A DNA stretch of 64,000 nucleotides from Blastocystis sp. Blastoise (Eukaryota > Protista > Bigyra: Opalinata). The stretch covers positions 1,674,001 to 1,738,000 of the forward strand of contig JBBPEB010000015.1 of the NCBI GenBank assembly GCA_039096225.1, given 5' to 3'. The translations under genes were made by a program, and so were the position numbers. The notes under the pieces are model-generated. The model did not search any database. It had not been told where the DNA came from and saw only the letters and a program-made list of their open reading frames with translations. Of this stretch, positions 1 to 64,000 are shown in pieces; positions within the stretch are counted from its first letter, which is position 1, and the number at the start of each line of letters is the position of its first letter.

Positions 1-2510
1 ATATAGTACTCGTTTAGTGAATCCATTACCTGTTTCTTCTCATCCCCAAGGGAATCCCTCTCATCCTATTCCTACAGAAGAAGATGATTCTAGTTATTCA
101 TTTGATAGCTTACTTCCACAAAGATTTAGAAAGTATATATATGTTATATATAATATATATATATATATAATATAGAATATAAATATATAAATATAATGTA
201 AATGTTATATATATATACTATAGAATATAAATATATAAATATAATATAAATATTATATATATAAATATAATAAATATAATGTAAATGTTATATATATAAA
301 TATAATATATATAATATATATATAGAGTACCCCCTGAATATCTTCCTTCTGATCGTTCTCCTGTTCCTAATATATATACAAATACATATCGTCCTGGTTA
401 TGATGATTATATGTATTCCTATACACGTACTACTCCACCTTCTCTTCTTCCCTCTTCTTCCCACGGGAATACGCCGACTGTTCCTTCTACTTCACATCCA
501 TCTACGATGAATAGTCCTTTAAATCCTATATCTTCTGCTTCTACTACTCCTACTCCTACTCCTTCTACTACTCCTACTCCTCTTAATACTAATAGATATA
601 AATCATTACCTTTATTTATAGAAAATCCTACACGTATGTCTATATCATTAAATAGCTATAGACAAGCTCAAAGTATGAATTTAGATCAACGTATTCAATG
701 CTATAAAGACATATATCCAAATAATAATGAAAATTATGAATATATAGAAGAACAAGATCCTCATTATCCCGCGGGAATTCATGAAAATACATTAAGTAGT
801 TATCCTGAATCTCCTTCAAATATAATAAATAATAATATGAATAAATCACCTATAGGAGATCCATCTATCTCTATATCCCATACTACTACTAATAATAATA
901 CTAATAATACTAATACTAGTAATAGTAATAATAATGGAATGCCTTCTAAACTTCAAAAGATGTATATAAATACAAATACTTCTGTAAAAGACATGAATTC
1001 ACAAAGTTACTCTACTACTACTAATAATGATGATAATACTAGTAATAATAATAGTAATACTCCTTCTTCTTATTATATGAAATCTTCACCTTCTTCTATT
1101 AGTGGGTCTATAAATATGTATAATTCTAGTTCACCATTATCCAATCAAAATGATTCAAATAAAGTGAATTCCACAGGAATTACATATGCTTCAACAATTC
1201 TTGAAACTCTTGGAGATACTATTCCTAAATGGGAACCCGGGAACCGTACTGTGTGCAAGTTACTTCAAGATTTAGTAGATATAGCTGATGAACAAACTAT
1301 GGATATTCTACTTAATAATGTATATATTATTATGTTTATTATGTTTATTATTATTTTATTTGTTTTGTTTATTATTATTTTGTTTATTAAATTTATTATG
1401 TTTGTTATTATATATCTATATATATATATATAGATATTAGATAATTTAACAGAAGTTATGTTGGATGTGTTTGGTAATTATTTCTTCCAGAAATATACAA
1501 AGAAATGTAATGATGAAGCTGTATAAATATATAAATATATATATATATATATATGTTAATATTTTTATAGATTACAAAACTTTATGAGAAATGTGATGAG
1601 AAGATTCTGACGATTTGTTATGATAACCACGGGTCTCGATGCATTCAATCCCTTATTGAACGTACAACTACGGACTATCAAGTATATATTATATATACTA
1701 TTATATATTATTATAAATTATTATATATTTTATTCTATATATATATATAGCGTCATTTATTATTAAATCGTATTCAATCTGATGTGTGTAATATGTCCAT
1801 ACATACACATGCTAATCATGTGATCCAGCACGTGCTGGAGTATTTCCCCTTTGATTATATTCTCCCGATTATTCATGACCTTCAGAATAATCTCTCCTTT
1901 CTCTCCTCTGCCAAATATGGATGCTATGTCCTACAAGTATATATATATATATATATATATGTTATTTAATATATATATATGTTATTTAATATATATATAT
2001 GTTATTGAATATATATATAGAAAGCTTTTTCTGTATCCTCACCTCAAGAACAAAAACAATTTATTGATAAAGTATATATATATATATTATATATATATTA
2101 TATATATTATATATATTATATATATATAGTTATTACCTTGTTTATTTGATACTGTGAATGATGCGTATGGTAATTACGTTATACAACATTTCATTGAAAC
2201 TAGTAATACAGAACTATCGCACGTGATATGTCAACAACTGATTGGTCACGTTGTCGACTTATCAAGTAGAAAAATGAGGTATATATATATGTTAATATAT
2301 ATAGTTTTTATTATTTAATATATATTATTTAATATATATTATTTGATATATATTATTTAATATATATTATTTGATATATATTATTTGATATATATTATTT
2401 GATATATATTATTTAATATATTATATATATAGTTCAAATGTCATAGAGAGCTGTTTGAAGCGTGCTGACCTCGAAGATATACATATTCAAATAGTCAGAG
2501 AATTCTGTGA

Positions 2511-2557
<47 letters not shown>

Positions 2558-2799
2558 ATATATATATAGTAATGATCTTGCCCGCCTTCGTCGTCCCGGT
2601 TACGCATCCTACGTCATCAATAGAATTCTAAAAATGAAAGATTCATATCCTTTATATATATACTATTATATATATAACTATATATACTATTATATATATA
2701 ACTATATATACTATTATATATTTATAACTATATATATATCCTTAATAAAATACTGTGTCTAGCCCTCTGCGTCAAGTTTTAGGAATGCTGAGTCTTTAA
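1..2799 (+). CDS. Pumilio/PUF-family RNA-binding protein (5'-partial, multi-exon)
   Basis: Spliced exons give a low-complexity N-terminus followed by PUF repeats with motifs FGNYFFQ, HGSRCIQ, HANHVIQ, YGCYVLQ, YGNYVIQ, MSSNVIE and YASYVIN. The last intron is AT-AC; stop TAA at 2797-2799. Confidence 0.9.
2645..2753 (+). other. U12-type (minor) AT-AC intron in PUF gene
   Basis: Donor ATATCCTTT, branch site TCCTTAAT 7 nt before a terminal AC. Removal gives in-frame ...MKDS-VSSPLRQVLGMLSL*. Confidence 0.85.
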
Positions 2800-5700
2800 T
2801 AACTATATATATATATTACTTAATTCTTTATCTCTTTTATTCTTATTATATATTTTTATATTCATATATATATATATATAGATATTTATTTTGCTTTTTT
2901 ATTCCTCTTTCTTTTTGCTTCTTATTTCATGATTCTATTTAACAGATTTCAGTTCTTAGTCTATCAGTCATTTACATATTCACCTCTTGCTTTATATATA
3001 TAAATGTTTTATATATTTCATATGTAAAATATTTATTATTCATATTTTATTTTATTTTATTTTATTTGCTTTTATTTATTAAAAATTAAGAATAACTTTT
3101 TGTTATATTTAATATTTCATTTTTTCTATCCTCAATTCTTTATCTATATCAATATATATGTATATGTATATATATAATTCCTTGTCTCTTTATCTCTTCC
3201 AGATGACATTTTTATAGATATATATATATTTAAATTTATTTTTTTAAAATTATAATATTTAAACATTTAATATAAATTGTATATTTTTTTTTATATATAT
3301 AATTATTTCTTATTGTAAACCAATCAATAAATGTCTGGTTAAATCATTATTTTATTTATTTTATTTATCATTATTTTATTTATTTTATTTATCATTATTT
3401 TATTTATTTTTTTTATCATTATCTATCCAAGCTAAACTAATTCTATTTTTTTTTAAAGATATTTAAAAAAACGTTAAATATAATAATTATTTACTATTGC
3501 TATTAATATCTTTTCGTTTATATCTTTTTTTTTTTACATTATATATTATATTCTCTTCTATTAATTGAAATATAATTATTTCTATATGTTTTTATTTATC
3601 TGTATATATATATATATATATAATTTCTTTATAATTGCTTGATTCTACTCTATTACCTTTTATATACATTTATATTTATTTTTATTCTTATTCTTATTTT
3701 ATTTATACAAATATTCTTCTATAATTCTAGATATATATGAATGAATATATGCTTATTATTTTGGTTAATAATTTCGGTTTTTTTTATTTTTATTTTATGC
3801 TACATTCTATAGCAACTATATATATATATATATTCTTTTTTGTTTTATTTTTTTTTTAAATATATTTTCGCTATATATATAATAGTAGTAGTTGTAATTC
3901 ATATTTATATAGGCTCGCTATTATCTCTTGTTATATATATATATTATATAATTCCACATTGTATATCCATGATATATTCTGTTATTGTATATATATATAA
4001 ACCTTTCTATATATATGTATATATCTTTTTTGATTCTATATTTTCTTTATCTCTTCTTTTTTCATATGATTTACAAACTATTATGAATTACATATATATC
4101 TATATATATATATATATATTTATCTCTATACGATACATGTAATTCTATATGTACATTGCTACAATTCCTATTAAGAGTTTATATTTATATTTTATTTACT
4201 TTCAATATGTATACCTATATATTATATATATATTTATACATATTTTTTTGCTTATTTATATTCTATATATATAAGCACTATTTTACTTTTTTAAAATTTT
4301 CCATTATATATTTATATACCATTATATATATATAAAATATATATATTCCTACAGCTTCAAATAACAAACATGATTATTTCTTTTTTATTTAATATTTCTA
4401 CTTAATTCAAAAAAATTATTCTTTTTTTTTCTTGTGTTTTTTTTGTGCTTTTGTGTTCTTTGTCATAATTTATTAATTCATTATTCAATATTTAATATTA
4501 AATATTTAATATACATATTCTATATATAACTAGAAAAATACAATTTAAATAGTTTTTTCATTTTTTTAGATTGTATCCAGTTTATATATATATGTATATA
4601 TATTATTCTTTTAAAGCTTATATGAAAAATGTACATATATATTCTTAACCAATATATTAATTGTATATTCTTCTTTTATTTTTCTTATCAATATTCTTCT
4701 TTCTTTAGTTTTTTTATTGATTTAAGCCCTATTCAAGCTACTCTTTTATTTGCATACTCTTTTATTTTGATCGTTATATATATATATATATTGATTTTTG
4801 TTTTATTTCATTTTTCTATGTTCATGACAACTTTACAACTATTTCAAAAACAATTGTTTACATTTATTATTTATTATTTTTCACTTACAAATCAATTTAT
4901 ACTTATTTTTTTTAATATAAAAAAACATACTAATATAAATAGTTAAGATATAATTACATTTGTTTGTTGACACATATATGTTACTTATATATATTTTTTT
5001 TATTGAATTAGAATTGTTTTTTTGAATAGTATTTTTTCTTTTACATATTTTTATTCCATTGGTTATTAGGATAGTTTCTCATGATCTCAATAGTAGATTA
5101 TACGTATGATGACAATAATCATTACCGTTAATAGAACGTCAATGGAGTATCACCTATATTTTTTAGAGCCATTATTGCTAGATATACTTTGATTTTTATA
5201 ATCTTTTATCAAATGTTTCGTATATTACAGATTAATAAACAATCAAAAAATTATCATTTTTTTAAATGTTATATTTATTATTCCGTTAATTTATTTTTAA
5301 TAAAATTAAAAAAAAAAAAAAAAAAAAAAAATAAGTGTTGTGTTGTATGTCGTCTATCATGAAGATTCATGATTCTACATACTATTATGATAAAAAGATG
5401 AAAGTAATAATTGTTTTTTTTTATTGATCAGACTTAATATATGTCATAAATCATATATATATTTTATATTTTACATAAATAACTCAATATAATTTCAAAA
5501 TAATTAGAAAATAATAGTTGTTTCTAAAAAAGACGACATTTAAAAAAGTAATTAAAGAAAAAAAATTTCTATTTTGCTTGTTTCAACTGATATTCTATAG
5601 AATATGCTAATATTAATCCTTTATCACTTCATAACTCATAGAATAATATATTTGCATTAAATGAAATTTTTCATTCTATTATGGTACATATTTGAATGTA

Positions 5701-5944
5701 TGTCTCTATATATAAATATCTTTTATAAATAGAATAAAGGGTTATAAATCAATAAATGTATCTCGAAATCACTTGCATTTTATTGGATAAAGGATCGTTG
5801 TTTCCCACGGGAATATCCACAAAGAAATATCAAAATTATGATTTTGAAATGGGAAAAATCAATAATTGATGCCAATTTTATTTTTTTTCTCTTTTATTAT
5901 AGAGTATTATTTGATTTAAATCAAAGAATTAACATAATTAAAGA

Positions 5945-8900
5945 ATGGTAAATTTAGATATAGATATAAAATTAAAGAAACATTATTATTTTTGATTGTT
6001 ATAGTTTGGATTTGGAAAGAAAAAAACTACTGCTACTGAGCAACCTGAGTATGCTTTATGTATTTTTTTTATAACTAAAATAATTGTAGGAATACTCAAA
6101 AGAAGCAAGCATTTGGTTTTGATATCAAAGGTTTAGCTGCTAAAGGTTTTCAAAGAGAGAAACAAGAGACAGCAAAACCTGGAATGAATGATTTATTTGC
6201 TGGATTAAACAATGAAGCTCAAAAACAACAATCTAATTATCAACAACCTCAATTACCTGCTGTTCCTCCTAAACAACAAGTTCAACCTATTCATCAAACT
6301 AAACTTGCTCCTAATCAACAAGTTCAATCTAAATCAGGTATATAATTATTCTAATACTTGTTTATAATAGAAAGTAATTTATATATATATATATAGTACA
6401 AGATGATGAAGAAGATTTATTAACATTTTCTAGTCCTGCTCCTGTGGAGAATGTAGTTACTAAAGGTATATATATATTTAGTTATTCTATAAGAATAGGT
6501 TTACTATATATAATATTATTATTATGAATATCATTCATAATAATAATTTGATTATTCATAGTATTTAAACAAAATATTAATATTATTATTAATATATATA
6601 TTATTATTCATGAAAGAAATCATTATGATTTTGAATATAATTAGTGTTTCTATTACTATACTCTGTATTTATAGAAGAACCTACCCCTGATCCTATTCAA
6701 TTAGCTAAAGAGGAATTAGTTTCTGCTTTTTCTTTAAAAGGTGATGAACGTAAAGTGAATTTAGCTACTATACTTGTAAAAGATTTTAATATTGAATTAA
6801 ATGAAGAATTATTTAATTTTTTAGAATCTCTGAATCTTTCTATCGATGAGATGATGAATACAAATATAAATGCTAATGATAAGACAAACCCCTTAGAAGC
6901 TTTAAAACATGAGAGACAAGAGAAAATTACTATTCAACGTTCTTTATTACAAGCTCAAAAAGATTTAGAAAAGATGAAATCTCTTATGACTCAAGAATTA
7001 GAAAAGAAAACAAAATCTATTCAACGTGATTTTGAAAAGAAAGAATTAGAATTTAAGAATCAATTATTAGTAAAAGAAAAACAATTTGAAAGAGAAAAGA
7101 ATGATTGTATTTTAGATACAAAATCACGATTAACTGTTGAATATAATAATAAGTTAAAAGAACAAATAGATCAAGCTGTAAAACAAGCTCAAATCGAATG
7201 GGAAAAAACAAAGAGTTCTATTCCTGCTCCTTCTACTCCTTCTACTCCTACTACTCCTACTAATATGGTATCTTTTGAAGAAATGCAACAATTACAATCA
7301 ACAATGAATGAACAATATAAAGAACAATTAGATAATAAGGATAAAGAATTTAATGAATATAAAACAACCATGGAAAAGGAAATTGAACAATTAAAACAAG
7401 TATATATTATTTTATATATATTTAGTTTTTATTTATTAATATAATATATAATAATAATATATTATTATTATTATTATATATTATTATTTAAAAATAATAT
7501 ATAACATATGTTTTATTAAAGAAAATTCTATTATAAATATTTAATAATCTACTCTATTCTATACTATAGTCAAAGGAACAACTTCAAAATCAGTATATGA
7601 ATCAATTTAAGGATTTATCTGCTTCTAAAGAAAGTATATCTATTGAATTAAAACAACATATTGAAGTCCTTGAACAAGAAAAGAAGAAATATAAAGAAGA
7701 AATAGAGAATAATAAGAAGTCTCTTGAAGAATGTCAATCTTTACTTTCTCAAAAAGAAGAATTATGTACAGAACAAAGTAATAAATATAATGAATATGTA
7801 GAATCTTCTAAGAATGAAAAAGAGAATCTTATAAAGAAATATGATATGGAGAAACAACAAATAAAGAATGAATATGAAATGAAATTAACAAATTTAAATA
7901 AAGAATTAGAATCTATTCAAAAAGTATTAAAAGAAGAACGTGAGAATTTAAATAAGAATCAAGAAAGTGGTGAAGCTATTACAAATTCATTAAGACAGCA
8001 AATTACTGATTATAAATTAAAATTAGAAAAGATTAATAATGATTTAGAAGATAGTAAGAAGAATAATGAGAATTTGGAGAATGAAAAGAAATCTATTCTT
8101 GAAAATAATGAAATAGAAATTAATAAATTAAAAGAAGAATCTAAATCAGCTATGGATCAATTAACTAATGATTATAAATCAAAGAAAGAACAATATAAGA
8201 TTACTATTAATGATTTAAAGTCTCAAATAGATACTATTAAGAATGAAAAAGAATCTTTAGTTGATAATCATTCTAAAGAATTATTAGTTAAATCTGAAGA
8301 ATATAAAACACAGATGGATGCTTATACTATAAAGATGAATGAAACTACTGCTACTTATGAAAAACAAATAAATGAATTAAAGAATACACTTGAAACTAAA
8401 GAGAATGAATATAAGCAATTAGAAGAAGAAAAAGTAAAAGAAATTGAAAAAACAAAGAAATCTTATAAGCATGAAATAAAGAATATAAAGAATGAGAATG
8501 AAACTATTATAAATGAATTAAATACTAAATATAGTGCTTTAGAAGAAGAGAAGAAACAAGTAATTGAACAATATGAAAGTCAATTAACTAATAAACAACA
8601 AGAATATGAGAAATCTATTCAAGAGAAAGATAATGAATATGAACAATTAAAGAATAAATCTAAGAATGAACTTGAAACAATGACAAAAGAAAAAGAAGAA
8701 CAAATTGAATCTTTAACAACTAAATTATCTGATAAAAAGAATAAAGTAAAAGAATTAACTAAACAAATTGAAGAATTAAATAATAAATATACTGAAGATA
8801 TGGAATCTCTTAAGAATAAATATACAAATGAAATGAGTATTCAAAATGAAGAGAATATAAATAAAATGAATGAAATGATATCTACTCATCAACAAGCTAT

Positions 8901-9928
8901 ACAAAAGAAAGAAGAAGAATATCAAATAGAACTCAATAATATAAAACAGACTTATGAAGAAATTATTCAAAAGAATAATGAACAATATGAAACATCCGTT
9001 TCTACTATGAATTCTAATCATAAAAATGAATTAAATACTTTAGAAACTACATTAACTAATAAATATGAACAAGATATAGTTGAAATTAATAAGAAGAATG
9101 AAACAACACTTGAGGAACTTAAGAATGAATATAATAATAAGAATAAGAATGCTCTTGAAGAACAATCAAATGAATTTAAGAATCAACTTAATCAAGAAAA
9201 AGAAGAATTTAATAAGAAATTTGATACCATGTGTAATGTATGCTTATGTTAATTATTTTTTTTTATTTATGTTTGTATATAAGTATTGTTTTCATTATGT
9301 TTTTATAATAATATATAAATGCTATTTTTTAAAATTATTTTCTTTATTATTTTTTCATATTATTTGCATTATTATTAAATAGAGTATTATATATATAATA
9401 TATAATATATATATATAGGAAAAGGATACTCTTATTTCTGATTTAAATACAAAGATTGAAAATAATGAACAAATAATAAAGTCAATAAATGAAGAAATAG
9501 CTACTAAAGAATCTTCTATTACTACTTTAACTAATGATAAGAATTCTCTTACAACTTCTATTGAAGAAAAAACTACTATTATTAATGCTTTTAAGAAAGA
9601 TATTCAAGTTATGAAAGAGAAAGTAAGTCAATTAACTAAAGAAAAAGAACAATTAAATGAATCCTTAAAACTTCAAGAAAATGAATCTAAGACTCAAATA
9701 GAATCTATATATACTTCTTTAGAAGATAAACTTCGTTCTCAATTTAATTCTGCTATTGAATCTGCTATTCAAAATACTACTCAATATATTAAAGAAGAAT
9801 ATCAAAATTCTCTTATTCAGGAAATTCATAAAGTTGAAGATAAAAAAGTTCAATTAGCTTTAGCTGAAGGCAAATGCAATACTTCTTCTGCTGTTACAAC
9901 TAATCTTGAAAAGAAATATCTTAATTAA
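5945..9928 (+). CDS. Large coiled-coil protein, unknown function (multi-exon)
   Basis: ATG|GT start-codon intron, then FGFGKKK... ORFs 6644-7444, 7597-9252 and 9611-9928 are E/K/Q-rich heptad exons joined by GT-AG introns. Confidence 0.8.
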
Positions 9929-11000
9929 TTTATATATATATTTTTGTTTTCTTTTATTTAATATCTATATATATATTTTGAACATATCTTTTTATATGTA
10001 TATTTATTTTTGTTTTCTTTTATTTATGGTGTCGTTTTCTTTTGTAATCTATTGTTAATTATATTTGCTTTATTAAATTAAAAAAAAAATTATAAAACAT
10101 ATTTTGTTTTGTAGATAATATAATAACAATTGTGAAATAAAGATAAAAACAATTTAAATTAATTAAGAGAGCCGAAAGCATCAACAAATTTATCAACACC
10201 TTCAGCATATCTAAAAATTATGCAGAGCAAATCTCTTGATAACGATTCACCATTTCATATAGAAATGCGCCAAATAGGCATACTGCCCTTTATGACTGGA
10301 ATTTCCCATCAATACCGATTATAAAATTAACGAAACACATCTTGATTAGAAGTATGTTTTCCTGTTTATCTTTTTAGAGTATTATTTGTATATTGATGAA
10401 ATGAGTTTGAAACTGAAATGAAATGAGTCAAGATGACTTGTATAGTTTGAGAAAATGGTAATTAATTGATATTATAGATTATTTTTTTAATATGTTCAGG
10501 AAATCTGAAGAAAATGCATGTAATAATTGTAGAGAAGTTTGAAGAAACTATGTGCATAAAATAAACAATTTTTCTTCTTTATAGCTTTGAGTTTCAACAA
10601 AAATAGACATTCATTTTTGTTTATAGTGTATTAGATCGTGTATAGATTTGCTTAAATAATAGAAGCATGGTCAACGTTAACTTTGTTAACGGTTTGAAGC
10701 ATAATTGAAGCATGTTTATTTAGTAATGAAGTGAATAGTGAAATATTTACATGTTAAATGGTATTCAATAAATATCAGAATGGCCAATGTCTTGTGAAAT
10801 GAACTAAACTATCCGAAATAATATAATTGAACATAATTTTGATTAAACTAAAAAAATATTGAATAAAAGAGTATATACAAATATAGAACAACTAATCTAT
10901 TTGAAAAAATAAGCTAATATGAGTATTATTCCTTAATAAAAGTATTACAATATATAGAAAATATTTATAAAAAAACAATTTACAATATATATATTTAGGT

Positions 11001-11496
11001 TTATAATTGTTGAATGGATGACAGAATAGTGTTATCATTTTGATATTGTGTCGAAATAGAACGTAAAACTTGGCTAAATGATGATTTTATTTGAGGATCT
11101 ATATAATATTAAGTATAATAATAAGTGTAATAATAATAAGAAATAAAATAAAATAATAAATAATAATAAAAAAATATAAATAATATAAATAATAATAAAT
11201 AATAATAAATAATATAAATAATAATAAAAAAAAAGTAATAATGATTATAGCATCAGTGATTAAAAACAAATAGTATATATAATATATATACCTGCTTGAA
11301 TACATTCTGTAATAAAATCAATAACAATTTCTACTGTATCGGAATTCGTAAGATATATAGAAAGACAAGAATCACAAATAAAATATAATTTATTTTTAAG
11401 TATATATGCTTTAGATGTATCTATAGAAAAATAATAATTATATTATTATTAAATATATTAAATAAAAAAATAAATAAAATTAATAAACATAATATA

Positions 11497-11536
<40 letters not shown>

Positions 11537-14500
11537 ATTTCGTATAGCATTGTCTAATAGTTGAATAATATCATTTAAAACAGATATACTCAATGTATCC
11601 TTTTTATTAATACAATATTTAGTTAATTTTGAATAGATAGAAGAGTATTTATTAAGATAAGCAATACATTCATCATAATACGAAAGTCTGGATAACAAAT
11701 GCGCGGGAAGTAAAATGGCGGTCATTGAAGATGAGGAGATAATATATTCTGTTAGTATAGTAATAGCATAGGTATTAATATAATAAGGTATACATTCATC
11801 ACTATCTGCTATATTATATAAGTATATACATATATAATCAACAAGAATAGAATCAGTATGATTATTATATAAACAACGAAGTACAGAATTAACGGTATTT
11901 ACAGATGAAATAGATGATTTAATTGATTTAAATAATGATGGAGATGATTGTGTTCCTAAAATCATATGTTTCCAAACACGTAATATCTTTGTTTGTATAT
12001 TAATAATAGATACTGATATAAAAGAGATAGATAACGAAGAACAAATAGAAGTTGAGGCTATTGATAGAAGAGAAGAATCTATAGATAATAAGAATATAGA
12101 ATAAATAATATAAAAATTAAAAAAAAATATATTAAAAAAATATAAAAATATTTTTTATTTAATATATACTATTTTTGGTAAGAAGTATAAGAATATTAAG
12201 AAGTACATTGAGAACCGTTTCATTCTTCGAATAGAATTCGAAACAAAGAGAAAGAGAGGGAATAATTTGACGTGTAAGAAGTTTGTTAAATTGATTATCT
12301 GAAGTATTTAATATTTTTTGAATATTATTTAAAAGTTGAATTGCCATATTTTGTTCTTTATAAGTATATTCTAATACATAAGGATATATATAGATATCAC
12401 CTCTTTCTATTAAGTATGTAATATCATTTAATGATAAAGATAAACTATTTATATAATTATTGACTTCTGTAGGCTGTTCACGACATAAATATATTAATTT
12501 TTCTAATTGACTATTATTATTATTATTATTATTATTATTATCATTATTATTATTATTATTATTATTATTAGGAATAGAATTATTGATTGAAGATATAGAA
12601 CTCTTTGTATCGGAAGCTAGGGGAGAAAGCGCAGAAACGTTCTTGGTAGGGAGAATAGCTTCTGAAGGAGTTCTAGAATGTGTTCTATATTATTAAATTA
12701 ATTAATTAATAAATAAATAAATAACAATAAATAAATAAATAAATAACAATAAATAAATAAATAAATAAATATAATAATAAAAAAAATACTTTAATGAACC
12801 AACTGCTTGTTCTCTGATTTTATTTATACCATCAAATGTATTTCTATAATATAATATATATATATCTAAAAGTTATCTAATAAGAAAGAAAAAAAAATGT
12901 CTATAAAATAAAAACAAATCAAGTAAAACAATATAATAATAATATATACTGTATCTTTTGAACGGATTGAAGATCAGCATATAATTGTTGTTCTAATTCT
13001 TCTATACGTTTATCACGTTCTTGAATCATTTTCTCACGGGAATTTAACTCTGTTTGAAGAGAAGTAATTAAATCTTCGAATCCTTGAAGTTTTGCAGTCA
13101 TATCACTATATATAATATAAATAGTACTATAGAGAAAACAGAGACAAAATATTAACAAGATTTTCTTTAAATATATAAATATACAATATATGTATTAAAT
13201 AATAAATAAAAACATACCTTTGTTCTTGGATAGCTTGCTTATATTGATTATTTAATTGATCATATAATTTAGATTTATCATTATTCACGGTATTTAATTG
13301 ATTATTATTTTCTTCTTTTTCTTTTAATGATTGTGCTAATTCTTCTTTTTCTTGTATTAATTGTTTCTCTTTTTCCTCATATTCTTCAACATATGTTTCT
13401 AGTTGTCTTTTTAATTTCTTCATTTGATCTTCTAATAACATATTTCTTTCTTTAAATTCATTTTGATCTTTTTCTTGTTCACTATTCTTACTATATATTT
13501 GATATTGTAAATCTTTTATTCTTAATTCATATTCATCTTCTTTCTTTTTCCATTGTATTTTCTCATCTTCAAATTGATTCTTTAATGTTTCTAATTGTTT
13601 ATTTAATTGACTTATATTATTTAATAATTCAAATTGTTTATTTGAATAATTATTTATTAATTCTTTATTCTTTTGATTTTCTAATTCATGACTATTTATA
13701 ATTCGTTCTCTATTTTCTAATTCTTTCTGTAATGTATTCATCTCATCTTTATAGGATTGATCTAAATGCTGTTTCTCTTCTTCTTTCTCATGAATTGTCT
13801 TCTCTACTAAAGTTAAACGATTTATATAATCACGCTCTTTATTCATATTCTCATCTCTTTCATTTTTAATTATATTATTTAATTCTTCATTTTCTTTCTT
13901 CAAATCATCCAATTCTTTTTCTAATTCTTGTATATGTTTAGAATTATCACTATATATATATGATAGCATTATTAATAATAAATAATAAATAATAAATGAT
14001 AAATGATAAAATATAATTATATATAACAAAAAATTGAATACATTTTTTCTTGTTCATAAAGTGATTTATTTTCTTCTTCTCTTTGAATAATCTTTGCTAT
14101 TTCTTCTTCTTGTTCTTTCTTTAAATGAACTATTTCTTGTTCTTGATTTTGTTTTAACTCATTTATATTATTATTATTTTCTTCAAGAATTTTTGATATT
14201 TCATTAGATTTATCTTGATTATTAGTATTTAATAGAGTATTAGTTTCTTCTAAATCTTTAACTTTCTTTTTCTCTCCTTGTAATTCATCTTCTTTCTCAT
14301 TAAGAAGTGAAGTAATTTGATTATTTTTATCTTTTAAAGAATTTTCTACTTGTTTCATTTCTTCCTCAAAATCTGTATATTTTATCTGAATATCTTCTAA
14401 TTGTTGCTGATTTTCTTGTAAACTCTTCAATAAAACATTATTCTTTTGAATTAATTCCTCATTTTGGTCTTTTAACTGTTTAATTTCTTTCTCTTTCTCT

Positions 14501-17500
14501 TCTAATTTAACTTTATTTTCTTCTTTATTTTGATCTAAAGAAATCAATTCATCTTCTTTATTATTTAATATATTATCATATTCTTCTATTTGCTTCTTAT
14601 TATTATCAATAATATTTTCTAATTGTTGATTCTCTTCTTCTTTCTTATGAAGATCTTCAGATAATATATTATTCTTATTCTTTAAATCTTCAATCTGTTC
14701 TTTATATTGATTGATTTCATTATTATTATCTTCAATCTGTTCTTTATATTGATTGATTTCATTATTAGTCTCTTCAATTTTCTTCTCTAATAACTCAATT
14801 TCTTTCTCTTTATTCATAACAATCTCTTCTAAATTATTTATTTGATCTTTATTCTCTTCTAATTCTTTTTGTAAGTGATCTATCTTATCTCTACATTTAT
14901 CTAAAGAGTCTTGTAATTCATTTATAATATTCTTATTCTCTTCAATTATCTTATTTAATTCATCTATTTTATGATCTTTCTCTTTATTTTGAGTATTTAT
15001 CATTAAAACTTGTTTATCAGTAGCTGATAACTCATCTTCTTTATCATTTAATATACTATCATATTCATTCAATTGATTCTTTAATTGATCATTTTCTTCT
15101 TTTAATTGTTGAGCCTTCTCTTCATATACTTTACAAATCTCTATATTCTTATTATTAATATCATTCTTCTCTTGTATAGTTTCTTCTTGCAATTTTTCTA
15201 ATTGAATTTTTTCTTCTTGTAAATGTTTTATTTGTTCTTCTTCTTGTTGAATAGTATTCTTTAAGGATTTCATTTCTTCTTCTTCTTTTTCTTTTTCTTG
15301 AATTGTTTCTTCTTGAAGTTTCTCTAATTGAGAATACTGTTCTTCTAATTCTTGATAATCACTTATTTTCTTTTCCATATCTTTCTTTATCATTTCACTC
15401 TCTTTTTGTAATATAGACATTTTTTCTAATTCTTCTTTATATTCTTTTTCTTTTCCTTCTAATTCTTCAATAGATTCTTTTAATTTATCATTATCTTTTT
15501 GGAATCGTTTCATTTCTTCTTCTTTATTCAATAATTCTTCTTTTGAATTTGACTCTAATTGATTAATCAATTTCTCTTTTTCTTGAATTTGATTTTGAAG
15601 TGATTGTATTTCATTCTCTTTCAATTTATTCTCTTCAGATAAATCATTCATTGATTTCTTTTGTTCTTCAATACTTTTCAATAATTCTTCTTTTTCTTTT
15701 TGTAATTGTTCTATCCTATTATTATTATCTTGTATTTTCTTTAATAACTCTTCTTTTTCTTTTTGAACTAACTGAATTTCTTCTTCATATTCATTTAATT
15801 TCTTAGCTATATTTGAATTCTTTTCTTCTTCTTGATTTATATTGGATGATAATTGTTCGATAGAATTCGATTTATCTTCAAGTTCTTTATTCATAACATT
15901 ATTATTATCTTCTAATTGTTTTATTTGTTCTTCTAATTCATTTATCTTTATACAATTATTATTATTAGTATCTTCTAATTGTTTTATTTGTTCTTCTAAT
16001 TCATTTATCTTTATACAATTATTATTATTAGTATCTTCTAATAATTTAGATTCTTCCTCCAATTCATTTATCTTCAAGCAATTATTATTATTAGTATCTT
16101 CTAATACTTTATATTCTTCTTCTTTTGAAGATAATAATTGATTTAATTGATCAACTTGTTCTTTATAATTTCTCATTTCTTTTTGTAAATTTAAACATTG
16201 TTTTTCAGATAAACCTTTTTGCTCATATATATCTTTTAATTTATTTTCAGAATCTTTTAATTGATTTTCTAAATTATTTACTTGATTCTTTAATATTTCT
16301 TTTTCATTTAAAGTTTCTTCTAATTCTTTTTCTAATTTTTCAATTTCTTCGTGAAGTTTCTTTATCATTTTTTCATAATTCTCTTCTTTTATTTGATAAT
16401 CATGTTCTATATCTTCTTTTTCTTTCTTTACTTTATTTAATTCATTAATAGCATTCACTAAATCATTATGATATGTATTTTTTTCATCACTTAAAACTTT
16501 ATTTTCATCATTTAATAATATATATTTTTGTTTTTGTTCTTCTATTTCTTTCTGTTTTGATTGTAAATCTTCTAATTGTTCATTATATTTCTTTATTAAA
16601 GCTTCACTTTCAGCTATTTGTTTCTTTGCTTCATCTTCCATTAATTGCTTTTCTTTTATCATCGATTCTAACTGATTCTTTTTCTCTATAACACGATTCT
16701 TCCAATCATTTGTTTCTAATTCTTTTAATTTTAATTTATCTGAAGTTTCTCTTAAATTATTTTTTAAATCATAATTTTCACGTATTAAATCTTCATTTTT
16801 ATGTACTTTTTCAGATAATACTTGTTTTTGTTTTTCATATTCTTCTTTTAAATGATCATTTCGACCATCAGAATCAATTAAATCTTTTGCTTGTTCTTCA
16901 TAGGCTACTTTTAATGCTAAATAAGAAGCTTGTTGACCTTCATAAGCTTCATTCTTTTCTTTTTCTTCTTTTAATTCATTCTCAAGTTTAGTATATTCAG
17001 AATTTAATAATTCATTATTTGATTTTAAATTCTCATTTTCATTAGCAAGATCTTGAATTAATTTTTGTAATTCACGTTGTTTTTTCATTAATTCTTCAAA
17101 ATTATCATCATAAGATTTTAATTTTTCATTACATTCTTTTTGAATATTTTCTTTTTCTTCTTTTAATGCTAATACTTGAGTTTCATCAACTGTAGGATTT
17201 AGTTTTTCTTGATGTTTTTCTAAACGTTTCTCAGCTTCTTTCAGTAATCGATTCAGTTCATCTCCTGCAATCATATTTTCTTGTGCTTGTTTTAAATCCT
17301 TTTCATTTGATTTTATGTCAGAATTAATTTGTTTTATTTCATTCGATAAATCAGTAATATGATCTATATTTTGTTGTTTCATAATTTCTGCTGAATATTG
17401 ACGAAGATTATCTGTATAATCATTATTCTTTATATTTCTTTCTTTCTTCTTTTCTTCTATTTGTTGATATAATTCTTGAATTTGATTCTTCTTTGCTAAT

Positions 17501-18768
17501 ATATATGCATTGATATCTTTAGATATATCATCACTTTGTTTTATTAATGTATCTTGAATATTCTTTCGAGTTTTAAATACTTCATCTGAATTCCTATATA
17601 GAATATATATATATAGATAGAATAATAAAAAGAATAGAATTATAATAAAGAATAGAATTATAATAAAGAATAGAATAATAATAAAGAATAGAATTATAAT
17701 AAAGAATAGAATTATAATAAAATACTTTAATTCTGATTCTATATTAATTATAATATGATTTGTTTTCTTTGATAATTCTTGTAAATCTTCTATAGATTTT
17801 GTATTATTCATAAATATTTTCATTCGATCTTGAATAGAAGGACCATCATCAAAATAAGAACTTACTGTTGATAATTGATCTTCTAAATCAACTTTCTCTC
17901 TAAATGATGTTATTATTTATATATATGTGATCATAATAAATGAAATAATATATAACGAAATATAAATATAATATTATATATTAATAGAATACTATATATA
18001 CTCAATTAATTGAAGAAGACGATCTTGATATTCATTTAATAAATTCATATCATTATTATCAACAGTTTTAACCTTTGCACTATATTATTTTAATATAGAT
18101 TTATATAAATAAAATAATAAATAATAATAAACATAATAATAATAAATATAATAATAAACATAATAATAATAAACATAATAATAATATATATATACAGTTC
18201 AGGAGCCATAGAATGTAAGAAAACAATACCTTGTTCACTTCCATCATCAATTTCTTGACTCTTGGAAATAGCTTCTGCAAAATCAACATATTTATCACCA
18301 AACATATCTATAGCTTCACCTGTTTGGAAATCAAAGGATAAATCGAAAGATTTTGCATGATTTATAAAAAATTCCATAAAACGATTACGAGCACGAATCA
18401 ACTCTCTAAAAAGAAATATATATTATATATATATCTCATATTATATTTTCGAATATATATAAAAAAAATATTTATATATCGAATGAGAAAACATAACATA
18501 ATATTAATTTTGAAATACTTATCCTTAAGTTCTGCTATCTCTCTTTGCTCCTTAAGATCCTTTTGAGTTCGATCTAATTGTTTTGTAAGTGTTACCTTCT
18601 CACTTCTTAACAATGAAATTGTACTAAATACATAGGCAACAAATTAATAAGTAACTAAAAACGTACTCGTATACTATAGAAAAGAAAAATGAATCTTATA
18701 ATTCATATAAAAATATTTAAAAAGAAGCAGATCTATTGATATATACATTTTGATTTATCAGCATCCAT
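11001..18768 (-). CDS. Giant coiled-coil protein (~2000 aa) with a C-terminal helical, possibly ARM-like, domain (multi-exon)
   Basis: Exons join in frame from MDADKSK (18768) through ORFs 18090-18401, 14017-17823, 13127-14029, 12919-13158 and 11480-11965 to ...SSIQQL* (11001). All introns are GT-AG. Confidence 0.8.
15895..16110 (-). repeat. 63-bp (21-aa) coding tandem repeat, about 3.3 copies
   Basis: LEDTNNNNC(L/I)KINELEE(Q/E)... is repeated in the coiled-coil exon. Confidence 0.8.
18667..18673 (-). other. 7-nt microexon (TATACGA)
   Basis: Flanked by tctatag| and |gtacgt. It is needed to keep exon 1 (phase 1) in frame with the next exon, giving MDADKSK-LYD-TISLLRSEK. Confidence 0.7.
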
Positions 18769-18990
18769 AATTCTACTACTTTTGAATTATTTATGGAGAT
18801 AGATATAAGAAAAAATTTAAATGTATTTTTTGAAAAAAAGAAAACGTATGCATAGACTGAACAGGGACTTTTTTGTTTTTTCCCTTTCTTATACTATTTC
18901 CCCACGGTTTTTCAATTAATTGTTAAATTATTGAATCACTTGTTTCTTCTTAATCTTTAGATATCTTCAGAAAATTAAGAGATATAAGAG

Positions 18991-21900
18991 ATGCCTACAA
19001 TAAATGTTCATTGTTCTACAAATCCAATAAATTCAGAAAACATTATTTATGTCAATGGAAAGAAACCTAGCGTCAATTCATCAAGACTAGTCCTTCTTTC
19101 AATAAGAGAGCAACAAGATGAAGATGCTACGAAACAAATAATTCTATTCAAACCAATAATTAAGGAATCTATTCCTGATTCTTATGCTTTCATTGAGACC
19201 TTTCACGAGTATGATATTAAAGATGGAGAATATGAAGTTCAAATAATTCCAAAGTATTCCGTTCCTGTGTATAAGTCTGCTCTAGTTGTAGTAGATAGCA
19301 TTGAATTAGGAAGTTCATTAGATATGACACATTTTCTTCATGATCAATTATTAAATCGTATTGTTAAACAAAGAGATGTAGTGAAACTAAATACATTACA
19401 AGGAAAATCAATAACTGTTGATATCTATTGCCATTCATTTAAACAATTGTAAACTATATAGTTATTATTCTATATAATATGAACCTATATTTTGAAAATA
19501 ATAATTATATATATATATAGATCTAATAATGATATTTATTCATATGGTGTTATTAGTAAATCAACATATATATATTATTCTAAGAATGTTCTTTCTTCAA
19601 AATCTCATTCTTCTCTTTCTATTTCTGTTCCTTCTTCTTCTTTATCTGCTATATCTACGAAAACAGAGCCATTATTTATAAATACTTTATCGATACAAAG
19701 ATTATATAATACTTTAGATTGGAATTGTGAATTATATAAAAAATCTGATTCTTTAATTATATCTGTAAGTTTTATTTTGTTATTATATACTCTTTTTATT
19801 TATTATGTTTTTTTAAATGTTTTTTATACATTTAGTTTATTTTATATTAAAATAATAATTATTAATTATTAATTATTAACTAGTATTATTAATTATATAA
19901 TTATAATTATATACTCTATATAATCAATGCTTTTTTTAAAATTCTATATATCTATATAGTCAACGAATAGTCTATTATTATATGGACCTCCAGGAACAGG
20001 AAAACAATATAGTATTGAACATTATTTTGAAAAGAAATCAATTCCCGTGGTTAAAGTGGATCCTTGGGAATTAGCTGTTCAATATGGAAAAGATATATAT
20101 ATAGGTCTTCAAAATATATATCGTCAATTATCTCAATTTAATTATTCTGTATATATATATACTTATTATAATGAATATTAGTTTATAATAAATATATTTA
20201 GATTTTACTTATAAAACCCTTAGAGAGTTTTTTCCCTCGTTTATCGTCTGAAATTGATCTGAATTCAGGTGAAGATGATGAATTCGATAATTCTGATAAT
20301 TATAAACGTCAATATATGGAATATATTGAATTCATATTAAAAGATATTCAAACAAAAAATAATATATGTATATATCTAGTTGTTTTCGCAAAATATTATA
20401 TATACTATATATATAGGTATAATAGCTATATCAAGTAATATTTCTTCTGTGTCTCCATCAATTATCAAATACTTTGAAGAAAAGGTATATATATGTGGTT
20501 ATTCATATTTATATATTTATTCTTATATATGTATGATTCATTAAGTATTATTTATATATATTATTATCTATATATCTATATATTTATATTAATAGATTGA
20601 ATTTTTCCTTCCAAATACTGAAGAAACTTTATCCTTTTATACTTATATAAATAAATTATTTCCTTCTTCATTAAATACTCAAGATATACAATTCTTATCA
20701 AGATATACGTATATATGTATATAATATAATAATACTATATTTATATATATATTATAGACATAATTATACTTATCGAGATATATATACATTATATTCAACT
20801 ACATATATAAATAAACAAATTCAAATATCTTCTTCTTCTTCTTCTTCTTCTTCTTCTTCTTCTTCTTCTTCTCTTCTATCCCTTCATGATATTCAACAAA
20901 CATTATATACATATAAACCAGATATTCAATTACTTTCTAATTATAATTTAGATATATCTATACCTCGGAATGATTGGTCAACTATGGGAGGAATGAAAAC
21001 AGTCAAACAAATACTAGAAGAAAGCGTTTTATATCCTATTCTATATAAAGAAGTAAGTATACTATATATGTGTATATTTATTTATTTATTTATTTCATTT
21101 TATAATATATATTTATATAAGAATAATATGTTTATTCTAATTATTTATTTTTTTTTATAGTTATATTCTTATTTTAATATATTTCCTCCCACGGGTATAT
21201 TATTATATGGTCCTCCTGGTGTTGGAAAAACCGCGATTATTAAAGGTTTAGCAAATCGTTGTGGATATAATTTTATTAACGTTCAAATGAATAGTATTGT
21301 AGAGAAAGAAGTTGGTGGGAGTGAATTGAAATTAAGAGAATTATTTAAAAGAGCTATTCTATCTAGGTATATATATATTAAGTTAAAGAAATGTTTTAAT
21401 ACAAATATCATATATGATGATTTGAGATTTATATAGAGTATCTATATAATAAAAGAAATTCTATGTTTTTTAGATAAATATTATGAAAATACTATTAAAC
21501 TATATTCTATATTTTAATACAATTTATAGTCCATGTATTTTATTTTTTGATGAAATTCAATCGATATTTTCGTCACGTGATTCTTCCGGTAACGGTTCCA
21601 AACAACTCATTTCTCAATTACTTTTACAATTTGATGAATTAAATACAATTCAAAGAAATAATAATCATTCAAAGAAAAGTATATTAACATAAATGCTTCT
21701 ATTGTTTATATATTTATTATTTAAAAATATATATATATTTATATTCTATTTATTATATAGATAATCATGTTCTAGTTATTGGCAACACAAATTGTCCATG
21801 GGTATATATATATATATATATTAAATAATAACAGTTTTAATTATTATATATTTATAGTTAATTGACCCTTCCTTATTACGTCCAGGAAGATTTGATAAAT

Positions 21901-22092
21901 ATATTTATATATATATTAATCATAGTTGTTATTTTAATTAATATATATATTTATATTGATCTTCCAAATGAAGAAGAAAGAGAAGATATTTTATATATAT
22001 ATTTAAAAGATTATAATCATGATTCTATCAATTTTAAAGAATTATCACAACGTATATATATATATTTAAGATATATATAATTCCTTTTCATT

Positions 22093-22124
<32 letters not shown>

Positions 22125-22372
22125 TATATATAGATTTAGAAGGTTTTTCAGGTGCTGATATATCTTATCTTTGTAGGAATAGCATCCTCTATTGTATTCA
22201 TCATCAACTTGTATATTTATTTTTATGTACTATAATAATAATAAATAATATAAATAATATATGAATCCTATAGCCATCCATAACTATGGAGATAATTGAG
22301 AACTCGTTGAAGGATGTCATTCCATCAACAAATAAAGATGAAATAATGAAATTAAAAACATGGAAACCTTAA
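18991..22372 (+). CDS. Cdc48/AFG2/PEX1-6-class double-AAA+ ATPase with degenerate D1 and intact D2
   Basis: D1 has LLYGPPGTGKQ but no Walker B acids. D2 has GILLYGPPGVGKT, ILFFDEIQ, TN-PW-IDPSLLRPGRFD and EGFSGADI. About 12 introns; stop at 22370-22372. Confidence 0.85.
21901..21946 (+). other. Non-canonical 46-nt AT-AT intron (degenerate U12-like); exact register ambiguous
   Basis: Unspliced, RPGRFDK runs into a TAA and a frameshift. Removing 46 nt restores RPGRFDKYIYIDLPNEEER. No usable GT-AG pair; TTTTAAT lies 8 nt before the 3' end. Confidence 0.6.
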
Positions 22373-22929
22373 AGATTTAGAATTATCCTTTTTACTTGCG
22401 GGTATCGTATACTTGGCTTGAGTTGCAATCGAATATATATATTAAATTGATTTAAATGTTTTGTTTTTGTTCAATTTTGTGAATTTGAAGAACTAAAAAG
22501 AATCGATCAAGAAAATGATTCATTCTGATATTATTATCTGATTATTGTAATGATCAGTGATTGATAGAACGATCGTTTATGGTAATTTGAATATTATTGT
22601 TATAACGAAATGGTATAGAACGAAAAACATTCAACTTAATAAACAGAAATATCAATGACAACACTCTTGATGATAAAAAAAGATTCATTATATTATCATA
22701 GCATTAAAAAAGATCAGTTGAATACAATAATGAAAATAAAAATTTTCCTGGAAAAATGGAAAATCAAAGAAAAAAGCAATTCCAATAAACTGGACATCAT
22801 TCCTTTTTTCAAAATAAAAAGGAAATTAAAAAAGAAAACAGAAGTGATTCACTATAGAGAGTGAAAACGTCTTTAAATAGCTTCATTATTGTTTAATTCA
22901 AATAAATTTAATTATAAGGTTGTTTTATA

Positions 22930-25543
22930 ATGGAGAAAGACTACGATGAGAATGAGGAAACTCCTATTCCAGAGGATATAATTCCTAATTTTGAGCCTTT
23001 TGAAGATGCTTTGCTTCATGATAATGTTGAAAGTGTATGTGCATAGTATTTCAATCATGATTATGGTTATAAATAGTTATTAAATTTATTGAATGGCGAT
23101 CCATTGGCTGTATCTACCTTATTTTACAAAGGTGATTCTATTTTACATTATGTATATATATCTATGATTAAATTAAATAATTGTTAATAATTAAATATCT
23201 GTTTATAGGCTTGTCGTTACAATTCAAAGGATATTTTACATCGATTATTAGAGTCTGGTGTAAAGCCTGATATAAGGAATGAAAATCATCTCGAACCAAT
23301 TCATGTAGCTGCTATGAAAGGAAATGTTGTTCTAAGTAATTGACATTGTTCAAAGTTAAATATAGTATATTTATATAGTGAATGATTTAATTAATCATGG
23401 TGCATCTATACTTGCTAGAGATGACAAAGGATCATCTCCAATTCATTATGCTGTTCAATCTGGTATTTTTTTATTGTGTTTTTTTTTCAAAATGTAAATA
23501 TAATAATTGTCTATTCATATATATTATATAGGTAGTTTAAGTGTAATATATTTATTAATGCAAAAAGGATGTACTTTACAAGAACGTGATTATAAAGGTA
23601 AAACACCTATTATGATAGCTGCAAAATATGATCAACTTATTGTATATATAATATTATTATTCTTATTATTTTATTTTATTTTATGTGTTTATTATGGTTT
23701 TCTTATATATATATATATATAATAATAATTATTATGATTATAAAGGCATTTGATTGGTTGATTGAGCACCATGCACGTATCTTAGATCAAGATAGTGAAG
23801 GAAACACAGTACTACATTGTGCTGTCGATTGTGGTAGCGAAAGTATATATTTGTATTTATAATTATATATAGAAGGATATATACTATAATTAATAAAATC
23901 ATATTTTAATAAATAATATTAATATATATATATATATAGGTATTATTAAGAGTATATTAGATAATATATATGGAAAACAATTAACGAGAACTGTTAATTT
24001 TAGAATGCAAACCCCTTTACAGGTATTTACATATATATATATAAAACATATAATTTCAATCTATATACATGAAGATTTTTCTACATATTATTATAATATA
24101 TATAAAAACATATAATTTCAATCTATATACATGAATATTTTTCTACATATTATTATAATATATATAAAAGCATATAATTTCAATCTTTATAAATAAACTT
24201 TAATATATATATATATAGTTAGCTCAGAAGAAAACGGAGAGAGCAACCTATGATGTTTTAAAATATAAAAAGATATGTAATTATTTATATCGATTTACAT
24301 ATCATGGTATATATGCTACAATATATCGTTATATACAAACACATACAGCTATTCTGTTATTTCCTTTATTTGGAATATATGGATTATATATACATTTTCA
24401 TTATATATTACCTTCAATGATGGATACTTCTTTATTTTATTTATATATATTCATTACTATAATAACATTATCCTTATGGATATATTTGGTGTTTTCGGAT
24501 CCTGGTACTATTCTTGATAAACATCAAAATCCAAATCCAAAAGTGAATCATTCCCAGGATTATCGTACATGTTTTGAAGAAATAATGAATGGTCAATCTC
24601 GTGAAACTCGATTATTATGTCCAAGTTGTCGAATAGAAAGACCCAGAAGATCCAAACATTGTAATCAATGCAGAAATTGTATACTAAAAATGGATCATCA
24701 TTGTAGGTTTATATTATATTTATATTTTATTATTATGTTTATTATGCTTATTATTATGTTTATTATTATATTTATTATTATGTTTATTATGCTTATATTT
24801 TATTATATTTATATTTATTATTATATTATATTTTATTATGTTTATTATGTTTATTATTATATATATATAGGTCCATGGATTAATAATTGTGTAGGAAAAA
24901 GAAAATATCCTTTACATATATATATATTAAATATATATATATATTAAATATAAATCATGAATAATAAAATGAATGTCTTTAATAATATATTCATCGTCAA
25001 TTCTTAGTCTTCTTAGTATCTTGTGCATTATACTTATGTTTATCTTATTATATGCTCTATATATTTATGGAAAAGAATTCATTTCCTACTGTAGGTAATA
25101 ATAACGATATACAAACTGATATTCTTATTTTTATGTTTTATTATATTAATGCAGCATGGCTACTTGCGTATATATATATATAAATATATTTAATATATAT
25201 TAAATAATAAATATGTATAATAATAATCAATGCGAATCTATATTCTATTATATATCTAGTTATTGTATTTATTTATTATTCTTTCAAATTATACAAATAA
25301 GTCGAAATATCACTACAAATGAAACTATTAATTGGAGACATTATTCATATTTATTAATTAATGTATATATATATATAATTGTAATTTATAAATAAACTAT
25401 ATATGTTTATACTATTCTTTTCTTTATATCATTACTATATATAGGGTCGTTCATTTCATAATCCTTATGATAATGGTTTCTTTTGGAATTGGATCGATTT
25501 CTGGGGACTCTCAAGACATAATTATGAACTTATATCAACTTAA
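22930..25543 (+). CDS. Ankyrin-repeat DHHC palmitoyltransferase (Akr1/ZDHHC17-like)
   Basis: Ankyrin exons (SILHYACR, EPIHVAAMKG, SPIHYAVQSG, TPIMIAAK, TVLHCAV), then [37 protein letters not shown], TTNE and NPYDNG motifs. Confidence 0.92.
24035..24190 (+). repeat. Intronic tandem repeat, about 61 bp x 2.5
   Basis: ataaaacatataatttcaatctatatacatgaa...ttttctacatattattataatatat is repeated. Confidence 0.7.
24905..24990 (+). other. U12-type intron with AT-AT termini in DHHC gene
   Basis: Perfect donor ATATCCTTT and branch TCTTTAAT followed by AATATAT. Removal restores the conserved NCVGKR-NHRQF. Confidence 0.85.
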
Positions 25544-26099
25544 ATTATATAGATATATTCATTCTATAAGTCATTCTTTATATATATAAATTATATATTA
25601 TTTTTCATTAAAGTAAAATAGTTCATTTTTTTCATAAATAATTATATCTGTTGATATTTTTTTTTATTATTTTCTAAATATATAATTATTTATAAATATT
25701 ATGTTGCTCATTATATAGTATATATAGTGTTTTTAAATTCTTATTCTTTTTATTATTTTTTTAATATTTCTCTTCTAGTTTATTATAGATATATAAATAT
25801 TTTCTTTTATGAGTATTCAATTGTATATATTTTGAAGTGTATATTTTTTAAAATTTTGTTTAAAATGAATAGGATATTTTTAAATTAAATTCAATTATTA
25901 ACTACTTTATATTAATTAAAAAATTATATTTTTGTTTATACATAATATATAATGGATAGTAAATTAATTTTATATATCCTGATTATAATAAGAATTATAA
26001 TTTCAAAGTATATTTATGATTGTAACAAAATATAGTTTTAATACATATTATATAAATAGATATATATGATAAATAATTATATATAGAGATTTATTTGTG

Positions 26100-28052
26100 T
26101 TACTTTAATGTATGTCCATTTCCTTTAAATGCTTCTTCTCGTTTCTTTTGTTCAAATACATTTAATGGCTTTTTCTATTAATATTAATAATTAGTATATT
26201 AATAATAATAAATATATATAAATAATAAATATATAAAAAAAAATAAATATATAAAAAAAAATAAATATATTTAAAATAATAATATATTAAAAATAATAAG
26301 TATATTAATAATAATAGTAAATATATTAATAATAATAAATTAATAATAATAAATACTAGTAACCGACTAGACATAGTTCCTCTATTTTGACTACTACCTA
26401 ATGTATTACCCGTTGATGAAGAAGTAATAGTAGCATTATTAGTATTATTCCCATTAGTAGCAGTAGATAAAGAATGAGAAATTGGTTTACCATCTAATCG
26501 TTGACCTGAACCAACAGATTCCCATGTAAATGATGGCTTTGCAAAACGACTTATTGGACCTAAATAAGTTATGAATATATATATATATATATATAATATA
26601 ATGATTATGATTATTTTATTCTATAATAATTAACGATAATAATAATAAAAATAATAAATCAAATAATAATAAAAAAAAAATAATAAATCAAATAATAAAT
26701 CAAATAATAATAAAAAAGAATAATAATTATAAATATAATAATAAGCATACGTTTCTTATGTTCTTCTGATTCTTCATTTTGTTCTGTAAAATGTGTATCG
26801 ATGTCAGATATAGCTCCTGTCATAGAAGGAGGCATAGGAGAAGAAGGAGTAGATCCAGTAGGAGTGGATTGAGGTGTATATTTTGGACTAAATAATATAT
26901 ATATAATAGTTATTTTATACAATAATATATAGTATAAAAATAAAATGCACTATTTATGAATAATAGTATATATATAATTTATATAATGTGAAAAATAAAT
27001 AAACAAATATATTCATAACACTTTTATTTATAGTTATATACGTATTATCAGCTTCTTCAAATTCTATTTCTACATCTGTTTCTACTATACTACAAATATT
27101 AGCAGGTTTTAAATCTATAATTTGTAATATATAATTCTTATTATTATAACTAATTTGATAATAATCGTTCTTTTGTGCTACTGTATAAGTTACAAGTATA
27201 TGTTCTAATCTATATATATATTATCAATAATAATATTTAAACTATATATCTAGATATCTAAAAAACATAATAAATAATATATCCTATATAATTTAATCTA
27301 AATATATAAATATACACAGCTTTAGGATTTGATAAATTTAAGAATTCATAAGTATTTGGTTTTAATTTAATAAAAGTAGCTTTTGGAGGACTAATATTTG
27401 TAACTATAATCATTCCATCAGATGTAATACGAAGCTTTTTATACATCTAGATATATATTAATAATAATAGATAATAATAATATAATAATAATAATAATAA
27501 TATAATAATAATATAATAAGAATAATAATATAATAAGAATAATATAATGAGAATAATAAAAAAACATAATAAATATTAAGAAAAAAAATACCCATGTAGG
27601 AATATAACAAATATTGTCAGGAGCACTAAATTCAAGAACACCACCACAAGTTTGATATTTATCAAAACGTATAGAAAAACATAAAGGCCATTGTACTTGC
27701 ATTTGAGCTATAAGAATAATCAAATTATACAGAAACTTAAATAGAAAACAACTTCAATTCTATGAAATATATTATTTACTTAATGTATTCAGATCACATG
27801 TAGGAAGTACAACTATATAAATAAGAAATAGTATGAAAGGAAACGAGACATTATTTACTTTTATCAGAATTCTCATTGGATTCATATTTAGTATTTTTAA
27901 ACGCATAAACTCGATAACTTCTCACAAATTTTCTATTCAAAAATAATGAAATGGGAATGAAAAATAGTATAAATTACTCTGGAATCAAAAAATTACCTAA
28001 GTGAAACTATAGATATGATAATTCTAGCTATAATCTAGTATACACATACCAT
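26100..28052 (-). CDS. UFD1: Ubiquitin fusion degradation protein UFD1
   Basis: Exons encode WPLCFSI, TCGGVLEFSAPDNICYIPTWM, PKATFIKLKP...FLNLSNPKAV and a C-terminal AFKGNGHTLK (SHP-like motif). ATG|GT start. Confidence 0.9.
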
Positions 28053-28499
28053 TGTATTAGTTAATTAATAGTTTCTATAGCAAAAAAACTTTATTAAGAA
28101 AGTCTTCAAAAAATCTATTGTTGTTAACAAAAAAACCGTGTTTTTATTTCTTTAGAAAAAAAAGTTCTTCTTCTAGTATTCTGTGGATCCATTATTATAT
28201 AATGATTAGATAATTAAATTATCCTATTCAAAATTTTATCAATAGTAATACACACTTAAATTTCATTTTTTAAATGAAAGTTCACAATTATTCACGCTTC
28301 ATTCGTTGAAAATTATTAATTTTGTTGTTTTAAAAGGGATGTAAATATTCAGAAAAACGTGAAGAATATAAAATGATTGTACCCAATTATAAACGAGAGT
28401 CATGACAGAAAAACAATGGTTAAAACGAAACAAGAGATGAACACACATATATAGAAATCTTTATAAAGACTAATCAATGACAAAGTGAAAAGAAACCAC

Positions 28500-29159
28500 T
28501 CAATAATTGGGTCCAAAAGCTTCATCATCTTTATGAATTTGATTCTAAATACAGGAAATTATAAAATATATACGAAAAGTGATCTTAGAATTATTCTTAT
28601 AACATAAAAAAAACTTTATGATCGTTATTATGAAAAATAATAGAATAAAAAATATATACAATGAATTGCATTCTTAATGTTTTGTAAGTATCATTCGTAT
28701 TTGATAATGCAGCAATTAAAGCATCTTTAGGTGTATAATTTGAGGAGATAGTTTGAATCTATAATTTAAATAAAATATAATCAATATTTGTATATGTTAT
28801 TTATATAGAACATATTATATATATATACTTTAAATTCGATGCATTTCTTTAATGGATGTGGTATTCTGTATCCAGCAAATCGTACGTTAGGGTCTGAGAG
28901 AAGCTGCCTGAATAATTAGAATAAAAATAAAAAAACTTAGAAACAGGAATAAAAAAAGAAAAGAATTATGTATATATTTTTTAGTATAGTTCATAAACAA
29001 TTTAGTTTTTACATACATTCTGATGATATTTCCAAGTGTATGATCTTCACGTTCAAAAACAAATGTTGAAGCATTTGGAATTTTTGTATTTTTGATTTCA
29101 ACAATCTTGCTCACTCCTTCAGGGAGCATAACGGCATCAATTGGTTCAGGAGCATTCAT
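28500..29159 (-). CDS. RPB11: RNA polymerase II subunit RPB11
   Basis: MNAPE...[42 protein letters not shown]; three GT-AG introns. Confidence 0.95.
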
Positions 29160-29476
29160 CGTTAGCTTTTCTTTATGGAAAAAAAAATATTAATTATGAA
29201 AGGTGACAAAAATAATGTAAATATAAATGTATGTATATACTATATATACAATAAGAATACCAATAAAATAAAATATTCAAAATCAAATTTTTGATTTAGA
29301 ATAATCATGATAATTCATTTTGATCTAGAGTATGTTTTCTCAAATAATCGTTATTCTTAATAAATATGGAAATTATTCTTTTTATACTAAGATGAACACA
29401 TTTCTTACATGATTATTCTTTTCATTTGTTTAGTAGAATAGTATAGGTTTTATATTGTTGTTTGTTGAGACAGAAA

Positions 29477-30414
29477 ATGTTAGTATGACTTTATTTTATA
29501 TACTGCTGCTACTACATTGATATAGGAAATTTTTATGTCTTTTTGTATCGAATTTGTCTTTACATTTGTGATGTCTATACCTGTAATGGGTCCAACAGCT
29601 GCATATGTATTAAAGGTATATATTAAAACTATGAACGATAGATGCTAGAACAGTATCCTTCCATTTTTTGAATTTTAATTTTGCTTCATTATTCTTTTTT
29701 GAGATAATTGTTTATTATTGTCATGTCATTCGTATCAAGTATAATAATTATGTATAGGAGAGTTTTTCTGGTCATTATGAAAAAGCTCGTTTAGCTGCTT
29801 TTGGTGCTGCGTTGGCAGAAGGCATATATGCTTCAATCGGATTTATCCTCTATTTTAATTTCTTCCAAGATCCTTTATTATTAAATAAAATATTACCTTA
29901 TTTAAAGTATATATATGATATATTTGTTTTATGAGTATATTTTTGGAGATAATATATAAATAATAATATTTATAATATATATATGTTATATTTATTATAT
30001 ATATATAATATTTATAATATATATATGTTATATTTATTATATAAATAATAATATTTATTATATATATGTTATAAATATTATATATAGAATTATAGGATCT
30101 TTAATAGTTATGACTGTAGGAAAGAATTTTATTTATATGGATACATCTAGTTTCTCATCTTCACTTATTATTTATTATAGAGAAGTAATTATAATTATAG
30201 TTTTATTTATTATATATATATTTTTTAATATTATTTTAATATTATTTTCATTATATATATATAGAGTCGTTTATCGATGGTTAAAGAAGGTTTTTATATG
30301 GCAATTGTGAATATTTCACTTGTAGCCAATCATCTTGGACTTCTTGCTATTTGTATATTTATATATATTTAAGTATTATTTATCATTTATCATATATATA
30401 TTTATATATTATTT

Positions 30415-30460
<46 letters not shown>

Positions 30461-30753
30461 TTTATTTATTTTAATAATTATAATTATTATATTAAAATAT
30501 AATAATTCTTTAATATATCTATTTAGTGGGTCCAAAATCATTATTATCCTTTTCTTATTTAAATTTACCATTTTGGTTTTTAGGAACAGTTTGTGGTATG
30601 ACTTGTTGGTTTTTAATTTTTGTCACTTTATTAGAAACATTCAAACAAAAAATTAAATTATCTTCTTTCGTCTCCTTTATGAATTATTTAGGATTTTTAC
30701 TTTTATGTATTGGTGCTTTTACTTTCTTAAATAGTATTTGGAGCATGTTCTAA
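29477..30753 (+). CDS. LysE/RhtB-family amino-acid exporter-like membrane protein (6 exons, ~220 aa)
   Basis: Spliced: MLEIFMSF...MSIPVMGPTAAYVLKESFSGHYEKARLAAFGAALAEGIYASIGF...KEGFYMAIVNISL...FWFLGTVCGMTCWFLIFV...MNYLGFLLLCIG. This matches the LysE pattern (PxGP; G..a..+.iy; GF...N; G...G...W). Confidence 0.75.
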
Positions 30754-31159
30754 AAGGCTTTATATACTATATTATTAAAGATATATTTATATAGTTATTA
30801 TTATATCTATATAGGATCTTCCATTCTCCATACTTTTCTTTTTCTTCTTTTCTATTCATTTTATAAATATTTATTATTATCAATTAAATGATATTTCTTC
30901 ATATTGTATTGTATATTTCATATTGTCTATCCTATTTTATCATTTGCTTCTATTTTAAACATTCTTTTTCTATTTGCATTTTTGTTCCTCATTTGATTTT
31001 ACACAGATATTCTATCTTTTAACATAATACAAACATCCGTTCGTATTCTATTTCAAATCTCCTATTTTAAAAAAGTAGTATTTAAATTTAAACGAAAAAA
31101 AAACAAACAAAAAAAACCGAAAACATTTTTTTTTATTTATACAGTTTAATTAAGGCATT

Positions 31160-32278
31160 ATGAGTAATCTCAAAAAATATGAAGAATATGTATGATATAC
31201 TCTATCTAATATACTATATTTTAGAATGATGCTGTTCAAGAATTAGAATCTATTAGTAAAGATCAGACTTTAGATGATGAAACAAAGGCTAGATCAATCT
31301 CTGTATGGATTTTAATGAATAATTATTGCTTTAATTTACTTTAGTCGTGTACTCAAAAGTATATCCGACTCATTATGGCATCTTCAACTATTGAAACCTC
31401 GATGAAACAATCTTTAATACAAGGAATTCTCATTTGGAAATTTAATGAGCAGGAAGAAGAAAAAGAGAACGAAGAAAAGGAGCATTTAATTAGTCTTTCA
31501 AATAAGGAATATCCTGAAGTTTCAAAAGATATGGTTACATATCACGTATGTAAATTGTGTTTTTTTTTTATTCTTATTGTGTATATAATGCTATTTTTAT
31601 CAATAGGATGAAGAGAAACATGTACTTGGCTGTAAGCATTATATAAGAGGATGTAAAATGTTATGTCCAGAATGCAAAGAATGGTATACGTGTCGATTAT
31701 GTCACGATGAAGTGAAAGAACATCAATTAAATAGACAAGGCGTTCAATACATGGCTTGCATGTATTGTCTTCATGTGCAAGTATATATAGATTTCTTTCT
31801 TGATTTATAGATTTTTAGTTCTATTATTAATTATTATTTATTGTTTGAATTATTATTTTTTTAATTATATATTTAGAAACCTTCTCAATATTGTGAACAT
31901 TGCCGAGAAAAATTAGGTGACTATTATTGCGATATATGCCATTTCTGGAAAGATTCATCTATACCTAATTTTGTATATATATGTGTTTATTATATTTATT
32001 ATATTTATTATTATTGTCATGTTTATAATTATTGTTATGTTTATTATATTTATTATGTTTGTTATATTTATTGTTGTTATATTTATTATGTTTATTATGT
32101 ATGTATTATATATATAGCATTGTCCATATTGTAATATATGTAGAGTGGGTAAGGGTTTAGATATCGATGTTTTTCATTGTATGAAATGTGATAGTTGCTT
32201 AAATATTGAATGTAAAGTATATATATATATTATTAATAATGACTTTTAAATTCTTTTTTTTTTTGTATTTCTTTTTTG

Positions 32279-32321
<43 letters not shown>

Positions 32322-33078
32322 GATAATCACATATGTATACCTCGTGCAGCTCATGCAGATTGTCCTATATGTAAAGAAGATATTTTCTTATCTACAAAAG
32401 CAAGTTGTATAATGAAATGTGGTCACAGAATACATTCTAGTTGCTTTGATAGATATTTAAATGTATATATAGTCTTCTATTTATAATAATAATATTTATT
32501 TTTTGTTATTTAATTCATTTAATGGTTATTCTAGTTATTCGACTAATCAATATTGTAATAAATATTATAATTATAATAATAGATAATAATAACATAATAA
32601 TAAATATATATATAGTCAGGTAATTATACATGTCCATTATGTAAGAAATCGATAATAAATGTAGATGATTATTTTAAAAGAATAGATAGACATTTATCCC
32701 ATGAAACTATGCCTAGAGAATATAAATACTGGAAACAAATGATATTATGTAATGATTGTGGAGATAAGAATATTGTACCTTTTCATTTTATTTATCATAA
32801 AGTATATATATTGTTACTGATATTTTATGTATATTCAATATATATATTTTTATGTATATAAATATATATTGATTTTTTTAATATATGATACTATATATTA
32901 TACTAGTATAAATGATTCAATATAACTCTCATACTCTTCTAGTGTTTGAATCCAGAATGTCGTAGTTATAATACTCAAGTGATGGGGGGTATTATTAAGC
33001 CATCTCCTGAAGAAGAAAAACGATTGATTCAAGAAGATGAAGAGAAACAGGCTAGAGAAGCACAAGAACGATTGAATA

Positions 33079-33114
<36 letters not shown>

Positions 33115-33716
33115 GTGATCATGATAATAATATTGATAATAATAATAATAATAATAATAATAGTGATCATACTAGTGATAATGATGAATATGATGATGAA
33201 TATGATGATGATATGATGATGAATGATAGTGATATAAGTATAAATGAACATAATACGGATGATGAATCTCAATTTAGGCATCCAAGTCTTTTAGATCAAT
33301 TACGTAATTTATTTCCAGGTGCTGATATATTCTCAAATGATTTTTATGGTCCTTCTCATGAAGATTCTAATCACATGCCAGTCTTCTCCAATTCAGTACA
33401 GTCATTTGATGATGATGATGATGATAATAATAATGATAATAATAATAGTATCTCAGATAATAGTAGTATCTCAGATAATAATGATATCTCAGATAATAAT
33501 AATAATATCTCAGATAATAATGATATCTCAGATAATAATAATAATATCTCAGATAATAATAATATCTCCGATAATAATGATATCTCCGATAATAATAATA
33601 ATCTCTTAGATTCTAATTCCGATATAGATAATTATGAAGATGGCGAATCCCATAGTATATATGATTCTATTGGTGAGGATAATATATCAAATTCAAGTAA
33701 TGAACATGAAGAATAA
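31160..33716 (+). CDS. RCHY1: RCHY1/Pirh2-like CHY-zinc-finger RING E3 ligase with a long acidic D/N tail
   Basis: GCKHYIRGC..CPEC..YTCRLCHDE, YYCDICHFW, HCPYCNICRVG, CPICKE..KCGHRIHSSC..YTCPLCKKS, ILCNDC..FHFIYHKC...CRSYNT. Confidence 0.92.
33445..33602 (+). repeat. Coding minisatellite (ISDNNN/ISDNND), about 8 copies
   Basis: atctc(a/c)gataataat units of 18-21 bp. Confidence 0.8.
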
Positions 33717-34075
33717 AATAATCATCATTATTTATTATATATATATCTATTTCATTATATATTGTTTTTGTATGTTTCTTCTTTTATTATAATGCATATA
33801 CATTAATATATATATATGTATATTAAAGTATCAAAACTGTGTTTTTCTTAAACTATATACAAAACATATTTGAGATTTATTGTTTTAGTGAATTCATTGT
33901 TTTATTTGAATATATTTATTGATTCCAAAAAACATAATTTAATATTGTTTGTTAAATGTAAAATTTTATTCAATAATAAAGAGAACAACAAAATATGTAA
34001 CTAAAGACAACTTAACAAATTGTGAAAACATAAAGAACAAAAAATAACATAAAGATTAAACAAACAAATAACAAT

Positions 34076-35466
34076 TTAACGTCGTTTTCCTCCTTTTTGA
34101 GGACCTTTCCCTCCTTTCTTTTGGCGCTGTTTACGTTGATTCTTTCTCGATTGCTGATCTTTACGCATAAGATCAAGTTCATCTTCAGCATCTGATCTAT
34201 ATATAAAGTATTATATATATAAGTCATTCATTTATATATATAATATATATATACCCATCTTTTTTAGTACTAAATAATTGTTTGTCATATTGTTCTTGAC
34301 TATATATATATTATATAAAATATGATATATATATATATACGTTATTTTTCCTTTTTTAAATAATTTATACAAATGTTCTTCTTTATCTAATTCATCCCAT
34401 TCATCCTATATATATATAATATAATAAATATAATATAATAAATATAATATAAATATAATAAAATATATAAATACCATAATACGTTCATGTTTTCCTTTTC
34501 TTAAACGTTTCTCTGGAACTTCAGGTTCAACAGCCTTTCGTTTCTGTTGCTATATATATAGAAATATAATAATATAGTCTATAATAATAATAGTATAGTC
34601 TATAATATAGTATATAGTTATAAAAATATACTTTCTTTTCATTATATTCTTGTTGTTTCTTTTCTTCCCATTTTTTCTGATCTGCTTCCATTCGTATCAA
34701 TCTCTGCTTCTCACGAATCTTATCTGTATAACTATATATATATTTTAATATATATATTTTTTCATTCAAAATACAGAATAATAGTTTATCATAGATTTAA
34801 AATGAATAATAATATGAATCATAATAATAATATATATATACGGAATAGTATTCAGATCTACTTTTTCTTCTATAAAATCAATAGTTTTATTTTTTAATTC
34901 GGAGGTTTTAGGAAGACGAAGTAAACAATAAGATCTAGCTAAAGCACCAAGATTCCAATCTTCAAATCGAAGAATAAAATTACAATCGTGATTACGATAT
35001 CCCTAAAGGAAGAAGAAGATATAGAATAATTATAAAAAAATATAAAAAGTAATAGAAATATATAAATAATAATAAAATATAAATAAAAAATAAACAGAAT
35101 AATAAATATAATATATACTCTTATATCAGCAACAAAAGCAATTCTACCGGCATCCATAATTTCTCTTTCTTTACGCACGTGCTCTTTAATGGTATCTAAT
35201 AATTGTGTACTTCTTTGTTTTAATTGTTCTTCTGTTTCTTCTGTTTTATAAAGAGTTAACGGAACTCCTCTCTTTTCAATAAAGGGTATATATGCATTTT
35301 CAGAAGGAGTTAATAATAATAAAGATTCACCCTTACGACCTATAGAAGAGAATATAGAGTCAATATATAGATGATATAGTATATTAATAATAATAATAAT
35401 AATAATATTTTTTTTAAATACAAAAAAAAAATATCTTTCATAAAATACAAAAAAAAAAAAAAAAAA

Positions 35467-35497
<31 letters not shown>

Positions 35498-37202
35498 TAT
35501 ACCTGCTCTAGCTGTTCTTCCTATTCTGTGTATAAAGAAAGAGGGATCTTGAGGAGGAGCGAATTGAATGATATAATCGACATCTGGTATATCTATACCA
35601 CGTGCAGCAAGATCAGTACAAAATAATACAGCAGCTATAGATAAATAGAAGGAAATTAAAATATATTTGATAACTATCATAGAATATATAGAATGATTCT
35701 AATATTAAATACTATAAATGAATTTTAGCATTAAATTATAAATGATATATAAATAAATAAATATATACCTTCAGAATTTCTAAATGTTTCCATTGTTTTT
35801 TCTCTTCTTTTTTGAACCATTCGTCCATGTAGATTCATAATTAGTAATTTATTTGGATTAATATATTTAAAAGCTAAATGATAAAAATCAACAGAAGCAC
35901 AAGTTAAAAAGAAAACAATAATTTTAGAATTTGGATGATCATTTATAAATTGAGATATCTATATATATATATAAGTAATGAAAATAATAGTAGTATAAGT
36001 ATTATAATATAGAAAATATGAATTTTAATTATTTAAAGGTTAATATAAGTATTTAAAATATTTATATATATATATATAAAATGAATAAAAATATATATAC
36101 AACACCAATTTTTTCATCATTTTCACAGAATATATATTGATTCATTAATCCTAAAGGAACACTTTGAATGTTTCCATCTTTACGTTTGACTTCTACTTTA
36201 ACAGAAACAGGGTTACGAAGACCCGCTCGAACTAATGAGGTCATACCCTATATATACATATATATACATTATATACATTATATATATATATAATATACAT
36301 ATATATATACATAATATACATATATATATATATAATAAACAATACATACATATACATAATAATAAACATTATATATACACTATTATATAATCATACTATA
36401 AATTATTTCTTAGAAAAATAATAATAAATAATTATATATATATATATATACATTAGCTTCAGTAGCCGAGAATAATCCGGTACGTCGAAGTTTTGGAAGT
36501 GTCTGAATAATATGCTGAATAGTATCACCATGACCAAGATCCTATATATATTATAATTATATTATTATTATTATCAATAATAATAATATTATTATACAAT
36601 GATAATAAAAATAAACATATAAATATACTAGTAATTCATCGGCTTCATCTAAAATAAGTACTTCTAAGTTTTTACATTTAAAATCTTTTCCTGTTCGTTG
36701 CATAATATCCCAAAGTCGACCTAAGAATATATTCATAATCATTAAAAAAAAAAGAACATAAAATAATTCATATATATATACCAGGTGTACTAATAATAAC
36801 TTTAATTTCATCTCCTTGAAGAGAATTAATATCTTCTTGAACATCAGTACCTCCTGTGAATAAAAGAAGTTTTATTCCATTGATATGTTTCATGAAATTT
36901 GTACCAACTGACATCGTTTGATTTGCAAGTTCTCGAGTAGGAAGAATAATGATTGAACCTATTTGTCCTCCACTTAAATTATCTTTTTTTCTTAACAAGA
37001 TATCAAAAACAGGTATCAAGAAAGCTAAAGTTTTTCCTGATCCAGTACATGCCTCTACATTTACATCTTTATTTGCTAAGAAAAGAGGAATAACAGCAGA
37101 TTGAACTGGAGTCATTCCAGAAAAACCAAGATCTGCGACCGTTTGAAGAATTCCATCATCAAGTTTAGGTTTCACACTATCGAATGTTTTTACGTTTGAC
37201 AT
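34076..37202 (-). CDS. DDX55: DEAD-box RNA helicase DDX55/SPB4
   Basis: [75 protein letters not shown]; basic C-terminal tail. Confidence 0.93.
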
Positions 37203-37775
37203 AAATTATACAATAGTAAAGATTATATGTGAAAAAAGAACAAATTCTATGGAAAATTATTAATTTGTGAAAATATAGACATAGTGACTGGCTTTATCTC
37301 AGAATTTTATGGTTATCATAAAAAAGTGAGAAAAGTTCATTTACAACTAGATTTATGAAATATGTTATATCTCAAACATAATAAAACTACTTTGATGTTG
37401 TAATCCAATAGAATATTGATTTAAAAAAAGAAATAACAATAATTTACAATTATGAATGAAGTATATTTTTTGCATTGTATTGTTCTATATTATTTCTAAA
37501 GGCTGTTAAAACATGATCAACATCATTTGATACTTTTATACATTCATTTTAAAACAAAATCTTCTTCTATACGTTTTCTTTTCATTTTTATATACAGTAT
37601 GATAGTATTTCCTTAAAAACACATATAGACAGAAAAAATGATTATTGTCTTTAGGAAGACGATGATTCTTGGTTATTCTATGAATAGTCTCCATAATTGA
37701 AGATAAAACCGTGAGACAAGATATCAATAGATATTTTGAAATCAGTATAATTTATTTGTAGATTTTAATCTAAGA

Positions 37776-40640
37776 ATGGATCTTTATTCTTATTTTTTAT
37801 GCGATGTCACATTTGGTGAAGGTTCCCTTTACTTTAGTGTCAAAAAGAATGATAACGACCTTCCGATAGTCAAGAGTTTCCGTCAAACGGATAAAGGATA
37901 CGCTGCTCCTATTGAGCGTCTTGATGCTATTCACGAAGATGACTTCATTATTGCTATTAATGGAGAAAGTACATTAGGTTTACCTTTCAAAGAAATCAAG
38001 GAGAAATTAGCTAAGACTCCAAGACCTATGACAATTCGTTTTGCGAAACCTATACCTAAGAATGAATGGAAGAAAATTGTTTTACCTTCTGGTGAGACTA
38101 TCACTAAACAATGGGGTAACATTGATATATCTTTTATATATATATAATATATATTATATAACGTATATATATATTTAAATTATATGAATAATTAAAGACT
38201 TTTTTAAATATATTTTCAGTTACTACTCATTATAAATTGATATATAAAAGATTATATTCTTTAATTAATATTTACGGTTATCTCCCTGTAAAGAAATATG
38301 ATTTATCCAGTCATGATGCTGATTCTTTAGTATCTCTTGAAGAATGGAAAGAAAATGCTACTCCCTTAACACCTCTTACAGTAAAAGGTGATTTATTTGA
38401 ATGTGATATACGTCAACATTGTTTTAATGGTTCTCCTGATATGATTACACGTGCTTTATATTGGAAAATGTTATTAGGATATTTACCTTATACTCCTAGT
38501 AAATGGGAAGAGAAAATAAAGAATAGTATAGAAGAATATAAAGAATTTGTTAATGAATTTATTATAAATAAGAATAAAGAATGTGGTAAAGAGAATTGTG
38601 CTATTGTTCCTAGTCCTATTGATTTAACTTGGAAGAATAAAGATAATAAAGAAGAATCTGATTCTATAGGTAATGGTGATGATGAAGACAATGAAAGTCC
38701 TTGGTCTAAATCATTTGGTGAAACTGAATTACGTGATATTATATGGAAAGATACTCAACGTACATATAGTGATTTAGAATTCTTTAATCAAGATAGTAAA
38801 ATTATGTTTAGTAGAATGTTATATATATTTGCAAAATTAAATCCCGGTGTAAAATATGTTCAAGGAATGAATGAACTTTTAGCACCTTTATTTATGGTCT
38901 TTAGTCAAGCTAATAAAGATGTATATATAGGGGTTTTTTTATTTATTATTTTATTATTATTTATTTATTATTTATTATTAAATATAAAATAATTATATAT
39001 ATATATATAATAGAATGGTGGTGAAGAATTATGTGATGAAGTTGAAGCTGATACTTTTTTCTGTTTTAATCAACTTATGTCAGAATGTAGAGATTTATTT
39101 ATAAGACAAATGGATTCAGATAATACAGGAATGTATGATATTCTAGAAATATTTTTATTAATATATATATATATATTTATTTATTTATTTTTTTGTTTTT
39201 GTTTTTATATTTTATGTTTATTGTTTTCTATTATTATATATATATTTTTTTTTTTATTGTTAAAAGTCTATGTTTTTTATTAATAAATCTGTTTCTATAT
39301 GAGTATATATTATTTAGTAATGGTGTATTTAATAAATTAGATAATTATATAAAGATCCATGTTAAAGATGCTGCTGATGTTTTAGTATTTTATTATATTT
39401 ATTATATTTATATATTTATTTTATTTATTTATTTATTATTTTTATTTATTTATTATATTTATTTATTTATTATTTTTATTTATTTATTATATTTATTTAT
39501 TTATTTGTTTATTATATTTATAATTATTGTATTAATAAGAATAATTATTCTAAAGTATAATAATATAATAGGATGAACAAGAGTTAAGTGTTCAGTTTTA
39601 TGCTCTTCGTTGGATGACTACGTTATTTGCTCGTGAATTCGATTTAGAACATACATATCGTGTTTGGGATTGTTTCTTTGCGGATCCAGATCGTTTCCAA
39701 TTTATGTATTGTTTTGGAACTGCTATGATTAAGAGAGTTAAAGATAAAATTATTATGAATTCTTTTGGTGAAAATATGAAATTATTACAAAATTATGAAT
39801 GTGAAAATATTAATAAAGTTTTAAAAACTGCTAATAAGATTCGTGATCATGAAATTAAACGTACTAATGGCATGCAAGAAGAAGTCACTAGTATTGATGC
39901 TATTGTTGGAAAATCAAAAGGTATTTTTTATATAATATTCATTTATTATTATTATTTATTTATTTATTTATTTTTAAATATAAATGTTATTAATTCTATT
40001 AAAAATCATTTGAATAAAATATATAAATATATTAGAATTTTTAAATAAGAGTAAAGATATTGTTGGTGAACAAGTTAAGAAAGGTTGGTTTAACTTCAAA
40101 ACAGTGGGTCTTCCTAAACTTAATGAATTAGGTATGAATATATTATTGATTTATTATTATTATATTTATTATTCTATTTATTATTATATTTATTATATTT
40201 ACTATTATATTTATTATCAATATTATTATTTTATTTATTAGTTTATTTATTATTATATATATTATTCTATTTAAATTTACATACTTTACTTTTTAGCTAA
40301 GACAACATTAACTAAGGCTACAGAGATTTCTAAGAGTGTTGAATCAAAAGCAAAGGAATTATCAGGTAAAGATTTTAAAGAAATTTCTCAAGAAATTACT
40401 ACTAAATCTAAGGAATTTGGTCAAAAATCTAAGGAATTTGGTCAAATGTCATTAGATAAAGGTAAGAAATGGTTTGGTGATGTCAAAGAAAAGGCTGAAA
40501 GTCAAATGAATAATATGAAAGAAAAAAATTCGAATAGAAAGCCTTCTAAAGTTGAAAAGGGTGATGAAATTGTTGTTACAGATACTTCTAGTGAAGAAGA
40601 AACCACTCCCAACGAAGATGAAGATGATACCACTATTTAA
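37776..40640 (+). CDS. PDZ-domain plus TBC (Rab-GAP, TBC1D13-like) protein
   Basis: N-terminal IHEDDFIIAINGES...PRPMTIRF (PDZ). TBC motifs RALYWKMLLGYLP, IWKDTQRT, KLNPGVKYVQGMNE, EADTFFCF and FYALRWMTTLFAREF. Confidence 0.88.
38127..38275 (+). other. Probable U12-type AT-AC intron in PDZ-TBC gene
   Basis: Donor ATATCTTTT, branch TTCTTTAAT 10 nt before AC, phase-0 join GNID-GYLP. An in-frame GT-AG alternative (38116-38219) also exists. Confidence 0.65.
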
Positions 40641-41046
40641 ATCATTTATGTAAATCATGTTACCCTCTCATTTTCTTATTCTTTATAAAACTATTCTCTT
40701 TTTTCTTCTCTGTTCGATTGAAAAGTCGGTGATACATTATTTATAACTTTATATATATATATTCTCAGTTGTTTTTAATTTTCTTCATCACTATTCTAGT
40801 TTACTTTTATTTATTTTAATATCTTTTCTCATCACAACAATATTAAATATATAAAAATATATTTATTTGTAATAAAATGACTATGCACAATGAATAGAAT
40901 TAAAAAAAGAAAATCTCAAAGAAAACTTCTGTTTTTTTTCCACCCAATTCTTTATTCATAAAAGTATTTCATTACATATTTAAAAAGTATTTTATTAATT
41001 GTTTTATCTTTTGTGGTTAATTTGAATACCTTTTAAAGGAGTTACG

Positions 41047-41384
41047 ATGACCAATTCAGAAAATGTTGTTCCAGAAAGCACAGAAAGTGTTTCTGTATGA
41101 TATAATGAATCTTTATATATCATTTCCAATTTCTTTATAGAAGCCTCCGTTTTATTATACTCTAGTTGCTGCATTATTTTTCGTTTTAGGAATATTTGCT
41201 GAGGTTAATGGTAAATGGTTTGCGTGGTGTTTTGCAGCGTCGTATATATTATATATTTATTTCTAGAAAACAAAGAATATTTACTATTTTTTAATATTGA
41301 TTTGCTTATTTTTATAGACTTACATACTTTTACATCAAACAATATATTGAATACAGAAGATATATTGCTAAGAAGAAGCAGTAG
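41047..41384 (+). CDS. Small (~71 aa) two-TM membrane protein, 3 exons, missed by ORF track
   Basis: MTNSENVVPESTESVS-KPPFYYTLVAALFFVLGIFAEVNGKWFAWCFAAS-LTYFYIKQYIEYRRYIAKKKQ*, with two canonical GT-AG introns. Confidence 0.7.
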
Positions 41385-42480
41385 ATATATTATAGTTTAT
41401 TTAAATAACAAAAGATTTTTTTCTTCTGATCTGTTTTTATTTTAATTTTCTTCAAAAGAAAAATATATTTAATAAATAAAATAATAATTGTATTGTTATA
41501 AGTATGATTTTGTGTACACAAACAAAATAGGAGTAAAGAAACGAAACTAAAATGTAAATAATTTGAAAATAAATGTAAAAACAACAAATAAAAAAGAGAA
41601 CAAATGAATAATCATACAAATAGCTTCTAATGAAGAAGAAGCATAAAAACAGACAAATAGTAAAGCCCAATAATGTTTATATGTATTATAAAACTAGGTT
41701 ACAATGAAAAATAAAAGAGTACATAAAAAATAAACTAATATGAAAGAAAAAGATAATCATATAAGAAAGATAAAATAGTAATACAAGATTCGTATATGAA
41801 AAGAAAAATACATATATATAATAATTATTAATAGTATGATAAAAAAATGACAAAGAATAGAAAAAGAGAACAATCCAGAAAAATAGAAAATGATATGAAT
41901 ATATTAGAAATACTAAAAGAATATATTAATATCAATGGATTTATTTAAAAAAAAAGAGAGTATATTATTTTAAATGATTTAAAATAGAGAAGACGATCAT
42001 AAATGATACATAAAAGTCTTTTAAAAATAAAATAGAATAGTGAAATGAGGACATAGAAACAAGGAATAATAGTAGGAAAGAAAAAGGTTTTTTGAATAAG
42101 AATAGTTGAATATAAATAATAAGGTGAAATAGATATAGAGAAGGTTTATAAAGGATAGATATATATAAGAGAATTAGCAGAATACTAATGCAAAAAACAA
42201 TAGAAATTAATTTTTAAAATAAATGTAACAAAAAATAAAAGAAAAAACAAATATTTTGAAGAATAGTAAATTAGATAAATAGTATCATATATATATATGA
42301 CAAAAAAATAATAAAATAAAATAGATAAATAGAAATCCCCCAAAATATAAATAATAGAATCAGACACATAAGACATTGTTGTATACAACCATGTAAAACA
42401 TTAAAAAAAAAATTATTATTATATAAAACGTATATATATATGTTATATATGAAGTATATTAATAATCATAATAAGTAAAA

Positions 42481-43106
42481 TCAAAATGGTCATCATCTGA
42501 TTGTACTTGAAGGTGAGGAGGAATAAACTATAATAATATAAAGATTATATATAATAATAATATATTTGTAATAAAAAATATATAATAATAAATATATAAT
42601 AATAAAAAATATTAAATAACAATAAAAAATATTCAATAATAAAAATATTAAATAACAATAAAAAATATTAAATAATAAGAATAAAACAATAATAGAAATA
42701 CATCATCATTTCCTTCTTCTGTTTCTGTGCTTCCATCAGTAGAGTTATTATCACAACGGCCACAAACAGAATAAGAACAAGCTAAATCAACATCAGTAAA
42801 ATTAAATGTTCCTCTTCCACGAGTTGTTTTAGATATTGGAGATAATTCAGTTTCAGGAATCTTAATTGGCTGACTGTTGGCATAAGAACTACTACTCGTA
42901 TAAACAGATTGACTACGAGGATGACAAATAGAATTCTCATGATGATTAACACATTGTTTTTCTTGGCGCTGGTTATATTCTAATTTTTGAAGATACTTGA
43001 GTCTGAAATCATCATCAATGTGTTGTTTGATCTCTGGAGATGAATTGTCTCGAACCATGAGCGACTGACTTCGATAACGTTGTTTCACATCAAATTGTTG
43101 TTGCAT
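42481..43106 (-). CDS. Hypothetical protein (~150 aa, 2 exons) ending in FIPPHL motif
   Basis: ORF 42648-43106 splices at GNDD|gtattt...tatag|FIPPHLQVQSDDDHF*. Confidence 0.7.
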
Positions 43107-44127
43107 AATGATAAATTAATTATTTTCAATAAAGGATAATCAAAAGAGTAAAATCAAATTCTAAATAACAAGGAAAAACACTATATATTTAAGTGGATTT
43201 ATAAAGATTTTAAATAATATCGTTTCTTAGGAAACACTCCTTCCATATTTTTTTCACTTTAAAAAATAATGAATCAACACTGATCAAATGAACAAATATG
43301 AATGGTTCTTTTTATTGAAATTCCCAAGAGGATTCAAGGGATTCGGAATGATGCAGACGTTATCATCGGAGAAAAATAGAGAATTCCTGATCTCTTTATC
43401 CAATCAAAATCGATAAATTTGGATAGTTTATTGTGTTTCTTAAACAGCCAGTATTTCTATTAGTTATCTAAGTACTAAAAAACACATCATTAACATAGTG
43501 TTTTTGTGGAAAAGAATTAATTAATTAGCCAATAAAATTGTGAAAAATAATGATTTATCCAATCATTTGCTGGATATATTCACATTGAATTACCGTGGTT
43601 AATCATCATTTTTTATAAAGTTCGTTTTTAATAGAATAAGATATGTTGCTTAATTATTTTGAATTCTATATTGACTTTTAAGTTTCATTATGTACTTGGA
43701 TTGTTCAGAGAAGGATATATGCACATGAATTTTTTTTTTTTTTTGTGAATCTTGTATGCTTTCTTGTTGAAGACGATTATTATTAAGGACAAAAAGGAAA
43801 AATCTAATATACAAAAATTATGGACTTGGTAGATCTTTTAAGGAACTCTTTTTCGTCATAATTTAGTTTGTTTTTGAAAATGTTCAATTTGTCTATAGAT
43901 TTTCATGTGTTTTCGTTTTTATATTTAATGAATTTAAATTTTAAATATTATAAACATTATATTTTGATTTTCTGAGTTTGAAAAGTCATTAATATAGTAT
44001 TTAATTGATAATAATCAAGTAAATAAACAAGAAATCACAATAGAAAATCCACAGTCATTGATATTAATTAAAAAAAATTAAGAAGAAGAATAATAAAACA
44101 AAAAATAAGAACACATTCAAAAGAAAA

Positions 44128-45388
44128 TTATTGATCTTTACATAAGAAAGCTACAGAAGAAGGAGGAATGATTCCATTTTGAGAGTTTTCTGTAAATACA
44201 CCCATAATAAAGCTAGCAGGAACAAGATCATAAGATAAAGCAAGAATTGTTAAATTATCATGTAATGGATTTGTAGGATCATCATATCCTTCGAGAATCC
44301 ATTTATCTTTATTTGTAGGGATTAAACAAGAAGGATTTAATACTTCATTCTTTACAGTACTATCCAAATATATATCATTTGAAAATTTATAAGTTTCACA
44401 TGCAATAAGGAAAGGAATATTATATTGATTACATGTTAATGCAATTAAACTCTATATATATATATATGTTTATATCATAGAACAGAGTAGAATAAGAATA
44501 ATTAGTTATAAGTATATATATATATATATAATATTATAACATACTCCTCCAGAAATAGTAATAGCAGAACCATCATTTAGCATACTACTAGCACTTATTA
44601 TTGATTTTGTAACTTCCTATATATATAATAATATTAATTTATTCAGTGGTAAATTAAAAAAATAAATATAAGAAAAACAATTTATATAAAATATAAATAA
44701 AATATAAATAATAAAGTAATAAATATAAAATATAAATAAAATATATATATATATAAAGAAACAATATAAAATATAAATAAAATATAAATAATAAAGTAAT
44801 AAATATAAAATATTAATAAAAAAGTAATAAATATAAAATATACATTCATAATATAAGGTAATGCATTTAAGGAGATATAAGAGCATTGAATATTACATTT
44901 AATTAATTCTTTAACCATTTCTTCGGAGCTATCTCTTGGTCTACTATCTACAACAATAACACGGAATGATTTATGATGTTGATCTTTTGCTTGTGATAAT
45001 GCTTGTAATATACGGTCTGACCTATAAAGTATAATAATAAGAATGTGTAGAAATAATAAGAATGTGTAGAATCATGAATAAATTATTATTATTATATATA
45101 TAGAGTTATACATTCCATAAGTTAAAATACAATCATTATTATCAATCTTTTGACTAATAATATTCGATATCTCACGAGCATTACATTCTAATTGCTATAT
45201 TTATAGTTAATTTAATAAATATAATATATATAATAAATGTTATAAATATAATAAATGTTATAAATAGAATTAATATACTAATTGATAAGAATGAATATCT
45301 TCTCTATATAATTTAAGTGCTTCGGATTCAGTAATATGGTGATTATATCGACGTAAAATATCTAATATATGATTATACACAGATTCCC

Positions 45389-45438
<50 letters not shown>

Positions 45439-47014
45439 TAATAATAATAATAATAAACATAATAAACATAATAAACATAATAAACATAATAAACATAATA
45501 AACATAATAATAATAATAATATATATACATAGCAGCAGTAGGTCGTTTGCATTTACATATAAATTTCCAGTGAGCATGTAGATAGGCATGAAGTTCAGGT
45601 AAATATTGCTATATATATATATATATAACAATATAACGACATAAATAATAAATACATAAAAAATATGAATAATAAATATTATAACAAAAAATATATAAAA
45701 AATACAAATAATAATAACATATGCATACTTCTTTAGGATGAAAATCTTCAATAATCATATTTAGCACTTTAAGTAACACTTGAGCATGTGCATTTGATCC
45801 AGAAATTAAACGTCTCGTTAAGAATAATCCATATTGAATTACTTTGTGATGAATAGGATATCCCTATAGAAACAACTTTCATTAGTATTCTGTTTATTAT
45901 TATTAGAATATAGAATAAATAATACATTATAGAATTATAAACTAAAACTTGTAAAGAATAATATATATATATATATATATATACATCAGAATATTCTTCT
46001 ACTAATTGTTGTGAAGACATAACAGGAGTAACAGGAGGATAACCAAATAAATCCTATATAATAATAATAATAAATATATCTAGTATATACATTTTCAGTG
46101 GATTGTTGTGTAGTAGAAACAGCTATAAATATAAATATATAAGCAAATAAATATATATATATAATAGAATGAATATTTATAAAAACAAATAAATACATTT
46201 TGATATATTATTATTATTTATTTTATTATTACATTGTTGTTGTGGTTTCTGCTGTTGCTTTGGAAGTTGTTTCTTCACATTATTATTAACTTGTTTTGTA
46301 ATATTCACATTATTATCTTTATTAACAATGGCTTCCTTTTTAGTATCTACATTTATAACAGTATTCGGAATAATTGTTTTATTAATCTCATTTATATTCT
46401 TATTATTATCTACAGACTGATTCACATTAACATTTGGAACTGATTTCTTCTGTTTTGCTAATTGTTTTTCTAATTTCTTTTGCTTTCGTAATTCTTGAAT
46501 CTGTTCTTTTGTCAAATTCTTACCTGCTTCTTCTTGAGCACGTTTCTCTATATATTTTAAAATACATAAAGAAAAACATATTAAATAGATATTATCTTAT
46601 TTATATAAAATAAATCATTTCATATATAAATTATATATCTATAAAAAATATAATTATATGTACCTTCCTTAGATAAAGCAGCTCCAGATGCAAGAGATGG
46701 TTGCTCAACAACTTCAACAGGTTTTTCTATAACGTTTTCTGGTTCGTCTGACTTCTTTTCTATAGCTTGAATCACCGGCTGCGTTGGAATCGGTTGAGAC
46801 TCTACTATATTCTGATCTTTCTTTTGATTCTTCTGCTTAGCTAATTGTTTTTCTAACTTTTTCTGCTTACGAAGAGCTAAAACTTCTTCTCGACTTAGTT
46901 CTTTTCCAGCTTCTTCTTGAGCACGCTTTTCTAAATAGTATAAATGAATAGATCAACTTATGTAAAACCTATTTATATACGCTCTTTCGATAAACCTTGT
47001 TCAGAGTGTTCCAT
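44128..47014 (-). CDS. EIF2B4: Translation initiation factor eIF2B subunit delta
   Basis: IHHKVIQYG...ISGSNAH, CILTYG, FRVIVVDSRP, PFLIACETYKFS, LSYDLVPA.FIMGVFTE...IPPSSV. Confidence 0.88.
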
Positions 47015-47575
47015 TATAAACAAATTAATAGTTTTTCTGATTTTTTATTTCACAACTCTTAAAACCACGATTAATTTGTCAAATAAACACAAATTTTGAT
47101 AATAACTCCTAATTCTTGTTTTATACATTTATTAACCTCTATGTATTTTATCTACTGATTCTGATCTTTGAATTTGATCTAAAAAATAATAAAAAAGTAT
47201 ATTCTATAAAATCAACGATTCTACTACGAAAAATGTGAGATTCACTCATGAATATATTCTTTTTTGCTTCTAGTGCATACTTTATGTGATCTATAAATCT
47301 ATGAGAAGAATAATTAAAGAAGTAATATACTTTGATTTTATGACATAGTCCTTCATTTATGTTCCTTTCTTATTCTCTTGAATATCAAAGTATTTTAACT
47401 ATCGTATAAATTATAATTGATCACTTTGATGATTCAATTTAGTAAAAAAAATAATGAAAACACAAACATTATTAATTTCGTGTTTAGGATTTATTTATGA
47501 ATAAGAATTCTTGATATACTCTTTAATGATATAGAAACGCTTTTCTATTATAATATTACTCTTTAGATTACAATC

Positions 47576-48561
47576 ATGTCTTCGATGTTTAACGATGTCA
47601 CAGAATTTGAACTATTGTAAGTTTGTTCATTATTTAGTTATTATATATTGACTAGTGAACGTTTGAAAGAAGATAAAACATATATTAAGAAGAACAGCAA
47701 GTTCTTCCAAGTATCTTCTCAACTTTTCGGTAGTACTTATTTGCTAATTGATATTTGTTAAAAGTATTTTTTATTTAGAATTATCCAAGATAGAACACGA
47801 GTATAGTATTCAATTGAGAAAGCTTCAATCTTCAGAAAAACAAATTATTGACTCTTTTTTATCAATATCGATGTGTGAATCTTTATCAGAGTATATACAT
47901 ATGATTATTCATCTATTATCTTTTATGAATGATATATATATTGTATTATGGAATATATATGTTTTTTTAAATAGTTTTCTTCAAGTAATTGAATCGATGG
48001 CCATTGAACATGAACGAATGTCTATGATCTTAGAAATCAATAAGAAAAAATTATCAGATGTCTTAAAGAAGCAACAGAATTCTCAACATATGTATATATA
48101 TTATAATTATACTAGAATAGTTCTATATAATTTATTTATTATTTTTATAATGAATAGTAACAGTGGCTTATATTATTATTTCATTTTTTGTGAATATAAT
48201 GAATATTTTATTATAACTTTGTATTATGTTATTATGAAAAAAGAGTGATGAAAAACATTATATATATATTATAAGTATTGTTAGCATATATAATTATGTT
48301 TATTCTATACTGTTTCATTAGTTATATTTATTTTTAATTAATAAATATGATTTAGTTGGATGTATATATATATATATAATATTTGATATAAATTATTTTT
48401 TATATAATGATAATTATTTTTATAGAACTTTTGAGCATCATAAAAAATTAAAAGAAAGAATAAAACAATCGAAAAGGCATTTAAAAAAGATAAAGAATCA
48501 ATATAAAATAAAAGAAATTGCTTATCATCGATATACAAAGAAACTTATGAATTCAATACGC

Positions 48562-48615
<54 letters not shown>

Positions 48616-49829
48616 GAAGATAATAATAATAATAAACATAATAATAATAATAATAATAATACCAACAATAGTAATAAACATGATAATAATAATAATAATA
48701 ATTCATTTCATCAATTCAGAGAAGGACAATTATTAGATTCAGCTAAAGAGTATATATATAATTATATATATACTTATTAGGAAATATAGATATGAAAATG
48801 AGAAAACTAAATATCAAAAGAAAATTGATTTTTTAAATACGAATATTAAGTCGTTACATCAAGTATTTATTATTATATAATATGTTTATTTTTATATTAT
48901 TTATAGTATTTATATATTATATTTACAATAAAATCTAATATATATTTGTTTTTGTGTATATTAATATATAGAATATCTATTTTTTTAACAATTTTATTAA
49001 ATAATATATTTAGATAGAAATAGCTAGGCAAAAAGAATATATAAAAATATTTCTAAATTGTATGAAGAGTGTAGTTCTTCAATATATAAATACAAATGGT
49101 ATACTTGTTAGTATGATGGCAAAAGAAAATGATAATATCGATATATTAGTTAATGAGAATAATTATAGTAGAATCCTCGATAATGATACTATTTCAAATC
49201 CATTTGATATGTATATTATTATATTTTATTTTTTTAAATATTAATCTAATTCTATTTTATATTATAATATGTTCAACTCAAATTTATAGAATTCAATATA
49301 ATATAATAATATAATATTATAGTATTATAATATAATAATATATATAATATAAAAATATATATATATAAATAAATAGTTCTCTATCTACATCTCCTGCAAA
49401 TCAAATAATATCTTCAAATACATATCCTTTCTTATATACTCGACATTTATATACTAATACTAGACAGCCATCCATTCATAGTATAAATACTATTAATAGT
49501 CCAAGGAACTCTACAGAAACCTCAGAATCAACTATTACTTCATCTTGTATAAACCCAAAACATAATTCTTATCCAATTGCTTCTTCACAATCACCTTCAA
49601 ATATTATTACAGATATTCCTCTTTTAAATAATGATATATCTAATTCTATAAAAGAAGAACATAATTCAAATACTATAAAGAAAAAACACTCTTTATCCTT
49701 CTCTGCATCATCAAAACCTATAGATATTCAACAAGAAACAAATAATAAAATAAAATCGACACTAGCAATAACAGAAAATAACACAAGAAAGAAAAATCAT
49801 CCTAATTCTATTCAAGATAATAATATATC

Positions 49830-49870
<41 letters not shown>

Positions 49871-49946
49871 TTAATAATAATAAAGAAGATGATAATAATA
49901 ATAATAATAATAATAAAGAAGATAATAATAATAATAATAAATATAA

Positions 49947-49989
<43 letters not shown>

Positions 49990-50837
49990 ATAAGATCACC
50001 AGCTTCGCCTATAAATGATATTAATACATCATTGCTATATCAAGGAGTGTTCTCACCTTCAAATATTAATTCTATTCAAACGCCTACAAATAAACAAACG
50101 AATAATAATATGAAAATTGCATATCATCACAATTCAATTGCAATTCCTAATGAGAATACACAGTCCAATACCATTCTATATAATAATTCATCTCCTTCTC
50201 CTTCTACATCTCCTTCATATTATCTATCTTCTTCACCGTCACCTATTCTTAATAACGATAATACAATTCATAATATACTCCTTCCTAATCCATCACAATC
50301 CTTATGTATGTTTTTTATTATATATTTATGATTATTCTATACATAATTATAACTAGTGAAAACTTGTTCTTTACCTAGTATTTCATCTTCAAATTCTTCT
50401 TCGGAACCTCAAGAATATCAAACTATTTCCTATAAGAAAAGTATATATATATATTCTTTTTTTTGATCTTCTAATACATTTATATAATACTTTCTTTGTA
50501 GATATATTATGTAAAGTGATAGCTATATATCCTTTTGATCGAAGCTCTCCAAGCGATTTACAATTATATAAAGGAAATATCATTGAAGTTCTAGAAAAAG
50601 TATATATATTTTTATTATTAAGTACATGATAATAATTATGTTAATGCTTTTCTATAGAAATCAAATCAATGGTGGTATGGAGTCAATGAACAGGGAGAAT
50701 CTGGATTATTCCCAGCTAGTTTTGTTGTATATTCTTATTTTCAATATATATATATATATATTTATTTATTTGTTTTCATTACATTCTAGGAAATCATAGA
50801 GAATTACGATCGATCAAGATATTCAACAATATTTTAG
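47576..50837 (+). CDS. F-BAR-like plus C-terminal SH3 protein
   Basis: N-terminal SKIEHEYSIQLRKL...ESMAIEHERMS (FCH/F-BAR-like), an N/S-rich linker, then SH3 VIAIYPFD...DLQLYKGNIIEVLEK...WWYG...GLFPASFV. Confidence 0.8.
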
Positions 50838-51184
50838 CTAGATATCAACAAGATTAACAAAATACACATATATCTTTTTATTGTTTTTTTATTATTATTT
50901 AGGGTGGATTTAGTTGAAATTATTTTTATGAATATTTATAGTTTTAGTTAAAAATTAAATTATTTTTTTTTATTCTTTTTAGTATTAATATATACTTAAA
51001 ATAAGTTTAAAATGTTAAAGAAAGATTTGTAAAAAATAAACAAATAAAAATATATTAGTTAATTGAAAACATCTTATAAAATTATTAAATACTGTAAATA
51101 TATTATTATAAAAACAATCAATTATAAATGGCTTCTATACAAAATAGAGAGTTATATATATATGTAACTAATTATGTAGAAATA

Positions 51185-52773
51185 TTAGACTCTTCCCCAG
51201 ACTTCATAATCTTCTACTTTAAAGTTATTTAGACAATCATCATCATTAGTATTTACAAATAATGATGATTTTTGAGGAGTATAATAATGTGTGAATGAAT
51301 ACGCCCTTACCCATGAATCTGTATTATAATGACAATCATCTTTAATGGCAATATCACTCCATTCACATTCATATCCACCACCAAAAGAAGGCCCAAAAGA
51401 AGAATTACAATATATCCCATAACCATCACCATTATGTAGATATTTAGTAGGAGGAATATTATATTCATTACTTAATGTAAATAGAAACTCTTTTGAATAT
51501 GAAATCCACCCTATGTATGCTTATGTCAAAAATACTATAAAAATACACTAATATACTTCCACTATTCTTCCATGAAACATTTGTATATCCTCCAAATATA
51601 TTAATATGAATATTATGACCTATATGTTTGATTAAAGTTACTGTTTCTCCTTTGTTATCACAATATCTATGAAATTCACTTGAAGAATAATCATGCTCAC
51701 TTGCTCTTTATATATAATAGTAATAATAAAAAATTAAAATTATACCTAAATAATAATTTCCATTTCTTTTCTTTACCAAGCCAATTCACTAATGGAGTTT
51801 CATAATATTTCTTATTAATAATCTTTGAATCTGCGAATACAATTGGCTTTCCATTCATATCTATTTTAAGAGCTTCTTTTCCTTCAACACCAAATAGACT
51901 ATACATTTCATTCTCTAATACTTTGTTATTCATAATTTCATTATTTTTATCATCAATAAAAAGACATTCATTACGTGCAAAATAATCAATATAATCATCA
52001 TATTTATAATTCATCTTCATAAACCTTTCATTGTTTTCTTCATCATAATCTACATATCCACTACCATATTCATTAATAATCTTAGTCCATAATCCATTCT
52101 TCTTTAAATAGCTAGTTAATACATCATCTTTCTTATCATTTATATAAAGAACAACATCATCATCTTCTTTATATTTCTTAATAGTATAATCTCTTCTATA
52201 ATAAGTTTTCATTAATTCTTCAGGAATAGGTAAATTACAATATTCAAATAAATCTAATAATTCAAGTTGATCACCTAGTTTTAACTTATCAACATTCATT
52301 TTCTTATTCATTAAAGAATCAATTAATAAAGGAGCTACTGTTTCATCGCCATGATAATCTAAATAAATAGTACCATCAACAGTCTTTATATCCTCTTGAG
52401 AATATTCATAAAGAAAACTACCTACTAAACTATTTGTTATTCTTTTAGGAAGAGAATAAACTGGACCATTACTTGTGAATCGAATATAATCAATTCCATT
52501 ATCATTATTATTCATATTTAAATCATTTTTACTCAGAAAAGAAGATTCTTGGATAATTATACTTGGATCATCACCATTCTTATCATTCATTGCTTCACAA
52601 TTTCTTGTTAATCGATTCACTAACTCATTTATAGACTCACCTGAATGAATACAGAAACTTATTGACTTACTTAAAATACCAATCAAATCACCAATCAGTC
52701 TTTCAAAATGAATTACATCCTTCTGAATATCGGCCATCTTATCAACATCAAATTCTACCTTCTCTTTCACCAT
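51185..52773 (-). CDS. BTB-like plus TLDc-domain protein (paralog 1)
   Basis: WLGKEKKWKLLFR-ASEH...EFHRYCDNKGETVTLI...IFGGYT...EFLFTL...GPSFGGG...FKVEDYEVWG; two introns. Confidence 0.9.
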
Positions 52774-54385
52774 TTTCTAAAATGTAAGAAATAAAATAAA
52801 AATGAAAACTTTTCAAAAGCTATTTTTCTATCTTATATAGAGAAACTTATTTCTCTAATTCAAAATTCTAGTTAAAAAACTGAATGAAAACAAATTTTTT
52901 TATGTCTTAAAATTTAATAATAATCGTAAATATTTATAAAAGAAAAGGTTTTAATGAATTCACGATTATTTTTCATTTAATGAGTTTAATTTCAAAATAA
53001 ATATGGATTTCCATTTTTTTTGATAATTTTTTTTATATTTCTTTATTATTCATTTAATATTCATTTACAAAAATAATTATTATACTAAATTAAGTTTAAA
53101 TTTTATGATCTATAGTACTATCATTAAATTATTAAAAATACAAGAAGAGTGATATTTTTTATTACGTTAACAATAATAATACGTTAATTTGATATTGATT
53201 ATTAACAGAAAACATTCTGAATATTAGCATTTTCTTTTAATTACGATTAAATACTATTCTAGATTTACATTTTTATTTTAAATTCTCACAATACTCTATA
53301 TTTTGCGCATTTCTCTATATCATTATTACTTAGATACTCATGGTTTATATAAAATACATATCCAAGGGATGAATATGTTGTTTCTTTTTATAATCTTGCC
53401 CAATTGTTGATTATTTTTCTGTTTAGATATATGTTCTATATATATGTCATATCTACAATTATTTCTTTATTCAATGAATATATCTCATTTCATTTTACTC
53501 AGTATCGTCTTGGGCTATTTCAAAATTCGTCCTCTTTTCTCTTCGCATTCTAACTTTGAAAAATTAATAATTATGTTATATATAGAAATAAAAATTACTG
53601 TTATTTAAATTATTAATTTTAACCTTCCAAAAAGTTATATCAAATGTTACATTATATATTATTTTCATTAATATATTACTATTATTTTTTTTATTATTTT
53701 CATCAATATATAATTATCATAATAATTAATTTATTGTATTTATTAGTATGAAAATAAAAATAATCATAAAATATAATCAGTTCCTTCTTGAATATTGTAT
53801 TTTTTGTCATGTTACAATTATCCCCAAAATTTGTGACATTTTTCATAGTGTACTTTTTTTATTATATGAGTTAATTCAACATGAATGTGTCTGAAAGTGG
53901 AGTCAGTTATTATCAAGGTAACTGTCTTGAAAAAGAGAAGAGCCTATGATACTCGTATATATGTTTATAAGCAGCAAAAACATGTTATAATTTATATAAC
54001 TAAATATTATAAATATTTATTATTAATATAGTATACTCATATATTATGTTAAGCTTAAAATAATTATATTAATTTTGTAAAGAGTAGTGAAAGTAATATA
54101 GAAAAGTATCAATTATATGTTAAAACAAAACTAATCTCGATAGAGTTTATAATAAGAGAAATTAAAACAATAATTTGGAACTATAATTTTTAATAATACT
54201 AATTTTATATAATATTGTTTAGAAAAGAATAAATGAATTTTTATAGAAATAAAAATATTTAAAAAAGTAATAAAAACATCTAAATTAATTTATTATTTAT
54301 TCAAATAAATAAATATAATTTAAACATAAAATTTATAAAAAATTGAACGATATATAATACATGAATATTAAAAGTAGTTTTCATT

Positions 54386-56209
54386 TTAATTACATTTTCC
54401 CCATACTTCATAATCAGCTACTTTGAAATTATTAGTAGAATTAGAATCACTTGTATTTACAAATAAACTATTCTTTTCCTTAGTAGAAACACATGAAAAT
54501 GATTGAAAATTTGTTCTTGAATACTTTAGATCACATTGATCAACAATAGCTATATCGTTTCCTTCACCAAATGTTGGACCATAGTTTATATTACGATATA
54601 TGCCACGATTTCTGTTACTAGAGGAATAATCATATTTAGTAGGAGGAATACCATGTTCATTACTTAATGTAAATAAAAATTCTTTAGAATAATGTTTATA
54701 ACCTATATGAATTTTAAAATATATATAAATATATATTGGTTATTAAAATATATATATATAATTATTAAAATAATATATATATATATACATAAATATACAC
54801 GATTATTAAATAAATAAACATATAAATAAATAAATATATACCCCCTTTGCTTTCCCAACTTTGATCTGTATATCCTCCAAATATATTAATATGACCATAA
54901 TGTCCTATATGTTTGATAATAGTTACAGTTTCTCCTTGATTATCGCAATATCTATGGAATTCACTTGCAGAATAATGATTTTCACTTGCTCTATATATAA
55001 TAAATATATTGAATTAATGAAAATAATGTAATAAACAACAATTAATATATATAATTAGTAAAATAGATCAAAGAAAAATTCAATACATAAATAACAATAA
55101 TAGAATAATCTAAAAACTAAAAATTCCATAAATAAAATAATAAATACATACCTAAATAATAATTTCCATTTCTTTTCCTTACCAAGCCATTTTTGTAATT
55201 GAAAATCCATCTGTTTATTATTAAGAATAATCGATGAATTCGCAAACTGTTGTTCCATTGTTAAACATAAATAAACTTCATTTGCTCCTTCAGTATCAAA
55301 TAATTCATACATTTCATTCATTAATAATTCATTATCAATATTATTCATATCATTCTCATCTATATCAATACAATTATTATTTATATATTGATTAATATAA
55401 TTCATATATGTATAATCTTTCTTTATATATAAATAATCATATGATGAATTATAATCAACTAGTCCATGATTATAATTCATTATATATCTTTCCCATAAAT
55501 CATTCTTTATTAAATAATTACTAATTTCTTGATCATCTTTATTATTAATAATCATCTTTACTTGATCTCCCATATTATACTTCTTCTCTTTTGTATTCTG
55601 TCGCTCTTTTACAAGACATAATAATGGATGAAGGGGTATTTCACAAAACTCAAATAAATCTATTAATTCTAATTGTTGTTCATAACTTAAATCATCTAAT
55701 TTGATTTCTTTATTATTCAAATAATCTATTAAATAATATGAATAATCACAATTTTCACGATAATCAAGGAAAATGCATCCATCTAATGATAAATAATCTG
55801 GTTTACTTTCCTCATATATAAATGAACCTTCAATACTATCTAATACAGCTTGTGATATCATAAATGTCACAGAAGAATTTGAAAAATTGATCTTTATTGC
55901 CTTAGTATCTTCATATTCATAATTATCATTATTTTCAGAATACTCTGGCAGTTCATACTCATTGTTATTCTTTTGATCGGAGTGTTTTGTTTTTTGATCG
56001 TTGAAATAAGAAAGGTAATTGAATTCACCTGTATCATTGTGATTAAATGATTTCTTCAGGATATCATTTATGCAGCCAGATGAGCAAGAACATACGTTGA
56101 TGGCTCTTTGAATGGCATTCATCATATTTGTTAGCTGTTCTTCTATCATATTAATTTCTGTAGACGAAATAATAGAGTGATCAGTCTTAGGAATATCTAT
56201 GAAGTTCAT
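54386..56209 (-). CDS. BTB-like plus TLDc-domain protein (paralog 2)
   Basis: Same architecture and the same two intron positions as paralog 1; ends FKVADYEVWGKCN*. Confidence 0.9.
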
Positions 56210-57008
56210 TTTCTTTCTTTACAATATGAATACTTAAAGAATAATTTAACTAGAATTCTAAAATTGTAAAAGATAGTTTTTTCCAGATATTCCATTTATT
56301 CTTGATTATATAAAAGAAATTGAGTGTTTTTTCATTTTATTCATAAAAGAATATTTGTTTTGTTATTGATGTCGTTTTATAACTAAATATTAGGATACAT
56401 GAAAGATAGCGTTCATATACTATCTATGAATGGAGTGACCAATAGTGGATTAAAAAGAAATATCAAAAACTAAGAAATTGTTGTTGTTAAAAAAATAGAT
56501 TATGCACTTTTTAAGAGAATATCATGTGCTATTATATATAAAAGGAAGCAAGAATTATGAAATATAGAGAATTCATAAATAATACTAAAAAAAATGTATA
56601 AATTAAAAAAAAAAGACTTGTAAAAAAGAAAATCAATAGAGACTTTGTGTAGATAACAATGAAAAGAATATAAAAAGAACAAAGATAGAAATAGTAGAAC
56701 AAAAATAGAAAAAATATTATATAAATATATATAAATAGATAATAATTGAACAGAATATATAGATAGTGTTTTAATGAAAAAAAAAACACTAAAAATATGT
56801 TACTAGACAAGAAAAAGAATAATAAATTATAAAAAAAAAATATGTTTTATAAAATTAAAAAAAATAAAAACATATTGAAACAATGTATAAGTATTTAATA
56901 AATACAAATATATAATATAATAAAAAAAAAGAATGTTAATAAATATAAGAAAAAATATATATATCATAAAAAATAGAAAATAGATACAAATAAAAAAGAA
57001 GAGAATGT

Positions 57009-58939
57009 TTAGCATTTTCTAATAACAGAATGATCCGGTTTTGTATATAGATCCGCAAGGAATGACTCAAATAGATCCTTCATAGTTACATTATGACCAC
57101 GATTTGCAAATAATGTATTCACATAATTAGTTTGATATTTTGTTCTATAATAATAGTTGTAAAATTATTAAGATATAATAATCATAATAGTGTTATAATA
57201 TTATTAAGATATAATAATAATAATAATAATAGTTGTAATAAACATAATGATAGTTATAATAATAATAATAATAACTATTCTATACCTAGGATGAGGAACA
57301 TCAATAGCAAATGCCTTTGTAAGTACAGTAAAGTTATAACCGGAATAACGGAGTAATTCCAGCCATTGAACTTTATTATAACCATAATCAACAAATCGTT
57401 CATCGAATAAAGGTAAATCTTTATGTTTACGAACAACTACATATGGTTCTTGTCGTTCACCTCTAAAACATTTAACTTGAGTCACTAAAGGAGTATACGA
57501 CATATTATACCAAGCAGGGAAATAATAATTCTATACATATATATAATAATAAAATAAATAAAGAATCAACAAAAATAATCATTTTCATAAATACACAAAA
57601 AAAAGTATTCAAGTATTATATATATATATATACATGTAAACGATGACCTGGTCTAAATATTTGACATTCCGTGGCATTCATACAATCAAGTAAATCTGGT
57701 TTAGTTGAAGGAACTATAGCATCTACTCTATAATAAATATAATGATAATAAAAAATAAAAGTATAATAAATAAATATAATAAAAATATAATAAAAAATAA
57801 AAATAAAAATATAAATATAATAATAAATATAATAAAATAATAAAAAAATAAAAAAATATATATAATAAACATAATAATAAATATATAAATATACAATTCA
57901 GCACAGGTAGCAAAAGATTTACATTGTTTTTTAATAGTAGGATATTCAAATGCAGGGACAATAATAGCACTCTTTTTATCTTCTAATAAACTAAAAGGTA
58001 ATTCATTCAAGGAATCATATAAATTATCTATAAATATATTTAAAATATTAAAAAAAAATATACCATAAAAAAAAAATAAGAAAATATATATATAATGATA
58101 AAAAAAAACTATTTAAAATATTAACAAAAAAATATATATATAATGATACAAATAAAATAAACAAATAATAACAATAACATATATATATCAATATACAAGA
58201 AGGCCACATATCCATATCTGTTAACCAGAAATGACTAGTTTTACAATGTTGAATAGCTTTATTTCTTAACATATTAATAGGATAAGAAGAATAATTAGCG
58301 CCAACAATAATTTCATATTGAAGACGTTCAGGATAATTATTAGCCATTAATTCATTTATTAATTTATCATATGAACTTTGAGCAACATAAATAGAAACCG
58401 AAAACATACTATTTATTATATTAATATATATATATATAATTAACATTAAATAATATACCTTGGCCAACGTTTTAACAAATAAGGGAAATATACAACTCGC
58501 TGAGCACTAAAACATATATATAAGAAATAAGAAAAATTGTATACATAAAAAATTTGATTAAAAAGTCTATTTTATATCAATTAAACAAAAAAAACAAAAA
58601 AAAGTACAAAAAAAGAGAGTTTATTTTATAATAAATATAGAATAGAAACAAGAAACAAGCTACATACGACGTTTGAGTAACAAATGTGAAATCAAAACTC
58701 ACTTTAAGTGAGGGATTTGTAATTTGATTGACTCTCTATAAATAAAGATAATTGGATACAAATAAAATGAATCATAAATATATAGAGCATCATACTCCAT
58801 ATCCAGAATGTGTACGAATTGTCGGGTACACAATTAAAATTCCTGTCATACTACAGTCTGCATAATTATAAATTGAATGAAGATACACCATCAGAAACAT
58901 CGATGTTAGCATCAAAACTATATATGTAAATAATCTCAT
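57009..58939 (-). CDS. Glycosyltransferase family 49 (LARGE/B4GAT1-like), type II membrane protein
   Basis: N-terminal TM anchor; TFVTQTS..R, YPINMLRN.A...TSHFWLTDMDMWP, AIIVPAFE, QEPYVVV...LPLFDERFVDYGYNKVQW; 8 exons. Confidence 0.88.
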
Positions 58940-59153
58940 TTCTATATAATAATAATAGACAAAGAAATAATAAAATAAAGTACCTGTACCAGAGTGACCT
59001 CCTGTACCAAAGTGACCCGTTTTTGTTTTGTTTCCATATTTACGGGAAAAAATATTTTTTCACTGTATTTAATAAAGATAAACATGTAAATAACATTTTT
59101 TCAATAAAAATAGTTTTTTTTCTGTTTAAAAAAGGTTTTTAAGAACAGAAATA

Positions 59154-59822
59154 CAGACGTTCTCAGGTTCTTGTGGAAAAGTGTCGGACGATAGTGGAAA
59201 AACGACTTTTTCACTATGGAAAAACTAACAAATAATAATGGAAAAATGACTTTTTCATTGTGGAAAAACGTCTATAATTTAGTGGAAAAGTGTATTTTTC
59301 TTAATATATTCATAATTAAAGACTTTAGACAAATAAAAGTGTCTTCACTCGTAATGAGAGATGTTAGTTGTGGCTTTGAAGAAAATATATAGTTTATTTT
59401 CTGAAACAAATCGAATGTGATAATTCTCTAATTCTTCATGGATCTAAAGGAATAAATATATCTTAGTTTGCTATATTTATACTCAATAAAACAGAATACA
59501 TATATATATATTTTAAAATATTCAATATTGGTCAAACTTATAAATCACGTTTTAATGGTTTATTTATAAAAATATGATATTTAAATACATGTATATTCTT
59601 TAAAATTAAAAATTACACATCATATAGAGAAAATTACCGAAATATAAGTAATAATAAATTTAAAAAAGTACACAATCAAAATACACTTTTCCACTAAATT
59701 ATAGACGTTTTTCCACAATGAAAAAGTCATTTTTCCATTATTATTTGTTAGTTTTTCCATAGTGAAAAAGTCGTTTTTCCACTATCGTCCGACACTTTTC
59801 CACAAGAACCTGAGAACGTCTG
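59154..59822. mobile_element. Nested non-autonomous element (MITE), 669 bp, with 145-bp perfect TIRs and TA duplication
   Basis: TA-CAGACGTTCTCAGG...CCTGAGAACGTCTG-TA. 59154-59298 is the reverse complement of 59678-59822; the 379-bp core is non-coding. Confidence 0.92.
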
Positions 59823-59997
59823 TAGTATAATTTTTAAAATTTTCACAAGGAAAAAACGGAAAATATATTCTAGAACTTTCTAGAATATTCTTTTTGTATT
59901 CAGTTAAAACGAATACTAACTGGCTTTATCTAATTGTTTTCATATTTTATTCATAATTATTTTATTATTGTTTTTTTTTAAATAAATTAATTATACG

Positions 59998-61425
59998 ATG
60001 AATATAGAAAATATATCCGAAAATGATAATACTACTAGTATTCCCCTTCCTGATCTTGATATTCTTGATTCTAATTTAACCCTAAATCAAGTTCTGAATC
60101 ATCCTGAAGTTGAGAAAGAAAGAAGTCCTAGAAAGAAGTCCTGTGCTATAAGAAAAGTGTTTAATGGAAAGAATGGTATGAAGAAATTATCCTTATCTAG
60201 TATTAGTGCTATCACTAAAGTGTCTCCGTCTACAATAAAACGTTCTGAAAAGAAACTGAATGAAGATGTATCACTTAATAATCGTGATAATCAACATGTT
60301 CTTAATGAAAATGAAGAAGTAGAAATAATAGAATGGATTAAGTCACAAATTAATGTGAATAACTGTCCTTCGAAGAATGAAATAGCTGAAGAAATACGTA
60401 AGAGATCAATTGAAAGGTGTCGAAACGGTATTGGATGTATGATTACTGTATCAGAAGGGTATGTAAGGAAGCTGCTTAAGAAGAATAATATTCTATTGAA
60501 AAGACCGCTAACAAATTATGAAGAAAAAGCTAGACCAACAAAGAAAGATGCGAAGATACTGTATAGGAACATTCATTATGTAATAAACAAAAGAAAAATC
60601 AAAACTTCTCTTATATTCAACATGGATGAGTCATGGGTTACTCCTGGTGATAAAAGATCAAGAGTTACTGTTGCAGTTGATAATGATCACTTACCAATAA
60701 CAAAACAAGGTACTAGTGTTACTCATACAACACTAATTGGTTGTATTTGTGCTGATGGTACTGCAGTTCCTTCCTCTTATGTTGTTGATCGAGATACTTA
60801 TAATATTAAAGAAATAGATAAGCAAAATCTGTCCTATATAAAAGTATGGTCTGCTAAGTCTGGATGGATAAATACACATGTGTTATACTCATGGATTCAA
60901 GATATTTTTCTTCCATATGTTAATAAAAAGAGAAAAGATATGAATCTTGATAGTACTAATGATTATTGTCTACTTATTCTTGATGCTCATACAACACGTA
61001 ATGATACTGATTTTCTTCGTCTATGTGAAAATAACCGTATTGATGTTATTGTACTTCCTAAAAATACTACTAGTGTCTTTCAACCGCTTGATTTAGTTAT
61101 ATACAATGTTTATAAATCAAAATTTAGAAGATATTATAAAACAACTAATCGATATTCGTTATTAGCAGCATCTGAAGATGCTTTTAGTGAAGCTTTTACA
61201 AGAAGAAACATTTTAAGTGCATGGCAAGCTTCGAGACTTCTTATTGATGATGAGAATGAGTTTATCAAGGATTTTGATGATCGTCCCCGTAGTAAAGTAA
61301 CTAGAAAATCATCTAAAGTGTCAAATAAAATCTTAACTAATATCAATAGAGAAATGATGGAGGATGAATTTAGTGATAAACTTGATAATACTGTTTCAGA
61401 AGATGAAATAATAGTTAATGAATAA
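59998..61425 (+). CDS. pogo/Fot1-type transposase (CENP-B-like HTH plus DDE_1, DD35D)
   Basis: Intronless 475 aa; IFNMDES, SGWIN, LLILDAH, then 35 residues to the D of VLPKNTTSVFQPLD. Confidence 0.93.
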   Translation: MNIENISENDNTTSIPLPDLDILDSNLTLNQVLNHPEVEKERSPRKKSCAIRKVFNGKNGMKKLSLSSISAITKVSPSTIKRSEKKLNEDVSLNNRDNQHVLNENEEVEIIEWIKSQINVNNCPSKNEIAEEIRKRSIERCRNGIGCMITVSEGYVRKLLKKNNILLKRPLTNYEEKARPTKKDAKILYRNIHYVINKRKIKTSLIFNMDESWVTPGDKRSRVTVAVDNDHLPITKQGTSVTHTTLIGCICADGTAVPSSYVVDRDTYNIKEIDKQNLSYIKVWSAKSGWINTHVLYSWIQDIFLPYVNKKRKDMNLDSTNDYCLLILDAHTTRNDTDFLRLCENNRIDVIVLPKNTTSVFQPLDLVIYNVYKSKFRRYYKTTNRYSLLAASEDAFSEAFTRRNILSAWQASRLLIDDENEFIKDFDDRPRSKVTRKSSKVSNKILTNINREMMEDEFSDKLDNTVSEDEIIVNE

Positions 61426-62184
61426 AGATATTCCTTTCTATATATATATTTTTTATTATTTTTTATATAATATATCATATATATACTTATTTTTTTATAA
61501 TTGTTATTAATTTATGTCAAAAAAAATTTTTTGTTTTGTTTTTAACAAAAAAAGACTCTTTTTATTGAAAAAATGTTATTTACATGTTTATCTTTATTAA
61601 ATACAGTGAAAAAATATTTTTTCCCGTAAATATGGAAACAAAACAAAAACGGGTCACTTTGGTACAGGAGGTCACTCTGGTACAGGTACTTTAATAAAAA
61701 TTTCTCTTTTAGCACATTTATATAATCCTGGTTATTTGAAAAATATCACTCTGAAAAAAAAATGTTGTTAAGAATTCTGTTGGAAATAGCTGTTCTGGGA
61801 AATTCTTAACAGCCAGTCAATACATCTAAGATAACCATAAATATCTTTTCATTTGTTGAAAAAGCGAAAACACCAGTTTTCAGGTCATTTCTCGATTGTC
61901 CTCTATGATTTCAGGCGATATTATTAAAATTCAGAAAAATATCAGCAAAAGAAAGTTATTTGAATTGTGAGAGAACTAGTGTAGATAAAGAGAATGTTTA
62001 TGCATATATAAAGAAATCTAAGCAATTGAAAAATAAGTAACTAAATAAAATAAGAAACGAAATATCCTTCACAACATTTATTCTAATAAATGACGAAATA
62101 AGATTTAAATTAAATAGTATGTGAATATTAGCATTATAATACGATAAATGCGATATGATAGAAACAAATAGAACACAGATATTT

Positions 62185-64000
62185 TTATTTTCGTTGAAAA
62201 TATCGAACGGGTCGTCTTTTATGTTTGTGTTCGGGATCTATAATATGTAAAAGTCCTGAGATTAATAATAATTTTTGTTTTTTAGTTTGGATTTTCTTGA
62301 ATTTTGATGTTTTACAGTTGAAATGCGATAAAATAGACTGATTTGGTAGTTCAATATTTGGTAATTTAAGGAAATAACGAATAGATTGTTGAATTTGAGT
62401 TGAATGATTCCTGGAGGAAGAACGTGAACAACATGGAGATGCTTTAGAGATATTTTGTGGATCATATGATGGTTGTATATCTAAGAATTGAAAGAAACAG
62501 AGAATAAAAGTGAAATGAATATATATATATATTATTATTTATTTGATTTATACGTTGTTGAGATAAACAATTATTTGATTGTAATGGTTGATTTATAAGT
62601 GATGAAATAGATAAATCATATTTAATTTGAATATGATTTTTAAGTGTTAAATTGTCTAAAGATGTTTTTATCCATAAAGGTAATACAGAACCAATAACAA
62701 CAATGCATTTACATAAGAAACATTTTGATTGGATAATATCAATAAATAGATTCATAGCCTTGGTTGTGAATGAAAACACTATATTAATGTATAATATTAT
62801 ATATATTCATAGAATAGACTATAATTATGTTATAAAAAGAATATATGAATATAAATAATTTATAATTTATATATACAATTCATTTTTAATTGTTTCATAT
62901 GTAAATAAACATTCGATGTATAGGGTCGTTGATCAAAATCAATAGAAATAGTAGATAAAGATTCTATATATATATATATATTAATTTAACTTTAAAATAT
63001 GTTATAAAAGTAATATTCTTCTGCTAAGCAAATAAAAAAAAAATATATATATATACGCATCAAAACGATGCAATCAACTTTAATTGAAAGACGTTTATAA
63101 GAACAAAAAAAAGATTCCAAGTCATAATCACCTATAATATTATATATATAATAATCTTTATATAATATACAATCAATATGTAATGATCCATTTAAGAATG
63201 TTGTATTATTAAAGAATAAATTACTTAATTGAGCTATATATATGGAATTATTTTTATAAATGAATACTAAAAAAAATAAATAATTATATTAATCATATAT
63301 ATACCAGAAATTTGACAACGTAATTGATTTGTATCCGTACAAATAGGAAATTGGATCTAATAATATTTAACGAAAGCTTATTAATAATAATAATAAATAG
63401 AAAAAAAAATGAAGAATATTATAAATTGTATAGAATATATTATATATAAATATAGCATACAATTACGGCAAATAAATCAAATGAAGTTTTATATTTATAT
63501 TGAATTAGTTCATATAGCGGTATAGCCGTATTCAACAAATTACATTCAAAATCAAAGAATAATAAAGTCATTATATCTAGACATTTCATTTGCTTCTATA
63601 ATATATATATAATACTTATAATATATAAAGCTATTATGAATGATCTTCTGATAGAAGTATATATATTTTTAATATCATCATATAACGAACAATTATTAAT
63701 AAGTATAATAATATATAATATTATACAAATAATAATTATTGTTATTCTATTATATATACTTTAAGATCACTTTTTATATCATTTAAACAACTTGATTTTG
63801 ATACTATAACTTTATATACTTCACTTGTTTTTATATTTACACAACGTAATTTAATCTATTCAAAAGTATAGAATAAAATTTAATTTAATCAATATATATA
63901 TACACTAAATTATAAAAAAAAATAGTTTATCGAATAATGATAATTATATAAAAACAAGTATAAAACATAATAAATAGAAATACATTTGATATGCATAGTA
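62185..64000 (-). CDS. Hypothetical multi-exon protein (5'-partial)
   Basis: At least 8 exons join in frame through GT-AG introns (IKLRCVNIKT..., KQMKCLDIM..., ...HKRRPVRYFQRK*). No recognisable domain. Confidence 0.6.

Follow-up and report, generated by a model that had tools for sequence, protein, structure and literature searches.

Three of the four A-starting segments that interrupt genes in the window (the whole 64,000-nucleotide stretch of DNA analysed here) are, in our reading, ordinary members of the genome's population of U12-type introns, and the fourth does not belong with them; we give this interpretation a probability of about 0.8. The genome to which the window belongs is that of a Blastocystis, very rich in AT and in introns. 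A preliminary description had presented all four segments as minor-type introns. The segments and the motifs quoted for them are all found where it placed them, and introns 1, 2 and 3 are credible, but segment 4 has no detectable U12 signal.

2645..2753, + strand: intron 1, predicted U12-type AT-AC intron, 109 nt, phase 2, Pumilio-family gene
24905..24990, + strand: intron 2, predicted U12-type AT-AT intron, 86 nt, phase 2, ankyrin-DHHC palmitoyltransferase gene
38127..38275, + strand: intron 3, probable U12-type AT-AC intron, 149 nt, phase 0, PDZ-like/TBC (Rab-GAP) gene
21901..21946, + strand: segment 4, non-canonical, unclassified interruption, 46 nt, AAA ATPase gene

An earlier estimate of 100-120 introns in the window is plausible, given that segmentation of the window by GC content yields 131 AT-rich islands no longer than 400 nt. 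A canonical in-frame solver "solved" 129 of these 131 islands and was discarded as too permissive to inform. Spliced models were searched exon by exon.

U12-type signals across the genome

Motifs were counted over the whole genome and compared with a reversed control. Intron 1, which precedes the final exon (14 codons) of the Pumilio-family gene, carries signals of textbook quality: ATATCCTTTAT at its 5' site, and TATCCTTAAT with 7 nt after it, the last two being AC. The class of motif to which it belongs (ATATCCTT, then TCCTTAAT, 4-10 nt and AC) was found at 87 places, compared with 2 in the control, so that a match of this kind is very unlikely to have arisen by chance at intron 1, which the scan recovered as C4:1676645-1676753. 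Its duplex energies are -7.3 kcal/mol with U11 and -6.5 kcal/mol with U12, and the 46 nt directly 3' of it are exon-like, with about 43% GC. The motif enrichment makes intron 1 credible as a U12-type intron, with a short last exon predicted.

A commoner form of the signal has a different branch site. ATATCCTT..TCTTTAAT..AC was found 141 times against 7 in the control, a count that includes multi-copy families; without any constraint on the 3' end, the AT type reached 333 against 96. The TAAC form of the branch gave 26 matches against 20, and genome-wide TAAT exceeds TAAC by about 10:1, as had been suspected from the window. The GT subtype was correctly described as scarce, at no more than about 5% (28 against 14, and 1 against 0, in two counts). 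Likewise, the k-mer ATATCCTT is present 4815 times against 4333, and its GT counterpart GTATCCTT 869 times against 1035. In a reference set of 20 strict introns, 15 were frame-compatible, where one third would be expected by chance, and 10 of these 15 were in phase 0. The tail after TAAT in this set is 6-12 nt long, with a mode of 8, bearing out the short branch-to-3' distance noted earlier; introns 1 (TCCTTAAT plus 7 nt), 2 (TCTTTAAT plus 7 nt) and 3 (TCTTTAAT plus 10 nt) all fall in this range. The 5' site that pairs with U11, [A/G]TATCCTT, is matched exactly by introns 1 and 2 (ATATCCTTT); intron 3 has ATATCTTTT, which still pairs with U11 above background, and segment 4 has no such site.

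Because TCTTTAAT outnumbers TCCTTAAT (141 to 87) and the U12 box is unchanged, a C-to-T change appears to be tolerated at the branch site as a G-U wobble. The tolerance proposed in the preliminary description is therefore upheld at the branch but not at the 5' site, where only about 4-5 cases of ATATCTTT combined with a strict branch look plausible, compared with about 80 of ATATCCTT.

From the k-mer excess, about 0.9 introns of the ATATCCTT type are expected per 64 kb, and the window has 2, or 3 with intron 3; it is not a significant cluster of U12-type introns and contains them at about the genome's usual rate. One further ATATCCTT site, at 12387 on the - strand, was rejected as it lies inside an open reading frame. 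Overall, the genome has roughly a few hundred U12-type introns, some 0.5-1% of the total, almost all of them AT-AC, biased to phase 0 and with a TAAT branch.

The minor-spliceosome machinery

The window itself contains the gene for U11.

10165..10293, - strand: U11 snRNA gene (Rfam RF00548, 62.9 bits, gathering score 39), full length
10337..10353, - strand: upstream promoter element ACTTCTAATCAAGATGT of the U11 gene, common to minor snRNA genes

This is the only U11 match in the genome, and its 5' end, AUAAAGGGC, pairs with ATATCCTTTAT. The ACTTCTAATCAAGATGT element is also present 41-48 nt upstream of the genes for U12, U4atac and U6atac. U6atac is a single gene (63.8 bits). U12 (46.8 bits) is below the Rfam gathering score and has a canonical branch-site box; the U4atac candidate is divergent, also below its gathering score (29.7 bits), and can form 13+3 bp with U6atac. 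The common promoter element, the conserved boxes and the U4atac/U6atac complementarity support these two as candidate U12 and U4atac genes. CENATAC is present above the Pfam cut-off; a match to PDCD7 fell under the cut-off and was not counted, and a sequence at C22:701236 that comes close to the U6atac core proved to be no snRNA. These Rfam and Pfam profile matches (U11, U12, U6atac, a divergent U4atac and CENATAC) bear out the expectation that a minor spliceosome is present. Compensatory changes that would pair with the degenerate motifs, which the preliminary description proposed to look for, are found in neither U11 nor U12.

We infer that the introns are spliced and depend on this minor spliceosome. 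The 5' end of U11 (AUAAAGGGC) would pair with ATATC(C/T)TTT(AT), and the unchanged U12 box (GAGUAAGGAAA) with a branch of the T(C/T)CTTTAAT type, with a G-U wobble wherever T stands in place of C. Cleavage at the 3' end would then fall about 7-10 nt past TAAT, in most cases at AC and only rarely at AT. Selecting the 3' site by how far it lies from the branch point, as proposed earlier, is well established for U12 introns and no novelty of this lineage.

U6atac is unusual. Its 5'-site box has AGCCG at consensus positions 11-15, not the AAAGG of the Rfam consensus. For its pairing with ATATCCTTTT we predict -5.5 kcal/mol, compared with -8.9 for the consensus RNA, and the standard pairing of an AAGGA box with positions +4 to +8 of the 5' site was not found. 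With AGCCG in place of AAAGG, the standard step in which U6atac pairs with the 5' site is thus not evident. This peculiarity belongs to the machinery rather than to any single intron. It is conceivable, if highly doubtful, that the tortoise lineage has a remodelled minor spliceosome, in which the U6atac box has been replaced by one whose GCCG is complementary to a likewise altered 5' end of U12 (CGGC), the branch has moved to TCTTTAAT and the GT-AG subtype is nearly extinct. If so, the 5' site would be read by U11 alone and highly degenerate AT-AT introns like segment 4 would be possible substrates; a repeat of more than 9 kb that carries two U12 introns, and whose open reading frames have no Pfam match, could spread such introns.

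Removal of intron 2 restores a DHHC catalytic motif

Intron 2 has ATATCCTTTAC at its 5' site, and TCTTTAAT with 7 nt after it, the last two being AT; its U11 duplex is -6.1 kcal/mol. It follows a micro-exon.

24871..24904, + strand: micro-exon (C)PWINNCVGKR(N), 34 nt, between a GT-AG intron and AT-AT intron 2

The upstream GT-AG intron begins with GTAGGT, preceded by "cat cat t", and has TATAG as its 3' end, at 24870. Only with the boundaries of intron 2 are DHHC-PWINNCVGKRN and HRQFLVFL joined in frame with N-x3-F spacing; moving its 3' end by 3 nt in either direction destroys the spacing, and other shifts destroy the frame. The preceding DHHC exon aligns with solved DHHC enzymes as far as "DHH". 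A word search for relatives with the 161-aa DHHC exon gave no match, nor did the 35-aa exon downstream of intron 2 match any PDB entry. Genome-wide, motifs like that of intron 2 which do not end in AC are near background, at an estimated 105 or so observed against about 87 in the control (the AC-ended counts for both branch forms subtracted from 333 and 96). Intron 2 is nevertheless credible as a U12-type AT-AT intron on the strength of the frame and the restored DHHC motif.

Intron 3 is conserved in position

The 5' site of intron 3 is ATATCTTTTAT, with the core ATATCTTTT, and its branch region is TTCTTTAAT, with the core TCTTTAAT, after which 10 nt lead up to and include the terminal AC. Its U11 duplex, at -4.6 kcal/mol, is in the top 1% of background. 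Support comes from a relative, L004 (57% identical), which has a 59-nt ATATCTTTTA...GTAC intron after the same "...VD" codon; it has an identical ATATCTTTT, and AT-AC is the sole canonical in-frame solution there. This positional conservation makes intron 3 a probable U12-type intron.

The main alternative is that the segment is spliced chiefly as a U2-type GT-AG intron (38116-38219), its AT-AC appearance being a coincidence or a minor alternative. Such an intron (GTAACA...TTTTCAG) would keep the frame; in L006, which is more distantly related, a GT-AG intron of 31 nt occupies this position; and the motif pair of intron 3 (ATATCTTT, TCTTTAAT and AC) is at chance level in the genome, with 82 matches against 94. 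We nevertheless consider this unlikely. Besides the L004 solution, the upstream exon ends in ...D in all three species, a residue that the GT-AG model would lose, and that model adds 56 nt of 15% GC encoding a segment that has no counterpart in 12 relatives.

Segment 4 is an unclassified interruption

Removal of segment 4 is required both by the reading frame and by the AAA motif RPGRFDK/YIYIDLP: it leaves ...LLRPGRFDK-Y-IYIDLPNEEER, colinear with the relative L013 (GRFDK-YI-FVDLP). The only in-frame GT-AG solution deletes RPGRFDK, and none keeps the motif. Because a 12-nt direct repeat is present at both junctions, the start is ambiguous between 21899 and 21911. Segment 4 is, by its sequence, a real frame-restoring interruption of 46 nt, and on present evidence it is not countable as a U12-type intron. 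Its duplex energies, -0.6 kcal/mol with U11 and -3.7 kcal/mol with U12, are both at the 25th percentile of a background of AT-rich 46-mers, and its 5' site and TTTTAAT are indistinguishable from random AT-rich sequence.

The preliminary description had instead arranged all four segments in a progressive series of C-to-T decay of minor-spliceosome introns, with segment 4 at the extreme end, spliced through wobble pairing only by a minor spliceosome that has expanded and adapted to AT. In favour of this, AT-AT is the only known terminal class for segment 4 if RPGRFDK is retained, its TTTTAAT lies 8 nt before the proposed end, which is the genome's modal spacing, and TCTTTAAT outnumbers TCCTTAAT beside an unaltered U12 box. 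Several observations nonetheless make the series quite unlikely. The pairing of segment 4 with U11 and U12 is at background and neither snRNA has compensatory changes; 5' sites of the ATATCTTT form amount, where the branch is strict, to about 5% of ATATCCTT, and are not in excess where it is TCTTTAAT; and a GT-AG intron, 33 nt long, occupies the orthologous codon in L013. Nor do the better introns form graded steps, since intron 2 has the local consensus branch, and the T at +6 of intron 3 is conserved in a GC-richer relative and is not a recent erosion.

It is also possible, though unlikely, that segment 4 is something other than a normally spliced intron: an artefact of the Nanopore-based assembly in an AT tract of low complexity, an allele that arose recently by slippage or insertion, or the sign of a decaying gene. 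The direct repeat at both junctions would fit such an origin, as would the lack of recognisable splice signals, a length shorter than that of the same gene's other 12 introns, and an assembly made with Flye from R9 Nanopore reads and polished. Against it, the gene is otherwise intact and its 12 other introns are canonical, the relative carries an intron at the same codon, and a spurious 46-nt insertion would be unusual once short-read polishing has been done.

Discussion

What we describe is no new kind of system. In Blastocystis ST1, 346 U12 introns and all minor components were reported (Gentekaki et al. 2017, PMC5608401), and a second survey counted 253 minor introns, 77% of them AT-AC and 49% in phase 0 (Larue & Roy 2023, PMC10639083). 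The genome studied here resembles that of ST1, a member of the same genus, in its hundreds of minor introns (about 0.5-1% of the total), its strong AT-AC excess, its phase-0 bias (10 of 15, compared with 49% in ST1), and its four minor snRNAs and specific proteins, so the window shows a trait of the genus rather than a local anomaly. The expansion of the minor set claimed earlier is real in this sense, but its level is the one already published for ST1. There are also differences: the introns here are 57-200 nt long and about 85-90% AT, whereas those of ST1 are about 40 nt; the GT subtype, at 5% or less, is seemingly rarer than the 23% of non-AT-AC introns in ST1; and the branch consensus has moved to TCTTTAAT.

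Most minor introns of animals and plants are of the GT-AG subtype, phase 0 is avoided, and the branch usually lies about 10-15 nt from the 3' site. The introns described here differ in having a branch-to-3' distance of about 9-10 nt, TAAT for TAAC, and a dominance of AT-AC. They share with animal and plant AT-AC introns the ATATCCTT 5' site paired with U11, a TCCTTAAC-like branch paired with GAGUAAGGAA of U12 with the A bulged, the lack of a polypyrimidine tract, a 3' site set by a short branch distance, and tolerance of ends other than AC, such as AT. Physarum polycephalum is another protist in which minor introns are more numerous than usual and signal preferences have changed (Larue, Elias & Roy; bioRxiv 10.1101/2020.10.12.336362), although the few hundred found here are not a comparable level.

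The genome of a tortoise Blastocystis, Rus-B from a Russian tortoise, has 33.3 Mb in 33 scaffolds, 21-23% GC and 8547 genes, and the paper describing it does not mention minor splicing (PMC12129017). Our results extend the minor-intron phenomenon of Blastocystis to what is probably this deeply divergent, AT-rich tortoise lineage. Correct gene models here need AT-AC and, rarely, AT-AT introns, as illustrated by the DHHC catalytic motif and the arginine-finger region of the AAA protein. The type of interruption also turns over between relatives: the position of intron 3 has AT-AC here and GT-AG in a relative, and that of segment 4 has an unclassified interruption here and GT-AG in a relative. 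Finally, under extreme AT pressure the 5' site has stayed fixed at ATATCC and the branch site has drifted to a form that pairs by wobble, a natural experiment that bears on the question of which contacts of the minor spliceosome accept G-U pairs.

Probable U12-type introns across the genome

The motifs of the four A-starting introns on which a preliminary description of the window had built a degeneracy series are all present.

2645-2753: intron 1
24905-24990: intron 2
38127-38275: intron 3
21901-21946: segment 4

The window, which spans 1674001-1738000 of contig C4, has a GC content of 21% and is very rich in introns: in the AAA ATPase gene alone there are 12 of GT-AG type, running GTATAT...TATAG. 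The earlier hand estimate of 100-120 is reasonable, as GC-based segmentation gives 131 short AT-rich islands. Exact motifs were counted throughout the assembly (33.34 Mb in 34 contigs), with the reversed pattern in the same genome as control.

Genome-wide counts of exact motifs and of their reversed-pattern controls
ATATCCTT k-mer: observed 4815, control 4333
GTATCCTT k-mer: observed 869, control 1035
ATATCCTT, 25-200 nt, TCCTTAAT, 4-10 nt, AC: observed 87, control 2
ATATCCTT, 25-200 nt, TCTTTAAT, 4-10 nt, AC: observed 141 (inflated by multi-copy families), control 7
ATATCCTT..TCYTTAAT, 3' end unconstrained: observed 333, control 96
GTATCCTT..TCYTTAAT: observed 28, control 14
GTATCCTT..TCCTTAAT..AG: observed 1, control 0
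TAAC replacing TAAT: observed 26, control 20
ATATCTTT + TCCTTAAT + AC: observed 18, control 18
ATATCTTT + TCTTTAAT + AC: observed 82, control 94

The ATATCCTT k-mer exceeds its control by about 480 and GTATCCTT shows no excess. The dominance of AT-AC introns, the preference for TAAT branch sites and the tolerance of C-to-T change at the branch site, all proposed from the four introns, are borne out genome-wide. Because the excess of ATATCCTT..TCYTTAAT pairs without a 3' constraint (about 237) lies near the AC-ended total, non-AC ends must be rare. The proposed erosion of the 5' site finds no such support: ATATCTTT pairs occur at control level, and of their 18 stricter matches 11 belong to one repeat and some four to five are plausible introns. 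Of twenty strict matches examined, 15 are frame-compatible by a longest-ORF rule, against one third by chance; ten of these 15 lie in phase 0. The tail from TAAT to the intron end measures 6-12 nt, most often 8, confirming the short spacing that had been described. Choice of the 3' site by distance from the branch point is, however, standard behaviour of U12 introns, and does not stand as a trait of this lineage.

Our reading of these counts is that U12-type introns probably number a few hundred in this genome and make up some 0.5-1% of its introns; nearly all would be of the AT-AC subtype, with TAAT at the branch site and little distance from there to the 3' end. The 5' site appears fixed at ATATCC, and T appears common at the second C of the branch site. 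A stretch of 64 kb should hold about 0.9 ATATCCTT-type introns, and the window contains two, three if intron 3 is counted; judged by these motif counts, it is no significant cluster of U12-type introns.

The minor spliceosome

Searches over the genome with Rfam models, at a relaxed threshold for U4atac, and with the CENATAC profile (PF14968) indicate that a minor spliceosome is present, as had been supposed. L001 and L003 below are stretches of the genome (G000; C numbers denote its contigs).

Window 10165-10293 (-): U11 snRNA, 62.9 bits (Rfam), the sole U11 gene of the genome
Window 10337-10353 (-): U11 promoter element, the upstream element common to minor snRNA genes
L003 1501-1617 = G000:C21:544821-544937 (-): U6atac, 63.8 bits (Rfam), a single gene
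L001 1501-1644 (+): U12 snRNA, 46.8 bits (Rfam), below the gathering score of 53

A full-length U4atac candidate scores 29.7 bits at the relaxed threshold, and its pairing with U6atac comprises 13+3 bp, both sides being changed relative to consensus. The element AACTTCTAATCA[AT]A[ACG]TGT precedes the RNA start by 41-48 nt at all four minor snRNA loci, and the U6atac promoter has in addition a TATA-like ATAAATA. CENATAC matches above the cut-off at a locus 414 kb upstream of the window; the match to PDCD7 is sub-threshold.

The branch-site box of U12 (GAGUAAGGAAA) is canonical and the 5' end of U11 reads AUAAAGGGC; these two snRNAs therefore show no compensation toward T-rich signals. U6atac has AGCCG in place of the consensus AAAGG, a box that normally pairs with positions +4 to +9 of the 5' site; that site itself keeps its consensus. 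The 5' end of U12 is CGGCCUC as against AUGCCUU, and the CGGC in it complements the new GCCG of U6atac (-7.1 kcal/mol); the two may form a remodelled contact, or the match may be coincidental. Only some 85 nt separate the U6atac gene from a strict-motif U12-type intron, ATATCCTT...TTCTTTAAT...GTAC (G000:C21:544675-544737, +).

Introns 1 and 2

Intron 1, which lies where a Pumilio-repeat exon ends, has both motifs perfect and correctly spaced, and a chance match is very unlikely given the genome-wide ratio of 87 to 2. The 46 nt that follow it are about 43% GC and encode 14 residues and a stop, a putative short last exon; left unspliced, the frame continues into AT repeats.

Intron 2 interrupts a gene whose upstream exon aligns with solved DHHC enzymes as far as 'DHH'. 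The core of the motif, (C)PWINNCVGKR(N), is encoded by a 34-nt micro-exon (24871-24904, +) lying between a U2-type intron and intron 2, which is of U12 type. The continuation HRQFLVFL requires removal of exactly 24905-24990, and no other removal gives it; it fits the N-x3-F spacing expected in the DHHC family. Since AC is absent from its 3' window, intron 2 ends in AT, a rare variant genome-wide. The exons of spliced models were searched singly, and a word search with the 161-aa DHHC exon found no relatives for cross-species comparison.

Intron 3 and segment 4

Two models keep intron 3 in frame, AT-AC at 38127-38275 and GT-AG at 38116-38219. In the closest relative, a metagenome contig (L004) with an exon 57% identical and a much higher GC content, a 59-nt ATATCTTTTA...GTAC follows directly on the homologous '...VD' codon, and AT-AC is the sole canonical solution there. 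The GT-AG model would add a segment of 15% GC that has no counterpart in 12 relatives. Given this segment and the AT-AC intron of L004 at the same codon, splicing of intron 3 as AT-AC is favoured, with a probability of roughly 0.8. A more distant relative has a 31-nt GT-AG intron at this position (L006 9985-10015), and one further relative has none. The T at +6 of intron 3 is conserved in the GC-richer L004 and so is not recent AT-driven erosion; the proposed degeneracy series is not supported.

Segment 4 falls between codons for LLRPGRFDK and IYIDLPNEEER. A relative, L013, whose neighbouring exon is 64% identical, reads LLRPGRFDK-YI-FVDLPNEEER, with only synonymous differences in the RPGRF codons; this colinearity at the flanks implies that the removed piece has a length of 1 mod 3. 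The sole GT-AG solution would remove the arginine-finger motif, and among known terminal classes AT-AT alone fits. Twelve nucleotides are repeated at both junctions, so that the start may lie anywhere in 21899-21911. Its pairing with U11 (-0.6 kcal/mol) and U12 (-3.7 kcal/mol) falls at the 25th percentile of background in both cases, and the proposed signals are indistinguishable from random AT-rich sequence; its membership of the U12 class is not supported. At this codon L013 carries a GT-AG intron of 33 nt (about 4540-4572). Segment 4 is probably a genuine non-canonical intron of no assigned class; an assembly or allele artefact is less likely. At both positions, then, relatives with 30-nt introns have GT-AG introns instead (31 and 33 nt), and these are candidate intron-type conversions within Blastocystis.

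Repeats and neighbouring genes

A repeat exceeding 9 kb is present on several contigs in copies that are about 96% identical. Within it lie two U12-type AT-AC introns, at a distance of 4.3 kb from each other; the genome-wide list contains the first of them at least 12 times. The ORFs of the repeat gave no Pfam matches. When this element duplicates, the number of U12 introns grows with it. An identical 91-nt stretch starting ATATCTTTCTTTGATTCTGAAC has at least 11 copies, several near contig ends, which points to a repeat family of subtelomeric or dispersed kind.

L014 796-9900; L015; L016 (G000:C26:36001-45900, C13:1253501-1263400, C8:2325801-2335700): copies of the >9-kb repeat
C1:401420, C6:24434 and 53192, C7:20347, C10:124 and 25959, C11:9410, C20:16308, C31:561489 and 793398: copies of the 91-nt stretch
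Window 59998-61425 (+): intact 475-aa ORF, resembling on inspection a pogo/Tc5-type DDE transposase
Window 51697-52773 (-) and 55055-56209 (-): two paralogous first exons, both ending WLGKEKKWKLLFR, by eye resembling N-terminal parts of TLDc-type proteins in a tandem gene pair

Comparison with published Blastocystis genomes

The closest protein relatives of the TBC exon are ORFs on ENA and Logan metagenome contigs, and one of them has introns of 30-31 nt, a length regarded as a Blastocystis hallmark. Tortoise isolates described in 2025 have a GC content of 21-23% and longer introns; isolate Rus-B comprises 33.3 Mb in 33 scaffolds with 8547 genes, and the paper is silent on U12 and minor splicing (PMC12129017). 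For Blastocystis ST1 the published record gives 346 U12-type introns, together with the full set of four minor snRNAs and seven specific proteins (PMC5608401); a later survey counted 253 minor introns, 77% of them AT-AC and 49% in phase 0 (PMC10639083). The expansion that had been proposed is real in comparison with most eukaryotes, but as a published trait of the genus it is no novelty. The U12-type introns of this genome are the ST1 picture with local colour.
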